Source of the DNA: a virus | Reading direction: 5' to 3' (one strand) | DNA: 64,000 bases | IMG/VR virus record: IMGVR_UViG_3300042731_009106 | Coordinates: 64,001 to 128,000 of that record | Shown here: positions 1 through 64,000 of the stretch, piece by piece | Layout of the letters: the number at the start of each line of letters is the position of its first letter | Numbering within the stretch: the first letter of the stretch is position 1 | Translations under genes and position numbers: made by a program | The notes under the pieces: model-generated | The model's database searches: none | Told to the model about the DNA's origin: nothing | The model's input: the letters and a program-made list of their open reading frames with translations, nothing else

Positions 1-2
1 CT

Positions 3-290
3 AGAAATACAAGCAGCAGTCCAACCGTTTTTCAAAGAGATTGCGGCTGCCAAATTAGCTGGCAGACAAGTGACATGGTCTTCGTGCAAGATGTTTGCGG
101 GTTTGATTTACTCATGAATGAGTCAGATTTCAGAGACTTTTCTCGTCTTAGACTACCTTATGTTTATACTGACAAAAGTTTATACAGTGACAGCAATTGG
201 GAAAAATCATTAGACGAAGATTTGATGCTGAATGTTCTTAGTGAGAATATACAGACTGATATTTACGGTGAAGACTTTTTAGTATTTTAA
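3..290 (+). CDS. Hypothetical protein, 5'-partial
   Basis: Frame 3 is open from the window edge through the listed ORF 75..290. Confidence 0.6.
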   Translation, partial: RNTSSSPTVFQRDCGCQISWQTSDMVFVQDVCGFDLLMNESDFRDFSRLRLPYVYTDKSLYSDSNWEKSLDEDLMLNVLSENIQTDIYGEDFLVF

Positions 291-292
291 TT

Positions 293-1240
293 ATGTCAAG
301 ACTTAAAGAAATTTTATCTAATTCAAAATATACCAGTTATGCTGTAGGTATAGGCGACCCAGATTTTAGTGACCTGAGATCTTTAATATCTTCATCTAAT
401 ATAGAAAACGCTTACTCCCATTTAGGGAACCATTTTGTAGGAAGAAGCAAATCCAATCCAAACAACCTTAGAACTCAGAAATCTCAATATAAATCTAAAT
501 CAAATTTGCGAAATGTATTCCACGGTTTTCTTGGTGGGATAGGAGAAGGGGGAACGTTCCCCTTCGTTTTCGATATCCCACAATTCAATCTTTTGTCTAA
601 TTCGGAAAGGGTAGAAATCTTAGGCTCAAAAGCTCAATATGTAGATAACACAAAACCAAATGATACTACCTTTATAGCTATTGGTGAGCAATTTAGAAAC
701 TCTACATTTGATGAAAATTTCTTAAATGAACATTCTTTTAGAATTTTTATATCGAATATCGTATCTAAAGATAAATATATACAGTTCCCTAGATTAAAAG
801 TTTTTGATGCGGACACTATAGTTACTCACAATCAGTCAGATCATAAAGTTATTGAAATCAAAAATGAAGCAGTCTATGTTTATCCGGGAAAATACAAAAG
901 ATGCTTGAAGGTAAATACTTGTTCTGCTGGAATCAAAAATATGGATAAAAATTTTTCAATGAGTGGAGAGGTTAAAGCTGTTGACGATAACTCTAGGGGT
1001 AGGTGCATCCGAATGGCTTCCACATTCTTACAAAGCTTTGGTAAATTTCGTGGCTCTGGCTTTACTAATTTAGTTAGAAATCATGGTTATGGGTTAGGGG
1101 ATGGAGGTTACCCTCAGTTAGCTGTATATATGGAAGATAGCGTAGGAAAACTTGGCTTAGATAATGTGGATCACACTTTTTTTAAAAAATTCACTGAAGA
1201 TCCAGACGACTATACATGGAATAACAAAACTCCTAATTAA
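293..1240 (+). CDS. Hypothetical protein (315 aa)
   Basis: Long ORF, no recognised motif. Confidence 0.7.
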   Translation: MSRLKEILSNSKYTSYAVGIGDPDFSDLRSLISSSNIENAYSHLGNHFVGRSKSNPNNLRTQKSQYKSKSNLRNVFHGFLGGIGEGGTFPFVFDIPQFNLLSNSERVEILGSKAQYVDNTKPNDTTFIAIGEQFRNSTFDENFLNEHSFRIFISNIVSKDKYIQFPRLKVFDADTIVTHNQSDHKVIEIKNEAVYVYPGKYKRCLKVNTCSAGIKNMDKNFSMSGEVKAVDDNSRGRCIRMASTFLQSFGKFRGSGFTNLVRNHGYGLGDGGYPQLAVYMEDSVGKLGLDNVDHTFFKKFTEDPDDYTWNNKTPN

Positions 1241-1252
1241 ACAAATTTATTG

Positions 1253-1281
1253 TTGACTTTTTAATATAATTGCCATAGAAT
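1253..1281 (+). promoter_or_regulatory. Sigma70-like (early) promoter
   Basis: TTGACT-17-TAGAAT upstream of ATG 1294. Confidence 0.7.
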
Positions 1282-1293
1282 AGTCTGATATTT

Positions 1294-1626
1294 ATGGCCC
1301 ACTTAAACAAAAAGCAAATTGTACTTAGGCTAATCACGCCACCAAAATCACCTAAAGGTCCATATTGGTCAAGAGAGTATAAAATTCTTAATTCATTAAT
1401 GGAAAAGTATCCTGATAAGAAATTTTGGGACTTACTTAAATTCAATGAAGGCTGGGATTCTTTAGTTATTTTTCAATCTGATTTCGGTAAGGAACTATTA
1501 GAACGAAAGTACAAGGAGTGGAACTATAAAATTAAAGAAAGTAAAAAATTTGAGTTGACAAAAAAGATAGGACCTGATATCATTATAGATCGTAAGCCAA
1601 AAAACCTTAGACAATTTTTATCATGA
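1294..1626 (+). CDS. Hypothetical basic protein
   Basis: 110 aa ORF whose stop overlaps the recA start (ATGA). Confidence 0.75.
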   Translation: MAHLNKKQIVLRLITPPKSPKGPYWSREYKILNSLMEKYPDKKFWDLLKFNEGWDSLVIFQSDFGKELLERKYKEWNYKIKESKKFELTKKIGPDIIIDRKPKNLRQFLS

Positions 1627-2720
1627 GCAAAACATTAGATCAAATTAATAAATTCCTTTCCGACAAAGATAATAAAAAATACCACTTCAATGATTTCAAT
1701 GAAGATGAATATAAAATATCAAGTGGTAGTTTAAATCTGGATTTAGCCTTGGGTGGTGGACTTCCAGCTGGAGCCCATAGATTTACAGGAATTAACGAAG
1801 GCGGCAAAACTAGCTGTGCATTGACTGTAGCCAAAAACTTTCAAAGTCATTTCGGCAAAGATGGCATGGTTGTGATAGTAAAATCAGAAGGAAGGTTAAG
1901 TCCTGAAATGCTAAAGAGAACAGGAGTAGATCTTGATCCAGAAAAGTTTTTTATTCTTGATTGCAATATTTTTGAAAAAGTTTTTGAGTTTATTAGAGAC
2001 TTGGTTTTTAATAACGAAGATAACAAAAAATATATGTTCATTATTGATAGTGTTGATGCTCTTTGCAGAATGAATGATATTGACAAACCATTTAGTGAAA
2101 GCGAACAAGTGGCTGGTGGAGCATTAGTCACATCTGTTTTTCTTAAAAAGATGGTTTTACCTATCACTAAAATGGGGCACATGATGATACTAACTTCTCA
2201 AGTTAGAGTAGAAGTTGCCGCAAATCCTTATGCAGCAAGAGGTGGTCCAAAGGTTAAGCAAGCTGGTGGTAATGCAATTAAGCATTATGCTAATTTCATT
2301 TTAGAGTTTGAAGAAAGGTATACTAATGACATTATGTGGGAAAATGCATCTGCCTCTAAGATCGAAGATAAAGGTAATCCCATAGGTCATTATTGCAAGA
2401 TTCGTTTTCGCAAAAGTGTCAACGAAAAGACTGGAGCTCAAGTTCGCTATCCTATTCGCTACGGTAGAACAGATGGTAATTCTGTATGGCTAGAGAAAGA
2501 AATTATAGACATGATGTATTTATGGGGTTATATCGAAAAGAAAGGTGCATGGATATCTTTCGATGAAGATATTCTAAAAGATTTATCTGATAAAAAAATT
2601 GAGTGTCCAGAAAAAATACAAGGTGATAATAAATTACTTGAATTAATAGAAACTAATGGAAGTTTAAAAGACTATTTTTACAATACTATACATGACATCT
2701 TCCAAAATGAAAAAGAATAA
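1623..2720 (+). CDS. recA: RecA/UvsX-like recombinase
   Basis: ISSGSLNLDLALGGGLP, P-loop GINEGGKT, IIDSVDAL, GGNAIKHYA. Confidence 0.93.
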   Translation: MSKTLDQINKFLSDKDNKKYHFNDFNEDEYKISSGSLNLDLALGGGLPAGAHRFTGINEGGKTSCALTVAKNFQSHFGKDGMVVIVKSEGRLSPEMLKRTGVDLDPEKFFILDCNIFEKVFEFIRDLVFNNEDNKKYMFIIDSVDALCRMNDIDKPFSESEQVAGGALVTSVFLKKMVLPITKMGHMMILTSQVRVEVAANPYAARGGPKVKQAGGNAIKHYANFILEFEERYTNDIMWENASASKIEDKGNPIGHYCKIRFRKSVNEKTGAQVRYPIRYGRTDGNSVWLEKEIIDMMYLWGYIEKKGAWISFDEDILKDLSDKKIECPEKIQGDNKLLELIETNGSLKDYFYNTIHDIFQNEKE

Positions 2721-3966
2721 AATCTTTATTTCGATAGCTAGTTATCGAGATCCCCAGCTCATACCAACTATAGAAAATTGTATAAAGAATGCTAAAAATC
2801 CTAAAAATTTAGTGTTTGGAATCTTAAGGCAATACAATAAAAAAGATGGCTTTGATGATCTTTCTGACTATAAGAGTAAAACAAACTTCAGGATTAAAGA
2901 AATGCTCTCTCACAAGAGCAAAGGGGTATGCCATTCCAGATACCAAATACAAACTATGTATGATGGAGAAGAATTTTATTTACAGTTAGACTCACATCAC
3001 AGATTCATTAAAGATTGGGATACTAAACTAAAACAAACATTATCTTCCCTTAAGAAGTCGGGCAGCAAAAAACCTATACTAACAGGTTACTTGCCTTCTT
3101 TCGATCCAGATGTAGAAGGAGAAGCTAGATTAAACGATGTATGGCGTCAATACATTGATCGCTTTCAACCCGAAGGTCCAATCTTTATTTTTCCCGAAAC
3201 TATACCTAATTGGCAAAGAAAAAAGCCTGAAAAAGCTAGGTTCCTTAGTGGTCATTTTATTTTTAGCTATGGAGACTTTGTGACTAATGTTCCATATGAT
3301 CCAAAACTTTATTTCCATGGAGAAGAAAGCTCTTTAGCTGTCAGGGCATATACTCATGGCTATGATTTGTATCATTTGCATAGACCTTGGGTTTGGCATC
3401 ATTATGGCAGAGATAATTATGCTAGACACTGGGATGATGAATCAGTTTGGGGCGACTTAAACAAACAAAGCTTTCTTCGCTATAAAACTTTACTTGGAAT
3501 GGATGGTATTCGCAGAAAGCATATACCAAAATACGGTCTGGGTAAAGTTAGGTCACTTAGTGATTATGAATCTTATGCTGGTATTAGATTTAAAGATCGT
3601 CAAATCCATCAAGCTGCATTCGACAGAACCCCACCCCCAGTTAAACTAAAAAAGGGTGAAAAAATAGAAGATAAATTTGTTTCTCAATTTAAGTATTGCA
3701 TAGATCTACATAAACCAAATTTCCCAGAAAATGATTATGATGTTTGGGCAATTGCATTCAAAGATAAGAATGGTAATGAAATGATTAGGTTGGATGCTGG
3801 GGAAGAAGAAATAGCCAGACTTCAAAACGAAAATCCTAAAGATGATTTTATAAGGCTATGGAGACAGTTTGAAACTTCAGAGCTTCCATCTAGTTGGTTG
3901 ATCTGGCCTCACAGTAAAAGTAAGGACTGGATGAATATTGTAGAAGGGACTGTGCCAGTATTATGA
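2692..3966 (+). CDS. GT60-like (Skp1-hydroxyproline/polypeptide) GlcNAc transferase with extra C-terminal domain
   Basis: IFISIASYRD, LQLDSHHRF, FHGEE-RAYTHGYDL motifs typical of the GlcNAc/GT60 family. Confidence 0.8.
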   Translation: MTSSKMKKNKIFISIASYRDPQLIPTIENCIKNAKNPKNLVFGILRQYNKKDGFDDLSDYKSKTNFRIKEMLSHKSKGVCHSRYQIQTMYDGEEFYLQLDSHHRFIKDWDTKLKQTLSSLKKSGSKKPILTGYLPSFDPDVEGEARLNDVWRQYIDRFQPEGPIFIFPETIPNWQRKKPEKARFLSGHFIFSYGDFVTNVPYDPKLYFHGEESSLAVRAYTHGYDLYHLHRPWVWHHYGRDNYARHWDDESVWGDLNKQSFLRYKTLLGMDGIRRKHIPKYGLGKVRSLSDYESYAGIRFKDRQIHQAAFDRTPPPVKLKKGEKIEDKFVSQFKYCIDLHKPNFPENDYDVWAIAFKDKNGNEMIRLDAGEEEIARLQNENPKDDFIRLWRQFETSELPSSWLIWPHSKSKDWMNIVEGTVPVL

Positions 3967-5225
3967 GCTCTATATATGTACAAATAGCTGCCTACAGAGA
4001 TCCTGATGTAGTTAATACATTAAAAGATATAGTTAAGCAGTCAAGCAAAAAACATAAAATTGTAATCAATATAATTGATCAATATTCTCCAGATGATAAT
4101 TTTTACGATATTGAAAAAACATTTAAACATTTAAAGTGCAATGCCTTTGCTAGCTTAAAATATAAAAAAATTCTTTATACAGAAACTAAAGGGGTTTGCT
4201 GGGTTAGGCATTTATTAAACGAGGATTATTCTGGGGAAGACTTCACCCTCCAATTAGACTCTCATCATAGGTTTGAAAAAAATTGGGATACGACTTTAAT
4301 ATCTATGCTGGATTCACTTTGTGATGCTGGTTACAAAAAACCTTTACTTACAACATACTGCCCCGGATATCTAACTAGCGACGAAACAAAATATCCATTT
4401 GCAACACAAATGGATTTTGACAGATTCACCCCAGAAGGCGCAGTATTTTTTAGCTCTGGGATCATCCCAAACTGGGAAAACAAAAAGCTTCCAGTACCAT
4501 CTAGATTCATTAGTGGTCATATGATTTTCGTGCAAGGATCTTTCTGCAAAGAAGTTCCATATGATCCTTATTATTTATTCCACGGAGAAGAAATTAATCT
4601 CACGGTACGAGCTTATACTCATGGTTATGATTTATTCCATCCACATAAGCCTGTAGTTTATCACGAATATTCTCGAAGTCATCGCCCTAAAAAGTGCTGG
4701 GATGACGACCCACAATGGGGTCTTAAAAATGATAAATCTCACTTACGTAACAGAAAATTCTTTCAAATGGATGGAGAGAAAAAAGATATAGACTTCGGAA
4801 AATATGATCTCGGAACAGTTAGAACGATAGAGCAGTACGAAGAATATAGCGGCGTTAGAATGAGAAGTCGCTCAGTACAACAATATACTATTGACTTGCA
4901 TCACGCACCTAACCCAGTTCATATGTCTGATGATGATTATGAATCTTCTTTTTTACCTATCTTTAAACACTGTATTGATTTGTCTTATGAGATCGTACCC
5001 TTAAATGATTATACTTTTTGGTGCGTAGCCTTCAAAGATAAAGACGGTAATGATATTTACAGGCAAGATGCTAACAAAGAAGAAATTCATAAAATGAAAA
5101 ATGACCCTGATGGTTATTGTAAATTATGGAGATCTTTTCCCTCTCCACAGAAACCTCATAGCTGGCTAGTATGGCCTCACAGCGAAAGCGAAGGTTGGCT
5201 TGAACCAATTACAGGCTACCTTTAA
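3963..5225 (+). CDS. GT60-like GlcNAc transferase, tandem paralog
   Basis: IYVQIAAYRD, LQLDSHHRF, FHGEE-RAYTHGYDL; shares C-terminal WxxAFKDKxGN/WLxWPHS domain with upstream gene. Confidence 0.8.
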   Translation: MSSIYVQIAAYRDPDVVNTLKDIVKQSSKKHKIVINIIDQYSPDDNFYDIEKTFKHLKCNAFASLKYKKILYTETKGVCWVRHLLNEDYSGEDFTLQLDSHHRFEKNWDTTLISMLDSLCDAGYKKPLLTTYCPGYLTSDETKYPFATQMDFDRFTPEGAVFFSSGIIPNWENKKLPVPSRFISGHMIFVQGSFCKEVPYDPYYLFHGEEINLTVRAYTHGYDLFHPHKPVVYHEYSRSHRPKKCWDDDPQWGLKNDKSHLRNRKFFQMDGEKKDIDFGKYDLGTVRTIEQYEEYSGVRMRSRSVQQYTIDLHHAPNPVHMSDDDYESSFLPIFKHCIDLSYEIVPLNDYTFWCVAFKDKDGNDIYRQDANKEEIHKMKNDPDGYCKLWRSFPSPQKPHSWLVWPHSESEGWLEPITGYL

Positions 5226-5875
5226 TGGTTTCTTTTAAACATAATTATATATTTGTACATATTCCAAAGTGCGCTGGTACTTCTATAGAGCAAGCTTTAA
5301 TTAAAAATGAAGATAAGCCCTTAGATTTCGACAAGTTATTGCTGCCAAACAATAAAGGCATACCTTCTTCGCATAAAGCTTTTAAAGAATACTATGAAGT
5401 CCCCCAACACTATACATTACAAACTATACATGATATACTTTGCGATCAAGGTCATTTAGATTTTTTTAATCAAGCTTTTATTTTTGCTGTTGTCAGAAAT
5501 CCATTAGATAGAATAAGATCCTCTTCCTCATATCTTACTAAAACTTTTAAAACACAATACAACATAGCCTCTTTACTTCATCACAAAAATATAGGAAACC
5601 ATAGGTTTGATTTAAATCAATATGACTGGTTGACAGTTAATAATAAATTTAAAGTTAATAAAATTATTCATTTTGAAAACTTGTCAGAAGGCCTTAACTT
5701 TGTTTCAAATAAACTATCTCTGTCTATAGATTTACCAAAACATAAATTTGAATCAAGTGGCGGCAACTTTTCGGTAAATGACTCTCCAAGAGTTCGGACT
5801 TTAGTGTATAATAAATACATCAAAGATTACAAAGAATTTAATTATGAACATCCAGTTAAAGTCTCAAGCCTTTAA
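5225..5875 (+). CDS. Sulfotransferase family 2 protein
   Basis: 5'-PSB HIPKCAGTS and 3'-PB VRNPLDR. Confidence 0.85.
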   Translation: MVSFKHNYIFVHIPKCAGTSIEQALIKNEDKPLDFDKLLLPNNKGIPSSHKAFKEYYEVPQHYTLQTIHDILCDQGHLDFFNQAFIFAVVRNPLDRIRSSSSYLTKTFKTQYNIASLLHHKNIGNHRFDLNQYDWLTVNNKFKVNKIIHFENLSEGLNFVSNKLSLSIDLPKHKFESSGGNFSVNDSPRVRTLVYNKYIKDYKEFNYEHPVKVSSL

Positions 5876-6665
5876 AAATATAAACAGCCCTCTTTCCTTA
5901 AATTTAAACGCAGAAAATCATTGGGCTCCACCTGAAAATAAAAATGATTACTGCATCTTAACTGATAACAATTGTTTTAATAATAATTTAATCAATAGTA
6001 TCTCTTGTAAAAAAATTGCATGGCTGGTTGAGCCCCCAATTATAAATGGAGAAAACTATGTTAAAATGAAAAACTTTCAGCATAAAAAATTTGATTATGT
6101 TTTCGGAAGCATCACACACCATCACTATACCAACATTCCTAATTATAAATATTTTGCTCATGGAGGAACAGTTCACAGGGAAGAAGATATAAAGATTTGG
6201 GAAAAAAGTAAATTGCTTAGCATGATTTTCTCAAAAAAGAAATGGAATAATGGGCATAGACATAGACACCACATCTACAATACCATAAAAAAGTCGCATG
6301 ACTTTGATGCGTTTGGTTGTGGAGTTGGTAATAGAATTAAATACAAGATAGGAGGACTCAAAGATTATATGTTTTCAATAGCTATGGAAAACTGTATGGA
6401 AGGAGATTATTTTACGGAGAAAATTATTGACTGTTTTTTAACTGGAACTATTCCCATTTATTATGGTACTCGAAATATAAAAAATTATTTTAACATGAAA
6501 GGCATTCTTTGGTTTAGGGGTACTGATGACATAAATAAAATTTTAAATAGAATCAACAAAGAATTATATCTAGAAAAATTAGATGCCATTAAAGAAAATT
6601 TTCAAATAGCACAAGATTACATACGGACAGGAGAAAGGCTTAAAAAATTAATTAATGATTTATGA
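5844..6665 (+). CDS. GT10-like alpha-1,3/4-fucosyltransferase
   Basis: YMFSIAMEN-DYFTEKI-GTIPIYYG fucosyltransferase motif. Confidence 0.8.
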   Translation: MNIQLKSQAFKNINSPLSLNLNAENHWAPPENKNDYCILTDNNCFNNNLINSISCKKIAWLVEPPIINGENYVKMKNFQHKKFDYVFGSITHHHYTNIPNYKYFAHGGTVHREEDIKIWEKSKLLSMIFSKKKWNNGHRHRHHIYNTIKKSHDFDAFGCGVGNRIKYKIGGLKDYMFSIAMENCMEGDYFTEKIIDCFLTGTIPIYYGTRNIKNYFNMKGILWFRGTDDINKILNRINKELYLEKLDAIKENFQIAQDYIRTGERLKKLINDL

Positions 6666-7645
6666 TTTACAATGCTTGTGTTCCTCAACTAAAAATAGCA
6701 GATATTTTTAGGTCAAATAATTTATTGGTGATCTGCTTTTACTGTGGTGAACCTAAAGATATATTAGTTAATAAAACATCAAGCTGCAAAAAAATTATAT
6801 GCCCAGAAGGTTTCAGTAGTTTATTGTTTTTTGACATAAAAGAATCCACTAAATATTATATATCACACAAAAATACTGAGTACTGCGTTGGCGCAAATGT
6901 CTACAAGGATCATAAAAGAAAATTCACCCTTTCAACAATGGTTAAAAATGAAGATGATTACATTATTCCTTGGATAAAATTTCACCAATCAATTGGCTTT
7001 GAACATTTTGTAATATATGATAATAGTCAGGTGTCGGACAAAACTTCTTGGACATCCTCAAGTGACAAAAGTGATTTAAAACTTGTTCTTAAAGATTATG
7101 TAGATAACGGTCTAGTTACTTTAATTAACTGGGATGTACCAAAAAGAATAAATGGCAGACTTTATGGTCAAGCTAGTCAACAAACTCATTCGTTGCATGC
7201 ATTTTCAAAATCAAATTACATTTGTTATATTGACATAGATGAATATATAAATTTAAAAAAAGACAAAAATATAAATGAATTTATACAATCTATCAATACA
7301 GACAAAAAAATTAATTGCTTTTGTTTTCGCAGCCGTTTATTCCATAACTCTAAAAATAAAAGTGAAGACCCTTCTGACTTCTTGCTTATTGATACGTGTG
7401 ACGCTGTACTCGATGGGGCTAGAAGAAAGTCCATCGTAAAAACTAAATCGATTAACACCTTTGCCATTCATTCCCCAACCTCTGCATCCACAAGGTATAT
7501 TATCCCAAAGGGCTTAGCCTACATTAATCACTATTTTTTTCTGAATAAAAATTATAGAGGGAGAGATTCTGCTAAATATGTAGACAAAAGCATTCTAAGA
7601 CATATTATAAATAATGAAAATATTAATAGTTGTACTGGCTTGTAA
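6662..7645 (+). CDS. GT92/GT2-like glycosyltransferase
   Basis: TMVKNEDDYIIPWIKFH-GFEHFVIYDNS, YIDIDEY. Confidence 0.75.
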   Translation: MIYNACVPQLKIADIFRSNNLLVICFYCGEPKDILVNKTSSCKKIICPEGFSSLLFFDIKESTKYYISHKNTEYCVGANVYKDHKRKFTLSTMVKNEDDYIIPWIKFHQSIGFEHFVIYDNSQVSDKTSWTSSSDKSDLKLVLKDYVDNGLVTLINWDVPKRINGRLYGQASQQTHSLHAFSKSNYICYIDIDEYINLKKDKNINEFIQSINTDKKINCFCFRSRLFHNSKNKSEDPSDFLLIDTCDAVLDGARRKSIVKTKSINTFAIHSPTSASTRYIIPKGLAYINHYFFLNKNYRGRDSAKYVDKSILRHIINNENINSCTGL

Positions 7646-8321
7646 ATCCTCACAAGATTACAGAGATCTTGATGACTGTGGTAGAAGCACTTGGGGGAAT
7701 ATCGCTAACTCCAACCCTAACATAGTTGATGTTCTTCATACTTATGCCGTTCCATCTCCATCCGCACGTGATCCTTTGGTTAGGCGTGAAGGTAACGACA
7801 TCATCGTAAACATAAAAGAAGAATATGACAACACTTCCAGAAAAAACATTGATACTTTAATTTACATTAACAAACATTACCCTGATATAGATTATGTTTA
7901 TAGGACTAATTTATCTTCATATATAAACATTGATAACTTAGTTAAATATTTATCAACTGCACCCAGAACAGGATTTTACTCTGGCCAAAGGCGAAGTGCT
8001 CCTTATCAAAATTTTAAATTCGCTTCTGGTAGTGGATTTACTATGTCTCGTGATGTTGTTGACTTAGTTGCTCAGAATAAAGATAATATTAACTTAAGAG
8101 CTCCAGATGATCTACCTTTAGGTAGGTTCCTGCACCAGTCTAACATTGAATTTACTCATTTAGATTGGCATAGGATGAATAACACATTCAGCAATACAGA
8201 CTTTAATAATTTTCCCAAAGATAGGCCTCAATACCGGTTAAGAACTTACCCTAAGTTTGGTGGAGACAGGAGAGAAGATGTCAAAAAAATGAAACACCTG
8301 CATAATATATTTTATGAATGA
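7614..8321 (+). CDS. GT31-like galactosyltransferase
   Basis: YRTNLSSYI, FASGSGFTMSRDVV, PDDLPLG. Confidence 0.6.
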   Translation: MKILIVVLACKSSQDYRDLDDCGRSTWGNIANSNPNIVDVLHTYAVPSPSARDPLVRREGNDIIVNIKEEYDNTSRKNIDTLIYINKHYPDIDYVYRTNLSSYINIDNLVKYLSTAPRTGFYSGQRRSAPYQNFKFASGSGFTMSRDVVDLVAQNKDNINLRAPDDLPLGRFLHQSNIEFTHLDWHRMNNTFSNTDFNNFPKDRPQYRLRTYPKFGGDRREDVKKMKHLHNIFYE

Positions 8322-9057
8322 TAATATTGTAATTACTGCTGCAAATTCACCATATTTTAATAGCTTAAAAACATTAATTGCAAGTCTTCACAGAACTTCA
8401 TACGAAGTAGTTGATAAAATTTATGTATTCGATCTTGGGCTTACCAAGAAACAAAGAGAAGCTATCTCTAAATGCTTAAAGACAGAAGTCGTTGACCTAC
8501 CAACTAATATAGATTCTGAACCAAAACAACATGTCTATAAACCGTTCTGTGTCCATTGGGGCACCAACTTGGCCAAGAATGTACTTTGGTTAGATGCTGG
8601 AGTTATGGCTCTTCAATCAATTCAAGAAATTTATAACATCATTGAATCCGAAGGTATATTTTTAGTTGGAGATAAACATTTAAATAAAAAATTCACTCAT
8701 GATAAATGCATTGAAATCATGAATGCGACCAAGCAAGAATTAAATGACAAACAACTTTCGTCAGGCATTCTGGGATTTAAATCGAATGGGAACTATCAAC
8801 AACTCATTAACGAAGCATTCCATTTCTCTACTATTAATGGATGTGTTTCCGGCAACCAACAAAGACACCGACATGATCAAAGCGTTTATTCCATCTTAGC
8901 TTCTAGGTACAACTGTAAACGTTATAACATTTTGCGTTATGGATACTTTACCAATCAAGATAGAAATTTATCAACCGCTAGACAAGCCGATGCAGTTATC
9001 TTTGTACATAGAGCTGGGCACAATGATTTTAAAGGTTTAAACAGAATCCCCTCATGA
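8314..9057 (+). CDS. GT-A fold glycosyltransferase (DUF1647/GT8-like)
   Basis: ITAAN-YF, VFDLGL, VLWLDAG, RHRHDQSVYSIL. Confidence 0.6.
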   Translation: MNDNIVITAANSPYFNSLKTLIASLHRTSYEVVDKIYVFDLGLTKKQREAISKCLKTEVVDLPTNIDSEPKQHVYKPFCVHWGTNLAKNVLWLDAGVMALQSIQEIYNIIESEGIFLVGDKHLNKKFTHDKCIEIMNATKQELNDKQLSSGILGFKSNGNYQQLINEAFHFSTINGCVSGNQQRHRHDQSVYSILASRYNCKRYNILRYGYFTNQDRNLSTARQADAVIFVHRAGHNDFKGLNRIPS

Positions 9058-9767
9058 ATTTAAATAAAATTAAAAAATTTGTCATTAATTTAGATGACAG
9101 AACAGACAGAATGGTTAATGTTAAAAAAGAATTTGATTTCATCGGTTGGGACTTTGAAAGATTTTCTGCAGTCAACACTAATTCCTTTAAAGGTTGCGGC
9201 TTAAGTCACCAAGAAATCGCCCAAAAAGCCATTGATGAAGATTTGGATTATTACATGGTGTTTGAAGATGATGTATTTTTCATGCCCTATTTCCACGAAA
9301 AATTAAACCTATACATGGAAGAGTTAAGTAAGGTTGATTGGGATATGTTTCACTTTGGTCCAGCATTTCACATCAAAACAAAGTTCCCTGATTCAAACTT
9401 AATACATCTCAGTAAAGATATCGAAGCAAAAACACCAAAAGATCGTGGAATCTTTTGCACACAAGCCATGTTTATTAAGAAGAGTTTGTTTCATGAACTA
9501 TTTAAATGGGATAAAGTTACAGACAAATGGAAAAATCCCGGCTGTCAGCAACCAGTTGACATGTTCTTTTCGGAATATATATACAAAAATTTTAATTGTT
9601 ACTGCGGAAATTTTCCATTAGCCACTCAATTAGCTGATTACTCCACAATTAATAAGGGGGTCTACAATGTACATTACATTATTACATACAATTGGCAAGG
9701 CTGTGTAAACAAAAACTTCCCCAAAAGATACATGAATATTCAAAATTGTTTAAATGAAAGAAAATAA
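9054..9767 (+). CDS. GT25 family glycosyltransferase
   Basis: VINLDDRTDR, GCGLSH, MVFEDD. Confidence 0.8.
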   Translation: MNLNKIKKFVINLDDRTDRMVNVKKEFDFIGWDFERFSAVNTNSFKGCGLSHQEIAQKAIDEDLDYYMVFEDDVFFMPYFHEKLNLYMEELSKVDWDMFHFGPAFHIKTKFPDSNLIHLSKDIEAKTPKDRGIFCTQAMFIKKSLFHELFKWDKVTDKWKNPGCQQPVDMFFSEYIYKNFNCYCGNFPLATQLADYSTINKGVYNVHYIITYNWQGCVNKNFPKRYMNIQNCLNERK

Positions 9768-10680
9768 AGCCACACTAGTTACATCTTTATATAATCATGG
9801 CCCTAACGAAATCATGGGTGGCAGGGGCTGGGCTTTCCCTTTTTATGCGCCACCCTTTAGAAATATTTTAAATCTTGGCTTACCTATTATTATATATACA
9901 GATACTAAAATGTTCGGCCCAGTTACATCATTCATGAAAGAATACTGCAAGACTCCTTATAAAATCATAGAAGAGCCCTTGACAGATTTTAAGTTCTCTA
10001 AAAAAATATTAAAAATAAAAGAAGCTAGTGGTCACTTTAAAGATGGAAAATTAATAAAAGGCTCTGGAATAGTCAACGATAGAAATACTCATTTATGTTT
10101 ATCTAAAATTTATTGGCTCACAAGATCTGCTTCTAAAAATTATTTTAACTCAAAAAAGTTTTACTGGATTGATGCAGGGTTATTTCATCATGGGATTTTT
10201 CCAGAAAAATATGGAGGAATGGAAAGGTTGACTAAAAAATTCAAAGACTCATCTTATTATTATCCTGAATATGAGAACACTATTTTTAATCCTTCTATGG
10301 GGCAATTTTTAACAAACAAGATAAATAAGTTCTTAGCTCTTGTACACACAGGCATGCCAACCGCACCGAGTATCGACGCTTTACTGGATATTGGCAAGCC
10401 TAAAGTTGGCTACATTGTTGGTGGACTGTTTGGTGGAACCTATAATTACATAAAGAAAGTTTGCACTGATTTTGACAAAGGCTTGGAAATTGTTTTGGGC
10501 AACGATCAATTAGTTCTTGAAGAAAATTTATTATCTTCTGTTTCTGCTTATAACAAAGATTATTATGAAGTATTTAAATTTGATCAATGGCATCATGATG
10601 TTGAAGGAGAGCCTTGTTATTATGGTGCGAGCTCTAAAATTAAATCTTTTTACAAAGTATTCAAAGATGACTTCCAATAA
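9754..10680 (+). CDS. HtrL/YibB-like glycosyltransferase
   Basis: TLVTSLY, SKIYWL-NYFNSKKFYWIDAGL, GGLFGG, EENLL. Confidence 0.65.
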   Translation: MKENKATLVTSLYNHGPNEIMGGRGWAFPFYAPPFRNILNLGLPIIIYTDTKMFGPVTSFMKEYCKTPYKIIEEPLTDFKFSKKILKIKEASGHFKDGKLIKGSGIVNDRNTHLCLSKIYWLTRSASKNYFNSKKFYWIDAGLFHHGIFPEKYGGMERLTKKFKDSSYYYPEYENTIFNPSMGQFLTNKINKFLALVHTGMPTAPSIDALLDIGKPKVGYIVGGLFGGTYNYIKKVCTDFDKGLEIVLGNDQLVLEENLLSSVSAYNKDYYEVFKFDQWHHDVEGEPCYYGASSKIKSFYKVFKDDFQ

Positions 10681-12346
10681 AAAATTAACTGTTGTTACAG
10701 GTATCTGGGACCTAAAGCGTGAAGATGCTGGCGAAGGTTTTCAGAGGGTATTTTCTCATTACATAAAGCATTTTCAAAAGCTTCTGGCTAGTGATTATAA
10801 TTTAGTTATTTTCATTGATCCCAAACATGAACACGTGGTATGGGATTCGGGCAGATCTAAAGAAAATACTTTTATAATTCATAAGCCAAGCGAATCCTTT
10901 CGAACTGACTTTCCTTTTTATGATTTAGTTAACGAGATAAGGCACAAGCCTGAATGGTTAGATCAAGTTGGCTGGCTAAAAGATAGCACTCAAGCCACTT
11001 TAGATCTATACAACCCAATGGTAATGTCTAAAATGTTCATGCTGAATGATGCATGCCTACATAATCCTTTTGGTAGTGAATATTTTATTTGGATTGATGG
11101 CGGTATAACTAATACTGTTCATGAAGGTTATTTTACTCATGATAAAGTGTTGGATAAAATTGATCAGTTTATAAATAAATTTCTATTTGTTTCTTTTCCA
11201 TATCCCGATGGCCCTGAAATTCATGGTTTTTCTCGTTCAGGAATGCAGTCTTACTGTGACGAAGATCCTCAGTATGTCTGCAGGGGAGGTATCTTCGGTG
11301 GGCATAAAGACTTTATAGCGGAAGCTAATGCTACTTATTATTATTTATTATTTAATTCTTTGACTGCTGGCTACATGGGCACGGAAGAAAGTATATTTAC
11401 TATAATGTCTCACAAAGAGCCTAGTAAATACTCTCGCTTTGAACTTAAAACTGAAGACGCTGGACTACTGTCTCCTTTTTTTGAAGTTCTTAAAAATCAC
11501 AATACCCTAGAGGTCCCAAAATTATCTAAACCTGTATCCAATAAGTGTTCTTTATATGTTTTAACGTTTAACTCTCCAGATCAATTTTCAAAACTTATAC
11601 AATCTTTTAAACAGGTTCCAAACTTCTTTGATTTAGTAGACAAGTATGTCTTAGATAACTCTACAGATAGTTCAGTTTTTGAGATCAACCAAAAAATAGC
11701 TGATGACAACGGGTTTACTTTAATTAAAAAAGATAACATAGGTATTTGCGGGGGTAGACAATTTATTGCTGAGCATTTCGCTGAAACAGATTCTGAGTAT
11801 ATGTTATTTTTTGAGGATGATATGTTCTTAAACCCACCTAGTGCTTCTGGCTTTTGCAAAAATGGCTTTCGTCAATACGTTGAAGATTTGCTACCCAAAA
11901 GCTTAAGGATAATGAATAAGCATAAATTTGACTTCCTCAAGCTGTGTTTTACGGAATTTTTTGGAGACAATAGAACTCAATGGTCTTGGTATAATGTACC
12001 TCAAGATGTTAGAGAAAAATACTGGCCTAATTACAACCAACTACCAGAGCATGGCTTGGACCCAAATGCTCCACTATTATCTTTTGGCGAAATGGGGTTT
12101 GAAGACGGCTTGACATTTCTTACTGGAGAGATTTACTATGCTAATTGGCCTCAAATAGTAAGCCAAGAAGGTAGTCGAAAAATGTTTCTCGACACCACTT
12201 GGGCCCATCCTTATGAGCAGACATGGATGTCTCACATATATCAAGAAACTAAGAGTGGTAACATCAAGCCAGCTATTCTATTAGCCACGCCAATTACTCA
12301 TGACAGGTTTGTTCATTACGATCAATCACAAAGGGTAGAAAGTTGA
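10667..12346 (+). CDS. HtrL/YibB-like domain fused to GT2-like domain
   Basis: TVVTGIWDL, SKMFML-YFIWIDGG, GTEESIFT; C-terminal NIGICGGRQF-FFEDD. Likely start ATG 10667 rather than 10517. Confidence 0.7.
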   Translation: MTSNKKLTVVTGIWDLKREDAGEGFQRVFSHYIKHFQKLLASDYNLVIFIDPKHEHVVWDSGRSKENTFIIHKPSESFRTDFPFYDLVNEIRHKPEWLDQVGWLKDSTQATLDLYNPMVMSKMFMLNDACLHNPFGSEYFIWIDGGITNTVHEGYFTHDKVLDKIDQFINKFLFVSFPYPDGPEIHGFSRSGMQSYCDEDPQYVCRGGIFGGHKDFIAEANATYYYLLFNSLTAGYMGTEESIFTIMSHKEPSKYSRFELKTEDAGLLSPFFEVLKNHNTLEVPKLSKPVSNKCSLYVLTFNSPDQFSKLIQSFKQVPNFFDLVDKYVLDNSTDSSVFEINQKIADDNGFTLIKKDNIGICGGRQFIAEHFAETDSEYMLFFEDDMFLNPPSASGFCKNGFRQYVEDLLPKSLRIMNKHKFDFLKLCFTEFFGDNRTQWSWYNVPQDVREKYWPNYNQLPEHGLDPNAPLLSFGEMGFEDGLTFLTGEIYYANWPQIVSQEGSRKMFLDTTWAHPYEQTWMSHIYQETKSGNIKPAILLATPITHDRFVHYDQSQRVES

Positions 12347-12753
12347 AATTTAAAACCTTAACTGGTTCTGTGCGCAAGGTTATTGGCGTACAAAAATACA
12401 GAATTGACTGGGAAGGCAAAAGTAAAAGCAAGTTTCAGCAGTCGGTGAAAATATTTCTTCAAGAATACTGGGAAAGGCATGTTGTATTTGAGGAGTTTCC
12501 TGTCGCAGGTACTCGCATGACTTTTGATTTTTATAATGCCAATGAAAAGGTAGCCATTGAAGTACAAGGCGGTCAACACACAAAGTATGTACCTTTCTTT
12601 CATGGTGGCTACAAGAATAATTACTTAATGCAATTAAAAAGAGATCACCAAAAGCATGACTTCTGTGAATTGAATGATATAAAGCTAGTAGAAATATACG
12701 AAAAAGATAAATTATCAAAAGATCTTTTTAAAAAGCTAGACATTTTGTTGTGA
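12343..12753 (+). CDS. DUF559/Vsr-like PD-(D/E)XK endonuclease
   Basis: EEFPV-FDFY-AIEVQGGQH. Confidence 0.7.
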   Translation: MKFKTLTGSVRKVIGVQKYRIDWEGKSKSKFQQSVKIFLQEYWERHVVFEEFPVAGTRMTFDFYNANEKVAIEVQGGQHTKYVPFFHGGYKNNYLMQLKRDHQKHDFCELNDIKLVEIYEKDKLSKDLFKKLDILL

Positions 12754-12756
12754 GTA

Positions 12757-12762
12757 GTGTAA
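12757..12762 (+). promoter_or_regulatory. GTGTAW phage motif
   Basis: GTGTA ends 10 nt before ATG 12772. Confidence 0.65.
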
Positions 12763-12771
12763 TATATATAA

Positions 12772-13032
12772 ATGCAAGAAATTGACCCAGACAACTTAGG
12801 TAGCTTTCAAATCCCAGCGGATGTCCTAGATAAACTTTATGAGTTTACTGGCGGACCTTCAGATCAATCTAAAGGTTTCATCCTAGCATATACAGATCAA
12901 AAAGGCGACCCAATGGTCTATTGCAGGGCTGGAACTCAAATCATAGATATGGGAATCCGCAAAGCTTTAGAGAAGTATCTAATAGAAATTGAAAGCGTTG
13001 ATAGTCCATACGATATGGGCGAAGATCAATAA
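12772..13032 (+). CDS. Small acidic hypothetical protein
   Basis: 86 aa ORF. Confidence 0.75.
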   Translation: MQEIDPDNLGSFQIPADVLDKLYEFTGGPSDQSKGFILAYTDQKGDPMVYCRAGTQIIDMGIRKALEKYLIEIESVDSPYDMGEDQ

Positions 13033-13038
13033 TTTCTC

Positions 13039-13069
13039 TTGACTTAAGGCTATCTTTGTAGTAAGATAG
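13039..13069 (+). promoter_or_regulatory. Sigma70-like promoter with inverted repeat over -10
   Basis: TTGACT-17-TAAGAT; CTATCTT-6-AAGATAG inverted repeat 13050..13069. Confidence 0.7.
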
Positions 13070-13081
13070 TCAAAATAAATT

Positions 13082-14599
13082 ATGAGTAAGACTAAATCAT
13101 TTGAAGTAGAGCGTCAGTTTTTGGCAACATTAATCAACCATCCAGATAGCTACGCTGACATCGCACAATTTATTAACGAGAAAGATTTTTGCGCAGAAAA
13201 TACAAAGGTAAATCGCACAATTTTTTCTATTCTCAAAAGGTCTCTTGATACAGGTCAAGCTCTAGATCATGTACTTCTAACAGAGAGAGTGCTATCTTTG
13301 GGTGGCTCTTTTAAAGATAACATTAATGTAAGTGATTATATTCAAGCTCTCTCAATGAGAAAGACTAAACCTTCTTCTTTAGTTGGCTTAGCGCAAGAGT
13401 TAAAGAATTTTACCTTCAGAAGGTCTAGCATACAAGCTTTTAGCGAGGCTATTCAATATCTACAAACAGAATCTATGGAAACTCCATTCACTGGTGTAGT
13501 TGATCATGTAGATAAAAAATTCCACGAGACAGTTAATGTTTATGACAATGGAGTTTCTAGTCCAGAAGATTTATTTGCCGACATGGAAGAATGGGTTGTG
13601 GAAAGAGGTAACAATCCTGTAGACGAGTTTGGTTTAAAAGGTCCCCACAAAAGAATGCATGAATTATATGGTTCGGTCCTTAGGCCCGGAAACATAACTT
13701 GTATTACAGCTAGATCAGGAGTTGGTAAGACTCAATTTTGCTTAGACTTTGTTCTTAAAGCTTCCATTTTAAATGGTGGTACTCCAGTCTTGCATTTCGA
13801 CAACGGAGAAATGAGCAAGGAAGAGCTTCAAGGTAGATTATGTTCTGCATTATCTGGAGTTCCTTTGCATTTAATTGAGACAGGTAAATGGAAAACCGAT
13901 CAAGATGCTATAAATAAAATTTCTGCGGTTTGGCCTAAAGTCAAAAATTATAATTTACATTATTTTAATGTCGCTGGAATGAATGTTGATATGATGGTCA
14001 GCATAGTGAAACGTTTTTATTATGCCAAGGTGGGTAGAGGTAAAGAGATGATATTAAATTTTGATTACATTAAAACTACTTCCGAAAAAATGGGCAATAA
14101 AAACGAATGGCAAGTTGTTGGAGAGATGGTAGACAAGTTTAAGCAATTAATTTCTCATGGAATTACATTTGACGGAAAGCCCATGGTTACAATGATGACT
14201 AGTGTTCAAACGAATCGACAAGGAATATCCACAAATCGTACTACCGAAAATATTGTAGAGGACGAAAGTATAATATCTTTGTCTGATAGAATTATTCAAT
14301 TTGTTTCACACTTATTTTTCTTGCGCCCTAAAAACGCTCAAGAGATGTCCGACTTTCCAGATTTCGGCACACATAAATTAACTTGCTTAAAATCTAGATT
14401 CCTTGGCTCCAATCCAATTAGGGCAACAGAATATGTCAGGGTTCCAGATAGCACCAACATGGTTAAGAATGCTTTATTTTTTACTCTATCAAATTTTTGT
14501 GCTACGGAAATAGGAGATCTTGTTGACTGTTATGCAGACATGGAAGCAAGGGCTGACTTAAATCCTGATCACAGAGACAATCAGCTACCTAATATATGA
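13082..14599 (+). CDS. dnaB: DnaB-like replicative helicase
   Basis: ERQFLATL N-domain, Walker A TARSGVGKT, FDNGEMS, LNFDYI. Confidence 0.92.
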   Translation: MSKTKSFEVERQFLATLINHPDSYADIAQFINEKDFCAENTKVNRTIFSILKRSLDTGQALDHVLLTERVLSLGGSFKDNINVSDYIQALSMRKTKPSSLVGLAQELKNFTFRRSSIQAFSEAIQYLQTESMETPFTGVVDHVDKKFHETVNVYDNGVSSPEDLFADMEEWVVERGNNPVDEFGLKGPHKRMHELYGSVLRPGNITCITARSGVGKTQFCLDFVLKASILNGGTPVLHFDNGEMSKEELQGRLCSALSGVPLHLIETGKWKTDQDAINKISAVWPKVKNYNLHYFNVAGMNVDMMVSIVKRFYYAKVGRGKEMILNFDYIKTTSEKMGNKNEWQVVGEMVDKFKQLISHGITFDGKPMVTMMTSVQTNRQGISTNRTTENIVEDESIISLSDRIIQFVSHLFFLRPKNAQEMSDFPDFGTHKLTCLKSRFLGSNPIRATEYVRVPDSTNMVKNALFFTLSNFCATEIGDLVDCYADMEARADLNPDHRDNQLPNI

Positions 14600-15654
14600 T
14601 AAACTCAGACAGAATCAAAGAAATATTAGAAGAGTTAGGTTACAAGCTATCCGATAAAGGTTCTTATTGGCAGTGTGCGGCTTTGTACAGAAATGGCGAC
14701 AACCAAACTGCACTACAAATCTATAAAGACACAGGAGCTTGGAAAGACTATGTTAAAGGCACTAACTTCATGTCCTTCAAACAGTTATTAGTATTAACTC
14801 TTAATAGCAATGACCCAGATGTTTTAAAAAAATACCTTGATCCTTCAGCAATTACTTTTCTTCAAACAAAATCTAAAGCAAAAGAAGAGAAAATTGAATC
14901 CGAAGACATATACCCACCATCATTATTAGACAACCTATTCCCTCATTACAAATTTTATAATGATAGAGGGATCGATGATGAAGTTCTTGAGCTTCTTAAA
15001 GGTGGGCTAGCTACTAAAGGTCAAATGTATCAAAGGTTTGTTTTCCCTATCTTCAATGAGTACGGTCAAATTCATGGATTTTCAGGCAGGGACATGTCAG
15101 GCAAAGAAGGCAAGCCCAAATGGAAGCACATGGGGAGAAAAACTAACTGGGTTTACCCAGCATTCATTCCTGAAGCTAATGGAAAATCTTTATTTGAAAA
15201 TATAGATACTACTTCTATTATCATAGTGGAAAGTATTGGTGACTGTCTCTCTTTATTGCAAAGAGGGTATAAAAATGTTCTAGTTTCTTTTGGCTTAGAC
15301 TTATCCTCTAAAGTCATGTGTTCTTTAATTAGGTTTAATGTGGATAAAGTTTATCTATCATTTAATAATGATTCTGGTAAAGATGACAATAGGGGAATGA
15401 ATGCCTGTGTTAAAAGTTATTTAAAACTTTTAAATTTCTTTGATAAAGATTCTATCAAAATATGTCTACCAATAAAAAATGACTTTGGAGATATGAATGA
15501 TAGCGACTTCTCGAAATGGAAAGATAAAATGAATTTTATCGACGAAAACGATCAAGTTCCAAAAATTATTAGTTTCGCAAAAAAATTAAAAAAACAAAAC
15601 GGCTTATCCAAGACATTAATAAAACAACTCCAATCTATCGATGAAGAAACATGA
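14596..15654 (+). CDS. dnaG: DNA primase (TOPRIM)
   Basis: RFVFPIFNEYGQIHGFSGR, PKWKH, IIVESIGD, FNND. Confidence 0.85.
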   Translation: MINSDRIKEILEELGYKLSDKGSYWQCAALYRNGDNQTALQIYKDTGAWKDYVKGTNFMSFKQLLVLTLNSNDPDVLKKYLDPSAITFLQTKSKAKEEKIESEDIYPPSLLDNLFPHYKFYNDRGIDDEVLELLKGGLATKGQMYQRFVFPIFNEYGQIHGFSGRDMSGKEGKPKWKHMGRKTNWVYPAFIPEANGKSLFENIDTTSIIIVESIGDCLSLLQRGYKNVLVSFGLDLSSKVMCSLIRFNVDKVYLSFNNDSGKDDNRGMNACVKSYLKLLNFFDKDSIKICLPIKNDFGDMNDSDFSKWKDKMNFIDENDQVPKIISFAKKLKKQNGLSKTLIKQLQSIDEET

Positions 15655-16732
15655 ATCAGCCTTATCTGCAAGTAGGATAAAGACCCTACAAATGTGCTCT
15701 TGGAAATATTGGGGCAATTACAAATTAAAACTTCCTGATAAATCTAACGATGGTGCTAGTCGAGGTTGGATATGTCACTTAATATTTGAATTACTTGGTG
15801 AAGAAAGACATAGACATCATTACGACAAGATCATAACCAAAGGCTCAATTTTTGCTAGTAAAGCCATATCTAAATTAGTTTTGTACCATGCTAGAAAACT
15901 CAATGTCGATGATGATGAAAATTTACAACTGATAGACGACATGACAGTCAACGGGTTGCATTATGATTTTTTTGGCGGAGATGACTACAATCCTACTGAG
16001 GCTATATCTGAAGAAGCTTTTGACATTGAAGTTGAAACAGAAGACTTTTCTTATCGGATTAAAGGTTTTATTGATAAGTTATTTTTATATGAAGATCAAT
16101 CCTATGCTTTAATTAGGGACTTTAAAAGTAGCAAGCAAGTTTTTAAAGGTAAAGAAATTACCGACAATCTACAAGACTTAATGTATTCTTTGGCCGTTAA
16201 ACACCTATACCCAAAGTATAAAAAAAGAGAAAGTGAATTTTTATTTTTAAAATTTAATTTAAATAAAGATCTACTGGGTCAATCTGGTAACGGTGTATTA
16301 AAAATGGAACCGCTAACTGATGCGGAACTGGTTGGCTTTCAATACGAATTAACTGAAATACAAAACATTATAGATAATTTTGATGAAGAGCAAGCTCATT
16401 CGAATTTCGCTGGTGCTCAACCCTACCCTTCTGATGGTACGTTTGGAGGGCCCTTGGCATGCGGTAAGGATGGTTATAAAATGAGCAGAGGTCAACCCGT
16501 ACTTGACAAAAATGGCGAACCGATACCCGCTTTTATATGCTCTTTCCGAAAGCCATTTAAATATTACGCACTCAAAAGCGAATCAGGTAAAATTATTAAA
16601 ACAGTCTTTGAAGAAGACTTAAAAACCTTAGAAGATTTAAAATCCGGAGACCAAACTATTGAACTACTTGAATACAAGGGCTGTCCTTATTGGACGCCCT
16701 CAGAATCAGAACATGTAGACTTATTCGATTAA
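15641..16732 (+). CDS. PD-(D/E)XK RecB/Cas4-like exonuclease
   Basis: LSASRIKTLQMCSWKY, IKGFIDKL, IRDFKSS, C-terminal CPYW. Confidence 0.8.
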   Translation: MKKHESALSASRIKTLQMCSWKYWGNYKLKLPDKSNDGASRGWICHLIFELLGEERHRHHYDKIITKGSIFASKAISKLVLYHARKLNVDDDENLQLIDDMTVNGLHYDFFGGDDYNPTEAISEEAFDIEVETEDFSYRIKGFIDKLFLYEDQSYALIRDFKSSKQVFKGKEITDNLQDLMYSLAVKHLYPKYKKRESEFLFLKFNLNKDLLGQSGNGVLKMEPLTDAELVGFQYELTEIQNIIDNFDEEQAHSNFAGAQPYPSDGTFGGPLACGKDGYKMSRGQPVLDKNGEPIPAFICSFRKPFKYYALKSESGKIIKTVFEEDLKTLEDLKSGDQTIELLEYKGCPYWTPSESEHVDLFD

Positions 16733-16735
16733 AAA

Positions 16736-16741
16736 GTGTAA
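16736..16741 (+). promoter_or_regulatory. GTGTAW phage motif
   Basis: GTGTA ends 10 nt before ATG 16751. Confidence 0.65.
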
Positions 16742-16750
16742 TACATTATT

Positions 16751-17746
16751 ATGGTATTCCCTTTTTTAATAATGTTCTCAGCCATTACTTTGGCTGTAGT
16801 TGCTGCATATTTCAGCATAATTGGATTAACTACGATATTTCCCGGTGTTTTCTGGGCTATTGTAATCATGGGAGGCGCTCTAGAAATAGGTAAATTGATT
16901 ACAGCCGTATGGCTACATCGTAACTGGAAAGATGCTAAAAGGTTTCTCAAGTTTTACTTAACTTCCGCTGTATTAATATTGTCAGGTATTACTAGCATGG
17001 GTATCTTTGGTTTCTTGAGTAAGTCTCACATTGAGCAAGAGTCAGGTTCTTATCAGATCACTTCTCAAATAACTCTTCTGGATAAAAAAATGGAATCTAT
17101 AGATTCAAAGAAATCATCTTTAGATTTACAGAAAAAAACTAACGAGCAACTAAAAGCGGATGATTATAAATCTATAGAAAGACTTAATGCTAGATTGTCT
17201 GACCTTGATAACATCATCTCTCAAATTAGGGATCGAGGAGGGTTTTCTGTGAGTAGTAAAATTGAAAAAGAACAACAAAATCAATCTGCCGAACGCTCAA
17301 AGATAGAATCGCAGAAAGAATCAATACAAACACGTCTCGAAGAGTATAGAGTTAAGCTTGAAGAAAAAATATTCCCTTCTCTAGAAGAGCTTGAAGAACA
17401 ATCCCTATCTATTAACTTAGAGAAAGGTAAACTAGAATCCCAATTAAAGACTTTAGAGGCTGAAATTGGTCCAGTAAAATATATAGCTGAACTCGTTTCT
17501 GACTTTGGCGGGCCAGAGGTAGATGCTCAATCAGCCGTGAGGATGGTTATTCTTATTCTGATCTTTGTCTTTGACCCTCTAGCAATTCTGTTAGTTGTAG
17601 CTGCAGCTGCTAGTTTTAAGGATGCTCGTGGAGATGCTTTACCAAAGGATATGTTGGCTTTGAGAGAAAAGCTTATTATCGAACTCGAAATGCATATCGC
17701 TGACGGTAAACCTGTAGATACTTTTATAGAAAAATATAAATTCTAA
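16751..17746 (+). CDS. Membrane-anchored coiled-coil protein (DUF4407-like)
   Basis: N-terminal TM helices, long coiled coil, GPVKY, C-terminal LIFVFDPLAILL. Confidence 0.7.
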   Translation: MVFPFLIMFSAITLAVVAAYFSIIGLTTIFPGVFWAIVIMGGALEIGKLITAVWLHRNWKDAKRFLKFYLTSAVLILSGITSMGIFGFLSKSHIEQESGSYQITSQITLLDKKMESIDSKKSSLDLQKKTNEQLKADDYKSIERLNARLSDLDNIISQIRDRGGFSVSSKIEKEQQNQSAERSKIESQKESIQTRLEEYRVKLEEKIFPSLEELEEQSLSINLEKGKLESQLKTLEAEIGPVKYIAELVSDFGGPEVDAQSAVRMVILILIFVFDPLAILLVVAAAASFKDARGDALPKDMLALREKLIIELEMHIADGKPVDTFIEKYKF

Positions 17747-17747
17747 C

Positions 17748-17776
17748 TTGACTTATTCCTATTATAATGCTATCAT
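17748..17776 (+). promoter_or_regulatory. Sigma70-like promoter
   Basis: TTGACT-17-TATCAT with TGn extension; ATG 7 nt downstream. Confidence 0.75.
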
Positions 17777-17782
17777 GTAAAG

Positions 17783-18532
17783 ATGATCGCATTATTCAAG
17801 AGTCACTACTCTATAGGTAAATCAATTCTGACCCTAGACCACCCAGATAAAGTTAAGGAAGGTGGTTCAGATAGTATATTTAATATAACCCAAGGAGCCA
17901 ACCAAGTTGTTTTAGTAGAAGATAGCTTGGTTGGTTTTTTGCAAGCCCAAAAAACTGCTGAGTCGTTGGGTGTTCAATTGATCTTTGGTTTAAAAATGAA
18001 CTGCTCCCATGAAGCCGTTGATGATGATGGTCAATATTGCTCGCATAAGATCATCATCTTCGCTAAGAATGATAAAGGTTGCAAGCTATTAAATTCCATA
18101 TACTCAGATGCATTTTGCAACAACGAAGGGACATTAATTCTCTCAAAACTAAAAAACATGTGGGACGAAGATGCTCTTTCTATGGCTGTGCCTTTTTACG
18201 ATTCATTCATATTTATGAATAGTATGCATTTTTGTAACTGCATACCAGATTTTAGTTATTGCAAACCAACTTTTTTCATTGAAAGCAATGATTTACCTTT
18301 TGATGATTTCATTAAAAACAAAGTTATCGACTACTGTAAAACATTTAATTATGACCATGAAATGACCAAGTCTATTTATTACAAGAACCGCTCTGACTTT
18401 GAGGCTTACCAAACCTACAAATGTATTTGTAGTAAAAAATTCAAACAAAGAACTTTAGCAGTTCCAAATTTCGATCACTTAGGTAGTCCAGAATTTTGCT
18501 ACGAAAGTTTTCTAGAACATCAAAATAATTAA
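17783..18532 (+). CDS. Stand-alone PHP domain of Pol III alpha type
   Basis: FKSHYSIGKSIL, LIFGLKM, IIIFAKNDKGCKLLN-YS resemble the DnaE N-terminus. Confidence 0.75.
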   Translation: MIALFKSHYSIGKSILTLDHPDKVKEGGSDSIFNITQGANQVVLVEDSLVGFLQAQKTAESLGVQLIFGLKMNCSHEAVDDDGQYCSHKIIIFAKNDKGCKLLNSIYSDAFCNNEGTLILSKLKNMWDEDALSMAVPFYDSFIFMNSMHFCNCIPDFSYCKPTFFIESNDLPFDDFIKNKVIDYCKTFNYDHEMTKSIYYKNRSDFEAYQTYKCICSKKFKQRTLAVPNFDHLGSPEFCYESFLEHQNN

Positions 18533-18534
18533 TC

Positions 18535-18711
18535 ATGAATAAAAAAACAGCCATCAAAATAAAAAGAGCAATGAACTATTCTGATACTGCAGAACAAAAA
18601 AGAGTTTACAATGCCATCAAAAAACAGTATAATGGTCTCTCTGCTAAAGAAAAGAATCAATTAATTATAGACTTAGAAAAAACTTTTAATAATGAACGAG
18701 AATCTTCTTAG
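18535..18711 (+). CDS. Small hypothetical protein (58 aa, below ORF-track cutoff)
   Basis: MNKKTAIKIKRAMNY...ERESS; fills the gap between PHP and exonuclease genes. Confidence 0.65.
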   Translation: MNKKTAIKIKRAMNYSDTAEQKRVYNAIKKQYNGLSAKEKNQLIIDLEKTFNNERESS

Positions 18712-19333
18712 ATTTAACAAAAAACAAAAATATATATTTTTCGATTTTGAAACTTGCTGCCTAAACCTAGGTTCTCTCGACAATAAGCCTTGGCAATTAG
18801 GTTTTATTGTAATTGAGAATGGTAGAGTTGTTAAGAAAAAAGACTATTGGATACAATGGCCTGACTTAAAAATGACAGCAGCAGCAGCTAAAATGACAGG
18901 GTGGACAAAAGCAAAATACGACAAGAAAGCTACAGATGCAAAATCTATCCTTGCCGAATTTGAACATTACCTATACAATAAAGATTATATAAATGTTGGC
19001 CACAACATTCTTGGTTTTGATATTTATGTTCATGGTATATACAGAAGGTGCTTGGGCCTTAAACCTGATTATTCTTATGTTTATAGATCTATTGATACCT
19101 TGTGTTTAGCTAAAGCTATTAAAAATGACATAAAATTTGATAGAGATGATAATCTTTTTAGCTGGCAATACAGACTCAACAACATGATTGACAGAAAGTC
19201 TAAGAAAAAATTAATAGATTTATGCAAAGATTATGATATTAAAATTGATGAAAACAAATTGCATGATGCAATGTACGACATCGAACAAAATTACGAAGTA
19301 TTTAAAAAAATGTTATGGGAGGTAAATATATAA
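18692..19333 (+). CDS. dnaQ: DEDDh 3'-5' exonuclease (DnaQ/epsilon-like)
   Basis: FFDFET, GHNILGFD, IDTL, LHDAMYD. Confidence 0.85.
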   Translation: MNENLLRFNKKQKYIFFDFETCCLNLGSLDNKPWQLGFIVIENGRVVKKKDYWIQWPDLKMTAAAAKMTGWTKAKYDKKATDAKSILAEFEHYLYNKDYINVGHNILGFDIYVHGIYRRCLGLKPDYSYVYRSIDTLCLAKAIKNDIKFDRDDNLFSWQYRLNNMIDRKSKKKLIDLCKDYDIKIDENKLHDAMYDIEQNYEVFKKMLWEVNI

Positions 19334-21897
19334 TGAAATCATCTTTCCTTGACAGTTTTACTAAGTATGATGACTATGCTCCAGCTGGAGTTTTACTTCC
19401 AGAAATTGAAGTAGAAAACAAATATTACAGTCAACTTTCTATTGATTCCAATAGCTCTAATTACGATTTCCTCAGAGCTTTATGCATGCAAGGAGTCAAA
19501 GCTAAAGGTATAGATAAGCTACCAAACAAAAAAGAATATTATTCTCGCACCAAAATGGAGCTAGAAATATTTAAAGATTTAGGATTTGTTGATTATATTT
19601 TATTGAATTGGGATATATTAAAATATTGCCATGAAAATGATATACCTACAGGCCCCGGTCGTGGTTCGGCTGCAGGTTCTTTAGTTTTGTTTTTAATTGA
19701 TGTCACAAAAGTAGACCCAATCAAATATGATTTATTCTTTGAGAGATTTGTTTCTAAGAGTCGAGCCAGAAAAATTGAAAAAAATGGCACCACATATTTA
19801 GACGGAAGTTTATTGGCTGACGTAGATAATGATATAGCTTATGAGCACAGGCAAAAAGTTATCGACTATATCGAACAAAAACACCCCGGTCGTACCGCCA
19901 ACATTCTCACTCTTAACACTTTAAGTGGTAAGCTATGCATTAAAGAATGCGGTAAAATCGTTGGGGAGTATTCTGAGCAAGACGTGAATTTAGTCAGCTC
20001 CTACATACCTAAAAAATTCGGCAAAGTAGCGCCGCTAGATACAGCTATCGAGGAAAGTCAAAAGTTTGCCGATTGGGTAAATGATAATGAGCGAGTTTTT
20101 AAAATTGCTAGGCAATTAGAAAGCTTAAACAAAAACACAGGTGTTCACCCATCAGGTATAGCAATCTCTCACTCAAAAATTTCAGACATTTGCCCAATCC
20201 AAAAAACAAATGATGGATCTTTTGTTACAGGTTATGACATGAATTGGGTTTCAGAATTGATGGTTAAGTTTGATATTTTAGGCTTAAGAACATTGAGTGT
20301 TATTTATGATGTATGCAATTCTATAAATATGGATGTGTATGATATTGATCTAGATGATCCATCTTTATATTCTGCTTTTGAAAATCTAGATAACCCTCAT
20401 GGATTATTTCAAATTGAAGCGGATACTAATTTTAGAGTATGCAAGAAAATTAAGCCACGCAGCTTAGAGGAGTTAAGTGCTGTTGTCGCAATAGCTAGAC
20501 CCGGAGCTCTTGAGTTTGCGGATCGCTATGCAGATTATGTATCTACAGGAGAATCTCAAAGTGTTCATGAATTCTTTGACGATGTTCTTTCTTATACAGG
20601 TGGTATACCATTATATCAAGAGCAACTTATGAAGATGGCTGTAAAAGTTGGATTCACTCTAGATGAATCAGAACAACTTCGCAGAATTGTAGGCAAGAAG
20701 AAGGTTGATCAAATGCCAGCATGGCAAAAAAAGATAGAAGACACAATTGAAAAAAACGAATTACCAACTGAAGTTGGAGACATCTTATGGAGTGTTGCAG
20801 AAGATAGTGCCAACTATTCTTTCAACAAGTCTCACTCTATATCATATGCAACCTTAGCTGCATGGACTACTTATTTAAAGTTCAAACATCCCAAACAATT
20901 CTTCTTAAGCTTGCTTAAGATGTCTCAATTTGAACCAAATCCACAAGATGAAATATCAAAAATAAGCAGAGAACTACCCTTCTTTGATATAACTCTCTTG
21001 CCCCCTAACTTAATTAAATCTAAATTTGATTTTGTTATTGATAAAAATAACATTCGCTTTGGTTTAAATAGCATCAAAGGAGTAAGCGAAAAAAGTTTAA
21101 AGTCTTTAGAGGAATTCAGAGATACAGAAAACTCAAACAAATACGATGTATTTCTATCAGCGAAGCAAGCAGGCTTAAACATAGGAGTCTTATCGGCCCT
21201 CATACAAGCTGGGGCATTGAGTGAAGACGAAGAACTTAGCAGGCCAAGACTAGTCCTAGAAGCTCAAGCCTTCAATCTTCTAACTGACAGAGAAAAACGA
21301 AACTTTATTGCCCTTGGTTCTAAATACAACTATGACATATTGAATTCTATTCATGCTGCTAAGACTGAGTCTCTAGTTGCTGATGACAACAAGCCAGTAA
21401 TGAAAGAGTCTCGATTCACTACCTTTAAAAAGAAGTATGATAAGTACAAAGAAATATATGAGCAAAATGTTAAATACGAAAACTTTGCTAATTGGTATTT
21501 TGAAAAAAAATTACTTGGGTATAGCTACTCTCACAAGCTAAAAGAAGTATTTAAGAACGAGAGAAATTCATTAAAAGATTCTTTATATTACCGCTCAATG
21601 GAGAACAATGATAAAGCTAAGTTCATTGGCGTGGTAGAGGACTCATTCAAAAGCACTAGCGCTAATGGCAACAAGTATATTAAAATTCTTTTAAGTGACG
21701 AATTAGGCAACATACCAGCAATCATGGTAGATTCACGCAGGCAAGCTACATGCACTCAATATTTAGAAAAAAGCAAAGCTCCAGACAAAGACAATATCGT
21801 TGTCCTTACAGGAAGAAAAGGTGATGATATTTTGTTTATTGATGATCTTTCTATTGTTGACGAAAAAATATGCATGAAGTTAGCAGACTTAAAATAA
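19333..21897 (+). CDS. dnaE: DNA polymerase III alpha subunit lacking PHP domain
   Basis: GPGRGSAAGSLV, DVDND, GVHPSG, KFDILGL, YQEQLM, YSFNKSHS, OB fold; start ATG 19333 (ORF track 19315). Confidence 0.95.
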   Translation: MKSSFLDSFTKYDDYAPAGVLLPEIEVENKYYSQLSIDSNSSNYDFLRALCMQGVKAKGIDKLPNKKEYYSRTKMELEIFKDLGFVDYILLNWDILKYCHENDIPTGPGRGSAAGSLVLFLIDVTKVDPIKYDLFFERFVSKSRARKIEKNGTTYLDGSLLADVDNDIAYEHRQKVIDYIEQKHPGRTANILTLNTLSGKLCIKECGKIVGEYSEQDVNLVSSYIPKKFGKVAPLDTAIEESQKFADWVNDNERVFKIARQLESLNKNTGVHPSGIAISHSKISDICPIQKTNDGSFVTGYDMNWVSELMVKFDILGLRTLSVIYDVCNSINMDVYDIDLDDPSLYSAFENLDNPHGLFQIEADTNFRVCKKIKPRSLEELSAVVAIARPGALEFADRYADYVSTGESQSVHEFFDDVLSYTGGIPLYQEQLMKMAVKVGFTLDESEQLRRIVGKKKVDQMPAWQKKIEDTIEKNELPTEVGDILWSVAEDSANYSFNKSHSISYATLAAWTTYLKFKHPKQFFLSLLKMSQFEPNPQDEISKISRELPFFDITLLPPNLIKSKFDFVIDKNNIRFGLNSIKGVSEKSLKSLEEFRDTENSNKYDVFLSAKQAGLNIGVLSALIQAGALSEDEELSRPRLVLEAQAFNLLTDREKRNFIALGSKYNYDILNSIHAAKTESLVADDNKPVMKESRFTTFKKKYDKYKEIYEQNVKYENFANWYFEKKLLGYSYSHKLKEVFKNERNSLKDSLYYRSMENNDKAKFIGVVEDSFKSTSANGNKYIKILLSDELGNIPAIMVDSRRQATCTQYLEKSKAPDKDNIVVLTGRKGDDILFIDDLSIVDEKICMKLADLK

Positions 21898-21903
21898 GTG
21901 TAT
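21898..21903 (+). promoter_or_regulatory. GTGTAW phage motif
   Basis: GTGTA ends 13 nt before ATG 21916. Confidence 0.6.
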
Positions 21904-21915
21904 ATATTTTTGTAG

Positions 21916-24309
21916 ATGCAAGCCAACTTCACTCCTAGATGTCAAGAAATTTTAGCTTTAGCTAAAAAGCTAGCCGAAAAGTTCAACAACCCAGAAGTTA
22001 CCGTTGAGCATGTCTTTCTTTCTTTTTTAAAGATTGACTCTTTTTTATTTCCACGTATAGAGCAAGAGATACAAATTGATCTTGAAGCTTTAGTTCAGTC
22101 CGTCGTCGAATCTCTCGCCAACAAATCCCAAGAAAATATAGAAAAAGTTAGCTTCGGTGAAGATGTAAAGCAATGCCTAGACTTAGCCTACCAAACATCT
22201 AACTCCAAAAGCCATACTTACATTAGTGTCGAGCACTTGTTTTTTGCATTACTAAATGAGCCAAACTCTAATATTATAGATTATTTCATTGCGCATGACA
22301 TAGATATTTTAAAGGTAGATGATTTCTTACAAGATTACTTAGAGAACAGTCAGTCAAGAGACAATATAACATTTACTTATAGTAATGAAAATCCTATGTC
22401 AGCTTTTGGATCGCAGTCTCAAGGTATAGAGGCTTATAGTGTTGACTTAAATAAGTTAGCTAAAGAAGGTGAATTCAACTTTATATCCGCAAACATGGAT
22501 TATGTCCATGCTTTAGAAGAAACCTTATGCCGTAAAACAAAATCATGCGCCTTACTTATTGGTGATCCGGGTATTGGTAAAACTGCCATTGTGGAATACT
22601 TGGCAAAAAGAATTACAAGTATGACCACCAATGACTATTTATCTAATAAAAAAATTCTAGCGGTAGACCTTCCCTCTATGGTTGCTGGAACAAAATATAG
22701 AGGTCAATTTGAAGAAAGATTAAAAACTTTTATAGATGCAGTAAAACAAGAAAAAAACATTATTCTTTTTATAGATGAAATACATACTATAGTTGGTGCT
22801 GGTAATTCTGAGGGAGCTTTAGATGCGGCTAACATCCTAAAACCTTATATTGCACGTGGAGAATTAACTTGCATCGGGGCAACAACTTATGAAGAATACA
22901 AAAAGTCTTTTGCCAAAGACCCTGCTCTTAGACGTAGGTTTAATAATATAAAAATTTCAGAACCTTCAGAAGGAGAAGCTTTAGTTATCTTAAAAAACTT
23001 AGCGCCAAGTTATGAAGCTTTTCATGGTGTCACCTATTCTGAAGATAGCTTAAATCAAGCCATTGTTTTATCTAAAAAATTTATTATAGATAGAAAGTTG
23101 CCTGATAAAGCTATTGATTTATTAGATCAAGCTGGCTCAAAATTAAAGATCAGTCATTTTCAAAAGCCTAAAATGGCAAAGCAAATGGAAAAAGTTTTAA
23201 TTGCTGAAGATGTAGAAACTTCAATAAAAGAGAACGTATTCAAAACATACAAAGAAACTTTAGATAAATGGCAAAAAAGAAAACTATCTAAAATGCCGAC
23301 AGTTCAATCAAATCATATTAATGAAATTATATCTGATATGTTTGACATCCCTATTGAATCCCTAAAAGAGACTAAGTCTCAAAAATTAATACAGCTTGAA
23401 CCCAGAATTCAAAAAGATGTTATTGGTCAAGATAGAGCCATCTCTAGATTAGTTAACAGTTTATTTAAAACTCATGCAGGCCTACAAGATCCTAATAGAC
23501 CTATTGGTAGTTTTTTGTTTTTAGGTAAAACTGGCACAGGTAAAACTCTTACTTCTAAATCTTTAGCTAAACATTATTTCGGTTCAGATAAAAAATTAAT
23601 TTATTTTGACATGAGTGAGTTTAGTGAATCTACATCTGTTAGTAAATTTTCTGGTTCTTCACCCGGTTACGTTGGCTACGAAAAAGGCGGCATACTAACC
23701 GAGAAAGTTAAAAGAGATCCACATTGTGTTCTACTTTTTGATGAGATTGAAAAAGCTCACCCAATAGTACTACAGTCCTTACTTCAAATATTAGAAGAAG
23801 GCAGAATGACAGACAATTCTGGAGAAGAAACATCTTTTAAAAATACTATTATTATTTTAACAAGTAATCTTGGAGCAGAACTAGTAGACAAAAATCCATC
23901 TGTAGGATTCATGAGGCAACAAGAGTCTAATTATGACAAGATTTTTGACGAGGCTAAACGTAGATTAAGTCCTGAACTAGTTAATAGATTTGATGGTATT
24001 ATATTATTCAATAACTTTAGTGATGAAAGTCTATCTCAAATCATTAATATTGAATTAAATAAAGTTAAAAATAAATTAAAATCAAAAGGAATTAAAATAA
24101 CTTTCAAACCGAAAGTTAAGAAACGTATTCTAGATCAAACTATAGCTGAAAAACTTGGTGGCAGACCTATTCGCAGAATTATTCAAAATGATATTGAAGT
24201 TGAGCTTGCTAAATTTATTATAATGAATAACCCAGAAAGTGTAAATATTGATTACATAGACGATCAATTTACCTGCCATGTACCACGCAAGACATCCAAG
24301 AAGACCTAG
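21916..24309 (+). CDS. clpC: ClpC/ClpA-type AAA+ unfoldase
   Basis: Two Clp_N repeats, GDPGIGKT, FIDEIH, GKTGTGKT, PPG-like SPGYVGY, FDEIEKAHP, VGF ClpP-docking loop. Confidence 0.9.
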   Translation: MQANFTPRCQEILALAKKLAEKFNNPEVTVEHVFLSFLKIDSFLFPRIEQEIQIDLEALVQSVVESLANKSQENIEKVSFGEDVKQCLDLAYQTSNSKSHTYISVEHLFFALLNEPNSNIIDYFIAHDIDILKVDDFLQDYLENSQSRDNITFTYSNENPMSAFGSQSQGIEAYSVDLNKLAKEGEFNFISANMDYVHALEETLCRKTKSCALLIGDPGIGKTAIVEYLAKRITSMTTNDYLSNKKILAVDLPSMVAGTKYRGQFEERLKTFIDAVKQEKNIILFIDEIHTIVGAGNSEGALDAANILKPYIARGELTCIGATTYEEYKKSFAKDPALRRRFNNIKISEPSEGEALVILKNLAPSYEAFHGVTYSEDSLNQAIVLSKKFIIDRKLPDKAIDLLDQAGSKLKISHFQKPKMAKQMEKVLIAEDVETSIKENVFKTYKETLDKWQKRKLSKMPTVQSNHINEIISDMFDIPIESLKETKSQKLIQLEPRIQKDVIGQDRAISRLVNSLFKTHAGLQDPNRPIGSFLFLGKTGTGKTLTSKSLAKHYFGSDKKLIYFDMSEFSESTSVSKFSGSSPGYVGYEKGGILTEKVKRDPHCVLLFDEIEKAHPIVLQSLLQILEEGRMTDNSGEETSFKNTIIILTSNLGAELVDKNPSVGFMRQQESNYDKIFDEAKRRLSPELVNRFDGIILFNNFSDESLSQIINIELNKVKNKLKSKGIKITFKPKVKKRILDQTIAEKLGGRPIRRIIQNDIEVELAKFIIMNNPESVNIDYIDDQFTCHVPRKTSKKT

Positions 24310-25612
24310 TGTAAAATACGGAAACGAATTTCTGTATTCTAGTTTTGATGCAACAGGTTACCACTTTAATAATGAAGTGGCAATAGATAGTGGTTGCGCT
24401 CTAAGGAACATCCCTTGGACAGATTGTTCTGGCAACTTAGTTCGGCAAATACATAGAATTCAATCTGCTACATACGGTTTTACTGTCAGCAAAAAAGATG
24501 TAAACCAATTTGGTAAAATGGCTAGAGTAGATTCTGTAGCTATTGATACACCTACTGTAACAATGGATTTTGAATATTTTCTAGCTGATGGATTCAATGA
24601 GCAAGTAATGGGTTTCATTGTTGATGGAGAACATCAAGCTTTATACAACCATATAGCTATGAACAATAGAGTTGGTTGTAATATTTTTGTTGCAACTATG
24701 CCAGAAGGCCATGAAGTTGTCGGCGCGAACCTTAAGAACACATCTCAAGTCAAACAGATTAGATCTTCATATGAAGGAGCCAAGGATACTGCTAGAGTAG
24801 TAGGCATAGGTAATGCCTTCTTAAATCAATATGCAGTAACTGTAGAAGTGGGTAATATCCCAAAGGCTAGAATGAGCTTTGACGCATATAATATGCGATC
24901 TTATGAAGGTTTTTGCGATCTCCCTATACCAGCAATCAACCCTAAAGCTGCTTGCATTAAAGACAACGTTCACTTTAGTTTGCCAGACACTTATGAATCA
25001 TTTGTATATGAACAATTGGCGGGTCAAGACGAAATTGTATATCAAGATGGAGCTGGAGCATTGAAGCCGGGAAATATACGTTTAACTCTAGGTGATGCAG
25101 CTATTATGAGCCAATTAGGTAGTGACCTAGCCTCCTTCCACAGAGGGGCGGCACATATACAAGGTTTTACAATAAATGTTCCTTTAGGTAATACCCGCTT
25201 AAATAGAATAGGTAGTTATTATGAATTTGCTAGATCTATAGATTTTCCAAGTCTCATTGAAGTTGAAGTTCAAGCCATCATTAGCGAACTCAAAGATGAT
25301 AGTTCAGTAAAGGAGTTGTTTTATTGTCCAACAGAAAGACATGACCTCGTTCTATTACTTGAAGACTGTCAAGGTATACAAGAATGCGACTATAGATTGC
25401 TTCCAGTTAGTACCAACATGGCTTTTTATATTAAAGGAGCGATGATTCAAGAAGAGTCAATAACTTCTAATATTACCGATAATAAAGTAGTGAGCCTTAA
25501 ATTTACAGCTCCTTTAGGAGGTTTGGACGACAAAGGTAATGGCTTATTTATTTTTGGCAAAAGTTATTTCCCTGATAAACCTAAAATTCTAGCTTGGGGT
25601 CAACCTTTGTAA
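24278..25612 (+). CDS. Hypothetical protein, possibly virion structural (tail-tube-like)
   Basis: 444 aa, beta-rich character; HRIQSATYGF-DVNQFG-PTV segment recalls phage structural proteins (weak, from memory). Confidence 0.4.
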   Translation: MYHARHPRRPSVKYGNEFLYSSFDATGYHFNNEVAIDSGCALRNIPWTDCSGNLVRQIHRIQSATYGFTVSKKDVNQFGKMARVDSVAIDTPTVTMDFEYFLADGFNEQVMGFIVDGEHQALYNHIAMNNRVGCNIFVATMPEGHEVVGANLKNTSQVKQIRSSYEGAKDTARVVGIGNAFLNQYAVTVEVGNIPKARMSFDAYNMRSYEGFCDLPIPAINPKAACIKDNVHFSLPDTYESFVYEQLAGQDEIVYQDGAGALKPGNIRLTLGDAAIMSQLGSDLASFHRGAAHIQGFTINVPLGNTRLNRIGSYYEFARSIDFPSLIEVEVQAIISELKDDSSVKELFYCPTERHDLVLLLEDCQGIQECDYRLLPVSTNMAFYIKGAMIQEESITSNITDNKVVSLKFTAPLGGLDDKGNGLFIFGKSYFPDKPKILAWGQPL

Positions 25613-25620
25613 TTTTTTTC

Positions 25621-25649
25621 TTTACATCCATTCACTTTTGTTGTAATAT
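25621..25649 (+). promoter_or_regulatory. Sigma70-like promoter for tmRNA
   Basis: TTTACA-17-TAATAT 26 nt upstream of tmRNA 5' end. Confidence 0.55.
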
Positions 25650-25674
25650 ATATAAGTTCTTTGATAAATTTTAT

Positions 25675-26038
25675 GGGCGTGTACTGGATTCGATTTAAAT
25701 TGAATGGGTATACTGCAAGTAGGAGTTGCATCTGGCTCCTAAAAAAGGTGCAAAAATCTACATGGCAATAAGTCACGTGTTAAAGCTTTCGCCTTCAAAA
25801 AGCGCGAGCTTGCTTTAGCAGCATAAGTCTGCTACCTCATAACCTTTGACGCAGATAAAGGGATTATGGGGTCATTAATCTGCAAAACAGATAAAAGTTT
25901 ATCCATATCATAAACTGTAAATAATTGAAATGGTTAGTTGGATGTTTATATCATAACTATAAAAAAAATAAACTAAACTTGTAGATGTATATTACGGAAG
26001 ATTTAAAGACGCGGGTTCAACTCCCGCCACGTCCACCA
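25675..26038 (+). ncRNA. ssrA: tmRNA (364 nt)
   Basis: Acceptor stem GGGCGTG/CACGTCC-ACCA with G3.U70, 5' TGGATTCGA loop, T-arm GCGGG-TTCAACT-CCCGC, tag ORF 25764..25826 ending LALAA-TAA. Confidence 0.95.
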
Positions 26039-26053
26039 TTTTTAAAATAAAAC

Positions 26054-26082
26054 TTGACTATATGCAAAATATATGTCATACT
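26054..26082 (+). promoter_or_regulatory. Sigma70-like promoter
   Basis: TTGACT-17-CATACT; implies the start of the next gene is ATG 26091, not 26073. Confidence 0.65.
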
Positions 26083-26090
26083 TAACAATT

Positions 26091-26627
26091 ATGAATCTTT
26101 TATACAAAACAAAAACCTATCTAGTTGGCCACATGCAATATGTTAGTGGTAGAAATTGGCGTGAAGATGTCACTCAAAAGCTAGAACCTTTAAACATTAC
26201 ATGTTTTGATCCATATAAAAAACCATTTATGAAAGACGTAGAGGAAGATGAAGCGTCTCGACAAGAAATGGAAACTTGGATGAAAACAAAACAATATGAT
26301 CGAGTAACTGAGCGCATGAAAACTGTTCGCGCATATGATTTAAATTTAGTTGATCGCTCTGACTTCATCATAGCTCATCTTGTTCCTGATGTAGCATCTT
26401 GGGGTAGTGCAGAAGAAATTGTTACAGCCGTACGTGAAAAGAAACCTGTGTTTGTTAGCATGGAAGGCGGAAAAGCTAAAACTCCTCTATGGATGCTTGG
26501 CATGTTTCCTCATAAATATATTTATAATTCTCTTGACGAAATTATTGAGATGTTGTATGCTATAGATAGTGGCGACAAACCAATAGATTCTGATCGCTGG
26601 AGATTGTTACAAAAAAAATTCAGATAA
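26091..26627 (+). CDS. Nucleoside 2-deoxyribosyltransferase-like / nucleotide N-glycosidase
   Basis: TYLVGHM, WREDV, FDPY, DLNLVDRSDFIIA, GSAEE. Confidence 0.75.
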   Translation: MNLLYKTKTYLVGHMQYVSGRNWREDVTQKLEPLNITCFDPYKKPFMKDVEEDEASRQEMETWMKTKQYDRVTERMKTVRAYDLNLVDRSDFIIAHLVPDVASWGSAEEIVTAVREKKPVFVSMEGGKAKTPLWMLGMFPHKYIYNSLDEIIEMLYAIDSGDKPIDSDRWRLLQKKFR

Positions 26628-26655
26628 ACTAGAAAAACTAAAATTAAAAATTATT

Positions 26656-26727
26656 ATGATTACATTTACATTATATTCAATCGGAGCATTCTGCGTATAC
26701 TTATATTTAGGAACTAAACAAAAATAA
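26656..26727 (+). CDS. Tiny membrane peptide (23 aa)
   Basis: MITFTLYSIGAFCVYLYLGTKQK; stop is 1 nt from next ATG. Confidence 0.5.
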   Translation: MITFTLYSIGAFCVYLYLGTKQK

Positions 26728-26728
26728 A

Positions 26729-27022
26729 ATGACAACTCAATCTAATATTCCACCTCACATATCTGGTTTATTTTACCAACTTCTTGGAGAACGTAATACC
26801 AAAGTCGCAGACTTTAAGCTTTTAACCTTAAAAGGTTGTGATGATGTCATGTCAACTTCAATTCGACTAAAGGAAACCTTGCAAGACATTGCAAACATAG
26901 AAATTCAATTAGAAGCTTTGGTGGAATTCTATCCAGATCTTAATGAAAAAGGGGATCAATCAACTCCAAGCTCAGTAAATCCGGATGACAATCCAATTGG
27001 AGCTGACTCACAAATGCTTTAA
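26729..27022 (+). CDS. Hypothetical protein
   Basis: 97 aa ORF. Confidence 0.65.
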   Translation: MTTQSNIPPHISGLFYQLLGERNTKVADFKLLTLKGCDDVMSTSIRLKETLQDIANIEIQLEALVEFYPDLNEKGDQSTPSSVNPDDNPIGADSQML

Positions 27023-27310
27023 TTTATTAATTAAATCTCCGTAATTATATTCGTTTATATATTGAAAACCAATTCTCTTTTTTGGTCCAACACTGACTCC
27101 TTCTTGCCTTTCTCCCTCTAGGATTAATTCTTGAACAAAGTCGTGAGCGCCATAATTTTTAATCCACTGCCAATATAAACTACGAGTTCCCTGTTTACAT
27201 CTTATTATATTTTCTGCTTCAAGAAAAACTTGAGCATACAAAGTTACATCTCTAAAACAATGTACTGAGCTAGGTGGTTCAGTCAACACCGAATCATAAA
27301 TTATAACCAT
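27008..27310 (-). CDS. Hypothetical protein
   Basis: 100 aa ORF preceded by GTGTA motif. Confidence 0.7.
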   Translation of the reverse strand: MVIIYDSVLTEPPSSVHCFRDVTLYAQVFLEAENIIRCKQGTRSLYWQWIKNYGAHDFVQELILEGERQEGVSVGPKKRIGFQYINEYNYGDLINKLKHL

Positions 27311-27318
27311 AAATTATT

Positions 27319-27324
27319 ATACAC
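27319..27324 (-). promoter_or_regulatory. GTGTAW phage motif
   Basis: TACAC at 27320..27324, 9 nt from ATG 27310. Confidence 0.65.
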
Positions 27325-27327
27325 ATT

Positions 27328-27606
27328 ATGTTAGAAGACAATCAAAAAGAAAAAGTTAACTCTTGGAAAGAACGTGAATTAGGAGCCTTCTGGACTCAGG
27401 ATAGCAAAAAAGGTAAGTATTTATCTGGCTCGGTTGACTTGGCCAAGCTTACAGGTGATGGCAAAATGCGCGTGGTCATGTTTCCAAATAGCAACAAAGA
27501 AAATGACAATCAGCCTGACTATATTTTATATGTTTCAAAGGATGCTCAGCCTCAAGCTAGCAATGGTGAAACAAAAAAAGCAGAAATTCCAGAAACTTTA
27601 GTGTAA
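27328..27606 (+). CDS. DUF736-like putative ssDNA-binding protein
   Basis: ELGAFW-KGKYLSG-VMFPN-NQPDY. Confidence 0.6.
   Translation: MLEDNQKEKVNSWKERELGAFWTQDSKKGKYLSGSVDLAKLTGDGKMRVVMFPNSNKENDNQPDYILYVSKDAQPQASNGETKKAEIPETLV
27601..27606 (+). promoter_or_regulatory. GTGTAW phage motif
   Basis: GTGTA ends 13 nt before ATG 27619; doubles as upstream stop (GTG TAA). Confidence 0.55.
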
Positions 27607-27618
27607 TTTAATGCACAA

Positions 27619-28731
27619 ATGAATGTTCAATACGGATTAATTAGTACCTCAGAACTCCTTAAAGAGAGGGATCCAGATAGTTCTTATACCTTTTCAGGTA
27701 TAACTGTCAGAAATTTTAACGCCGCCAAAGAAAGCTCAGGAATCGAAGGAGCTTTATCTGAACTCTCTAATCGTATTCATCATAATTTGCGATTAACCGA
27801 AAATATCATTGAGTTCTTACCGAAAGTTAAAATCACTCATTACCGTATTAGTAATTCTTTGTTCAGTATACTTTCAGATTTCTCGGATGGTGTTGCTGTT
27901 ACAATTCAGGATCTCCCTGACTCTCAAGAAATTATTGCTAAAATACGAGAAATAGGATTTCTTGCTAGACAAAACAATATCACATTATCTGTCTATCCAG
28001 ATTCAACTACTAGTTTGACAAGCACTGACGAGCAAGCTATCGACAGAGCTGTTAAAGAACTTAATTTTCATAGCTGGTTTCTTGATACTGCTGGATTTCC
28101 CTCAAATCCATCTAGCCCAATTATCATAAAGCCTTTTGCGCAACCTAGCTCTAGTAGTCATGAAGCAGCAGTTGAGTTTGTAAAAAGTTTTTACGAAAGC
28201 TATAAAAAACTTGATAGAGAAACTCAAAGTAGAATAGTAATACAGAATGAAGATGAAGGTTTTTGGAATGCGATTAATTTATTTAAATATTTTCATGTTT
28301 ATTTAAACGAAAAATTCAAAGAAGGCATGGTATTAAGTTACCACAACTATGCCGATCAAATGAATCCGGGCATGTTGGGTTCTGATGCCGTTTCGATTGA
28401 TGTTAATGTTGGAGCTTTTCATGAAACTTGGAAAGGTGTTGTGCCGATTTTCTTATGGTCAGAAAAAGATCGTGGGAATCCACAAGTTTCATCAGAATAT
28501 CTATCTGAACCAATTCCAGATTTTAATTATCAAATTAAATGGGAATGCGATGTGAGAAAAAGGGATAAGGCTATTGTTAAATTTACAATGCCTGAGGACG
28601 AAGATAAAGTTACTGAAGAAGTCATAATGACTATAACTAAAAATAAATACAAAAGGTCTAGCGACGCATCAAAAGCCTTTAATGCACTATATGACAAATC
28701 CTCCAATGCCCAATCGCCAAACCAAATATAA
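27619..28731 (+). CDS. UvsE/UVDE-fold protein, catalytic residues degenerate
   Basis: HYRISNSLF, ITLSVYPD, RAVKELNFHSWFLD, RIVIQNED follow the UvsE layout. Confidence 0.65.
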   Translation: MNVQYGLISTSELLKERDPDSSYTFSGITVRNFNAAKESSGIEGALSELSNRIHHNLRLTENIIEFLPKVKITHYRISNSLFSILSDFSDGVAVTIQDLPDSQEIIAKIREIGFLARQNNITLSVYPDSTTSLTSTDEQAIDRAVKELNFHSWFLDTAGFPSNPSSPIIIKPFAQPSSSSHEAAVEFVKSFYESYKKLDRETQSRIVIQNEDEGFWNAINLFKYFHVYLNEKFKEGMVLSYHNYADQMNPGMLGSDAVSIDVNVGAFHETWKGVVPIFLWSEKDRGNPQVSSEYLSEPIPDFNYQIKWECDVRKRDKAIVKFTMPEDEDKVTEEVIMTITKNKYKRSSDASKAFNALYDKSSNAQSPNQI

Positions 28732-29185
28732 AACTCTATTTTCAGAATTAGCTGAATCCAAAGGTTACAAGATTCTTGAGCCTAGTTTTTCTGAAAAGAA
28801 GGCTAATATAGATTTAAAACTCGAAGGTCATATTGGTGGCAAAAAAACAATTGTTTCCATCGACATTAAAAAAAGTAACCAACACTCAAATCAATGGGTC
28901 TACATAGAATTTGACAATTCCAAAGGCGGTAAAGGATGGATTTATGGAAAATGTCAATTTGTTGTTTTTGAAACAAAGAAAAGCTTTATTTTTGTTCCAC
29001 GAAAAAAACTTCTCACTTGGTTAACTTCCTCTCAAACTATTCGTTTTGACTTGCCTTATGTTGATAAGCCTTGGAATTCTAAATATAGATTATTTCGCAG
29101 AAAAAATACACTTGAAACTATCACGCAAATTAAAGTAAGTGACTTACTAAGCATCGAGGGTCATCAAGTATGGCAGAAGCTTTAA
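28682..29185 (+). CDS. PD-(D/E)XK nuclease-like protein
   Basis: IDLKL-SIDIKK-WVYIEF-GKGWIYG. Confidence 0.6.
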   Translation: MHYMTNPPMPNRQTKYKTLFSELAESKGYKILEPSFSEKKANIDLKLEGHIGGKKTIVSIDIKKSNQHSNQWVYIEFDNSKGGKGWIYGKCQFVVFETKKSFIFVPRKKLLTWLTSSQTIRFDLPYVDKPWNSKYRLFRRKNTLETITQIKVSDLLSIEGHQVWQKL

Positions 29186-29328
29186 AAATAATATTTGAAA
29201 ATTTTTGGACTTTTTCTGGTACTCTAGTTATAATATTAGTAATTGGACATTCATTAGCTTTACCTTTTTATTGGTACTATAAAATTAAACAAAATAAATT
29301 AAATAAATCTATCTGGAATCATCAATGA
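29170..29328 (+). CDS. Small membrane protein (52 aa)
   Basis: MAEALKIIFENFWTFSGTLVIILVIGHSLALPFYWYY...; below ORF cutoff. Confidence 0.55.
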   Translation: MAEALKIIFENFWTFSGTLVIILVIGHSLALPFYWYYKIKQNKLNKSIWNHQ

Positions 29329-29474
29329 AACCTAATAATTCTTGCAGTAAAGGCAAATGCCCAGCTCCAAAAATTCAAAACAAACATCGCAATGGAAAAG
29401 GTGACAAGCCTCGCCCATTCGAAAAAAAACAGTATGATAAAAACTATGAATCAATTAATTGGAAAAAAAGATAA
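29325..29474 (+). CDS. Small basic phage protein (49 aa)
   Basis: GKGDKPRP-KKQYDKNYESINWK, a motif common in small phage proteins; ATGA overlap. Confidence 0.6.
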   Translation: MKPNNSCSKGKCPAPKIQNKHRNGKGDKPRPFEKKQYDKNYESINWKKR

Positions 29475-29652
29475 GCAAACATTTTATGTAGTCACTCGCA
29501 ACGGTCGTAGAGCTTGGCCTAAAGACTACTGGACTATTCAAGAAGCTCAAAATCATGCCCAAAAACTTATTCAAAGTTTAAAAAATTATAAAGATCCAGA
29601 TTACAAAAAAGTAGTAATCATGGAAACAGAAGATCCAGAATCTATTACTTAA
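29392..29652 (+). CDS. Hypothetical protein (start possibly ATG 29446)
   Basis: YVVTRNGRR motif. Confidence 0.6.
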   Translation: MEKVTSLAHSKKNSMIKTMNQLIGKKDKQTFYVVTRNGRRAWPKDYWTIQEAQNHAQKLIQSLKNYKDPDYKKVVIMETEDPESIT

Positions 29653-29682
29653 TACTTGACAATATAATTTCTATATAGTATA

Positions 29683-30111
29683 ATGGCTTCACAATCTAAA
29701 TTAGATGAAGCTTATCTTAAAATCTGTAATACATGGTCTCAACTTTCCCATGCTAGACGTAAGAAAGTTGGATGTATAATAGTAAAAGATGGAGCAATTA
29801 TATCTGATGGATACAATGGCACACCGAAAGGGTTTGACAATGATTGTGAAATAACATATAATGGAAAACTTAAAACAAAAGATGAAGTCTTACATGCTGA
29901 AAGTAATGCTATTACAAAACTCGCCAAGTCTACGCAGACTAGCATTGGGGCGACAATGTATATTACAATTTCACCTTGTGTAGAATGCTCAAAACTAATT
30001 ATTCAATCAGGAATATCTAGAGTGGTATACAAAGACTTTTATCGTGACGATAGAGGAATCCAATTATTAAAACAAGCTAATATAGAAGTACAAAAATATG
30101 AATACAGATAA
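29683..30111 (+). CDS. dCMP deaminase
   Basis: KKVGCIIV-GYNGTP, HAESNAI, SPCVECSK. Confidence 0.92.
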   Translation: MASQSKLDEAYLKICNTWSQLSHARRKKVGCIIVKDGAIISDGYNGTPKGFDNDCEITYNGKLKTKDEVLHAESNAITKLAKSTQTSIGATMYITISPCVECSKLIIQSGISRVVYKDFYRDDRGIQLLKQANIEVQKYEYR

Positions 30112-30313
30112 ACTAACATCAGTTATTAATTATACATTAAATAAATTTTGCCCAATAGTGGTAATTACATTTCTTGCCTTCCTCAAGATGGGTTTTGAAA
30201 CTTGGGAGCCATATGTAATAGTAGGACTTGTTCTTTTTGCTATGAATTTTCACTACAAAGTAGGATACAGTGTTGCAATTTGTGAAGAAAGGGGGCTACT
30301 AGATGATGAGTAA
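30098..30313 (+). CDS. Small two-TM membrane protein
   Basis: Two hydrophobic segments. Confidence 0.65.
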   Translation: MNTDKLTSVINYTLNKFCPIVVITFLAFLKMGFETWEPYVIVGLVLFAMNFHYKVGYSVAICEERGLLDDE

Positions 30314-30557
30314 TTTATCATTTGCGAAGAAGATAAAATCAAAGCTTAGTTGTTTATTTTGTAAAAGATATTATATTGTTTACAAAAATTCGAATGGCAA
30401 AATAAAAACATACCAAGTTGGAAACATAAATCTTTTCAATTCTTTTGGTAATAAATCATCCAACAGAGATAATGTTGGATTCAAAGCTTATTGTTTTGGT
30501 AGGCAAGAGGTTAGATCATTTAGGCATGATCGTATTATCTCAATTACAAAAAAATAA
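30303..30557 (+). CDS. Stand-alone WYL-like/Sm-fold protein
   Basis: AYCFGRQEVRSFRHDRI resembles the WYL C-terminal RxFRxDRI. Confidence 0.55.
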   Translation: MMSNLSFAKKIKSKLSCLFCKRYYIVYKNSNGKIKTYQVGNINLFNSFGNKSSNRDNVGFKAYCFGRQEVRSFRHDRIISITKK

Positions 30558-30560
30558 ATT

Positions 30561-31097
30561 TTGTATTTTTTATTTGAAATTGCCCTCATTGGGTGTATAA
30601 TATATCTCAGTTATACAATATTTTTATTAAAGAAAAACCAACTTAACGCCGATTCATTAGAAAAAGAAAACGAATTCCTAAAGAATCAATTTAACCAATC
30701 TCAAGAATATCTCAGTAAACAGCAAAAATCTATAGAAGATTATCGCCAAGAATTAGAATATAAAGAAAAACTCCTAATTGAAACTAATCAAACTTTAGAA
30801 CAAAAACTTGCTGAAGAGACTGACAAACTTAAAAAACTAACACATCAAAAAAAGAGTAGCGAAGTCCGCCTTGGTCATATTGCGGAAACCTTAGCTCCCT
30901 TTTTAGATCAGTTTGATTTTGAACCCGAACAGTGTAGCTTCCTTGGTCAACCAATTGACTATATTTCATTTGGAGACGATGTCGTTACCTTTATCGAAGT
31001 AAAGAGCGGTAAGAGTCAATTAAACTCAAAACAACGACATATTAGAGATTTAGTCAAGAACAACTGTGTGGAATGGAAAGAAATTAGAATACAGTAA
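30561..31097 (+). CDS. Holliday-junction-resolvase-like endonuclease with TM anchor and coiled coil
   Basis: SSEVRLG-E-LAPF, FLGQPIDYI-F, FIEVKSG. Confidence 0.8.
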   Translation: MYFLFEIALIGCIIYLSYTIFLLKKNQLNADSLEKENEFLKNQFNQSQEYLSKQQKSIEDYRQELEYKEKLLIETNQTLEQKLAEETDKLKKLTHQKKSSEVRLGHIAETLAPFLDQFDFEPEQCSFLGQPIDYISFGDDVVTFIEVKSGKSQLNSKQRHIRDLVKNNCVEWKEIRIQ

Positions 31098-31117
31098 ATT
31101 TTAACCCATAAATTATT

Positions 31118-31762
31118 ATGAAACTAAAACTAACATCATTATTAGTAGCCCTTGGGCTCCTTACTAACGCCGCATTTGCGGGAAATTCAGCTAAAATCGG
31201 ATACGCTTCTGACTTCTTTTATAGAGGAGCTCAAAAGTCTCTAGAGTCTGTTCAAGCAGCGCTTGATTTAGAGTCTTCAGTTCTTGGTCTTAATGGCAGC
31301 CTACATGCATGCACTAATCAATCAGTTGATGAAGGTGTTGACAGCTATCGTTTTGCTGCTGGCTTAGGTGCTTCTTTGGGAGATTTGCTTGCCGTTTATG
31401 GCGGATTTAATCATTTTGAAGATGTTGCTGGTGAAGCTTTATCTGAAATTGAGTTGAGAGCATCTGTTGATATGCTTGGTAATCCAAGTGTTTCAGCGTA
31501 TCGTGATTTAGATGATGATCTATACACATTTGAAGGCTCTTTGTCTCATTCAATTAATGTGTCAATTGCTGATCTTGAAGTTCGTGGTTCTTTAGGCAAT
31601 ACAGATGTTACTGCTTCCAATAATCGCACTTACTACTCTGTTGGTGCTGGTTTAAGTAGAGCTCTTGGCGGAGCTACTGTTGGAGCTTCTGTAGATCTTG
31701 TGGATTCTGACGACATCGAGCGTGAGTTTGTGTTTGGCACAGCTCTTACTTTTAATTTCTAA
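31118..31762 (+). CDS. Outer-membrane beta-barrel (TorF/TIGR02001-like porin)
   Basis: Signal peptide ending AFA, YASDFFYRG, alternating beta strands, C-terminal Phe (LTFNF). Confidence 0.7.
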   Translation: MKLKLTSLLVALGLLTNAAFAGNSAKIGYASDFFYRGAQKSLESVQAALDLESSVLGLNGSLHACTNQSVDEGVDSYRFAAGLGASLGDLLAVYGGFNHFEDVAGEALSEIELRASVDMLGNPSVSAYRDLDDDLYTFEGSLSHSINVSIADLEVRGSLGNTDVTASNNRTYYSVGAGLSRALGGATVGASVDLVDSDDIEREFVFGTALTFNF

Positions 31763-31785
31763 TTTTAATCTAAAATAGATATAAT

Positions 31786-32025
31786 ATGAAAGAAACACTA
31801 AAAACAATCAGTGGAGCAGTAAAAGGTATTGCTGCTACATTACTTAGCGTTCTTGGCCTACTAGTAGTAGTTCAAGCTGTATTCGGAGCTTCTGCTCCTG
31901 TCAATGTCATCGGCAACCTCCAAGGTCTTCTTGGTGGATTTGTCGGAGCGGGTGCTAATTTCACTTCTTTTGTGACTTTAGTATTGGTGGTTGCTCTTGT
32001 AGTTAAGCTTACTGACAAAGATTAA
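31786..32025 (+). CDS. Small inner-membrane protein
   Basis: Two TM helices with VIGNL linker. Confidence 0.7.
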   Translation: MKETLKTISGAVKGIAATLLSVLGLLVVVQAVFGASAPVNVIGNLQGLLGGFVGAGANFTSFVTLVLVVALVVKLTDKD

Positions 32026-32052
32026 TTACATTATGCTCGGTCAAGATTTTTC

Positions 32053-32081
32053 TTGACTTTATTAAGGGGAGCGGCTATAAT
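32053..32081 (+). promoter_or_regulatory. Sigma70-like promoter for methyltransferase
   Basis: TTGACT-17-TATAAT; TCAAGA-4-TCTTGA palindrome 32041..32056 overlaps -35. Confidence 0.8.
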
Positions 32082-32100
32082 AGCCGTTCCTCTTTTTTTT
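32066..32100 (+). terminator. Intrinsic terminator after porin operon
   Basis: 12-bp stem GGGGAGCGGCTA/TAGCCGTTCCTC then T8. Confidence 0.8.
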
Positions 32101-33159
32101 ATGAAAGTATTATCTTTATTTGCTAATGTTGGGCTTGGAGAATTTTATTTCAAGTCTGCTGGTTTTAATGTGGTTGTAGCTAACGAACTACTTAGTGATC
32201 GTGTAGAGTTTTACAAAAAACTATACCCAGACACTAATAAAGTCATTGGTGGAGATATAGCCAAAGATTCAATCAGAGATCAAATTGTAGACGCTTGCAA
32301 TGAATTTGGTCCAATAGATTTAGTTATCGCTACCCCACCTTGTCAGGGTATGAGTGTAGCCAATGCTCTCAAAAAGCCTGACGATGACAGGAATAAGCTG
32401 GTAGTCTATGCTCTTGATATTTTTGATAGGATAGGAGCGAAGTATATGTTGATTGAAAATGTGCCACAGATGGCCAAAACTTTTATCAATCACAAAGGCT
32501 CAGCAGTAAACATTATTGATTACATTAATCAATCCATACCATCAAATTATAAATGCATATGCAAAACATTGAATGCTAAACATTTAGGCTCACCTCAATC
32601 CAGAAGACGCTCGATATCATTAATTTCACCTAATGGTTCTTGGTCTCACCCCGAAGAAAATCAAAAAATTAAATCCTTGAGAGATGCGATTGGACATTTA
32701 CCATCACTATCGAATGGAGAGCATTCTAATTTACCTTGGCATTTTGCATCTAACCACAACCCCAATCATGTGAAATGGATGTCTGCCACACCAGAAGGTG
32801 AAACTGCATTCAATAACAAGATAGATTATCCACAAAAAGATGGCCGCAAAATCAAAGGTTTCATGACAACATATAAGCGGATGTTCTGGGATCAGCCAGC
32901 ACCAACAGTAACAATGGCTAATGGCTCTATTTCTAGTCAAAATAATGTTCACCCGAAAGATCCCAGAGTCTTAACTATTCGAGAATTGCTCTGTGTTTGT
33001 GGGTTGCCAGAAAATGCATTTGATAAATTCGCAAACTTACAAACTGATGGAACATACAAGTATGACTATAGTCCCAACTTCATCCGCAAAGTAATTGGTG
33101 AATTATTTCTACCAAGAATGTCGCTATCTATACTAAATAATTTAAATGAAACAAACTAA
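32101..33159 (+). CDS. dcm: C5-cytosine DNA methyltransferase
   Basis: LSLFANVGLGE (motif I), TPPCQGMS (IV), IENV (VI), QSRRR, RVLTIRE; start ATG 32101. Confidence 0.92.
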   Translation: MKVLSLFANVGLGEFYFKSAGFNVVVANELLSDRVEFYKKLYPDTNKVIGGDIAKDSIRDQIVDACNEFGPIDLVIATPPCQGMSVANALKKPDDDRNKLVVYALDIFDRIGAKYMLIENVPQMAKTFINHKGSAVNIIDYINQSIPSNYKCICKTLNAKHLGSPQSRRRSISLISPNGSWSHPEENQKIKSLRDAIGHLPSLSNGEHSNLPWHFASNHNPNHVKWMSATPEGETAFNNKIDYPQKDGRKIKGFMTTYKRMFWDQPAPTVTMANGSISSQNNVHPKDPRVLTIRELLCVCGLPENAFDKFANLQTDGTYKYDYSPNFIRKVIGELFLPRMSLSILNNLNETN

Positions 33160-33805
33160 TTTCAGGGAAGCTCAACTTTTTGTTGAAGAATCTAGAAAAC
33201 TAGATCAAGAATCTCTTAGTGGTCCGGGTAGTTCGGTCGTTAATGCTAGTGAGGTTACTAATTTAATCAAAGAAACAATCAAACAATACAATATTAAATC
33301 TATTTTAGATTTAGGTTGTGGTGACTGGAATTGGTTTCAACATATTGAATTAAAAGACATAGAGTATCAAGGATGGGATGCTGACATGGATATGATTATA
33401 CAAAATCAATTCAATCATGGGGAAAGTAATATAAATTTCTATGTTAACGATATAGTGCAAGATAATTACCCAGATGTTGATTTGATTATTTGCAGGGATG
33501 TTTTATTTCATATGCCAATGTCTCTAGCTAATCACATCATTTCAAAAGCTAAATCAGCTTGTAAATACTTTATATCTACTAGTTTTCGTGATGTCGATGT
33601 TAATACAGGTATACCTAATGGATTAAACTGGGGATATTATTCTATTAATTTAAATAAAAATCCTTTTAATTTATTTGACAACGAAATTAAATTCCAAAGA
33701 GAAATGCTTGGAGCTTCTCGTGACGGAATTACTCTATCCCCTAAAAGATATATCTGTCTTTATGATTTTTTTAATTTTCAAAAAAAATTTTCGGAGCAAA
33801 ATTGA
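33146..33805 (+). CDS. Class I SAM-dependent methyltransferase
   Basis: SGPGS, ILDLGCGDWNW, DLIICRDVLFH. Confidence 0.85.
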   Translation: MKQTNFREAQLFVEESRKLDQESLSGPGSSVVNASEVTNLIKETIKQYNIKSILDLGCGDWNWFQHIELKDIEYQGWDADMDMIIQNQFNHGESNINFYVNDIVQDNYPDVDLIICRDVLFHMPMSLANHIISKAKSACKYFISTSFRDVDVNTGIPNGLNWGYYSINLNKNPFNLFDNEIKFQREMLGASRDGITLSPKRYICLYDFFNFQKKFSEQN

Positions 33806-33825
33806 ATCATAGTGGACGATATACA
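33779..33825. repeat. 47-nt direct repeat, copy 1
   Basis: CAAAAAAAATTTTCGGAGCAAAATTGAATCATAGTGGACGATATACA; 41/47 identical to copy 2. Confidence 0.85.
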
Positions 33826-33861
33826 TTCTAGAAAAAATAATTTTTAAGCATATAATAATAT

Positions 33862-34080
33862 ATGTCAGAAGAAGATGATTTATATATTAGTGGCCCAAAG
33901 GACTACGATGAACAAACCGATTCCTTTAGAATGGATTTAGAAAATCTTATATATAGATATATAGATGAATATGATATAAACACCATTACAATGATAGGCG
34001 CTCTCCAAGAAAAGATAATTGAACTATCTAATGAAGGTAATATAGAATTTGAAGATGATATAGAATTTGAAGAAGAATAA
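33862..34080 (+). CDS. Small acidic hypothetical protein
   Basis: 72 aa, very D/E rich. Confidence 0.7.
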   Translation: MSEEDDLYISGPKDYDEQTDSFRMDLENLIYRYIDEYDINTITMIGALQEKIIELSNEGNIEFEDDIEFEEE

Positions 34081-34092
34081 AATATAATAACT

Positions 34093-34680
34093 ATGGCTCA
34101 ATTAATAGGAATATCAGGCTTTGCTCGTTCAGGCAAAGATACATTTTATCAACGCAGTGCAACACTTCTTGAAAAAGAGGGAAAAAAATGCAGAAGATTT
34201 GCTTTTGCAGATGCCTTGAAAGAAGAGGTTGACGAATTACTCCTCAAATACACGGGTATTTCTGCTTTCACAGAAGAAAACAAAAATAAAGAAATTATCA
34301 GGCCTTTGCTGGTTACATATGGTACTGAAATTCGTAGAAAATTAAATGAAAACTGCTGGATAGAGAAAATTCAAGATAGAGTAGTCGAAAGTTTAAATAA
34401 TAACGAATATGTTTTTATCACAGATGTTAGATTCAAAAATGAAGCTGAATGGATTAGAATTAATGGCGGTCTTCTAGTTAATGTTGCTCGCGCAGGAATT
34501 TCACCAGCCAATCATGAAGAACATAAACAATTACACCTCATGAAGCGCTTCATTACTCATAATGCTTTTTGGGAAACTTACGGAGACGATCATCTAGATA
34601 AATGTGATGATCATGTTCTTCCAATTTTAGCTCACATTTTACAAATGGCTCCTCGCCCACAAATTGAGCAAGTTTTGTAA
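34093..34680 (+). CDS. Deoxynucleoside monophosphate kinase
   Basis: IGISGFARSGKDT, AFADALK, RPLLVTYG, ITDVRFKNE. Confidence 0.88.
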   Translation: MAQLIGISGFARSGKDTFYQRSATLLEKEGKKCRRFAFADALKEEVDELLLKYTGISAFTEENKNKEIIRPLLVTYGTEIRRKLNENCWIEKIQDRVVESLNNNEYVFITDVRFKNEAEWIRINGGLLVNVARAGISPANHEEHKQLHLMKRFITHNAFWETYGDDHLDKCDDHVLPILAHILQMAPRPQIEQVL

Positions 34681-34884
34681 TTGCAAAAAAAATTTTCGGA
34701 GAAAAATTTAACTCTAGTGGACGATAGACAAAAGAAATACGCCTCCAGCTCAAAGGGTAAAGAATCCCTAAAAAAAGCTAGAGACAAATATGACGAAGAG
34801 AATAAAGAAAAGCGTCGTCAACAAAAAAGAGATTATATGAGAAGAAAGAGGTCAGAAGACCCAAACTACTGTAAATGGAAATAA
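34681..34884 (+). CDS. Small basic protein (start uncertain, TTG 34681 or a later GTG)
   Basis: K/R-rich C-terminus. Confidence 0.6.
   Translation: MQKKFSEKNLTLVDDRQKKYASSSKGKESLKKARDKYDEENKEKRRQQKRDYMRRKRSEDPNYCKWK
34684..34730. repeat. 47-nt direct repeat, copy 2
   Basis: CAAAAAAAATTTTCGGAGAAAAATTTAACTCTAGTGGACGATAGACA. Confidence 0.85.
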
Positions 34885-34888
34885 TCTC

Positions 34889-34921
34889 TTGACTTTATAC
34901 AGTATATAGGGTATACTGTAT
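34889..34921 (+). promoter_or_regulatory. Sigma70-like promoter with operator-like inverted repeat
   Basis: TTGACT-17-TATACT; perfect ATACAGTATA-5-TATACTGTAT repeat 34897..34921. Confidence 0.8.
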
Positions 34922-34923
34922 TC

Positions 34924-35790
34924 ATGAAAAAGTCACGTAGCATACAAGCCAAATTAAGAAAAGAAAAATTTTCATTCGATCAATACTGGAGTGTTCAATT
35001 TACTGAGGTTTTTGCAAATCGCTCTGAAAAAGACTACAAAACCATCATTAAAGCTAGGTCTGCTGATTTAGCTAAAGAAATCTTACAATGTAAAATTAAA
35101 AAAGACAACCCAAAGCATAGAACTAAGGCTATTCAATTGTTCATGCTTAGACCTGACGGTCAAGTCAATGGTTATTCCTTAACTACAAAAGACTGGAATC
35201 ATATACATAGAGCAAGTTTTCCAAATGCTGCAAATGTACTTTTTAAATGTTATAAACCTCGCCCAGAAGGTTATACGAATAGATTTAACAAGAAAGATGC
35301 AGCTCACTGCAATCGTTTTAAGAAAGGTGAAAAATACCGTTTCTATGTTCCACCTGATGAAGAAAAACCATATTGGAAATGGGATGGCAAATGGAAACCT
35401 TGGCCAAAAAAAGAAAGAGAAAACCTAAAAGAGCAAATGATTTTAGCTCTATCTTTAAACAATAACTCTCGCACTCTTGCTGCAAAATCGATGGGTTTAG
35501 GGCGAAGACATTTCTATAAACTTATGAATAAAAAGTTCGTAGAGATTGATTGGAGTAAGGAATATCCACCTCCTAAGCCAAAAATTAAAGAAGCTCGCAT
35601 TGATCACGAGAAAAGAGTTAAAAACATGAAGGCAGCTCAACAACGTAGGAGTGAAGAGTATATTAAAAGCATATACCCCAAATATAAAGAGCTACAAAAA
35701 CAAGGCTTATTAAAAAGCCACATTAGACGAGCATTAGGTTGCAACCTTAACGTAATTAACAAATGCATTGAATATGATAAGCAAAGATGA
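34924..35790 (+). CDS. Basic protein with Fis-type HTH
   Basis: ILALSLNNNSRTLAAKSMGLGRRHFYKLM. Confidence 0.6.
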   Translation: MKKSRSIQAKLRKEKFSFDQYWSVQFTEVFANRSEKDYKTIIKARSADLAKEILQCKIKKDNPKHRTKAIQLFMLRPDGQVNGYSLTTKDWNHIHRASFPNAANVLFKCYKPRPEGYTNRFNKKDAAHCNRFKKGEKYRFYVPPDEEKPYWKWDGKWKPWPKKERENLKEQMILALSLNNNSRTLAAKSMGLGRRHFYKLMNKKFVEIDWSKEYPPPKPKIKEARIDHEKRVKNMKAAQQRRSEEYIKSIYPKYKELQKQGLLKSHIRRALGCNLNVINKCIEYDKQR

Positions 35791-36460
35791 AATTATACAG
35801 TATCTTGGTGAATATCAAGATGATTTATTAAAAATTGTAGGAAAACACAGAAAACCTACTCATGCTCTTTCTGTAGAGGAGATTGTTTCTGAAGTTAATA
35901 ACCATATTATTAGTAATCCAGAGATTTTTCTTAAAAGAGAAATTGATTCTCATACAGACTTCAAGAAGTTATCTTATAGTATTGCTAGAAACTTCATCGT
36001 ATGGACAGCTGATGGCGCTAAGGCTAAGGACAAAAAATACAAGAACAAAAAGGTTGATTATGTAGTGAATGATGACGAAGATGGTGAAATGACAGCCTTT
36101 GAGTATATTTGCTCTACAATGGGTGAGGAAGATCCAGAGTTCGCAAAACTTAACGAGTCTCAAAAATACAATAATATTCTTGACTGGGTTTTAAATTATA
36201 GCCATTTTCTTTCTTACAGACAAAAGAATGTTATACCTTATATGCTAAAGGGCAACACTCTTGATGAAATTGCTCAAGCTCTCAATGTAACGCATCAAGC
36301 TGTTTCCCACATTATGAGGGATGCTTTTGAGAAAATCAAGCAATATGTAAAAACAGATATAAATGTTGACTCTGAACAAAGAGTAATTAGGCAAGGCAGA
36401 TCTTCTATCAATTATTTATTTGGAGAAAAGCGAAAAAAAGAAAGATCTATCAACAAGTAA
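35768..36460 (+). CDS. Sigma70-like factor (region 4 HTH)
   Basis: LSYRQKNVI-GNTLDEIAQALNVTHQAVS. Confidence 0.6.
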   Translation: MNMISKDEIIQYLGEYQDDLLKIVGKHRKPTHALSVEEIVSEVNNHIISNPEIFLKREIDSHTDFKKLSYSIARNFIVWTADGAKAKDKKYKNKKVDYVVNDDEDGEMTAFEYICSTMGEEDPEFAKLNESQKYNNILDWVLNYSHFLSYRQKNVIPYMLKGNTLDEIAQALNVTHQAVSHIMRDAFEKIKQYVKTDINVDSEQRVIRQGRSSINYLFGEKRKKERSINK

Positions 36461-36461
36461 T

Positions 36462-36467
36462 GTGTAA
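36462..36467 (+). promoter_or_regulatory. GTGTAW phage motif
   Basis: GTGTA ends 9 nt before GTG 36476. Confidence 0.6.
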
Positions 36468-36475
36468 CATATTAT

Positions 36476-36691
36476 GTGAAAGTTTTTTCTATTGAATTTG
36501 GACTATTAGCTTGTGCATTATATCTTTGCTGGTTTATGTACAAACAATCTGAAGAAATCAACTATTTAGAAGAAACAATTCATATACAAAATGAAGCTAT
36601 ATACCAACAAAACTTTTTAATTAACTTGCAAAATTCTGTAATTCAAAATTCTCAATACGAAGACCCCCTGAGTCCAATTATATACCAATGA
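36476..36691 (+). CDS. Small TM plus coiled-coil protein
   Basis: N-terminal hydrophobic helix. Confidence 0.6.
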   Translation: MKVFSIEFGLLACALYLCWFMYKQSEEINYLEETIHIQNEAIYQQNFLINLQNSVIQNSQYEDPLSPIIYQ

Positions 36692-37062
36692 AAACTTTTC
36701 GTGAATATTTAGTATCAACGCCCTATAAAACTATTTTTAATGAGATTTACAAGCTTTATTTAAAAGATAAATTTGATGATAAATTTATTACTGAACATGA
36801 CCTCTCTGTCTCTTCTTATGTTGAATACTTGAAAGGTTTACCGCCCAAGTTAGATATTTCTCATGAAATTCATATAGTAGAACAAGATGGACAGCCCTCA
36901 GTACATTGTGATCATGAATGTGAATGCGTGGGAGATCGAGATGGTTGCTCTGTTCTAGAAGATCCAGCAAAAGATCACATGGACTTAAATATTAAAACTG
37001 ATCTTGATATTTCTGATGCAAAAATTTGTGCATTAATAATAGAATATTTATCTGATAAATAA
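36688..37062 (+). CDS. Hypothetical protein
   Basis: 124 aa ORF. Confidence 0.65.
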   Translation: MKTFREYLVSTPYKTIFNEIYKLYLKDKFDDKFITEHDLSVSSYVEYLKGLPPKLDISHEIHIVEQDGQPSVHCDHECECVGDRDGCSVLEDPAKDHMDLNIKTDLDISDAKICALIIEYLSDK

Positions 37063-37096
37063 TTAGATATTTAAGCTATAAATTTTAGTATTTATA

Positions 37097-37606
37097 GTGA
37101 ACTTATATTCTTTATCTACACACCCAAACTCGCCAGAATGTGTCAATGCTGTGGTGGAAATTCCTAAAGGCACCTCTGCAAAATATGAATACCATCCCGA
37201 TGGCTATTTCTTTTATGATAGAAGCCTAAGCAGCTCTATGGTTTATCCAGCTAGCTATGGCTTTATTCCTCAAACATTAGGTGATGATGGAGATGCTTTA
37301 GATATATTGGTTTATAATGCTACACCCATTGAAAGGGGTACAGTTGTAGAATGTAATGTGATAGGCATTCTTGACATGGATGACGAAGGTGATAAGGACT
37401 ACAAAATACTAGGGGTACCTACTTCTCATGTGAGAGACTACCAATCCTTGGGTGATGTAGACTCTCTATTTTTAGACATAACTAAAAATTTCTTTTTACA
37501 CTACAAAGATTTAAATGAAAAAAAAGTAACAGTTCATAATTGGCATGAAAAAAACGAAGCTCACTCTATAATAAAGGAAGGAAACGAAAAATGGAAACTC
37601 TCATAG
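37097..37606 (+). CDS. ppa: Inorganic pyrophosphatase (family I)
   Basis: VVEIPKG-KYE, YPASYGFIPQTLGDDGDALD, MDDEGDKDYKI; GTG start. Confidence 0.93.
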   Translation: MNLYSLSTHPNSPECVNAVVEIPKGTSAKYEYHPDGYFFYDRSLSSSMVYPASYGFIPQTLGDDGDALDILVYNATPIERGTVVECNVIGILDMDDEGDKDYKILGVPTSHVRDYQSLGDVDSLFLDITKNFFLHYKDLNEKKVTVHNWHEKNEAHSIIKEGNEKWKLS

Positions 37607-37665
37607 TTATTGGCTTATTAGCTATTCTCTATACATTTTGTGTTTGGGAAAAATATAAGTGGTAA
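37591..37665 (+). CDS. Tiny membrane peptide (24 aa)
   Basis: METLIVIGLLAILYTFCVWEKYKW; stop abuts ATG 37666. Confidence 0.5.
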   Translation: METLIVIGLLAILYTFCVWEKYKW

Positions 37666-39042
37666 ATGAATTTTCTAGATTTATCCAACATAGCTTTATG
37701 TTGCATCGATGATGTTGATACAGATCGAGCAATCAAGGTTTTAAACCATTGTTCTAACCTATGTTTTTTTGAATCTATTAACTTATTTACAAGTAAAAAA
37801 GTTAGTCTTCCTTTTGGAGTTTCAGTTCATCAAACTCAACCACTTGAATCCGTAGAAGATGTTGATAATTTTATAGCTCAAAGTTTGTTTAAATTTATTG
37901 AACATTCGAAGTGTTCACATGTATTACTAGTTCAACATGATGGGTTTATATTGAATCCTCATGCTTGGACCAATGAATTTTTGTGTTATGACGTTATAGG
38001 AGCTCCAGCTGAAGAAGCTGGCGCTCCCCCAACTACAGAAGGGGTTGTGAGATTTTTTAATTCTGGCTTTGCTCTTTTTAGTAAAAAATTACTTCAAGCA
38101 TTCTCGGAAATCGTTGAATCAGAAAATATTAAATCAGTCTCGCCATTAGATGGAACTACTTCTGGCCTCGTTCAACCAAATGGAATAAACTTTAGAGAAA
38201 AGTTTACTGAATTAGGTTTTCATTATCCTTCTGGCGAACTTGCTAGCCAGTTTTCCGTAGAATATAGTGAACATAAAGGTAGCTTTGGCTATCATTCAAG
38301 AGCTTTTCAACACCTTAATCAATTTAAATTAGGGCAATCCTTTGATAGGTTCTTAGATGAGCACGCATACAAAAAACAGACACACAAGTTTTACCAAATA
38401 GGCTATAAAGAGGAACATATTGAACAAGTTTTGCCTAATTTTGAGTTTGTACTAAATTATCCAAATTCCATATTTTTGGAGCACGCGGCCATATCTAGAA
38501 TTATCAACCCCCACATCACCTTCGACTGGATTGGATTCTTCCCTTATCGAGTTCGTGAAAAACTAAATGAAGATTTCTCTTATGAAAAATGCGTAGATAT
38601 GTGTGAAAGATTTCCAAAAGCTGACATATTAAGTCATGGCACATTAAAGTATGGCAATCATATCACTTCCAACCCAAGAGAAATACACCCTGATATGTGG
38701 CCAGTTTTTGATAAAATCATGCATAAGTTAGGATTTCTTAAATTCAATGAACAAGCTTTCTCGGAGCCTTTAAAAATGATTTACACCAGCAGTTTTATAG
38801 GCAAAAAAGACATTCTTCTAAATTACAGAGATGAACTTTTAGTGCCCATGATGGACTTAATGCAGTTTGATGATGAAATTTACCACCTTTCTCGTGAACG
38901 GTCTGACTACGGATTTATGCCACCTAAAGAACTCACTGACATTAGCGGCCTACCCTACTGGACCCACGTACCCTTTTTATTAGAAAGGGCTATAAGCTTT
39001 TATTGTGAAATAAAAAACCTCGAAATACGTTTTTGTCTATGA
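37666..39042 (+). CDS. DUF5672-like glycosyltransferase domain plus second domain
   Basis: HVLLVQHDGFILNP-W-FL-YD-IGAP, NSGFAL. Confidence 0.65.
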   Translation: MNFLDLSNIALCCIDDVDTDRAIKVLNHCSNLCFFESINLFTSKKVSLPFGVSVHQTQPLESVEDVDNFIAQSLFKFIEHSKCSHVLLVQHDGFILNPHAWTNEFLCYDVIGAPAEEAGAPPTTEGVVRFFNSGFALFSKKLLQAFSEIVESENIKSVSPLDGTTSGLVQPNGINFREKFTELGFHYPSGELASQFSVEYSEHKGSFGYHSRAFQHLNQFKLGQSFDRFLDEHAYKKQTHKFYQIGYKEEHIEQVLPNFEFVLNYPNSIFLEHAAISRIINPHITFDWIGFFPYRVREKLNEDFSYEKCVDMCERFPKADILSHGTLKYGNHITSNPREIHPDMWPVFDKIMHKLGFLKFNEQAFSEPLKMIYTSSFIGKKDILLNYRDELLVPMMDLMQFDDEIYHLSRERSDYGFMPPKELTDISGLPYWTHVPFLLERAISFYCEIKNLEIRFCL

Positions 39043-39749
39043 ATATACCAATTAAACAAATTAATTATATCAGCACCCCCACTTTATTTTCTAACATACT
39101 AAAAGGATCTATTGCACTTTCATTTTTTAAAGAATCAATTGATGAAGCGGATTGGGTCGAGTATTATAATTCTCACGAAGATTTATATGGTTCTTTTTCC
39201 CCAGAAGATTCTGAAGCTCTTAAATACCACTACGTACATAATGGTATTTTTGAGGGTAGGATGATCAATACTTTTCCTGATCATTTTCTTTGGCTTGGTA
39301 AACCGAAAGAGTTCAGTAATCAAACTTTTGTAATCGGATCACTATTAAATCCTTATGAATACTCAATAGAATGTTTTATAAACTTAAACTCTAAGTTTAC
39401 ATCAATTAGAGATCACACACCTGAACTTTTCTTGGAGTTTCTTCGTAAGAGTGGTCCTTACGAAACTTTATTGCAAGATTCAAATATATACGATCAAGTA
39501 AAATTTTTCTTTAAGCCTCAATCTTATTTTTTCTTTGATGAAAACAACAATAATGTTACTAACTTTTTAATAAGATCTGATAGATTTGAAAAAGATAATT
39601 CTTTTTTGCAAGATTTAATACAATTAGAAAGCCATCCTTATACGAGAGATTTAATTGATATATCTAAATATATAACATCAGACGATCATTGGAATTTAAT
39701 TAAAGATATTTATCGTTCAGATTTTGATAATTTTGGCTATGAGCGATAG
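39033..39749 (+). CDS. Degenerate sulfotransferase-2-like protein with N-terminal repeat-like module
   Basis: DWVEYY-DL-HY-NG-EGR module; LNPYE, PQSYF, Y-SDFDNFGY; lacks HIPK motif. Confidence 0.55.
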   Translation: MSMNIPIKQINYISTPTLFSNILKGSIALSFFKESIDEADWVEYYNSHEDLYGSFSPEDSEALKYHYVHNGIFEGRMINTFPDHFLWLGKPKEFSNQTFVIGSLLNPYEYSIECFINLNSKFTSIRDHTPELFLEFLRKSGPYETLLQDSNIYDQVKFFFKPQSYFFFDENNNNVTNFLIRSDRFEKDNSFLQDLIQLESHPYTRDLIDISKYITSDDHWNLIKDIYRSDFDNFGYER

Positions 39750-40500
39750 TCATACATTAAATATCGTTACTCCATGCAGCCGAACAACTTATTTAAGATC
39801 TATTTATTACTCTATAGGAGCCTCCTTTTTTAACCTTCCTCACAAAATTAACTGGCATATAGTTTTAGATAAACATGTAAAATACGATAAATGCCCAATA
39901 AAAAAATGCCCTGAGTTCCGTTCTATTTCAATTATTTTGCATCAATCTTTAACTAAGAGTTATTACGGTAATTGTTGTCGAAATATAGCCCTTGATTTAA
40001 TTGATTCCGGTTTTATTTATTTTTTAGATGATGACACTTTAATGCATTTAAATTTTGGCAAATATTTTCAATTTTTTCAACCAAATAACGCTTATACTTT
40101 CTTAAGTGAAGGTTTACCTTTTAATGTGTTAAGAATAATACAATCGAAAGCTAATAACTTTCAAATTATTGATTGCAATCATTCTCAAATTGGACCAAAT
40201 TACCAATCTTACGCTACAGCTTTAGAAAATTATCAATTACTTTTAAATCAACCAACCTTCTTATCTTTCCTTGCCCCAAATTACCCATTGCCATCAAGGA
40301 TAGACTCAAGCATGTTTTGTGTTTGCAGTAGTTTAGTTAAGGAAACGCGCTGGGATGACTCAAATTACAGGTCTGATGGAGTTTTCATCAGTAGAATAGT
40401 CGAGAGTGTAGGTTTTGAAAATCTTAAATATGTTAATAAAATTTTAGGTCATTATAATTTTTTAGATCCAGATCCAAAACCTACAATTTATCGTGAATAA
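39724..40500 (+). CDS. GT2-like glycosyltransferase
   Basis: IVTPCSR, GNCCRNIAL, YFLDDD, IDSSMF. Confidence 0.7.
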   Translation: MIILAMSDSHTLNIVTPCSRTTYLRSIYYSIGASFFNLPHKINWHIVLDKHVKYDKCPIKKCPEFRSISIILHQSLTKSYYGNCCRNIALDLIDSGFIYFLDDDTLMHLNFGKYFQFFQPNNAYTFLSEGLPFNVLRIIQSKANNFQIIDCNHSQIGPNYQSYATALENYQLLLNQPTFLSFLAPNYPLPSRIDSSMFCVCSSLVKETRWDDSNYRSDGVFISRIVESVGFENLKYVNKILGHYNFLDPDPKPTIYRE

Positions 40501-41065
40501 TTTTGTTTTTCAAATTGGTTTCAATAAGTGTGGGACTCGCTCCCTGTATCATTTGTTCTCTGAAAGTAAAATTCCATCCCTACATTGGCACAATGATCAC
40601 GGAAAACTGCCAAAACTCATGCTTCATAATTTTTTTGCGGGTAGACCCTTAATACCCTCAAGTTATGAAAAGTATGTTTTCTTTTCTGACTTAGAGGACA
40701 TCTATCACAATAAATATTTAGCCAATCACTCATATTATTTTTATCAATATTTATATAATCAATACCCCAACTCTAAATTTATTTTAAACATTCGACCTCT
40801 GGATGATTGGCTAAACTCTAGGCTAAGGCATGATGATGGAAAATATTTAAAACAATATATGCAAACTTTAAGCCTCAATAAGAGTGAAATTATAGACTAC
40901 TGGGTAGACCATTTTAACAATCATATTCAATCGGTTAAAGATTTTTTTCTAGATAAACCAAATAAATTAATTATATTTAATATTGCTACAGATAAAGTTG
41001 ACAAACTCATTAACTTCTTTCCAGACCTTAATTTAAAATTTGAAAACTGGAAACAAATTCGATGA
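40493..41065 (+). CDS. P-loop sulfotransferase family protein
   Basis: FQIGFNKCGTRSL, KFILNIRPLDDWLNSR. Confidence 0.8.
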   Translation: MNNFVFQIGFNKCGTRSLYHLFSESKIPSLHWHNDHGKLPKLMLHNFFAGRPLIPSSYEKYVFFSDLEDIYHNKYLANHSYYFYQYLYNQYPNSKFILNIRPLDDWLNSRLRHDDGKYLKQYMQTLSLNKSEIIDYWVDHFNNHIQSVKDFFLDKPNKLIIFNIATDKVDKLINFFPDLNLKFENWKQIR

Positions 41066-41691
41066 AAAAATTTTTAGTATATCAATACTTCTGCAAAAGT
41101 GACGGAATGTATTGTGATATTGACTCTAGTAATTACTATGAACTCAGCCATCAGTCCATTCAAAAATATTGCCTACAACACAATATAGATTATGAATTGC
41201 TTGACAATGGTCACAAAATCACTCCTTTTTATGGAATCTTTGTTCCTTTTTGTTTAAATCACATATATAACTATGATGCAATTTGCTTTATTGACTCTGA
41301 TGTTTTAGCTACTAAAAACTCAATAAATGTTTTTGACTATTATCATGAATCAAAAATCACGGCCAATATTATGGACTTAGGTCACGCTAATACTGGTGTG
41401 GTCATTTTTCCAAAATCATTTTTCACAGAGATTAAAACTAATATACTGGATAAGCTAGAAGATATGCATGATAAAATCCTTCCCATCATGGATAAGTATG
41501 GCCCATTTGATCAATATTTAATAAATAAGTTTTATCTACCAGACAAAATAAATAATTTACCAAAACATATGAATTGGGTTATTCACAGATATGGCTTAAA
41601 CAATAGATTTGAAAAAAGCTTAATTCACTATAACATGGCTTATAAGTCTCACATTCACAAAGATTTCGTGAGTGATCTAATTTTAAAATGA
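41062..41691 (+). CDS. GT8/GT34-like glycosyltransferase
   Basis: YDAICFIDSDV, NTGVVIF, DQYLIN. Confidence 0.65.
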   Translation: MKKFLVYQYFCKSDGMYCDIDSSNYYELSHQSIQKYCLQHNIDYELLDNGHKITPFYGIFVPFCLNHIYNYDAICFIDSDVLATKNSINVFDYYHESKITANIMDLGHANTGVVIFPKSFFTEIKTNILDKLEDMHDKILPIMDKYGPFDQYLINKFYLPDKINNLPKHMNWVIHRYGLNNRFEKSLIHYNMAYKSHIHKDFVSDLILK

Positions 41692-42650
41692 AACTCGCAC
41701 ATATTTCATGCAAACCATCATCTGGTTTAAGTAAGTTAGTTTCATCTTTAGAGATGTTGTTAATCAAGTCCAACTTCGTTGTTAGTTTAGTTGATCCTGA
41801 AATTCCTTCTGGTAGCTGTGATTTATGTATTCATATGGAGAAAGTTTCCCCTGTTAATACTAAGCTAGCTTCACATAATGCATTAGTCCCGATGCCTGAA
41901 CATGTTCTTTCGTTTGACTATTATGACAAATTAGATTCAGTATTATGTGTTAATAAATACGGCTTTGATCTCTTTCGAGAGATAGAGCATAAATTTAATT
42001 ATCAAACTCTCCTTATTGGATGCACTACCCTCATAGACAAACCATTTAAACTTTATGCCAAAGACTATGAGCAAGCCATACACTTCGCTGGAACATCACC
42101 TTGGAAAAATACAAATTTAGTTTTACAAACTTGGAAAAACAATCCAAACCTACCAAAGCTAAATGTTACATGCTTAGATCGCTCAGAATACAGAAGCTGT
42201 TTTCGTGAGCACTCAAAACTCATAAGCGAATGTGTATCTTGCAAAAATATTGAAATCCACACCAAACCTTTAGCTCGTGATGAAATTTCAGAATTGCAGT
42301 CTCTAGCTGGCTTATCTATATGCCCAAGCGAAGCTGAAGGTTATAGTAATTATATAAATGAATCTTTATATTTTGGTAGCATTGTTTTAACTTTAGATTA
42401 TCCACCCATGAATGAGTTAGTGGATTCGGATTGTGGTATTGTCATAAAATCAAAACACACTCGCCATCATAATAAGCTCAATGTTAGCTGTAGAAGTTTT
42501 AGTCAATCTGAATTAGTTAATGGTGTCAACGAATACCTAAATCTTTCTTATGAGAAAAAATTAGAAAGAAGCGTAAAATCTCATACTATATACCAAAGAA
42601 ATCAATCATTTTTTCTTAATTCATTTAAACATTTTTTAAATAATGTATAA
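41688..42650 (+). CDS. GT4-like (GT-B) glycosyltransferase
   Basis: HFAGTSPWKNT-V, ICPSEAEGY-YINE, TLDYPPMNELV. Confidence 0.75.
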   Translation: MKLAHISCKPSSGLSKLVSSLEMLLIKSNFVVSLVDPEIPSGSCDLCIHMEKVSPVNTKLASHNALVPMPEHVLSFDYYDKLDSVLCVNKYGFDLFREIEHKFNYQTLLIGCTTLIDKPFKLYAKDYEQAIHFAGTSPWKNTNLVLQTWKNNPNLPKLNVTCLDRSEYRSCFREHSKLISECVSCKNIEIHTKPLARDEISELQSLAGLSICPSEAEGYSNYINESLYFGSIVLTLDYPPMNELVDSDCGIVIKSKHTRHHNKLNVSCRSFSQSELVNGVNEYLNLSYEKKLERSVKSHTIYQRNQSFFLNSFKHFLNNV

Positions 42651-43557
42651 CCACAATGGAATAAAATATTTATCACACCAATGCTTATCAGAGTCCAATC
42701 AAGAGCAAAAACAATCTTTATTACTGCAGAAACATACAGTTAATTTAAAAGAAGGCTTGTTCTGGCATTTAAGAGGTGACCCTGAATGGGAGTGTGGTAA
42801 ACTTTTTTATAAACTTTATGATAATACACATGAGTTAAAGTTCGATAGGTTCAATTATGTTCGTCAAGGAGGAACTCATGATCCTCGATACTTTTACTTT
42901 AATAGCGACTTGTATTTGCTTTTTAATGGCTTACTACATAGTAACGAGAGAGGAATGTTCTTGTATAACTTTAGCAAAAATATTTTAACAAAACTTTGGG
43001 CTTTGAATACGAGCCACTTATCTAACTTTCCTCAAAAAAACTGGATGCCTTATATTTATTCGGGTGAATTATTTTTTGTATTTTCTTTTCAGCCAAACTG
43101 TGTTTTAAAACTTTCTTCTTTAAATACAGGAGAATGTGAAATCATCAAAGGCGACCCATTAGAATTTGAGTACTGGATAGATTATGCTGGATCAACTTGC
43201 TTTTCTCAAATCTCTAAAACTAAATTTTTTGGCTTTGCTCGGAGTAGAGTGAGGGAGCCGGGATTTGATAAAATCATGAAACCCGTTCCAGTTATTTGGG
43301 ATGCCGAAAAGCTGGAAGTGATCAAGGATAGTTCTTACATGAAATTTGATGATGAGTTTTTTGATACTGGATTAGATAAAGGTCCAAGCTTTTACAGAAA
43401 TAGACCAAACAATACTCCTCCGAACGATATGCATTTTCCATATCATTATGATTTTTTGAATAGTGATAAATCACAAATTAATTTATATGTTAATTTTCAC
43501 GAGTATAAAGATATAGTTATTCAGCTTGATGTAGAAAACTTTTTGTATGATTCCTAA
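42643..43557 (+). CDS. Beta-propeller glycosidase-like protein
   Basis: HDPR, QKNWMPY-FVFSFQP. Confidence 0.5.
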   Translation: MYNHNGIKYLSHQCLSESNQEQKQSLLLQKHTVNLKEGLFWHLRGDPEWECGKLFYKLYDNTHELKFDRFNYVRQGGTHDPRYFYFNSDLYLLFNGLLHSNERGMFLYNFSKNILTKLWALNTSHLSNFPQKNWMPYIYSGELFFVFSFQPNCVLKLSSLNTGECEIIKGDPLEFEYWIDYAGSTCFSQISKTKFFGFARSRVREPGFDKIMKPVPVIWDAEKLEVIKDSSYMKFDDEFFDTGLDKGPSFYRNRPNNTPPNDMHFPYHYDFLNSDKSQINLYVNFHEYKDIVIQLDVENFLYDS

Positions 43558-44926
43558 AATTCTTCACTATTATTGGTCATCAGGCAAGCCAACTAACTTC
43601 CATCAGTATTGCCTTGACAGTTGGAGAAAGTCAAACCCTGAATATACAATTCAATGCTTCAACAAAGAAGATCTAAAAACTTTATCCCAATTTAATTCCT
43701 CAGTATTAAATTCTTGTAGAAACTCTTCTGAAGAAAGCGATGTCGCTAGATTTTGGATTCTATATGATCATGGAGGAATTTATTTAGATACAGATATTGA
43801 ATTATTTAGTTCAATAGATTCTATTTTTCAAAATAATGATTTTAGTATTGGTTGTAGTAAAGATCATTGTCTGCAGGGAAGTGTTATCGCCTCTATACCA
43901 AAAGGTAAAGAAATTAAATTGTTATGTAAAAACTTACAGAGAAGATTAAAAACTCACCCAAATGCGAGTTCCGAATATAAGTTTGGACCTCATTATTGCA
44001 TGGATAACTTAAATTTTACTGAAGTCAATAAAGTATATGACTTTTTCCCTTTTTCTTATTCAGATAGATTATGTTATAATAAAGATAATATTTTAGATCA
44101 TTTTCCTAACCTTGTTGGGGTTCATTATTTTGATCATAGCTGGTCAGGTAAATCTATTGACTGTTACATGATTACTGATAGAAGTAATGACTTATCTGAA
44201 TCTAATTATTTATTTTCAAATAAAAAATTCAATAACACACTTAAATCTTTTGACGCAATAATGACTCAAAAGAGTCAATCTGAAGAAGTTTTGTTTCGTA
44301 ATTTATCTGAAAACCTTCCTGAAAACTGGATTAACTTTGATGACTCTTGGATTAGGAATAAATATATATTAGGATGCTCTGCATCTTATGTGTCTTTATT
44401 TTATCAGATTTATACTGAAAAAATTCCAAGTGCAAACTGGTATCTAGTTATGGAAGATGATGTAACACTTAATGTTGAATTTTCATATTTAGCGAGTCAA
44501 TTAAATACCATAACTGCGCAGTTACCAGATGACATAGATTTAGTTAATTTATGTCCGTTAAATAGTATTATTTCTCACAAACAGTTTGATTTAAAGCATC
44601 ATATTTTTGCCAACTTTTATCGCAAAAGAAATAGGGCGGCTTTTGGCTCTCAAGTAATTTTGTACAAGCATTCATTTATTGAAAAGATGATGAAAAGCTT
44701 ACCTCTGCGTAATGAAATCGACATACATTATATGCTTGAAATGAATGACGGTAAATTTAAATATTGGGCTCATAAAAATAACTGGTTTAATCATTTTGGT
44801 GAAGATCATTTAGATAGTGTCAGACAACTATATGCAGATAAATTCAATGAACACTTCCCTGATGAAATATGCATCAGAAACTCACGAGAGCTACCCTCTC
44901 GCAGGTCTTCTCAGTTAGATCAATGA
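43547..44926 (+). CDS. GT32 (DXD) domain fused to GT25-like domain
   Basis: IPKILHYYW, SDVARF-LY-HGGIYLDTD; C-terminal YLVMEDD. Confidence 0.8.
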   Translation: MIPKILHYYWSSGKPTNFHQYCLDSWRKSNPEYTIQCFNKEDLKTLSQFNSSVLNSCRNSSEESDVARFWILYDHGGIYLDTDIELFSSIDSIFQNNDFSIGCSKDHCLQGSVIASIPKGKEIKLLCKNLQRRLKTHPNASSEYKFGPHYCMDNLNFTEVNKVYDFFPFSYSDRLCYNKDNILDHFPNLVGVHYFDHSWSGKSIDCYMITDRSNDLSESNYLFSNKKFNNTLKSFDAIMTQKSQSEEVLFRNLSENLPENWINFDDSWIRNKYILGCSASYVSLFYQIYTEKIPSANWYLVMEDDVTLNVEFSYLASQLNTITAQLPDDIDLVNLCPLNSIISHKQFDLKHHIFANFYRKRNRAAFGSQVILYKHSFIEKMMKSLPLRNEIDIHYMLEMNDGKFKYWAHKNNWFNHFGEDHLDSVRQLYADKFNEHFPDEICIRNSRELPSRRSSQLDQ

Positions 44927-45843
44927 AGTTCTTGTTTATAGCTCCAGAAGGCACTTGTATACCCCCTCAAGGTCACGGAGCAGTAGAATCTATAGTTTAC
45001 GATTATTACAGCGGTCTTTCTCGACTAGGTCATGTTGTAAAAATCTACCAAGGTAGCAATTTCGATGAATTTAAATTATTTACTGATGAATTTAAACCAG
45101 ACATTTGCTACAGCCATTGTTATTATGGCGTATATAGACAGTTTCTACATTACTGTAAAGCTAAACTTAAGTTTGCAACCAATCATTTTGGCGAATATTA
45201 TAATGACATAAACACTAACAAAAAGCAAAGCTTATCTGGTATATCTGGACATTTCAATGTAGACTCAATGCCTATTCCAGATAATATTAATTTTATTTGT
45301 TTATCTCAAGAAATACTTCGCTATCATCATGACATTTTAGGAGTTGATTTTAAAAATTTATTTTTTATCCCAAATAGGGTTTATCCAGATAATTTTACAT
45401 TTAATGAGCTCCCTACCTTCAATAAATCGATTTATTTAGGAGCAATTTCCGAAAGGAAAAGGCAATTTCTTGTTAAGGGTATTGACATCATTGAAGTAGT
45501 GCATGATAAATCAAAAACTTGGTTACATAATAACCTTACAAATTATAAGAACAGCGTTCTTTTAAGTAGTAGTGAAGCCGCCTCTCTAAGCGTTGTAGAA
45601 TCTTTAATGTCGGGCTTAGGCATTGTAATATCAAATGCTTGCTCTTATAATTTAGATACCAATTTAGAGTTTATCAATGTCATTAGTGAAGATAACTTAA
45701 ATATGTCAAACATTCAAAACTTGGTTATGGAGAATGTGGAAGTGTGCCACAAGTTACGAAAACGTATTAGAGATTATGCTATGGATAAATTTGATTTTAA
45801 TAAAAGTATTAAAGAGCTTGTTGACATAATTGATAATATTTAA
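44923..45843 (+). CDS. GT4-like glycosyltransferase
   Basis: IPPQGHGAVESIV, YLGAISERK, EAASLSVVESL; start ATG 44923. Confidence 0.75.
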   Translation: MKFLFIAPEGTCIPPQGHGAVESIVYDYYSGLSRLGHVVKIYQGSNFDEFKLFTDEFKPDICYSHCYYGVYRQFLHYCKAKLKFATNHFGEYYNDINTNKKQSLSGISGHFNVDSMPIPDNINFICLSQEILRYHHDILGVDFKNLFFIPNRVYPDNFTFNELPTFNKSIYLGAISERKRQFLVKGIDIIEVVHDKSKTWLHNNLTNYKNSVLLSSSEAASLSVVESLMSGLGIVISNACSYNLDTNLEFINVISEDNLNMSNIQNLVMENVEVCHKLRKRIRDYAMDKFDFNKSIKELVDIIDNI

Positions 45844-46543
45844 AACCATCAATCAATTGCTTTTGCAATAAAAAATTTAGATTATCTGGTTCATTTTTAT
45901 TAACTTTTTTAGTTTCAGACCATTTAAATTTTGGTGGACTTTGAGCATCCCAAAACACTTTCCCTCTGCACATGCAACCAGCCAACCAACTAAAACCTCT
46001 ATGTGACAATATTAAATCTTCAGAGTTTATTAAAGTTAAAAAATCTTCGTCTACATTTGTACTGGTATGATTAATTTTTGGAAATAGTTTTTTTAATTCT
46101 ACTTCAAGCTCAAAAATCCATTTATTTGATTCCGCTTTATTTTTTGTATTATGAAATCCGTAAATTAAATTACATTCTTTATGTTTTACATTTAGTTCGT
46201 TCTCAACAATTATATCAACAATCTTCTTCTGAGTTAGGCTTTCTTTTAAAGTGTCTCCTAGTCTTAAATGTATATTTAGAAGATTTTTATAATTACTCTT
46301 TTGTTTGATTAAACAAATGCTTTTTAAGAGCTCCCAATCAACATTCTTGATATCTCCCAACCTCCATGATGCGCACCCTAATTTTGGATCCCAATCATGA
46401 AGACTATCTTCAAGGTTAGAAATGTATTCGTAACCTATACTATCTTTAAAGTTCTTACCTTTTGCGAATCTAAATCTTATTATATCTGCTAGTGTATATC
46501 TATTCTTCCATTGCTTAACCCACTCTGGTATCTCAAAACTCAT
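45809..46543 (-). CDS. GT11/GT23-like fucosyltransferase
   Basis: NIHLRLGD, DEDF-LI, GFSWLAG. Confidence 0.6.
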   Translation of the reverse strand: MSFEIPEWVKQWKNRYTLADIIRFRFAKGKNFKDSIGYEYISNLEDSLHDWDPKLGCASWRLGDIKNVDWELLKSICLIKQKSNYKNLLNIHLRLGDTLKESLTQKKIVDIIVENELNVKHKECNLIYGFHNTKNKAESNKWIFELEVELKKLFPKINHTSTNVDEDFLTLINSEDLILSHRGFSWLAGCMCRGKVFWDAQSPPKFKWSETKKVNKNEPDNLNFLLQKQLIDGFKYYQLCQQAL

Positions 46544-47111
46544 ATTTAAATAACTTAATTTCCTCTTTATAGTCTTTATAGATAATGTCTCTCATTTTTG
46601 GAGAGTAATAATCCTGATAAGAATTATGCTCTGATTTATTTATGTGAGGTAATTCAATTTTAATATTTAATTTATCGCATATTTTAAGCCAATCATTTTT
46701 CAAACTTTCAAATCTACCAATAAAGTCTACATGGATATTTTGATTTATCTTCATAAAATTAGTTTGAGCTAACTTGTGCCTATCGTGATCTAATCTTTTT
46801 AATGGTCTACTTTTAGTTCTGAAATAAAATTCCTCTAAATCCATTTGCCTCCATCTCGCTGCAGACACAATTCTGTCCCAAGGATTTCTTACCACAGAAA
46901 ACACGAAGTATTCATCTATTGGTTTTTTGATTTGTTTATACTTTATCATTTCTTGAAGGGTAAAATGAACACTCCAATGCTTAGATTCTTCGTGCCAAAA
47001 GTCATAGTCAAATCTATAAATATCGTAATGAGAGGCTAACGCTCTCTCAATACTCGTTCCTCCTGTTTTGGGTACATGAAGGAATATAAAATTATGTTCT
47101 TCTGATATCAT
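46533..47111 (-). CDS. Sulfotransferase family 2 protein
   Basis: HVPKTGGTS, VRNPWDR. Confidence 0.88.
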   Translation of the reverse strand: MISEEHNFIFLHVPKTGGTSIERALASHYDIYRFDYDFWHEESKHWSVHFTLQEMIKYKQIKKPIDEYFVFSVVRNPWDRIVSAARWRQMDLEEFYFRTKSRPLKRLDHDRHKLAQTNFMKINQNIHVDFIGRFESLKNDWLKICDKLNIKIELPHINKSEHNSYQDYYSPKMRDIIYKDYKEEIKLFKYEF

Positions 47112-47824
47112 TGTTTATCGTAGGGGTTTATAAAAGATGGTCTCTTGTACATAAAGTGACTAGCTCTATCTTTCCATTTTCTACCTAAATCCCAATTTGC
47201 GGAATTAGGAAGCTCGACATTTACTTTTACCATATTGTCTACAATGTTTTTGATTTTGTTGTTTTTATCGTACAATCTAGATAAGGCTTTATGTGAGAAA
47301 AAATAATTACTTGGATCAAAATTTCCATTTTTATCTTTGCCTGAATTAAAATCTTTAGGTCCAAAAATATAATCTTTTTTATATTCTTTCATCCACTCTT
47401 TAACAATATAGCATCCTTGCTTAGCTACCAAGAAAAAACTAGCCACATCTCTTCCGTTAGACCTCTGTGGAAATGAATAAGCAAAGAAATTTTTTTCATT
47501 TAAAATTTGATTTATAAATTCACGCAATGGCTTATCGGGATATAAACTTGCATCACACCAAATACCGCCAAATTTATCCAGTAACATCAATCGAATTAGA
47601 TCCGTCTTTGCTTGATAATTTCTTTTAAATCTGCACATTTTATCTATTTCATAAAACTCAGGTAAATATTGATACAAACTTTTATCATCAAGCAATGTAA
47701 ATTTAAATTCTGGATTTAAAGTTCCCCATCTTTCTGTGCAAATTTTATTTAGCTTAGGTATTTCGGCGCCATCCCAAAACATCCATATATTTTGCTCAAT
47801 ATTCGTATTTAAACTTTTCAACAT
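47108..47824 (-). CDS. Capsular polysaccharide synthesis protein (GT32-like)
   Basis: IWMFWDG, TDLIRLMLLDKFGGIWCDA. Confidence 0.8.
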   Translation of the reverse strand: MLKSLNTNIEQNIWMFWDGAEIPKLNKICTERWGTLNPEFKFTLLDDKSLYQYLPEFYEIDKMCRFKRNYQAKTDLIRLMLLDKFGGIWCDASLYPDKPLREFINQILNEKNFFAYSFPQRSNGRDVASFFLVAKQGCYIVKEWMKEYKKDYIFGPKDFNSGKDKNGNFDPSNYFFSHKALSRLYDKNNKIKNIVDNMVKVNVELPNSANWDLGRKWKDRASHFMYKRPSFINPYDKQ

Positions 47825-48362
47825 CCTCCTTATATATATCTCTTACTATTTGAATCATTTCTTGATCATAATACTGCTTGTAGTGTTTATGGTTAGATTG
47901 ATTAATTTTACATAAAGGTTTCACCTTTAAGTTGTTTTCACTAACAAATTCACCATAAGATACACTCAAATGCTCATAACTTATTGTGTAGTCTAAAGGT
48001 TCATCTATAAACCAAGATTGACTAACAAAATGGGTATCATTTTTTACTTTTAATATACCTCTACCTTTAATGAAACTCTTGAATGTTAAATACTCTTTAA
48101 TTTTTTCTTGGCATTTCAAGTCCCAGACATTTCCAGATCCACCTTTCTTGATGTAGTGAAATGAGCTTACTAGTCTGTCCCATGGATTTCTGATTACCGC
48201 AAATGTCATTGCATTTGAATTAATCTCTTGTTTTAATTTAGTAATTCGAGCATGAGCCGTCAACTGTATGCATTCATTATATGTTTCTATAGACTGCCTA
48301 ATTGAGTTGCCAGCATTTTTTGGGATATGAATAAATAAGATATTTTTATTTTTAATAAACAT
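47796..48362 (-). CDS. Sulfotransferase family 2 protein
   Basis: HIPKNAGNS, IRNPWDR. Confidence 0.88.
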   Translation of the reverse strand: MFIKNKNILFIHIPKNAGNSIRQSIETYNECIQLTAHARITKLKQEINSNAMTFAVIRNPWDRLVSSFHYIKKGGSGNVWDLKCQEKIKEYLTFKSFIKGRGILKVKNDTHFVSQSWFIDEPLDYTISYEHLSVSYGEFVSENNLKVKPLCKINQSNHKHYKQYYDQEMIQIVRDIYKEDVEKFKYEY

Positions 48363-49121
48363 TTATAATCTGTGGTAATCAACAAGCTCAAAAAAAGAAT
48401 TATCTTCTATTCTATTGTCTTTAATCAAATGTATCGCTAGCTCTGTTTCAATTTTTTCTTTCCTCTTTCTTGATACTACATCGATTGGTATAACTTGTAT
48501 TGATCCTAGGATTGTATCAAATATATTTTTCTGGACTTTTCTAATATTATCTTTAATTAATTGATTTAATGCTTTTTGATCATCCAGCGATTTATAACAA
48601 GATGTACCAATCAATCTATCCCAAAGTTCCTTGTTTGTCTCAGAATACCATTCGTTGACAAAATTTTTTAAAAAGTTAATGCTTTTTTTGTCGCAAATAA
48701 AAAAACCAGTACAAAAACTAAATCCAAATTTTTTTCTAAAGTTTTGCGGTATGGCTCCTTTCTGTTCTGATATTGATATAGCTATCTCAGCATTATCTTC
48801 TACTGATAACTGGCTTATTGCGTTAGATAATGGAATACAATCAATGTCTGAATATATTAATTTGTAATCGGCATATTGGTTTTGTAAAAGTTTAATTAAC
48901 AACTCATATCTATACAAATAGCTGTATTCTTTGTCGAAAAACCCTCTCTCTACATCTATTGAGTGCTTTGTTAAGAATTGGAATGTTTCTTCGTCTAAAC
49001 AATATATTTTATATTTTAATTTTAACTTTATACATTGTTTGGCAAAATATAAAGCTATATTTTTTTGATCGTTATTTGAATGCGCAACGACTAAATATTT
49101 ATCATAATATTTCATCTTCAT
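48363..49121 (-). CDS. Nucleotide-diphospho-sugar transferase (GT77-like)
   Basis: IYSDIDC, FCTGFF, DDQKALN. Confidence 0.7.
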   Translation of the reverse strand: MKMKYYDKYLVVAHSNNDQKNIALYFAKQCIKLKLKYKIYCLDEETFQFLTKHSIDVERGFFDKEYSYLYRYELLIKLLQNQYADYKLIYSDIDCIPLSNAISQLSVEDNAEIAISISEQKGAIPQNFRKKFGFSFCTGFFICDKKSINFLKNFVNEWYSETNKELWDRLIGTSCYKSLDDQKALNQLIKDNIRKVQKNIFDTILGSIQVIPIDVVSRKRKEKIETELAIHLIKDNRIEDNSFFELVDYHRL

Positions 49122-50109
49122 ATTTTATATTCTTTAAAAATATTTTCAGAGTTACTAATTCTTCTTTTTTAACAATGCCTTCTTTTTCTAATGCCTCGTA
49201 AACTCGTATTATATCTTCAACTTCGCCTTTCAATTTTACAGAAGGCAAAGTATTAGTAAGCAACTTATAAAGGGATTTGTACATACTTATTTCTGAATCA
49301 AAATCTTTCATGTAATCGTGGGCATTTCTAGTTTGATGAAAAAACGGTGAAGTGACCGCAAATAAAGAATCGTACTCCCACATACATCTTTGAGCCACAT
49401 ACATTTTCAATATATCACAAAACCTAAACGATACTGTGACAGGAATGTATAAAAGATGAAATAGTTGCGGATTTACCCATAAAGTAGCTTGTGTATTACC
49501 TTGGGAGTATACCCCTTTATTAAATGTACAACTTTTCCCTGACAGAAATTTAAAATTGCTTGTATATTCGTTAGAGGTTAAACGGAAAATTGCATCTACA
49601 TCAGGGTCGCCATCTACAAGGCTTTGAATAATACCAACTTTATTTATATCTGTTTCATTAATTTTCTTAAAAGCAATTTCACTTTGTTTATTAATTAATT
49701 CCAAAGGGTAACCCCTTGACCATATATTTGCTTCTGAAAAATAATTAAGTATATTTGGTATACTTGGCTCGACTACTAAAGTGTTTTTTAATTTTTTCCA
49801 ATTATAAATATCAGATTTTAGAAAATTGTCGTCATCTGTGTCAAGGATTAACTTTATTCCTTGCCTTATTGCATGCAAGTATCCTAAATTTTTTCTACAA
49901 TAATGGTTGCAAGGTAAAGCTTTAGATACCTCTGGAAACAATTTACATACCGAGGGAATATAATGAATGTTTTTCTTGTTCTTATAACTTAGTTCATTAG
50001 TTTTTGTGTCGCCAACAATAATACATTTATAGCCTTCATCTATAAAATCTTGAATAAATGTATTCTCAATATCATTGATGGTTGTGATTATAGAGGTTTT
50101 TTCTTCCAT
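49102..50109 (-). CDS. STELLO-like glycosyltransferase
   Basis: IITTIN, IVGDTKT, RKNLGYL-AI, DTDDDN, DPDVDAIFRL, RFCDI. Confidence 0.8.
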   Translation of the reverse strand: MEEKTSIITTINDIENTFIQDFIDEGYKCIIVGDTKTNELSYKNKKNIHYIPSVCKLFPEVSKALPCNHYCRKNLGYLHAIRQGIKLILDTDDDNFLKSDIYNWKKLKNTLVVEPSIPNILNYFSEANIWSRGYPLELINKQSEIAFKKINETDINKVGIIQSLVDGDPDVDAIFRLTSNEYTSNFKFLSGKSCTFNKGVYSQGNTQATLWVNPQLFHLLYIPVTVSFRFCDILKMYVAQRCMWEYDSLFAVTSPFFHQTRNAHDYMKDFDSEISMYKSLYKLLTNTLPSVKLKGEVEDIIRVYEALEKEGIVKKEELVTLKIFLKNIKYEDEIL

Positions 50110-50114
50110 TTACT

Positions 50115-50897
50115 TTATAATGCCTTGGTTACATATTTCTGAACATCTTTGGCCGTTACATGTAAATAATCATTATGTGGCACACTAGCCTCATGCCTAA
50201 AACCCTTTGTATGGTCATGTTTTTCAAATTCTTCCTTATGCTGTTCCGAAATTAAAATTTTCTTAAAATAAGATTTACATAGTTCAGTTGTATTGGCATC
50301 TTGATGCGGTACATGTCTCGTGTTTCTCGCTCGCACTAAATTTAAAAATAATGATCTTTCTGGACAAATTTTACGAGCCAAAAATTGTGCATACCACATA
50401 CTGGCGTTTGATCCGTGATACCATGTCGGAAACATCAAATTTGCAAAACTCTCAGAAAAAAACTGAGTACATAAGTCTCCTCCTATCATTGTAAATGCAT
50501 CCATTTTCTTAACCCTATCTGTTCTTATGTCGTGCCAGTTTGGCCAATTATCATTATTTATAGATCCATGAATCGGTTTGTATTTTTCTAGTTGATTCTT
50601 AATTTGCTGTGCGGCCTTAACCTTTGTACTAGTATGGATGGAGATGTCGTCATCTATAAAAAAATAATAATCATATTTCCCTTTAACTTGTTCATATAAA
50701 TAGCTTCGACCTTCGCTCCAACATAAATTATTTTTAAAAAAATCAGCTTGCGTGTCTCTTTTGTCGCCTTTCCAGTTCAATCGAAAACAATCACTAAACT
50801 CAGTATTGAATTGCTCTTTGTGTGTTTTAGTTAATTTGTAATTAATTTGGCAACCTTGTTCCAGTACTACAAATGTTTTTTTCATAATTTTATTCAA
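50115..50897 (-). CDS. Putative GT-A glycosyltransferase
   Basis: WSEGRSYL, YYFFIDDD. Confidence 0.5.
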   Translation of the reverse strand: MNKIMKKTFVVLEQGCQINYKLTKTHKEQFNTEFSDCFRLNWKGDKRDTQADFFKNNLCWSEGRSYLYEQVKGKYDYYFFIDDDISIHTSTKVKAAQQIKNQLEKYKPIHGSINNDNWPNWHDIRTDRVKKMDAFTMIGGDLCTQFFSESFANLMFPTWYHGSNASMWYAQFLARKICPERSLFLNLVRARNTRHVPHQDANTTELCKSYFKKILISEQHKEEFEKHDHTKGFRHEASVPHNDYLHVTAKDVQKYVTKAL

Positions 50898-51502
50898 ACA
50901 GCCTCACTAAAATTATAATTCAAAAACTCTATATCCTTTTGCCTCAATTCAGCTACAAGTTTTATGGATTCTTGATCATAATATTGCATAATTGATTTCT
51001 TTTTTGCTTTCCTGAGGTGAACTAAAGGCTCAAAAGGCTTTTTAATATTTTTACATATTTGAGGCCAAGCTTGATTCAGGTTTTCGTATCTTATAATCTT
51101 GTCTACATGTATTGCTCCTTCATGCATTAAGTAGTCCACCTGATTCCTGAATACTATATTTCTGAATTTAGGATGTTCGAATTCTAAATTTTTTTTAATC
51201 ACTCTTTGCAAAAATTGCTTAAAATTCAAATGTCTGTACTTAACTTGCCCTTTCATCATATTATATAAAGACAAGTCCCTCTCCCATGGATTTCTAACTA
51301 CTGTAAATTTAAAATAGTCCTTGTAAAAGTTCTCCCAATACTGATAGTATTCTTTTGCACCCCAATGTTTACCTTTTCCAACTTTATCTTTTGTTAGTAA
51401 TCCAAATTTATCGTATTCAGCAAAACCAAACATAGCTTCTATTGATGTGCCTCCAGTTTTAGGTATGTGTACAAATATAGTTTTAAAATCGTGAGATATC
51501 AT
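50894..51502 (-). CDS. Sulfotransferase family 2 protein
   Basis: HIPKTGGTS, VRNPWER. Confidence 0.88.
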   Translation of the reverse strand: MISHDFKTIFVHIPKTGGTSIEAMFGFAEYDKFGLLTKDKVGKGKHWGAKEYYQYWENFYKDYFKFTVVRNPWERDLSLYNMMKGQVKYRHLNFKQFLQRVIKKNLEFEHPKFRNIVFRNQVDYLMHEGAIHVDKIIRYENLNQAWPQICKNIKKPFEPLVHLRKAKKKSIMQYYDQESIKLVAELRQKDIEFLNYNFSEAV

Positions 51503-51512
51503 ATCTTATATA

Positions 51513-51518
51513 TTACAC
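51513..51518 (-). promoter_or_regulatory. GTGTAW phage motif heading minus-strand glycan operon
   Basis: TACAC at 51514..51518, 11 nt from ATG 51502. Confidence 0.65.
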
Positions 51519-51525
51519 TTAAGAG

Positions 51526-51553
51526 TTGACAATTCGATTTTTAATGCTATTAT
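51526..51553 (+). promoter_or_regulatory. Sigma70-like promoter
   Basis: TTGACA-16-TATTAT with TGn extension; ATG 51560. Confidence 0.7.
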
Positions 51554-51559
51554 GTATGC

Positions 51560-51808
51560 ATGAAAATTACCAAAGAACTAAAGCATGCTAGCTTCGATTA
51601 CGATGAGTCTTCAAAAACTTTTGGTATTACCACAGAAAATGGTAGAATTACTTTAAACAAAGTTTATGCTTTTGCTTTCATGAGATTTGTGGTTCGAATT
51701 GCCCAAAGAAATTGGTTCCGCAAAAAAAGTGTTGACGAAGTTGCCGAAGATGTGCTATACTCAGATCAAGATGAACCAGAAAACCCAAACCAACTACAAA
51801 TGTTCTAA
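51560..51808 (+). CDS. Hypothetical early protein
   Basis: 82 aa ORF. Confidence 0.7.
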   Translation: MKITKELKHASFDYDESSKTFGITTENGRITLNKVYAFAFMRFVVRIAQRNWFRKKSVDEVAEDVLYSDQDEPENPNQLQMF

Positions 51809-51809
51809 T

Positions 51810-51977
51810 ATGAAATGTCAAATAATATACGCAACCGAATACGAAGAATTCTTTTATGAAGAAGACGATATGCCTGTGCCAGAAGGTCAACCTATTGGCG
51901 TTGAAGTTGACTTAGGTGACTCCGTAGAGTTATTGCTCCTAGAAGGTTTATATCATTTAATCAATGAAGAAGGTTAA
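51810..51977 (+). CDS. Small acidic protein (paralog of 52217)
   Basis: MKCQIIYATEYEEFFY...VPEGQPIG; start ATG 51810. Confidence 0.65.
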   Translation: MKCQIIYATEYEEFFYEEDDMPVPEGQPIGVEVDLGDSVELLLLEGLYHLINEEG

Positions 51978-52227
51978 TAAAGTTCCACTATTTGAGTATA
52001 GAATTAAATACAATGTAGGCATGAATCATTCGGCTCTTGATAGTTATCATTTTTATTTAGCTGAAAATGCCGATCAAGCTTTCGAATTCCATCTATCATC
52101 CATGAAACATAATCACGCATCAGCACAAAACTTGAGTATCGAAAAATGGAATCCTTATTCTGAGAAATGGGAAGATGAATCAGATCACATTAACATTAAA
52201 GAGGTAGATTTTTCACATGGAGATTAA
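51964..52227 (+). CDS. Hypothetical protein
   Basis: 87 aa ORF in overlapping chain. Confidence 0.7.
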   Translation: MKKVNKVPLFEYRIKYNVGMNHSALDSYHFYLAENADQAFEFHLSSMKHNHASAQNLSIEKWNPYSEKWEDESDHINIKEVDFSHGD

Positions 52228-52441
52228 CTCACATCAAATAATCTACTCAGAGCATGGTTACGATGAATGTTTTGAGTATATAGACGGCAGGGGCAGAGTC
52301 CCAGAAGGTGAAGCTGTTGGTTATCAAGCTGACACAAAAACTCTAATTTTATTTAAAGACATAAAGTATAGTGAATACGATCATGACTATTGGGACAATT
52401 ATGAACTTGAGCATGATGTTGATAGAATTGTAATTCCATGA
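52217..52441 (+). CDS. Small acidic protein (paralog of 51810)
   Basis: HQIIYSEHGYDECFEY...VPEGEAVG. Confidence 0.7.
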   Translation: MEINSHQIIYSEHGYDECFEYIDGRGRVPEGEAVGYQADTKTLILFKDIKYSEYDHDYWDNYELEHDVDRIVIP

Positions 52442-52716
52442 TTAGTATAAATCGAAATGACCCACCATTCTTTGATGAAGGCGAAGATGATTTAGTTCAA
52501 GACTTAGCCAAGAAATTAAAAAATGAAATTGATTTATTAGATTTGCTAAATTTAAATGGTGACCCAAGTCAAGTTATTATCAAGGAAGGAAACACTAAAG
52601 ATTTAATTGACATTGTATACAAAAAGTTATATGATGAAAAGAATCAAACTTTAAATATAATTGTAGGTAAAAATGACAACAATAGTTTAGGAATTATTTT
52701 AGATGTAATAGAATGA
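52438..52716 (+). CDS. Hypothetical acidic protein
   Basis: 92 aa ORF. Confidence 0.65.
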   Translation: MISINRNDPPFFDEGEDDLVQDLAKKLKNEIDLLDLLNLNGDPSQVIIKEGNTKDLIDIVYKKLYDEKNQTLNIIVGKNDNNSLGIILDVIE

Positions 52717-53252
52717 ATTCAAAGAATAAAATTAAATTTGATTTAGAAATCAAAAAAATACAACCATTTTTATATAGTTATATTTTTAGTTTATGTCCTC
52801 ACAAACAAGACGCTGAAGACATTCTTCAAAAGACTAATTTGATTTTATGCAAAAAACAAGAAGAGATAGATGATTTTAAAAGTTTTAAAGCTTGGGCATT
52901 TAAAATTGGTAAATTCCAAGTCATGGGACACAGAACACTTCGAGCTCGCAGTAAAATTTGCTTCAGTAACGAATTAACTGAACAATTGGCTGATGAAGGT
53001 GTAGACTGCCATGAGCTATCACTCAAAAAGCGAGCTCTCAATGAGTGCTACAAAAAATTACCCCCCCACATGTCCATTATAGCTGAACTTAGATACAAGA
53101 AAAATCTTTCGTTAAAAGAAATTTCTTTAGCTACTTCTAGACCCATCGGCTCAGTATCTGCAACAATGTTTAGAATAAGGGAATCCTTATCTAAATGCAT
53201 TCATCAAGAATACAAAAAAGTAAAAGAATCAGAATTTTTTAAAGTACTATGA
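52713..53252 (+). CDS. ECF sigma factor, Rhodopirellula/Verrucomicrobium (Sig70_gvs1)-like
   Basis: YIFSL-DAEDILQKTNLIL, FKAWAFKIGKFQV, FS-EL-EQLA, AL-EC-KLP, LRY, IGSVSATMFRIRESL-KCI. Confidence 0.8.
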   Translation: MNSKNKIKFDLEIKKIQPFLYSYIFSLCPHKQDAEDILQKTNLILCKKQEEIDDFKSFKAWAFKIGKFQVMGHRTLRARSKICFSNELTEQLADEGVDCHELSLKKRALNECYKKLPPHMSIIAELRYKKNLSLKEISLATSRPIGSVSATMFRIRESLSKCIHQEYKKVKESEFFKVL

Positions 53253-53443
53253 TATTAATAGAAGACGCAAACGAAGAAAAATATCACATCAACCCCAAGC
53301 AAGTGATATATGTAAAAGAACGCCAACACATGGGAAAAATTATGTGGAAGATAATGATGGCTAATGGAGAAGCCTTAATGACTGAAAATGAGCAAGGAGC
53401 AAAGTGCATTATAGCTTCAATCAAAAGCAAAAAGAATGCCTAG
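53249..53443 (+). CDS. Small FlbD-like/hypothetical protein
   Basis: INPKQVIYV short beta-rich ORF. Confidence 0.55.
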   Translation: MILIEDANEEKYHINPKQVIYVKERQHMGKIMWKIMMANGEALMTENEQGAKCIIASIKSKKNA

Positions 53444-54014
53444 AAAATTAAATAACAGAAGGGTCAAAGAAGACATTCTTCGATTACATTCAGAAGGTAA
53501 AACTTATTCTCAAATACAAAAAGAATTAAAATGTTCTAAGTCGGTTATCAGCTATCACTGCGGTAGTGGTACAGAAAAGGCTAGAGTAAAAGCTTCCGTT
53601 AAAAATCGTCCAGCAATCTGCAAAAAGGTTTCTGGGTTTAAAACTAGATGCTCTAGAGCTAACTATAAACTTTTTCAAGCAAAGTTGAAAACTTTTAAAA
53701 GAAAAAATTCTTCAAGTGGAAATCACACAAATACTATAGTCAACAGCATAAGCAAGAACTATACATGCAAGGATGTGATTGATAAATTTGGAGATAAACC
53801 TACATGCTACCTAACAGGAAAGCCAATCGACTTAAATGATTCATCTTCTTATAATTTAGACCATATTGTACCCACCTCAAAAGGGGGCACAAATGATCTA
53901 AGTAACTTGCAAATTTGCTTAACTGAAGCGAATACCGCCAAAGGCAATCTTTTACTTCCTGAGCTTTTAAATTTATGCAAGGCTATATTGAAACATCATA
54001 ATGTTTCTATTTAG
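53436..54014 (+). CDS. HNH endonuclease with N-terminal HTH
   Basis: CYLTG, LDHIVPTSKGGTNDLSNLQICLTEANTAKG; N-terminal GKTYSQIQKELKCSKSVISYH. Confidence 0.88.
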   Translation: MPRKLNNRRVKEDILRLHSEGKTYSQIQKELKCSKSVISYHCGSGTEKARVKASVKNRPAICKKVSGFKTRCSRANYKLFQAKLKTFKRKNSSSGNHTNTIVNSISKNYTCKDVIDKFGDKPTCYLTGKPIDLNDSSSYNLDHIVPTSKGGTNDLSNLQICLTEANTAKGNLLLPELLNLCKAILKHHNVSI

Positions 54015-54186
54015 ATTTTATTTTTTTTAATATTTTTCTTTTTTCTTGATCACTCATTTTTAAGTATTGGGACAAAGCTATACTTCTTATTAGGAAGTAG
54101 CGCTTCGTTGGGTTCCCATTAACTTCATATCCAACTAATGTATTAGTTAGTTGTGACGATAAGTATTGAATTATTTGATCTTTCAT
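54007..54186 (-). CDS. Small hypothetical protein (59 aa)
   Basis: MKDQIIQYLSSQL...KILKKIKSK; below ORF cutoff. Confidence 0.45.
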   Translation of the reverse strand: MKDQIIQYLSSQLTNTLVGYEVNGNPTKRYFLIRSIALSQYLKMSDQEKRKILKKIKSK

Positions 54187-54208
54187 TGTATTATAAATTG
54201 ATTAATTT

Positions 54209-54284
54209 GCCACCTTAGCACAGTTGGTAGTGCGACGCACTTGTAATGCGTAGGTCGTCAGTTCGATCCTGACAGGTGGCTCCA
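54209..54284 (+). tRNA. trnT: tRNA-Thr(UGU)
   Basis: Acceptor GCCACCT/AGGTGGC, anticodon arm ACGCA-CTTGTAA-TGCGT, GTTCGATC T-loop, encoded CCA; TTGAAT-17-TATTAT upstream (54166..54194). Confidence 0.97.
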
Positions 54285-54290
54285 TCTATT

Positions 54291-54722
54291 ATGCATAAAC
54301 ATCACATTATACCAAAACACATGGGCGGATCAGATGATCCCGACAACTTGACATATCTTTCTGTCAAAGAGCATGCTATCGCTCATGCAGAACTCTATAA
54401 AAAATATGGAAAACATGAAGATTATGTAGCTTTCAAAGCCCTTAAAAAACACATAGACAAAGAAGATTTATATAAAGAAACTTCAGCTATGGGTGGATTA
54501 AATAATACTGGAAAACCTAAATCTATTGATCATAGAAATAATATTGCAAAAGCTAACAAAGATAATCCCAAATTAAAAATACCACTAACAGAAGATCGTA
54601 AAAATAAAATTTCAAAATCAATGAAAGGTAACAGCAACTCATCCAATCATTCTTCTCCTGAATATAAGAAAAAACAAAGTGAGGCAATGAAAAAAGCTTG
54701 GGCAAAACGAAAGCTTAAATGA
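54291..54722 (+). mobile_element. Free-standing HNH homing endonuclease with NUMOD3-like repeats
   Basis: HKHHIIPKHMGGSDDPDNL-EHAIAH; HRNNIAK, RKNKISKSMKG, KKKQSEAMKK; start ATG 54291. Confidence 0.85.
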
Positions 54723-55332
54723 TAATAGTCGTTATATACTCTTGATTAGGATATTCGTCAAGAGCTATATATTCTCCAGTTTGTGGCTCAAATATATACC
54801 AATCTTTGTTAGTAAAAACAATATTCAACATATGCAAAGCTCCCGATGGCACACCTCCAAATGGATTAATTTGTTTGACAATAACTAAACCTACTGCCGG
54901 CTCATGCCCTACTCCACTCTTATAGCTTGCTACGCTAAATAATGATTTGTAAAGCATTGCAAAGTTATCACAATCCAAAGTTTCATTTTGGTTAATGGGC
55001 ATAATGCCGTTATTGAATTGAAGTTTGTCAAACCAATTATTAAACTTAAGAAAAAAGAAATAATCCACATTTCTATACTTAGAGTCTAGTAATAAAAACC
55101 TTAAATCTTTTGATGTGCTAATTTTTTTTGAATTGTGTCCGATTTGATGATTAAATCTTAAACCTAAATCCTGAGGAGTCCACAGTGAATATTTTTGCTC
55201 GTCTCCCGTTATTAAAGGTATGCTTTTTATATCTTCCAACTTTGTATCTAAACAGGCTGTAGTTAAAAATAAGCCAACGAGAAGGGCAGGCACCCCCAAA
55301 AGGGATGTCCACACACATTTTCTGAACTTCAT
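54715..55332 (-). CDS. Exported transglutaminase-like cysteine peptidase
   Basis: N-terminal signal with TTAC lipobox-like end; DCDNFA, HMLN, FEPQTG. Confidence 0.55.
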   Translation of the reverse strand: MKFRKCVWTSLLGVPALLVGLFLTTACLDTKLEDIKSIPLITGDEQKYSLWTPQDLGLRFNHQIGHNSKKISTSKDLRFLLLDSKYRNVDYFFFLKFNNWFDKLQFNNGIMPINQNETLDCDNFAMLYKSLFSVASYKSGVGHEPAVGLVIVKQINPFGGVPSGALHMLNIVFTNKDWYIFEPQTGEYIALDEYPNQEYITTIII

Positions 55333-55665
55333 TTAGTCCCAGTTGCCTTTAGCAACATTTCTGCCGTCTAAATTGCTCCAATCAACCGCAAATGGATCCT
55401 CATCCTCAATTTGCTCAATTTGCTCGCTTTTTACCGCTTGCATTTGGTTATCGTATAATTTACTATGCATTCTTTGTCCCATCCATAAAGATTCGAGTAA
55501 TAACGCTCTCACGGCTTCAAGATTGTAACTCTCTTCTTTACTGCAACGATATGCTAGTTTTAAAACATTGCATAAGGTTCTCTTCTCATCAAATGGAGCT
55601 TTCATTTCTTGCTTCATTTGTTCAGCGATGTCCTTTGTAAAAGGTTTTGGTTTATATTCGCTCAT
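55333..55665 (-). CDS. Hypothetical protein
   Basis: 110 aa ORF. Confidence 0.7.
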   Translation of the reverse strand: MSEYKPKPFTKDIAEQMKQEMKAPFDEKRTLCNVLKLAYRCSKEESYNLEAVRALLLESLWMGQRMHSKLYDNQMQAVKSEQIEQIEDEDPFAVDWSNLDGRNVAKGNWD

Positions 55666-55673
55666 ATAGATGT

Positions 55674-55679
55674 ATACAC
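55674..55679 (-). promoter_or_regulatory. GTGTAW phage motif
   Basis: TACAC at 55675..55679, 9 nt from ATG 55665. Confidence 0.65.
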
Positions 55680-56240
55680 TTAACCAAAAGGATATCCTTC
55701 TTCTAAATATTGATTGTATTGCTCTTCGGAATAATAATTCCAGCCTGTTTTAGCGCAAATTTCACGAACAAGTTCTAGAAAATAGTAAACTTTTGGATGG
55801 TTTATTTGTTGCATTGTAATTTTAGAACCATGTTTTTGGATAATTTTATGAGCGGGAATATCTATATTGTATTTTTCTGCCCTTTCTATCATTCCATTTA
55901 GGTGTTTTTGCTCTGGGTCATCAGGGTTATAAAACATAGAGCTAATTGATATTAATTTTGCATTTTTTGCATGTATTTTTATTTTTTCTAAGTTATAATT
56001 CTCAGAAGATTCGGATTGAAGATGTTGAAAAATGAGATGATCCGAAGATTGTAATCTGTTAGTGGCTTCTTGTATATCAGTAATTACATTAATTGGTTTA
56101 CCTTCAAACATTGAGTCTGGACCCCAATTTGACACGAACGATTCTATGGATATCCACTTTACATCAAAGTTTTGATCTAGTTGCTCAATATACCAACTTA
56201 AAGCTTTTGTTTGGCAATTGCCTAATAGAGTAATTCTCAT
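55680..56240 (-). CDS. WcbI-like protein
   Basis: ITLLGNCQTKAL-WY; paralog of 61510. Confidence 0.55.
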   Translation of the reverse strand: MRITLLGNCQTKALSWYIEQLDQNFDVKWISIESFVSNWGPDSMFEGKPINVITDIQEATNRLQSSDHLIFQHLQSESSENYNLEKIKIHAKNAKLISISSMFYNPDDPEQKHLNGMIERAEKYNIDIPAHKIIQKHGSKITMQQINHPKVYYFLELVREICAKTGWNYYSEEQYNQYLEEGYPFG

Positions 56241-56248
56241 ATTAATAT

Positions 56249-56254
56249 ATACAC
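56249..56254 (-). promoter_or_regulatory. GTGTAW phage motif
   Basis: TACAC at 56250..56254, 9 nt from ATG 56240. Confidence 0.65.
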
Positions 56255-56295
56255 TTTGTCTTGACTTTTGTTTGTATTTATGAGATTATATAATC

Positions 56296-56469
56296 ATGAA
56301 CACTAGTTTTATTACTTTAACAGATCTTTGGCATAATGGAAAATATGTCGAAGTTGGAGATATTATTAGAGCTGAACAATGGAACGCTGGTAAAGTTGCA
56401 GAATTCTGCTTATACTTTGTGAAATATGTAGGCTTAAAAGAATTTGAGGTTTTATATAAGTTTTTATGA
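56296..56469 (+). CDS. Small hypothetical protein (57 aa)
   Basis: MNTSFITLTDLWHNGKY...EVLYKFL; ATGA overlap with 56466; more plausible than the minus-strand ORF 56286..56477. Confidence 0.6.
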   Translation: MNTSFITLTDLWHNGKYVEVGDIIRAEQWNAGKVAEFCLYFVKYVGLKEFEVLYKFL

Positions 56470-56837
56470 ATGATCAATATTTACTCGATTGGGAAACTTT
56501 TGAATTTTATACTCAAGAACTCCATAAGCAAGAGGAGTATAACATAAATCTCATGCGAACAATTCAAACTTTTATAGAAAATAATCCTTCTCCTAAGCGC
56601 TACCAACGAAAACGCTTATTATCTAGAGCTGATCAATGCTATACAACATTAAGTCATTTATATAAAAAGCAAATTGACTCGGTTGATTCATTAATTGAGC
56701 ATCATAAAGATGACTCTACTGTTCCTGATGAATTTAAAATTGAGCCACATACTTTGTATGCTTTACGCAATTTAACATTTACTCTCATTGAGCAAATCAA
56801 AAAAGAAAACAAACAAATCAAAAAACTACTATCTTAA
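56466..56837 (+). CDS. Hypothetical helical protein
   Basis: 123 aa ORF. Confidence 0.7.
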   Translation: MNDQYLLDWETFEFYTQELHKQEEYNINLMRTIQTFIENNPSPKRYQRKRLLSRADQCYTTLSHLYKKQIDSVDSLIEHHKDDSTVPDEFKIEPHTLYALRNLTFTLIEQIKKENKQIKKLLS

Positions 56838-56839
56838 TT

Positions 56840-57091
56840 ATGCCATATATACCATCATCAGAAAAAAACAAAGTTGATCAAGATAATTTAATTCAAAATG
56901 CAGGTCAATTTAATTATGCATTAAATCAAGTTATCTCGATTTACATTGAACAAAATGAATTGAATTATCAAACTTGCAACGATATCATAGGAGCAATGGA
57001 ATGCGCCAAAATGGAATTATATCGTAGATTGGTTGCTCCTTATGAAGATAAAAAAATATTACAAAACGGAGACGTAAAGCCTTACAAATAA
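56840..57091 (+). CDS. Conserved phage protein (DUF6899-like)
   Basis: MPYI, [33 protein letters not shown]. Confidence 0.7.
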   Translation: [83 protein letters not shown]

Positions 57092-57115
57092 AAAAGCCCC
57101 CAATTTCGAGGGCTA
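57091..57115 (-). terminator. Intrinsic terminator between convergent genes
   Basis: Minus strand AGCCCTC-GAAATT-GGGGGCT followed by T5. Confidence 0.7.
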
Positions 57116-57139
57116 GTTTATTTTAGCAAGGTATGGTTA

Positions 57140-57511
57140 CTAGCAATTCATTGTAACTTCGCCATTATCGTCATCCCAACTTCCATTAAGAAACTTTTCA
57201 GCAGTTTTGTATTCATCTGAATCTGAGTTTAAGCTATCTTTGTAATCTTGTATTTGACCTCTAATCCCGGCAGAATAAGGAGTTGGGCCTAAGTTATCAA
57301 AACAAGACCCTTTATCTAACTTTTCTACAGGAACAATTAGCGGGCAATTTGGGTCATTTAAAAAGTTTTCTAAATGTCTATGAAATGCATTAGCTGCATT
57401 AAAACCTTCAGCTTCTAAAGCTGCTCTGGTTGCACTACTAATTTGAGGCGGACATGAGGCAAAATCGTCCTTATACCTTTCACGTTGAGCATTGTTTTGT
57501 ATCGTTGTCAT
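57140..57511 (-). CDS. Orphan hypothetical protein
   Basis: 123 aa with own GTGTA motif and terminator. Confidence 0.7.
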   Translation of the reverse strand: MTTIQNNAQRERYKDDFASCPPQISSATRAALEAEGFNAANAFHRHLENFLNDPNCPLIVPVEKLDKGSCFDNLGPTPYSAGIRGQIQDYKDSLNSDSDEYKTAEKFLNGSWDDDNGEVTMNC

Positions 57512-57519
57512 ATTTATTT

Positions 57520-57525
57520 ATACAC
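57520..57525 (-). promoter_or_regulatory. GTGTAW phage motif
   Basis: TACAC at 57521..57525, 9 nt from ATG 57511. Confidence 0.65.
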
Positions 57526-57539
57526 AAGTTTATTATATT

Positions 57540-57545
57540 GTGTAA
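57540..57545 (+). promoter_or_regulatory. GTGTAW phage motif
   Basis: GTGTA ends 10 nt before ATG 57555; back-to-back with the minus copy. Confidence 0.65.
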
Positions 57546-57554
57546 TTCATCTTC

Positions 57555-57749
57555 ATGAATGAAAAACAATTACAACTTGCATTAATTAAAAAAGATAGGC
57601 AAATTTCCGACTTATATGCATTAATTGACACCCTGCAAACCAACTTGAGAACGGCTACCAGCTATTTGTCTGAAAAAGATAAATCTGAAGTAGTTAATGT
57701 TCAAAGTTATAAATGGTGCATGAATTGGCGTCAAGGTGACGAAATTTAG
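57555..57749 (+). CDS. Small coiled-coil protein
   Basis: 64 aa ORF. Confidence 0.65.
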   Translation: MNEKQLQLALIKKDRQISDLYALIDTLQTNLRTATSYLSEKDKSEVVNVQSYKWCMNWRQGDEI

Positions 57750-57751
57750 TC

Positions 57752-57780
57752 TTGAATAATTCATTTTTTTAAGTTATAAT
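57752..57780 (+). promoter_or_regulatory. Sigma70-like promoter
   Basis: TTGAAT-17-TATAAT; ATG 57788. Confidence 0.7.
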
Positions 57781-57787
57781 ATAGGTT

Positions 57788-58333
57788 ATGTACAATTACC
57801 TAATTGACCATAATAAAGAGTTCATTTATTACGTCACCCCAAAATGCGCTTCAAGGACATTTTTTGACATCCTTAATTTTAAAGGTGGTGAAGAAAGACC
57901 TCTTAGCCTCAAACATGAAGAGTATTTTTCTTGGACTTTTGTGCGCAATCCTTATGCTAGAGTTGTATCTGCATATCAAAATAAAGTTGTCGATAAATTT
58001 CAAAGTGGTTTAGATGAATTTAGGCACTTAACTTCTTTTGAAGATTTTGTTCAAGCGATAAGTAAAATTGATATAAATAAAGCTGATCGACACATTCGAC
58101 CAATGAACACTTTTTTTCCAGAGTCCATTAGTTATGTAGGTAAACTAGAAAACTTAAATTCTGACTTTGATTTTATTTGTGATAAAATTAATCTACCAAA
58201 AGTAAACTTACCTCATTTAAATAAAAGTTTAAGCAAAGACTACACAGAGTATTACAATACAGAAACTCAATCAATAGTCAACAAAATATATAGCAAAGAT
58301 TTAGATATTTTTAAATATTCTTACGGAGATTAG
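57788..58333 (+). CDS. Sulfotransferase family 2 protein
   Basis: VTPKCASRT, FVRNPYARVVSAY, DRHIRP. Confidence 0.85.
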   Translation: MYNYLIDHNKEFIYYVTPKCASRTFFDILNFKGGEERPLSLKHEEYFSWTFVRNPYARVVSAYQNKVVDKFQSGLDEFRHLTSFEDFVQAISKIDINKADRHIRPMNTFFPESISYVGKLENLNSDFDFICDKINLPKVNLPHLNKSLSKDYTEYYNTETQSIVNKIYSKDLDIFKYSYGD

Positions 58334-58338
58334 ATTTT

Positions 58339-59094
58339 ATGGGTAAAGGTATCTCAATAGCTTTCATTACTTCAGTATTTGGATACAATGGCAATGACCC
58401 TAAAAAATTTGAAAAAATTAAAGGGGCTCAATATTTTTTATTTACAGATAGGCCTGAATCTAGCTTCGATACTGATTGGGAAATCATTAATGTTGCAGGT
58501 ATCCTAGATATTGCTAATTTAGATTGCAATGTAAAAAAATCTAGATATTGCAAATTTATGGGCTGGAGTGTGCTAGAGGCAATGGGTGGCGTTTTTGATT
58601 ATGTTTATTATTGCGATGTTCATTTAAGCCCAAATCATCATTTAAATTGGCCAGAGCTTTCCAAATACATATCTCATCATGATTTTCCCTTTACTCAAGA
58701 TGTCCATATTGATCCCGAAATAAGAAAAAAAGGAATCAAACAAGAACTTAAAGCAATAATCAAACATGAACGAGATACTGTAGAGCAAGTTGACAAAACA
58801 ACACGATATCTTGAAAAATGGTTTCCAGATGTAGACTTAGATTCTCCTAAGTTTTTTCAAAATACTGTTTTTGGCTACGAATATCAATCCAAATTAGTAA
58901 GGCTTATTTTTGCAACATTTTGGGGACATTACTCAAGAAATGACATTACCTTCAGAGATCAACCATTATGGAATGCTATTTTAAAGAAATATAAACTAAT
59001 ACCCTTTCACAAAGTCAAACTCCTAAATCGTTTTTTTGTTAAAACAGGCCTTTATGGTAAACATGGCTTAAGAGGTTTTGACGATGAAGATTAG
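58339..59094 (+). CDS. DUF616-like putative glycosyltransferase
   Basis: YFLFTD, SRYCKF, RDQPLWN. Confidence 0.55.
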   Translation: MGKGISIAFITSVFGYNGNDPKKFEKIKGAQYFLFTDRPESSFDTDWEIINVAGILDIANLDCNVKKSRYCKFMGWSVLEAMGGVFDYVYYCDVHLSPNHHLNWPELSKYISHHDFPFTQDVHIDPEIRKKGIKQELKAIIKHERDTVEQVDKTTRYLEKWFPDVDLDSPKFFQNTVFGYEYQSKLVRLIFATFWGHYSRNDITFRDQPLWNAILKKYKLIPFHKVKLLNRFFVKTGLYGKHGLRGFDDED

Positions 59095-59113
59095 TAATTT
59101 AACATAAAAAGTA

Positions 59114-60019
59114 ATGTACATAATATTAGGAAAAAACGGATATATAGCAGAAGCTATAACAAAAGAATTAAAGTCACGCGATTTACCTCATATCGCGCTT
59201 AGTCGCACAGATGTAGATTATACAAATATGAAAATTTTTGATAATTGGCTATCAAATACTGTATACAAAAAAACAGTGAAACATCATAATGTTTCTATCA
59301 TTAATTGCGCGGGATATATCGGTAAACCAAATGTGGATGCTTGCGAGCTAAATAAAGCAGATACAGTTGAAGGTAATGTAATATTCCCTGCAATGCTTTC
59401 GCAACTTTGTGCAAATAAAGGATATTTATATACTCATATTTCTTCGGGATGTATTTATGGCGGGTATGAAAAAGATTTCACAGAAGAAGATGCGCCTAAT
59501 TTTGACTTTCAAAATGGTAGTTTTTATAGTGGGACAAAAGCTCTTGCAGAAAAAATTGTAAAACAAAATGTACCAAAGAGTTATATTTTTAGATTACGCA
59601 TACCATTTGATGAATTTGAGTCTCCACGTAATTACTTGACTAAATTATTATCTTATGACATGCTTCTAGATGCGCGTAACTCTCTTTCTCATCGTGCAGA
59701 TTTCGCAAAATACACAATTGACTTAATCGAGAAAAAAGTTCCATTTGGGATTTACAATGTGACAAATAAAGGTAGTGTTACTACCAAAGAAGTTGTAGAA
59801 CTCATGAAATGCCATTTGCGCGACAACTTAGCTTTCAAAATGCCAGATAAAGAGTTTAAATTCTTCAGTAAGTTAGATAATTTCATGCAAGAGGTTACTG
59901 CTCCTCGCTCGAATTGTGTTCTTGACACATCAAAAATTGAAAAATATATTCCCATCAGAACTGCACAAGATGCACTCAAAGATGCTCTATCTAAATATGT
60001 AATTCAAAAAGATTTATGA
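59114..60019 (+). CDS. NDP-4-keto-6-deoxysugar 3,5-epimerase/4-reductase (RmlD-like, NRS/ER type)
   Basis: LGKNGYIA, CAGYIGKPNVDACE, SSGCIY, GSFYSGTK, LRIPF-PRNYLTKL. Confidence 0.85.
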   Translation: MYIILGKNGYIAEAITKELKSRDLPHIALSRTDVDYTNMKIFDNWLSNTVYKKTVKHHNVSIINCAGYIGKPNVDACELNKADTVEGNVIFPAMLSQLCANKGYLYTHISSGCIYGGYEKDFTEEDAPNFDFQNGSFYSGTKALAEKIVKQNVPKSYIFRLRIPFDEFESPRNYLTKLLSYDMLLDARNSLSHRADFAKYTIDLIEKKVPFGIYNVTNKGSVTTKEVVELMKCHLRDNLAFKMPDKEFKFFSKLDNFMQEVTAPRSNCVLDTSKIEKYIPIRTAQDALKDALSKYVIQKDL

Positions 60020-60801
60020 ATCCTTTGGATTTGCATAATCAAAATACAGGTAAAACTATCAACGAGCGGATACAATGGTCTATGGCTCATGCTAGACTAC
60101 CTTTAAAAAAGTACTGCACAGATAAAATCAAATGCAAGCAATATATTAAAGATAAATTAGGAGAAGGTTTTACGGCTAAACTTTTAGCTTCTGCAGATAA
60201 TGTTGATACTCTTCGGTCAATTATATCAAAATCCGAAAATCATCCTAATAATTTTATATTAAAAGCCAATAATGATTCAGGCGGAACTACTTTCATTAAA
60301 GATAAAAAAATCTCAAAAGATCAACAATCATTAATTGAGAAATATAAAAATAACATATATGAGGGGTTTTTTCAAGGTGAGTGGTTTTATTCAGGCATAG
60401 AATATAAATGTTTTTCTGAAGAATTATTGGGTAATAATTTAACTGACTACAAATTTCATTGCGCTGGAGGTTCACCAAGGTTTGCAAATATTGTCAAAGA
60501 TAGAAATATTAACTCTATAAATCACATTCATGTTGATATGGAAGGTCAAGCTTTAAACTTTGAATTAGAATCTTCAATCCCACTTTCCAAAACATTTATA
60601 AAGCCATCTAACTGGGAGTTAATGAAATTAGTTGCCAAGGTATTATGTCAAGATTTTGATTACGTTAGGGTTGATTTATTTAATACAGATTTACATGATT
60701 GTTCTGACAAATCAATTTTTGTATCCGAATTAACCTTTGCTCCAATGAGAGGACATCATTGCGGTTCTGGTCAAACAGAGGCTGGCAGATTAATTTCTTG
60801 A
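60016..60801 (+). CDS. TupA-like ATP-grasp protein
   Basis: CTDKI, FILKANNDSG, DYKFHC-G, FDYVRVDLF, SELTFAP. Confidence 0.85.
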   Translation: MNPLDLHNQNTGKTINERIQWSMAHARLPLKKYCTDKIKCKQYIKDKLGEGFTAKLLASADNVDTLRSIISKSENHPNNFILKANNDSGGTTFIKDKKISKDQQSLIEKYKNNIYEGFFQGEWFYSGIEYKCFSEELLGNNLTDYKFHCAGGSPRFANIVKDRNINSINHIHVDMEGQALNFELESSIPLSKTFIKPSNWELMKLVAKVLCQDFDYVRVDLFNTDLHDCSDKSIFVSELTFAPMRGHHCGSGQTEAGRLIS

Positions 60802-60944
60802 TGTGCAATATATATATTTTTTGCGAAGGAGGCTTGGGTAACAGAATTAATACCCTAATTAATGGCTTATTTTTATCTACAGAACTTAATAGAAAACTTA
60901 TTTTAATTTGGCCTCAAACTAATTGCAAAACTTTTAAAGTGTAA
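60801..60944 (+). pseudogene. N-terminal fragment of O-fucosyltransferase/GT23-like gene
   Basis: EGGLGNRINTLINGL-NRKLILIW, then stops after 47 codons at GTG-TAA. Confidence 0.6.
60939..60944 (+). promoter_or_regulatory. GTGTAW phage motif
   Basis: GTGTA ends 9 nt before GTG 60953. Confidence 0.6.
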
Positions 60945-60952
60945 TATAATGC

Positions 60953-61492
60953 GTGGAACTTTGCAATAATACACCAGCAATCAAATGTTTTTTAAGGAGA
61001 GAATTCGTCTCCAACTCTGAAGATATACCCGATCATTTAAATTGTGTAATTTTCGGCGTTCATACAATCAAAAATCAAGCTATGACATTTGTAGCTATGA
61101 TTGAAAATGGCGCAGTATATACCAAGCTACCCTTACATGCCTTTTGTTGGCTCAAGGAAGCTCCACAAAGAGATTTGTCATTCTTAATGACTTATGACTC
61201 ATTTAGCTACTCAAACAGCGTTATTGAATACGATTATCTCAAATATATGAATTGTAAGTTTTTTGATGAAAATAAAGAATTTCATCATGGTCAATATATG
61301 TTTACCCTAGAGCCTTATGGTTCAGATCGTGCAGAAGACCCAAAGTTTTATAAACCATTTCATTTTATAAAATTAAACGAGGGCAATTTTGCCGCACAAC
61401 CAACAAATAAGATCATATGGGATGACCATATAGTAAATGATAGTGTAAAATTTATACCTAAACCCAACACGGAAATATATAACGTAGAATAG
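60953..61492 (+). CDS. Conserved phage hypothetical protein
   Basis: CFLRREF, ENGAVY-KLPLHAF, GNFAAQPTNKIIW. Confidence 0.7.
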   Translation: MELCNNTPAIKCFLRREFVSNSEDIPDHLNCVIFGVHTIKNQAMTFVAMIENGAVYTKLPLHAFCWLKEAPQRDLSFLMTYDSFSYSNSVIEYDYLKYMNCKFFDENKEFHHGQYMFTLEPYGSDRAEDPKFYKPFHFIKLNEGNFAAQPTNKIIWDDHIVNDSVKFIPKPNTEIYNVE

Positions 61493-61509
61493 AAACTTAC
61501 AAATATTAA

Positions 61510-62103
61510 ATGAAAATTGCAACAATAGGCAGTTGTCAAGCAATGGCGCTAAATTGGTATGTACATAGATTGCTGCCAGATTCTGAATGTAAATGGGTAT
61601 CACCTGAATTATTTCAATTTTGGGGAAATAAGCCCCAATACACTTCAACAAAAAGTATGTGGCAATCTCAAGCAAATCATAATATTTTTAATACGGATGA
61701 AGGTATTGATTATATAAAATCAGCAGATTATATTGTTTATCAAAAAATAAAACCTTCAACATCTGCTTCATTCAACTATGAGAAAATTGAATCCTATACA
61801 AAACCTTCAGCTCAAGTAGTATCGTTAACATATATTCATTACGATAAAAGTGCAAGTGATCCACTACAAGGAATGGTCGAACGAGAAGAACTTCTTTCAC
61901 CTGATATTAGAATCAGTAAATTAATTTCAGAACACCCTGATCGTGAAAATTTTAAATTTAATGCGAAAGGCACACATTGCAATTCAGTTGTATTTCTTGA
62001 GATATTGAGGGAAATATGTGAAAATTTTAATTGGGCTTTTTTCAACGACGAGCAATATATTAAAATTCAGGAAAAATATTACCCTTTTGGGGAAAACCTA
62101 TGA
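61510..62103 (+). CDS. WcbI-like protein
   Basis: IATIGSCQAMAL-WY; paralog of 55680. Confidence 0.55.
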   Translation: MKIATIGSCQAMALNWYVHRLLPDSECKWVSPELFQFWGNKPQYTSTKSMWQSQANHNIFNTDEGIDYIKSADYIVYQKIKPSTSASFNYEKIESYTKPSAQVVSLTYIHYDKSASDPLQGMVEREELLSPDIRISKLISEHPDRENFKFNAKGTHCNSVVFLEILREICENFNWAFFNDEQYIKIQEKYYPFGENL

Positions 62104-62115
62104 CCAACACAAATC

Positions 62116-62910
62116 ATGCAAATATTCTACGACCACGTTATTTCTAAACAAGCTGACACAGACTTTAATTATACTCTTATTTCTGCTTGGGTTGATAGTG
62201 GTGAAGAGGATGAAGCTCTAGCTACGGGTTGGTTGCCTACATATTTCTATACCGATGATTGTGAATTTGCGAAAGAGAGTGAGTCAAATAAGCGTCAAAT
62301 TTGGTGTCAATTAAGAAGCACAAGAATCGAGTGTGAAAAGTTTCGTGCAAAAAGTAAACATTTAAAAGCATTAAAATTGCAAAACTTTAAGTATCAAATA
62401 ATAAAACAAAAAGACATTTATGGAGATTTGAATGTCTTATCTACCCTTTACCAAATATACAACAAATATGTAACTTACAAAAATTACAAAGACATACTAG
62501 ATAAAGATGGTTTTATTAAACATATAATTGATGATAGTAGTCATTTTATTTTATTTATGATTGACGATAGAATTGTAGCTTGTACCGCAATGCAACAATT
62601 TGGCAATAGTTTTGTTTCGGGCTTGTTTTTTTGGGATTACGCAAATAAAGAGCTATCATTAGGCAATTTATCTAATCATCTTGAAGTTGAACTTTCAAGA
62701 GAGTATGGTTTCAAATACCTATATATCGGTGTGTATAGCGAGATACCTTCCCAATACAAATCTTACATCAAAGGAGTACAGGTTTGGACAGGAAGAAAAT
62801 GGATGTCAAATAAACGACAATTAATAAATATTGCACAGAATGATTCAAATAGTAATACATTAGAAGATTTTGTAGATTATAATAAATTTCAAAAACTATT
62901 AGAATTTTAA
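62116..62910 (+). CDS. Bpt/ATE1-like aminoacyl-tRNA-protein transferase
   Basis: LATGW, RSTRI, LYQIYNKY, FFWDY-LSLG, KYLYIG-Y-SQYK-W follow the ATE_N/ATE_C layout. Confidence 0.75.
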   Translation: MQIFYDHVISKQADTDFNYTLISAWVDSGEEDEALATGWLPTYFYTDDCEFAKESESNKRQIWCQLRSTRIECEKFRAKSKHLKALKLQNFKYQIIKQKDIYGDLNVLSTLYQIYNKYVTYKNYKDILDKDGFIKHIIDDSSHFILFMIDDRIVACTAMQQFGNSFVSGLFFWDYANKELSLGNLSNHLEVELSREYGFKYLYIGVYSEIPSQYKSYIKGVQVWTGRKWMSNKRQLINIAQNDSNSNTLEDFVDYNKFQKLLEF

Positions 62911-63504
62911 GTGATTTTATCTCATAAATATAATTTTATTTTTATCGCAATCCCCAAGACTGGAACAACAAGTGTGCAAAGAAGGTTTGAATTAATGAAC
63001 CTAGAAGGTACAAATATATGTAATACTAGAGAGCCTAACTTAACACAACCAAAACCACTTTTCACCAAACATATACCTGCTATAGAACTTAAACAAAAAT
63101 GTGAAAAATTTGACCAATATTTTAAGTTTTCATTTGTGAGAAATCCATATGCTAGAGCCGTATCTTGGGTTTTTTATCATTTAAGAAATGAAAATTATGA
63201 TTTAGAAAATTATTCTTTCAGCGAACTAATTTTAAGATGTCCACATTGGATATGGTATCCTCAACATAGGTGGATATATTCAAATGGTAATAATTTAATG
63301 AATTTTGTAGGAAAAATAGAAAGCCTTCAACAAGATTTCAACATCGTCTGCGACAAAATCGGAATCCCACAACAAAAACTGCCACACATCAATAAAAGTA
63401 ACCACAAACATTATACGGAATACTATGATAATGAAACTCGAAAAATGGTGTCAGAAAGGTATGCGGAGGATATTGAGTTTTTTGGGTATAAATTTGGCGA
63501 ATAG
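62911..63504 (+). CDS. Sulfotransferase family 2 protein
   Basis: IAIPKTGTTS, FVRNPYAR. Confidence 0.88.
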   Translation: MILSHKYNFIFIAIPKTGTTSVQRRFELMNLEGTNICNTREPNLTQPKPLFTKHIPAIELKQKCEKFDQYFKFSFVRNPYARAVSWVFYHLRNENYDLENYSFSELILRCPHWIWYPQHRWIYSNGNNLMNFVGKIESLQQDFNIVCDKIGIPQQKLPHINKSNHKHYTEYYDNETRKMVSERYAEDIEFFGYKFGE

Positions 63505-63505
63505 C

Positions 63506-63613
63506 CTAAAATATAATAATTAATTTAATTAACATAAAACAGACTTCCATTATTGCTTCGCGCTCAAGAAAGAATAGTAATAAGGTAACAATCCAATACC
63601 AATCTTTTTGCAC
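63506..63613 (-). CDS. Tiny hydrophobic peptide (35 aa, GTG start)
   Basis: MQKDWYWIVTLLLFFLEREAIMEVCFMLIKLIIIF; abuts upstream stop. Confidence 0.4.
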   Translation of the reverse strand: MQKDWYWIVTLLLFFLEREAIMEVCFMLIKLIIIF

Positions 63614-63700
63614 TTAATTATTGCTTAAAAGAATTGTCATCATTGAACCCGCTAGAGCCAAATAAAGAAACACTTGCCAAATCTCTGTGAATAATTCCAT
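63614..63700 (-). CDS. Tiny membrane peptide (28 aa)
   Basis: MELFTEIWQVFLYLALAGSMMTILLSNN; TAATG overlap with upstream gene. Confidence 0.5.
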   Translation of the reverse strand: MELFTEIWQVFLYLALAGSMMTILLSNN

Positions 63701-63957
63701 TATTTAAAAATTTTTTCGTAAATTTTAATTACATCTTGCCTACGATCTTCAAGTAGTTTTGATATTTGCGCCCATCGCTCTTCGTCCCTTGCTTCATTTT
63801 TTGCTAATTTTATTTCAATATTTCTCACATCATCACTTAACTTGCTAATTTTTGAACTCTCCTTTTTCAAATAAAAGGCAATAATTGAAACCATTGCTCC
63901 AATTACCAATAAGACAATCTCTTTAATTTCCATCGTCATTCCCCTTTTGCTTGACAC
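63700..63957 (-). CDS. Single-TM coiled-coil protein (holin/XhlA-like architecture)
   Basis: IVLLVIGAMVSIIAFYL followed by heptad repeats. Confidence 0.55.
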   Translation of the reverse strand: MSSKRGMTMEIKEIVLLVIGAMVSIIAFYLKKESSKISKLSDDVRNIEIKLAKNEARDEERWAQISKLLEDRRQDVIKIYEKIFK

Positions 63958-63993
63958 AATATCGTTGATTTGATACCTTTCATATACATAAAA

Positions 63994-63999
63994 TTACAC
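63994..63999 (-). promoter_or_regulatory. GTGTAW phage motif
   Basis: TACAC at 63995..63999, 11 nt from an ATG at 63983. Confidence 0.55.
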
Positions 64000-64000
64000 T

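Follow-up and report, generated by a model that had tools for sequence, protein, structure and literature searches.

Gene content of the glycan regions

The analysed window (64,000 bp) comprises positions 64,001–128,000 of a 139,273-bp IMG/VR phage contig (IMGVR_UViG_3300042731_009106); the phage is uncultured and marine/wetland. ORFs were named by their start in window coordinates (e.g., w43547), with stalk and tail ORFs given in genome coordinates. Families were assigned by Pfam/NCBIfam profile searches, and matches at or above the curated cut-off were taken as firm. The glycan genes of the window lie in three blocks, in which all ORFs are open and tightly packed. Block 1 (2692–12346) holds ten genes:

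2692..3966, +, GT60 paralogue A, 424 aa (PF11397, E 4.8e-63), candidate glycan-starting polypeptide O-HexNAc transferase
3963..5225, +, GT60 paralogue B, 420 aa (PF11397, E 5.9e-68)
5225..5875, +, sulfotransferase (Sulfotransfer_2; PF03567, E 3.4e-10), PK..GTS and RNPxxRxxS motifs kept
5844..6665, +, GT10-like (alpha-1,3-fucosyltransferase family), C-terminal domain (PF00852, E 4.7e-11, 43 bits vs 23.9 cut-off); no homologue in relatives G1/G2/G4/G5
6662..7645, +, GT92 glycosyltransferase (PF01697, E 4.2e-22)
7614..8321, +, GT31 (Galactosyl_T) glycosyltransferase (PF01762, E 1.5e-10)
8314..9057, +, possible GT-A glycosyltransferase, weak (PF11051, E 0.0085, under cut-off)
9054..9767, +, GT25 glycosyltransferase (PF01755, E 1e-14)
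9754..10680, +, HtrL-like ORF, weak (PF09612, E 0.004, under cut-off)
10517..12346, +, HtrL-domain and GT2-like protein (PF09612, E 1.7e-8; PF00535 weak), conserved right flank of the variable cassette of block 1 (46–80% identity in relatives)

Block 2 (37666–51502) holds 17 genes and is followed by the only tRNA of the window:

37666..39042, +, DUF5672 protein, 458 aa, first gene of the block (PF18922, E 5.5e-12)
39033..39749, +, possibly divergent sulfotransferase, no Pfam match (custom sulfotransferase HMM, E 0.003)
39724..40500, +, probable GT-A (GT2-like) glycosyltransferase, no Pfam match (ESM-Atlas feature score 0.98, structure TM 0.68 to GT2 clusters; lead only)
40493..41065, +, sulfotransferase (Sulfotransfer_4; PF17784, E 3.2e-8)
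41062..41691, +, island ORF, no Pfam match, no homologue in G1/G2
41688..42650, +, possible GT-B (GT4-type) enzyme, weak (PF00534, E 2.5e-5, 24.3 bits vs 26.4 cut-off)
42643..43557, +, island ORF, no Pfam match
43547..44926, +, two-domain glycosyltransferase, GT32-type DXD plus GT25 (PF04488 (Gly_transf_sug), E 1.4e-13; PF01755, E 1.3e-5)
44869..45843, +, possible GT4 N-terminal-type enzyme, weak (PF13439, E 0.0044, under cut-off)
45809..46543, -, island ORF, no Pfam match
46533..47111, -, sulfotransferase (Sulfotransfer_2; PF03567, E 3.7e-20), motifs kept
47108..47824, -, GT32/Caps_synth glycosyltransferase (PF05704, E 9.3e-20)
47796..48362, -, sulfotransferase (Sulfotransfer_2; PF03567, E 1.8e-11)
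48363..49121, -, probable GT8/GT77-like GT-A enzyme, no Pfam match (ESM-Atlas 0.96 to GT8/Nucleotid_trans clusters; lead only)
49102..50109, -, STELLO-like ORF, weak (PF03385, E 6.2e-5, 22.4 bits vs 27.8 cut-off)
50115..50897, -, island ORF, no Pfam match
50894..51502, -, sulfotransferase (Sulfotransfer_2; PF03567, E 2.9e-11)
54209..54284, +, tRNA-Thr(UGU) (ARAGORN; Rfam 69 bits)

Block 3 (55680–63504) contains:

55680..56240, -, WcbI-like ORF, borderline (PF18588, E 8.4e-7, 29.3 bits vs 29.2 cut-off), paralogue of w61510
57788..58333, +, sulfotransferase (Sulfotransfer_2; PF03567, E 2e-20)
58339..59094, +, island ORF, no Pfam match, 44% identity to an ORF of G4
59114..60019, +, RmlD-like NAD(P)-dependent sugar-nucleotide reductase/epimerase (PF04321, E 2.5e-22; TIGR01214, E 6e-16, under cut-off), 88% identity in G4
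60016..60801, +, TupA-like ATP-grasp enzyme (PF14305, E 2.8e-15)
60953..61492, +, ORF, no Pfam match, 97% conserved in G4, there beside an rfbB homologue
61510..62103, +, paralogue of the WcbI-like w55680 (BLASTP cluster)
62116..62910, +, ATE_C/arginyltransferase-like (GNAT-fold aminoacyl-transferase-like) ORF (PF04377, E 1.9e-9; NCBIfam arginyltransferase models far under cut-offs)
62911..63504, +, sulfotransferase (Sulfotransfer_2; PF03567, E 1.5e-17)

An earlier sequence-only reading had described three blocks with about 35 genes. The blocks and the gene counts of the first two were reproduced, the third holds nine ORFs instead of eight, and the total was too low, as glycan islands occupy five loci, at least two of which lie outside the window; gmd, fcl, and rfbB are among the further glycan genes there. 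Summed inside and outside the window, glycan regions make up ~47% of the contig. Profile searches supported most of the families named in that reading, i.e., GT60 (two genes), GT10, GT92, GT31, GT25, GT32, HtrL, WcbI, and TupA-like ATP-grasp, as well as its rhamnose-type epimerase/reductase (RmlD_sub_bind, E 2.5e-22). GT4, STELLO, GT8, and GT77 were reduced to weak matches or leads inside the window: scores were below cut-off for GT2 in w10517, GT1/GT4 in w41688 and w44869, Mannosyl_trans3 in w8314, HtrL in w9754, and STELLO in w49102, and an ESM-Atlas lead for w48363 was the sole support for GT8/GT77. Seven of the eight proposed sulfotransferases were firm (six Sulfotransfer_2, E 2e-20 to 3e-10; one Sulfotransfer_4, E 3e-8) and the eighth, w39033, was weak (E 0.003 against the custom HMM). 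The PAPS-binding motifs PKTGGTS and RNPxxRxxS were retained in eight sulfotransferase paralogues; the enzymes belong to the carbohydrate (Sulfotransfer_2) family. On sequence grounds, the enzymes are real and look intact. The cassette did not arise by misassembly, as contigs with ~95–97% identity from marine runs of other studies span w5612–7019 and w7601–9566.

Phage identity of the contig

The contig belongs to a phage. It encodes a DnaE-type polymerase (PolIII-alpha), DnaB, a DnaG-type primase, UvsX, RNR, a sigma factor, and tmRNA, has a coding density of 96% in long co-directional arrays, and is syntenic with hundreds of viral contigs. HMM searches of the contig for terminase and HK97-type capsid gave no match; with head and packaging genes absent from the contig, the virion assignment rests on a tail-tube fold (see below) and gene order. 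The missing terminase and capsid matches and the eukaryote-typical families GT60, GT10, GT92, GT31, and GT77 would suit a bacterial capsule/O-antigen locus or a eukaryotic-virus fragment misbinned as viral, but the genes, arrays, and synteny listed above, the T5-like tail-tube fold with its paralogues, and the failure to find a flippase or polymerase (Wzx/Wzy) make such an origin hardly credible.

Donor supply and solubility

The proposed fucosylation is supported by a fucose route consisting of gmd (E 2e-95) and fcl (E 1e-119) outside the window and the GT10-like gene inside; rfbB, also outside, matched above the NCBIfam cut-off. PAPS synthesis is absent from this contig, but two relatives encode it (APS kinase). 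The sequence-only reading had seen no obvious signal peptides or TM anchors, and the enzymes scored as soluble: in a Kyte-Doolittle 19-residue scan only w41688 (1.63) among glycosyltransferase and sulfotransferase ORFs reached 1.6. Across the contig, hydrophobic segments number at most four per ORF. HMMs for Bac_transf, Glycos_transf_4 (WecA-type), Polysacc_synt (Wzx), GtrA, and Wzy_C gave zero matches in the contig and two relatives and scored in control genomes, so that the absence of Wzx, Wzy, GtrA, and polyprenyl-phosphate transferase noted for the window holds for the whole contig.

Candidate acceptors and the probable initiating enzyme

A search for Ser/Thr/Pro-rich proteins in the rest of the genome found Thr-rich, mucin-like stalks of the TQTPT type on four tail-module proteins, all outside the window (genome coordinates):

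3-680, stalk ORF
2448-4721, stalk ORF
4723-6279, stalk ORF
9895-12312, stalk ORF

Three of these have 33–46% Thr across 110–230 aa, and the fourth is interrupted by the contig end. Foldseek matched the fold of ORF 745-2376 to the tail tubes of T5 (pb6) and P74-26 (E 5e-9, probability 1.0). A paralogue of this ORF, 2448-4721 (E 8e-31), continues into the stalk and a Calx-beta-like domain at the stalk end. ACA and ACG account for 58% of Thr codons in the stalks vs 43% elsewhere, and tRNA-Thr(UGU) possibly supports stalk translation. Thr/Pro tracts can also be plain linkers.

GT60 paralogue A shares 67–70% identity with the copies of G1/G2/G4/G5 and has an invariant DSHHRF motif (DSH). When the AF2 model of paralogue B (pLDDT 92.7) was compared with the PDB using Foldseek, polypeptide GalNAc-transferases filled all of the top ~38 among the matches listed, i.e., the nearest solved folds of the predicted structure are mucin-type polypeptide GalNAc-transferases. 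Characterised GT60 enzymes form GlcNAc-alpha-O-Thr on T. cruzi mucins (PMC9472816). The pair likely starts the glycan.

The tandem GT60 pair was found in G000-G005, and stalk ORFs number 4–6 each in G0, G1, and G2 and 0–1 in four complete GT60-lacking relatives; this within-clade co-occurrence amounts essentially to one phylogenetic event. A viral contig unrelated to this clade (L011/L012) has a pair of GT60 genes interspersed among four Thr-rich ORFs. Bacterial GT60 homologues had a Thr/Pro-rich neighbour at 17 of 80 loci in raw open frames and at ~8 under strict gene calling (control, 2 of 73), and many high-GC bacterial "Thr-rich neighbours" disappeared under the latter.

The sequence-only reading had proposed a cytoplasmic assembly line decorating virion proteins or DNA. 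Soluble enzymes, no lipid-carrier or export genes, and candidate tail acceptors agree with the former; DNA as acceptor found no support. Sugars on modified bases, as in T4 glucosyl-hydroxymethylcytosine, would go with the extensive nucleotide metabolism of the phage (RNR, DnaE, and a dUTPase also encoded on the contig), but such modification takes one or two transferases rather than dozens and no sulfotransferases, fucose synthesis, or methyltransferases. As the GT60 fold matches peptide-modifying enzymes and no base-hydroxymethylase was noticed in a non-exhaustive look, DNA hypermodification is very improbable.

Relatives and cassette turnover

The backbone is syntenic with, and 45–95% identical to, that of G1, G2, G4, and G5, and the transferase cassettes occupy fixed sites in it. 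The cassettes themselves are almost entirely replaced, most of their genes having no homologue in G1, G2, G4, and G5. Sulfotransferases are a trait of the clade: of 36 records from relatives, 22 contain Sulfotransfer_2, as do 9 of the 10 that are near-complete (1–11 copies). The GT60 pair is the most conserved of the glycan genes. Given this wholesale swapping, the glycan structure is probably strain-specific and under diversifying selection, e.g., for adsorption, shielding, or evasion. Relative G022 carries 6–7 sulfotransferases without GT60 or a Ser/Thr stalk; sulfated products in the clade therefore do not require stalks, and acceptors other than the virion stalk are conceivable.

Such an array would also fit a role in which the enzymes rebuilt or decorated a host surface polysaccharide (LPS, capsule, or other exopolymer) via the host's lipid carrier, flippase, and exporters, which could serve superinfection block, altered aggregation, or grazing resistance; in that case, the stalks would be simple linkers, modified, if at all, by GT60 only. 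The cassettes are hypervariable like O-antigen/capsule loci, and the contig encodes GT25, Caps_synth, WcbI, HtrL, TupA-like ATP-grasp, and a cytidylyl/adenylyl-transferase (glycerol-phosphate or heptose nucleotidyltransferase), families usually associated with LPS, capsule, and teichoic-type polymers. Nevertheless, neither polyprenyl-phosphate transferase, Wzx, Wzy, and GtrA nor multi-pass membrane proteins were found in three genomes, the glycosyltransferases and sulfotransferases are all soluble, and the best-conserved pair has its nearest folds among protein O-glycosyltransferases. To our knowledge, lipid-linked bacterial polymers are rarely substrates of Sulfotransfer_2 enzymes. We regard this host-envelope role as unlikely.

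Proposed pathway and comparison with known systems

With moderate confidence, we favour a cytoplasmic pathway that O-glycosylates the phage's own tail stalks with mucin-type chains carrying fucose and sulfate. This is based on the family assignments, solubility, missing lipid-carrier genes, stalks in the tail module, GT60 fold, GT60/stalk association, and cassette turnover, from which we infer every chemical step, the acceptor identity, and the coat function. As infection proceeds, the soluble GT60 pair would move the first HexNAc from a UDP-sugar to stalk threonines, by analogy with protist enzymes as alpha-GlcNAc. Soluble GT-A/GT-B enzymes of the five islands (GT31, GT92, GT25, GT32, GT2, GT8, GT77, GT10, and others) would extend the chain from host UDP-sugars, phage-made GDP-L-fucose (gmd, fcl), and dTDP-6-deoxyhexose (rfbB, RmlD-like), and methyltransferases and at least nine PAPS-dependent carbohydrate sulfotransferases would finish it. 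This phage would depend on host PAPS, whereas two relatives have an APS kinase of their own. The assembled tail would be clad in a mucin-like coat that is both fucosylated and sulfated.

At least 20 firm glycosyltransferases and nine sulfotransferases exceed the needs of one O-glycan, the islands are spread over five loci, and stalk-lacking relatives have sulfotransferases. GT60 might thus place a short glycan on the stalks, with most island enzymes serving other phage or host proteins or a free/secreted sulfated oligosaccharide. However, no second obvious acceptor class was found on this contig, the islands lack export functions, and giant-virus fibril glycans likewise need large gene sets (PMC10117803); we consider this division of labour improbable.

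Virion glycosylation by a phage's own enzymes has a precedent: in mycobacteriophages, phage glycosyltransferases attach sugars to the virion (Freeman 2023, as cited in PMC12582341). The present locus far exceeds known phage glycosylation loci in size, in line with the earlier expectation, and what is novel here is its scale, sulfation, and cassette turnover.

Phage backbone and extent of the contig

The contig (139,273 bp, 32.7% GC, labelled linear) is a bacteriophage, and the window spans its positions 64,001-128,000. Its coding density is 96%, its gene arrays are long and co-directional, and the genes in the middle of the window encode DnaB, a DnaG-type primase, exonucleases, a Clp-type ATPase, a UvsX/RecA-like protein, and a DnaE-type PolIII alpha subunit with at most 33% identity to any cultured phage. 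Both RNR subunits, a dUTPase, and a sigma factor are encoded outside the window. The Clp-type ATPase and a tmRNA were located as follows:

Window 21916-24309: ClpA/C-like ATPase (phrog_4871, E 6e-220), with the tmRNA directly downstream
Window 25675-26038 (+): tmRNA (Rfam RF00023, 133 bits, full length; missed by ARAGORN)

Readings as a bacterial capsule locus or a eukaryotic virus were rejected on the basis of the phage replication genes, the tail-tube fold, and the lack of a flippase or polymerase. An endonuclease-like ORF (phrog_8420) is present as a paralogous pair at window 27619-28731 (+) and genome 128378-129385.

Megablast with 20 kb of window sequence gave no match among cultured phages, and no cultured relative emerged from the searches. 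In IMG/VR, more than 588 loci carry a DnaE 63-84% identical to that of the contig, on contigs of up to 211 kb. The source is a wetland metagenome, and partial matches are present in marine metagenomes. A Shine-Dalgarno-like core (GGAG/GAGG/AGGA, 4-20 nt before the start) precedes 9% of genes (17 seen vs 9 expected from shuffles; 183 ORFs, whole contig), and the regions 5' of genes are A/T-rich, which indicates that initiation in this phage is probably Shine-Dalgarno-independent. The scarce motifs and the GC content of 33% prompt the guess of a Bacteroidota-type host.

HMMs for Terminase_6N (PF03237) and the HK97-type capsid (PF05065) had no matches in the contig and its relatives G001 and G002, and tblastn with the terminase of a 211-kb relative, which is more distant, gave no homologue in the contig. 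Head and packaging genes may thus lie outside the contig or have diverged beyond detection. The left end of the contig (genome 1-680) falls inside an ORF with a Thr-rich stalk (genome 3-680), which is open at its 5' end, and a relative's contig terminates at the homologous point of this stalk ORF. Hence, the assembly was probably broken in repeat DNA, and the CheckV completeness estimate of 98% is doubted as probably too high, since the contig starts inside the stalk ORF.

Glycan genes inside and outside the window

The sequence-only reading had proposed a phage pathway for a sulfated, fucosylated glycan in three blocks (window 2692-12346, 37666-51502, and 55680-63504). The blocks are real and comprise 10, 17, and 9 ORFs, respectively. 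Most of the claimed enzyme families were recovered by Pfam, namely GT60, the GT10 C-terminal domain, GT92, GT31, GT25, GT32, HtrL, TupA-like, RmlD-type, and, as a borderline match, WcbI; GT4/GT1 and STELLO fell below the cut-offs. At or above the curated Pfam cut-offs in the window were GT92, GT31, GT25, DUF5672, an HtrL-domain protein, a GT32-plus-GT25 two-domain protein, a Caps_synth/GT32 enzyme, the RmlD-type reductase, and the TupA-like ATP-grasp enzyme; Mannosyl_trans3 and a second HtrL match remained below them. The GT10 C-terminal domain (PF00852) scored 43 bits against a cut-off of 23.9, with only profile positions 3-101 of 182 matched. Ten ORFs of the three blocks had no Pfam match, and for two of these the ESM Atlas points to a GT-A fold (GT8/GT77-like and GT2-like, leads only). 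Block 3 also holds an ORF with an ATE_C domain (arginyl-tRNA-protein-transferase C-terminal-like, GNAT-fold; window 62116-62910 (+)).

Further glycan genes were found in the rest of the contig:

Genome 17267-19186 and 21260-22351: two conserved PHROG-2170 glycosyltransferases
Genome 24389-31559: CAP59-like, FkbM methyltransferase, GT2 (twice), GT-D, GT8, and GT8/34-like
Within genome 38013-59715: gmd, fcl, GT77 plus DUF7796, and a GT25-FkbM fusion
Within genome 38013-59715: two Methyltransf_24, rfbB, a cytidylyl/adenylyl-transferase, GT32, and two Sulfotransfer_2

The two GDP-fucose genes, for which the sequence-only reading had proposed a search of the rest of the genome, are both encoded (genome 38013-39990). 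They are the full-length top matches of their models, at scores under the equivalog cut-offs (gmd: TIGR01472, E 1.6e-95, 320 bits vs 415; fcl: NF047922, E 1.2e-119, 399 bits vs 500); rfbB is above its equivalog cut-off. Fucose is probably a component of the glycan. Taken together, the glycan regions amount to 65.3 kb or 47% of the contig, with a firm tally of about 20 glycosyltransferases, 9 sulfotransferases, 4 methyltransferase domains, and 5 sugar-nucleotide enzymes. Three further weak sulfotransferase candidates and about 20 unassigned ORFs are embedded in the islands.

Sulfotransferases and sulfate donor

Eight sulfotransferase-like genes had been claimed for the window, of which seven (six Sulfotransfer_2, one Sulfotransfer_4) are at or above the cut-off. 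Sulfotransfer_2 is encoded by 8 genes in the whole contig (35-70 bits vs a 22-bit cut-off). The 5'-phosphosulfate loop IPKTGGTS and the 3'-phosphate motif RNPxxRxxS are conserved in these 8 paralogues, with P, R, N, and P invariant and the loop degenerate in the ORF starting at window 57788. These enzymes quite likely act on carbohydrate. The search for PAPS synthesis beyond the window was negative: no APS kinase is encoded in the contig, while one is present in the relatives G002 and G007, and PAPS is assumed to come from the host. Among the relatives, Sulfotransfer_2 occurs in 22/36 records and in 9 of the 10 near-complete ones, at 1-11 copies. In G002 (IMGVR_UViG_3300025809_002164; 8-24 kb and 116-146 kb noted), 8-9 sulfotransferases alternate with uncharacterised ORFs of 230-290 aa in the counterpart of block 2, and the ORF with the APS kinase domain is located at 23770-24021. 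A further 34 kb of this genome includes two ORFs (2,984 and 2,116 aa) without an equivalent in the contig studied here.

Absence of a membrane-bound pathway

A Kyte-Doolittle mean of 1.6 over 19 residues was reached by only one glycosyltransferase or sulfotransferase ORF, and every ORF of the contig, G1, and G2 has at most 4 hydrophobic segments. Bac_transf (PF02397), the WecA/MraY-type family (PF00953), Wzx (PF01943), GtrA (PF04138), and Wzy (PF04932) were absent by HMM from the contig and both relatives; in controls for these membrane-pathway HMMs, 8-13 of 14 control genomes scored. The lack of GtrA, Wzx, Wzy, and polyprenyl-phosphate transferase noted for the window thus extends to the whole contig and to G001 and G002. 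The only ORF with several hydrophobic segments (window 16751-17746 (+), 331 aa, 4 segments) lies in the replication module, is 62-71% identical in relatives, and is not flippase-like.

Threonine-rich stalks on tail proteins

The sequence-only reading had proposed a search for Ser/Thr/Pro-rich fibres in the rest of the genome, and four ORFs of the tail module, all outside the window, carry long Thr-rich, mucin-like tracts (stalks):

Genome 3-680: truncated by the contig end and beginning within a Thr-rich repeat
Genome 2448-4721: stalk at residues 414-628 (Thr 46%, Gln 22%, Pro 10%), tail-tube paralogue
Genome 4723-6279: stalk at residues 99-327 (Thr 45%), followed by a Calx-beta domain
Genome 9895-12312: stalk at residues 617-804 (Thr 33-35%)

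For the neighbouring ORF (genome 745-2376), metagenomes contain more than 3,800 homologues, Tara sequences among them, and Pfam gave no domain. Its AlphaFold model (pTM 0.74) matched the fused tail tubes of T5 (pb6), DT57C, P74-26, and SH-Ab15497 in Foldseek (E 5e-9 to 3e-4, probability 1.0), and its predicted fold is that of a T5/P74-26-type fused tail tube. A tblastn search of this protein against cultured phages gave no match; a tail tube 86% identical is carried by a 203-kb contig. PHROGs returned no function for the large tail-module ORFs. Residues 31-368 of the stalk ORF 2448-4721 are paralogous to the tail tube (28% identity, E 8e-31), and after its stalk comes a domain sharing 39% identity with the Calx-beta domain of ORF 4723-6279. 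This arrangement implies that at least one stalk projects an Ig-like domain from a tail-tube-like subunit. A third tail-tube paralogue (window 24278-25612 (+), 444 aa; 35% identity, E 7e-66 to ORF 745-2376) sits in the replication/Clp module, distant from the tail genes, and is kept in relatives at 40-57%.

A single tRNA, tRNA-Thr(UGU), is encoded in the window. The codons read by it (ACA and ACG) account for 58% of the Thr codons within stalks vs 43% elsewhere, which is a modest shift.

GT60 pair and its candidate acceptors

Two tandem genes match PF11397/GT60 (E about 5e-63 and 6e-68; 214 and 230 bits vs a 21-bit cut-off; profile positions about 2-350). All of the top ~38 Foldseek PDB ranks among the matches listed for the AF2 model (pLDDT 92.7) were polypeptide GalNAc-transferases (E about 6e-10, TM 0.41-0.53), led by GalNAc-T1/2/4/7/10/12, PGANT9, and TgGalNAc-T3; at the sequence level, neither GT60 nor the one sulfotransferase searched matched any PDB chain. 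The residues D-S-H-H-R-F are invariant across 26 phage and bacterial GT60 homologues. On the model, the phage GT60 has a predicted GT-A fold with a metal-binding DxH/DxD-type motif, related to polypeptide GalNAc-transferases. Sugar modification of DNA was rejected as a reading, as the predicted GT60 fold matches peptide-modifying enzymes. Characterised GT60 enzymes make GlcNAc-alpha-O-Thr on the mucins of T. cruzi (PMC9472816).

Co-occurrence of GT60 and Thr-rich proteins was seen at several levels. The tandem pair is present in the contig and in G001-G005, and the contig, G1, and G2, all with GT60, have 4-6 stalk ORFs each, whereas four near-complete relatives without GT60 have 0, 0, 1, and 1, a comparison that counts as a single phylogenetic contrast. 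An unrelated viral contig (L011/L012) has two GT60 genes interspersed among four Thr-rich ORFs. An alignment-based scan recovered 182 bacterial GT60 homologues (34-47% identical; Verrucomicrobiota, Gemmatimonadota, Bacteroidota, Planctomycetota, and Proteobacteria), whereas a single-sequence scan gave none. Among the bacterial loci, a Thr/Pro-rich open frame within 8 kb was found in 17/80 vs 2/73 control loci (raw frames), a signal partly inflated by high-GC frame artefacts; strict gene calling left Thr/Pro-rich immediate neighbours in 4 of 80 loci and about 8 within two genes, including low-GC Saprospiraceae, Jiulongibacter, and Planctomycetaceae. From these gene associations, GT60 likely acts on the stalks.

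Turnover of cassettes among relatives

Synteny of the backbone extends to four relatives (G1, G2, G4, and G5; DnaE 73-83% identical), with protein identities of 45-96%. These relatives keep a small glycan core consisting of the GT60 pair, the HtrL-GT, the two PHROG-2170 glycosyltransferases, the CAP59-like gene, a GT2, and the GT77 gene; gmd and fcl are kept in only some of them. The block-1 cassette (ORFs starting at window 5225-9767) and nearly all of block 2 have no homologue in these genomes, save for paralogous sulfotransferases (24-41% identity). Much of the islands beyond the window is likewise unmatched in relatives, with several genes of island A kept in G5 at 50-73% identity. Block 3 has a mosaic make-up: with G4, its RmlD-like gene shares 88% identity and the ORF starting at window 60953 shares 97%, and rfbB, at 93%, has changed position. 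The variable part comprises 47 kb (34% of the contig). Contigs of ~95-97% identity from marine metagenomes of other studies cover the backbone and the block-1 cassette, which is therefore no assembly chimera. As judged by sequence comparison, the fixed flanks and swapped contents resemble the pattern of O-antigen and capsule loci.

Proposed pathway and its rivals

Soluble glycosyltransferases occur in one contig with candidate acceptors, a stalk-bearing tail-tube paralogue and its neighbours. A cytoplasmic line for mucin-type O-glycosylation of the tail stalks is the reading with the best support and, as a whole, slightly on the probable side. The GT60 pair would start the glycan on the stalks, and cassette glycosyltransferases would lengthen the chains from donors including phage-made GDP-fucose and a dTDP-6-deoxyhexose; methylation and sulfation would complete them. 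The chances that most island enzymes serve these same stalk glycans are about even. The main counter-evidence comes from G022, a relative with 6-7 sulfotransferases and neither GT60 nor stalks, and several families in the contig are typical of LPS or capsule synthesis. Both observations keep two rivals viable: remodelling of the host envelope using host carriers, which is unlikely, and a mixture of acceptors, which is quite unlikely.

Extending stalk glycosylation to this uncultured marine clade, its members might make their own sulfated, fucose-containing, mucin- or fucoidan-like tail-stalk coat. This would be the first virus-encoded sulfated glycan, redrawn between close relatives by swaps of transferase cassettes and functional in host finding or as a strain-specific shield; this extension is doubtful. 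Such a coat could be bait for the glycan-harvesting surface proteins of polysaccharide-degrading marine bacteria, a role which, if true, reverses the usual polarity of phage lectin and host glycan.

About 47% of the contig is devoted to glycan synthesis by a phage whose putative GT60 initiator is otherwise characterised only in protists, and GT60, a GDP-fucose pathway, and at least 9 putative carbohydrate sulfotransferases are joined with matching candidate mucin-like tail acceptors. Should the chemistry hold up, a virus would be directing both mucin-type O-glycosylation and the sulfation of glycans in a bacterial cytoplasm, glyco-engineering would gain many soluble glycosyltransferases and sulfotransferases that are probably easy to express, and marine phage adsorption may involve phage-borne glycans that diversify as O-antigens do. 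The ecological weight is possibly considerable because the family is common (more than 588 polymerase loci in IMG/VR, more than 3,800 metagenomic tail-tube homologues).

Comparison with known systems

The protist GT60 alpha-GlcNAc-transferases (T. cruzi TcOGNT1/2; Dictyostelium) share PF11397, the GT-A fold, and a DxH-type motif with the phage enzymes, and T. cruzi mucins carrying GlcNAc-alpha-O-Thr (PMC9472816) are paralleled by the Thr-rich, mucin-like tracts of the proposed phage acceptors. Unlike the protist enzymes, those of the phage have no membrane anchor, would act in the bacterial cytoplasm instead of the Golgi, and have an additional beta-rich domain at the C-terminus; even with bacterial homologues, their identity is only 34-47%. 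Among solved structures, those closest in fold to the phage GT60 model are the animal and apicomplexan GT27 polypeptide GalNAc-transferases. GT27 enzymes have a DSH metal motif, as does the phage GT60, which however belongs to a different CAZy family (12-17% identity, TM 0.41-0.53); no ricin-type lectin domain was identified in the phage GT60.

Serotype conversion by temperate phages relies on the membrane proteins GtrA and GtrB, a polytopic GtrC, and a lipid-linked sugar. Phage-borne glycosyltransferases are common to both systems, but the contig has no GtrA, GtrB, or polytopic GtrC. In the mycobacteriophages Che8, Corndog, and Myrna (Freeman et al. 2023, as cited in PMC12582341 and PMC11256854), soluble phage glycosyltransferases are reported to modify the phages' own structural proteins in the cytoplasm. 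Those phages have about 2-4 glycosyltransferases and are not known to have sulfotransferases, GT60, or long mucin-like stalks, in contrast to at least 20 firm glycosyltransferases and 9 sulfotransferases here. Giant viruses (Megavirinae fibrils, chloroviruses) use their own sugar-nucleotide synthesis and soluble glycosyltransferases on the virion surface, encoded in clade-specific clusters (PMC10117803, PMC9614988). The phage likewise encodes sugar-nucleotide synthesis and soluble glycosyltransferases, whereas giant viruses are eukaryotic and Mb-scale, and here the host is bacterial and glycan genes take up a much larger share of the genome. We know of no report of virus-encoded sulfation for giant viruses, and no report of a phage GT60 or of phage sulfotransferase arrays was found in the literature searched. 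Virion glycosylation by phages (mycobacteriophages, with few glycosyltransferases) and autonomous glycosylation by giant viruses were thus known before; new are the scale, the combination of sulfotransferase arrays and a fucose pathway, the placement of a stalk on a tail-tube paralogue, and the wholesale replacement of cassettes.

What the first reader, a model, noticed from the sequence alone, without database searches (positions are those of the whole stretch)
21916..62910. Candidate phage-controlled protein-degradation toolkit: ClpC/A + tmRNA + Bpt-like N-degron transferase
Seen: a two-AAA Clp ATPase with Clp_N repeats and a VGF loop (NPSVGFM) at 21916; a tmRNA one gene downstream (25675) whose tag ends LALAA; a Bpt/ATE1-like transferase at 62116. 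Known: the [IVL]GF loop docks ClpP; tmRNA tags and N-terminal Leu/Arg degrons (Bpt, ClpS) both route proteins to Clp proteases. Inference: the phage may supply both degron-writing routes (C-terminal and N-terminal) and its own unfoldase to redirect host ClpP toward host proteins or stalled products. No ClpP, ClpS or SmpB is in this window.
Basis: partly seen in the sequence, partly recalled or inferred. Interest (0 to 1): 0.8.

Follow-up and report, generated by a model that had tools for sequence, protein, structure and literature searches.

The report
Phage ClpC–tmRNA pair plus unrelated transferase
An uncultured 139-kb marine phage carries a protein-unfolding motor built to plug into the host's ClpP protease and, two genes on, its own ribosome-rescue RNA that writes a long conserved tag. 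These two travel together in many related phages, whereas the third proposed part, an ATE/Bpt-like transferase, belongs to a separate mobile two-gene cassette.

Summary
All three features are real. The ClpC-type ATPase (21916-24309) aligns end to end with B. subtilis ClpC, and its VGF falls on the ClpP-docking VGF. The tmRNA (25675-26038, Rfam 133 bits) encodes GNKSRVKAFAFKKRELALAA. The 264-aa protein (62116-62910) has an ATE1 fold. The whole 139-kb genome (not a jumbo phage) lacks ClpP, ClpS and SmpB.

The ClpC-tmRNA link is supported. Both occur in 5 of 5 close relatives. Of 39 further ClpC-bearing viral records, 17 hold a tmRNA, and in 9 it lies within 6 kb downstream on the same strand. 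VGF is kept in 6 of 6 full-length homologues. A sister family of one-ring Clps keeps IGF at the C-terminus in 116 of 120 clusters. Few relatives encode ClpP, so host ClpP is the likely partner.

The transferase link is not supported. The gene sits directly beside a 'cyanophage PurM-like' gene in most of 79 loci and in varied genomic contexts. Only 5 of 39 ClpC phages have it, never beside ClpC, and a 93%-complete relative lacks it. It also lacks the Bpt cysteine cluster and the basic pocket motif.

Whether ClpC reads the tag is untested. This scan noted similar ClpC-tmRNA blocks and a separate ATE cassette in other phage genomes.

The parts
19315..21897 (+). DNA polymerase III alpha. It serves as the upstream anchor of the conserved block.
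   Evidence: Pfam DNA_pol3_alpha, finger and HHH_6 domains. 76-83% identical and collinear in G001-G004. A Pol III alpha gene also precedes the Clp gene in the L022 group.
21916..24309 (+). ClpC-type two-ring AAA+ unfoldase (P0001, 797 aa).
   Evidence: Domain matches. The best solved relative is B. subtilis ClpC at 571 bits, aligned end to end. Walker A/B motifs, the KYR and GYVG pore loops and the GRPIRR sensor can be read directly. PHROG 4871 'ATP-dependent protease'.
23902..23910 (+). VGF tripeptide (residues 663-665), the predicted ClpP-docking loop.
   Evidence: Aligns with the VGF of B. subtilis ClpC. Invariant V663 G664 F665 in six phage homologues.
24278..25612 (+). 444-aa protein (P0013) with a T5 pb6-like double tail-tube fold, lying between ClpC and the tmRNA. 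Its role in the block is unknown.
   Evidence: AF2 pLDDT 70, pTM 0.74. Foldseek matches the T5 tail tube 9iny at E 1.6e-12. 140 homologues. Syntenic in G001-G004.
25675..26038 (+). One-piece tmRNA.
   Evidence: Rfam 133.4 bits. G3.U pair and 3' CCA are present. 19 of 87 predicted pairs show compensatory changes across six phage tmRNAs.
25764..25826 (+). Tag reading frame GNKSRVKAFAFKKRELALAA plus stop codon.
   Evidence: Variable sites by codon position are 4, 5 and 14.
26073..26627 (+). Nucleoside 2-deoxyribosyltransferase-like gene. It serves as the downstream anchor of the block.
   Evidence: Pfam match. 85-90% identical in relatives.
60953..61492 (+). phrog_3704 'cyanophage PurM/ferredoxin-like' protein (P0282). 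It is the conserved cassette partner of the ATE-like gene.
   Evidence: PHROG E 3e-35. Found in the same locus as the ATE-like gene in 72 of 79 loci and directly abutting it in most. 112 GenBank phages carry it without the ATE-like gene.
61510..62103 (+). 197-aa ORF of unknown family, inserted between the two cassette genes in this genome.
   Evidence: No Pfam, PHROG or NCBIfam match. Not homologous to the methyltransferase at the same place in G005.
62116..62910 (+). ATE1/Bpt-fold aminoacyl-tRNA-dependent transferase (P0002), without the Cys cluster.
   Evidence: ATE_C 38.6 bits. Foldseek matches ATE1 at E 8e-10. The family profile matches yeast Ate1 at E 2.4e-9. Aligned with bona fide Bpt.
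62911..63504 (+). Sulfotransferase. It forms the local glycan context and abuts the ATE-like gene.
   Evidence: Pfam Sulfotransfer_2. The same neighbour is present in G005.

Best explanation
There are two separate things here, not one three-part kit.

(A) A conserved ClpC-tmRNA block sits just after the phage's Pol III alpha gene. The ClpC-type hexamer most likely docks through its VGF loops on the host's ClpP, because the phage encodes no ClpP. This would give the phage a protease whose substrate choice is set by a phage-encoded, fast-evolving unfoldase. The phage tmRNA would be charged by host AlaRS (G3.U pair) and delivered by host SmpB and EF-Tu. It rescues stalled ribosomes and adds a 20-residue basic tag whose ELALAA end looks like a cellular ssrA degron. 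Tagged chains are then degraded by Clp proteases: host ClpXP, the phage ClpC with host ClpP, or both.

(B) The ATE/Bpt-like protein is the enzyme of a mobile two-gene cassette (phrog_3704 'PurM-like' gene plus transferase) that is widespread in uncultured marine phages. It is an aminoacyl-tRNA-dependent transferase. Its donor pocket resembles the arginine-type pocket of ATE1. Its acceptor is unknown and is probably not an acidic protein N-terminus.

Shown here: gene identities, motif conservation, linkage statistics, and selection on the tag and on the tmRNA structure. Inferred: ClpP docking, use of host SmpB and AlaRS, the fate of tagged proteins, and the donor amino acid.
For: ClpC:
- It aligns end to end with B. 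subtilis ClpC, VGF on VGF.
- VGF is invariant in 6 of 6 full-length phage homologues.
- In the sister group the protein is reduced to the N-domain plus D1 yet still ends in IGF. Among 120 such clusters, 93 end exactly in IGF and 23 more have IGF within the last 5 residues.
- No ClpP is present in G000. A ClpP-family gene is present in only 4 of 37 ClpC-bearing records and in none of the three records that are at least 90% complete.

tmRNA:
- Rfam 133 bits over the full model.
- 19 of 87 pairs are compensatory and G3.U is invariant.
- The tag frame is kept in relatives, with variable sites at codon positions 1, 2 and 3 numbering 4, 5 and 14.

Linkage:
- The order Pol III alpha - ClpC - tube-fold ORF - tmRNA - NDT is collinear in G001-G004.
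- 17 of 39 more distant ClpC-bearing records (ClpC 36-52% identical) have a tmRNA. In 9 of these it lies 0.13-5.7 kb downstream on the same strand.
- For comparison, 2.3% of isolate phage genomes carry a tmRNA (PMC9004378).

Cassette:
- The partner gene lies in the same locus in 72 of 79 loci and abuts the ATE-like gene, with 0-4 nt of overlap, in most.
- The cassette sits between RNR subunit genes, near a terminase gene or near a capsid gene in other phages.
- The ATE-like gene is present in 5 of 39 ClpC records, tens of kb from ClpC, and is absent from the 93%-complete G040.
- Two 84%-complete phages of about 50 kb have the cassette but neither Clp nor tmRNA.

Enzyme:
- pLDDT 94, with ATE1 as the top structural match, followed by MprF, FemX and L/F-transferase.
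- The invariant K215 aligns with the catalytic Lys of the YK motif.
- S168, S186, E190 and L202 align with klAte1 S255, S273, E277 and Y289 (PMC9351520).
- The protein has GWLP where Bpt has GFRRSG, and it has no Cys cluster.
Against:
- In S. aureus, ClpC did not degrade GFP-SsrA even when activated (PMC12583610), so ClpC is not a known reader of ssrA tags.
- The ClpC-bearing phages may be one deep lineage, so the linkage counts are not independent events.
- In nine relatives (the L022 group) the ATE-like gene lies one gene from the short Clp, and in G005 it lies 1.4 kb from the tmRNA. Some functional tie therefore cannot be excluded.
- The donor-pocket and acceptor-pocket mappings rest on sequence alignment to klAte1 and Bpt, not on a superposed structure. 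Placing klAte1 R80 in the GW/FRRSG motif is my inference.
- The host is unknown.
Confidence: 0.55

Rival explanations
1. The transferase writes N-degrons, the tmRNA writes C-degrons, and the phage ClpC feeds both classes of tagged protein to host ClpP as one coordinated system.
For: All three genes are present in G000 and G005. In nine relatives the ATE-like gene lies 0.3-1.5 kb downstream of a short Clp. The enzyme has an ATE1 fold and an intact catalytic Lys. 5 of 39 ClpC phages carry it, which is far above its overall frequency in IMG/VR.
Against: The cassette is found mostly without Clp or tmRNA and in unrelated contexts. It is absent from the 93%-complete G040. It is 36 kb from ClpC here. 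The GFRRSG basic motif and the Cys cluster are absent. No ClpS is encoded. An Arg-type donor pocket would not create a primary bacterial N-degron (established knowledge: ClpS reads Leu, Phe, Tyr and Trp). The proximity in the L022 group is a single lineage that shares Pol III alpha-Clp synteny.
Confidence: 0.12
2. The transferase works in the phage's sulfated-glycan pathway. It would add an amino acid from aminoacyl-tRNA to a sugar or glycan intermediate, in the way FemX and MprF act on non-protein acceptors.
For: In G000 and G005 the gene abuts a sulfotransferase. It lies among RmlD-like, TupA-like ATP-grasp, methyltransferase and WcbI-like genes. The structural neighbours include MprF, FemX and Sbb17, which act on lipids, cell-wall precursors and small molecules. 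The acidic-N-terminus pocket motif is missing.
Against: In most other phages the same cassette sits in non-glycan contexts, namely between RNR subunit genes or near terminase or capsid genes. Its constant neighbour is the PurM-like gene, not a glycan enzyme.
Confidence: 0.13
3. The phage ClpC works without ClpP, as a chaperone, disaggregase or remodelling motor. One possible client is the neighbouring tube-fold protein or virion assembly. The tmRNA would then only keep ribosomes free during infection.
For: No ClpP in the phage. A tail-tube-fold gene sits between ClpC and the tmRNA and is syntenic in relatives. NCBIfam scores for ClpB, ClpA and ClpV are similar and all lie below their cut-offs.
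Against: The VGF is invariant. Above all, the one-ring relatives keep a C-terminal IGF after losing the whole D2 ring, which is hard to explain other than by ClpP docking. The M-domain is short and ClpC-like, not the long ClpB type.
Confidence: 0.15

Closest known systems
ClpC-ClpP of Bacillus subtilis and Staphylococcus aureus (PDB 3j3s, 6em8), and ClpC1 of mycobacteria
   Same: N-domain with two Clp_N repeats, D1, a short M-domain, D2 with a VGF loop at the same aligned position, and a D2-small domain. The alignment runs end to end at 571 bits. Glu residues align with the pArg-site residues E32 and E106.
   Different: It is encoded by a phage that has no ClpP, MecA or McsB homologue identified. 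The M-domain is 14 residues shorter. It is at most 40% identical to any cellular ClpC found. It evolves faster than its flanking genes. Sister phages carry a one-ring form with a C-terminal IGF tail; I know of no described ClpP partner built that way.
Bacterial trans-translation (SsrA tmRNA with SmpB; tag degraded by ClpXP or ClpAP) and known phage tmRNAs (Melnitz and pelagiphages, PMC9004378; huge phages, PMC7162821)
   Same: One-piece tmRNA with a G3.U acceptor stem, pseudoknot-rich body and a tag ending LALAA. Phage-borne tmRNAs are already described, as is the idea that they tag proteins for degradation.
   Different: The tag is 20 residues long and strongly basic, conserved as GNKxRVKAxxFxxxxLALAA, compared with 9-10 residues in the Verrucomicrobiota tmRNAs read here. 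No SmpB is encoded. The tmRNA is recurrently placed just downstream of a phage ClpC.
Bpt (bacterial Leu-tRNA-protein transferase) and eukaryotic ATE1 (PDB 7wfx, 7tif, 8e3s, 8tzv)
   Same: Bpt-like size. GNAT core with the SLG and YLG...YK motifs, an invariant catalytic Lys, and the Arg of the R-I/V motif. ATE1 is the best structural match.
   Different: No C4 cysteine cluster. GWLP stands in place of GF/WRRSG. There are about 40 extra C-terminal residues. It scores far below the NCBIfam Bpt cut-offs (32 against 252 bits). It is nearly always paired with a phrog_3704 gene. It was found only in uncultured viral contigs, with no tblastn hit in 50,697 GenBank phage records.
FemX, MprF and L/F-transferase (Aat): other aminoacyl-tRNA transferases of the same fold
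   Same: Shared fold, with Foldseek E-values of 1e-7 to 1e-6.
   Different: Weaker matches than ATE1, and no sequence-level family match.

Membership tests
ClpC (class I Clp/Hsp100 partner of ClpP) | Two AAA+ modules with Walker A/B motifs and pore loops | tested here: met
   Pfam AAA and AAA_2. GDPGIGKT and ILFIDEIH in D1, GKTGTGKT and LLFDEIEKAH in D2, plus KYR and GYVG pore loops, all read.
ClpC (class I Clp/Hsp100 partner of ClpP) | Clp_N repeat N-domain | tested here: met
   Pfam Clp_N, 2 stretches. Aligned to the ClpC N-domain, including the E32 and E106 positions.
ClpC (class I Clp/Hsp100 partner of ClpP) | Short coiled-coil M-domain between D1 and D2 | tested here: met
   A linker of about 50 residues aligns with the B. 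subtilis M-domain with a 14-residue gap. It is not the long ClpB-type M-domain.
ClpC (class I Clp/Hsp100 partner of ClpP) | [IVL]GF ClpP-docking loop in D2 | tested here: met
   VGF aligns on VGF of B. subtilis ClpC. Invariant in 6 phage homologues.
ClpC (class I Clp/Hsp100 partner of ClpP) | Physical and functional coupling to ClpP | not testable with these tools
tmRNA (Rfam RF00023) | Covariance-model score above the gathering threshold over the full length | tested here: met
   133.4 bits against 47, model positions 1-374.
tmRNA (Rfam RF00023) | tRNA-Ala-like domain with a G3.U pair and a 3' CCA | tested here: met
   The pair 3:449 is G.U in 6 of 6 sequences. Pair 4:448 is compensated, CG in 3 and GC in 3. 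The sequence ends in CCA.
tmRNA (Rfam RF00023) | Translated tag frame ending in a hydrophobic degron | tested here: met
   GNKSRVKAFAFKKRELALAA followed by a stop. The same frame is kept in four relatives, with a third-position excess of 14 against 4 and 5.
tmRNA (Rfam RF00023) | SmpB partner | tested here: not met
   No SmpB (PF01668) in the 139-kb genome. It would have to come from the host.
Bpt / ATE1 aminoacyl-tRNA-protein transferases | ATE_C GNAT core with a catalytic Lys | tested here: met
   PF04377 at 38.6 bits against a cut-off of 25. The family profile matches ScAte1 at E 2.4e-9, and the invariant K215 falls on the YK lysine.
Bpt / ATE1 aminoacyl-tRNA-protein transferases | ATE_N cysteine cluster (C4 zinc or Fe-S site) | tested here: not met
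   There is no CxxC or CC motif. Aligned bona fide Bpt sequences have C.Y ... C..C..C where the phage family has none. The feature is defined in PMC9351520.
Bpt / ATE1 aminoacyl-tRNA-protein transferases | Basic pocket for an acidic N-terminal residue (GF/WRRSG motif, klAte1 R80) | tested here: not met
   GWLP aligns with GFRRSG, and the family has no conserved basic residue there. Assigning R80 to this motif is my inference from the residue numbering in PMC9351520.
Bpt / ATE1 aminoacyl-tRNA-protein transferases | Curated equivalog score (NCBIfam arginyltransferase/Bpt models) | tested here: not met
   The best score is 32.4 bits against a cut-off of 252. True Bpt controls score 275-305 bits.
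Bpt / ATE1 aminoacyl-tRNA-protein transferases | Transfers an amino acid to protein N-termini | not testable with these tools
   This needs an in vitro assay.
Bacterial Leu/N-degron pathway (Bpt or Aat, then ClpS, then ClpAP or ClpCP) | ClpS adaptor present | tested here: not met
   No ClpS (PF02617) in the phage genome. Host status is unknown.

The most novel reading that the evidence does not exclude
The phage runs a private degradation code. The conserved basic part of the tag written by its own tmRNA (GNKxRVKAxxF...) would be read by the fast-evolving phage ClpC, which hands tagged chains to the hijacked host ClpP. Tag and reader would then co-evolve: G005 has both a 41%-identical ClpC and a completely different, acidic tag ending in EMVA. 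The same ClpP-hijack logic would explain the one-ring phage Clps that keep only an N-domain, D1 and a C-terminal IGF tail, a docking architecture not described for any ClpP partner as far as I know.
Probability: 0.2. Interest if true: 0.8.

Novelty: new variant of a known kind. Interest (0 to 1): 0.58.

Why it matters
Phage tmRNAs and phage Clp ATPases are each known, but their purpose is unsettled. Here the two are linked across deeply diverged phages. The ClpP-docking tripeptide is the feature selection holds on to, even when half the motor is lost, and the phages usually bring no ClpP. This makes one question directly testable: do phages re-aim the host's ClpP by supplying their own unfoldase, and does a phage-written tag serve as its address label?

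Separating the ATE-like gene from this block also defines a second target. It is a widespread tRNA-dependent transferase found so far only in viral contigs. It is nearly always paired with the long-enigmatic 'cyanophage PurM' gene, and studying the pair could finally give that gene a function.

Tried and rejected
- ARAGORN on the window found only tRNA-Thr and missed the tmRNA. It also missed the tmRNA of G003.
- Host identification failed. The nearest cellular ClpC sequences are only 35-40% identical, with Verrucomicrobiota and other PVC phyla on top and Acidobacteriota and Bacillota close behind. The shared ELALAA tag end with two Verrucomicrobiota tmRNAs is only a hint.
- The fold and function of the PurM-like partner were not obtained. 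There was no Pfam match and no PDB profile match. Two Atlas look-ups were uninformative.
- The genome-contig scan with the ATE alignment failed for lack of a conserved stretch. Whether the cassette occurs in cellular genomes is therefore untested.
- The promoter and terminator scan around the block found nothing above chance.
- Literature searches found no description of phage ATE/Bpt-like genes or of this trio.
- I considered a scheme in which arginylation followed by an APH-like kinase creates a pArg degron for the ClpC N-domain. I set it aside because the kinase occurs only in the L022 group, not in G000, and the E32 and E106 positions are only partly conserved.

Full report
**Where the window lies**

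The window is bases 64,001-128,000 of a 139,273-bp IMG/VR virus record that CheckV rates 98% complete. It is a large phage, not a jumbo phage. Earlier notes of this scan describe it as an uncultured marine long-tailed phage rich in glycan genes. I did not rely on that description.

- The ORF at 21916-24309 encodes a 797-aa protein with Clp_N, AAA, AAA_lid_9, AAA_2 and D2-small domains.
- Its best solved relative is B. subtilis ClpC, aligned from residue 3 to 793 at 571 bits. The phage 'NPSVGF' lies exactly on the 'RNKYVGF' of ClpC.
- Walker motifs, pore loops and sensor residues are intact.
- Rfam places a full-length tmRNA at 25675-26038 with 133 bits against a threshold of 47. ARAGORN missed it.
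- The tag frame reads GNKSRVKAFAFKKRELALAA.
- The 264-aa product of 62116-62910 passes the Pfam ATE_C threshold. It folds with pLDDT 94. Its nearest solved structures are human, yeast and K. lactis ATE1, followed by MprF, FemX and L/F-transferase.
- ClpP, ClpS and SmpB are absent from the whole genome.

**ClpC and tmRNA belong together**

- Four related fragments (ClpC 61-66% identical) keep the order Pol III alpha - ClpC - 444-aa ORF - tmRNA - deoxyribosyltransferase.
- A fifth relative, G005, has both genes, with a 41%-identical ClpC.
- I then took 39 further viral records that encode ClpC relatives of 36-52% identity. Seventeen of them hold a tmRNA above the Rfam cut-off. In nine the tmRNA lies 0.13-5.7 kb downstream of clpC on the same strand (distances computed from the coordinates).
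- For comparison, a survey found tmRNA in 2.3% of isolate phage genomes (PMC9004378).
- These phages may share ancestry, so the counts are not independent events. Even so, the linkage has survived very deep divergence.

**The tmRNA is under selection as a tmRNA**

- Across six phage copies, 19 of 87 predicted pairs show compensatory changes. The G3.U pair is invariant.
- In the four 20-codon tags, variable sites fall 4, 5 and 14 on codon positions 1, 2 and 3. ARAGORN calls the same frame in three relatives.
- The tag is long and basic, and it ends in ELALAA.
- Two Verrucomicrobiota tmRNAs read here encode ANSNELALAA and ANEELALAA.
- G005 has a wholly different acidic tag ending in EMVA.

**The ClpP-docking motif is what selection keeps**

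- VGF is invariant in the six full-length proteins.
- In a sister group of phages the gene after Pol III alpha encodes only the N-domain, D1 and a linker, and it ends in IGF.
- Of 120 such clusters in the protein database, 93 end exactly in IGF and 23 more have IGF within the last five residues. The remaining four end differently; three of them are shorter than the rest.
- A ClpP-family gene occurs in only 4 of 37 ClpC-bearing records. It is absent from all three records that are at least 90% complete.
- The simplest reading is that these motors dock on host ClpP.
- Whether the ClpC reads the phage tag is open. Activated S. aureus ClpC did not degrade GFP-SsrA (PMC12583610).

**The transferase is a separate matter**

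- A profile of its family finds 184 representatives among 1.84 billion proteins and at least 565 IMG/VR contigs. It has no tblastn hit in 50,697 GenBank phage records.
- In 72 of 79 loci a phrog_3704 gene lies in the same locus. In most it abuts the transferase gene with 0-4 nt of overlap. This is the gene long annotated as 'PurM' or 'ferredoxin' in cyanophages and pelagiphages, and 112 GenBank phages carry it alone.
- In G000 the partner is 60953-61492, with one unrelated ORF inserted between the two genes.
- The cassette sits between RNR subunit genes, near a terminase gene or near a capsid gene in other phages. The glycan context seen in G000 and G005 is therefore local.
- Of 29 longer records with the cassette, 9 have a Clp gene and 2 have a tmRNA above cut-off. 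All nine Clp cases are the short form and belong to the one lineage that shares Pol III alpha-Clp synteny.
- Two 84%-complete genomes of about 50 kb have the cassette but neither Clp nor tmRNA.
- Conversely, only 5 of 39 ClpC records have the transferase, always tens of kb from clpC. The 93%-complete G040, which keeps the ClpC-tube-tmRNA synteny, lacks it.

**What the transferase looks like**

- I aligned it with bona fide Bpt sequences, verified by NCBIfam at 275-305 bits against a cut-off of 252. The phage family keeps the SLG and YLG...YK core and the R-I motif. It has GWLP where Bpt has GFRRSG, and it has none of the Bpt cysteines.
- Mapping onto K. lactis Ate1 (residues from PMC9351520) puts S168, S186, E190 and L202 at the donor-pocket positions S255, S273, E277 and Y289. 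Bpt has Ala, Ala, Gln and Leu there.
- The retained Glu points to a basic donor such as Arg. Arg is not a primary N-degron for bacterial ClpS (established knowledge).
- Together these points lower the odds that the enzyme writes Bpt-style N-degrons. They do not exclude a protein acceptor.

**Verdict**

A phage unfoldase aimed at host ClpP and coupled to a phage tmRNA is well supported as a unit. The transferase is a passenger cassette of unknown acceptor.

This scan has noted ClpC-tmRNA blocks and a separate two-gene ATE cassette in other phage genomes. I reached the same split independently here.

Noticed in passing
L022, L024-L028, L031, L034, L037 (for example L034:1994-3490); proteins P0283-P0402: A large family of one-ring phage Clp proteins of about 456-503 aa (N-domain, D1 and a linker, no D2). 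93 of 120 clusters end exactly in IGF and 23 more have IGF within the last five residues. This looks like a ClpP-docking tripeptide moved to the C-terminal tail.
   Followed up: partly
window 24278-25612: A 444-aa protein with the double tail-tube fold of T5 pb6 sits between clpC and the tmRNA, far from the tail genes. It is syntenic in G001-G004 and in G040. It is the fastest-evolving gene of the block, at 40-56% identity against 76-90% for the flanking genes.
   Followed up: partly
L034:3751-5001 and homologues in 10 loci: An APH/EcKL-like kinase-fold gene lies between the short Clp and the ATE-like gene in the L022 group. It is absent from G000.
   Followed up: no
L038:819-5718: The PurM-like plus ATE-like cassette is inserted between the large and small subunit genes of ribonucleotide reductase.
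   Followed up: no
L007:599-997 (G004) and L010:1501-1911 (G005): The G004 tmRNA tag is 31 residues long through an internal duplication of the basic part and still ends in LALAA. The G005 tag is acidic, 21-34 residues long depending on the resume codon, and ends in EMVA.
   Followed up: partly
window 21916-25612 compared with 19315-21897 and 26073-26627: ClpC (61-66% identical) and the tube-fold ORF (40-56%) diverge much faster among relatives than the flanking Pol III alpha (76-83%) and deoxyribosyltransferase (85-90%).
   Followed up: no
window 53436-54722: Two HNH endonuclease ORFs, one with a NUMOD3 motif, flank the single tRNA-Thr(TGT) at 54209-54284.
   Followed up: no
window 18692-21897: The 860-aa Pol III alpha begins with the NTPase domain and has no PHP-domain Pfam match. 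A conserved 213-aa ORF overlaps its start and might carry the missing part.
   Followed up: no
window 60016-60801: A TupA-like ATP-grasp gene lies just upstream of the cassette, in the sulfotransferase and RmlD-like gene block.
   Followed up: no
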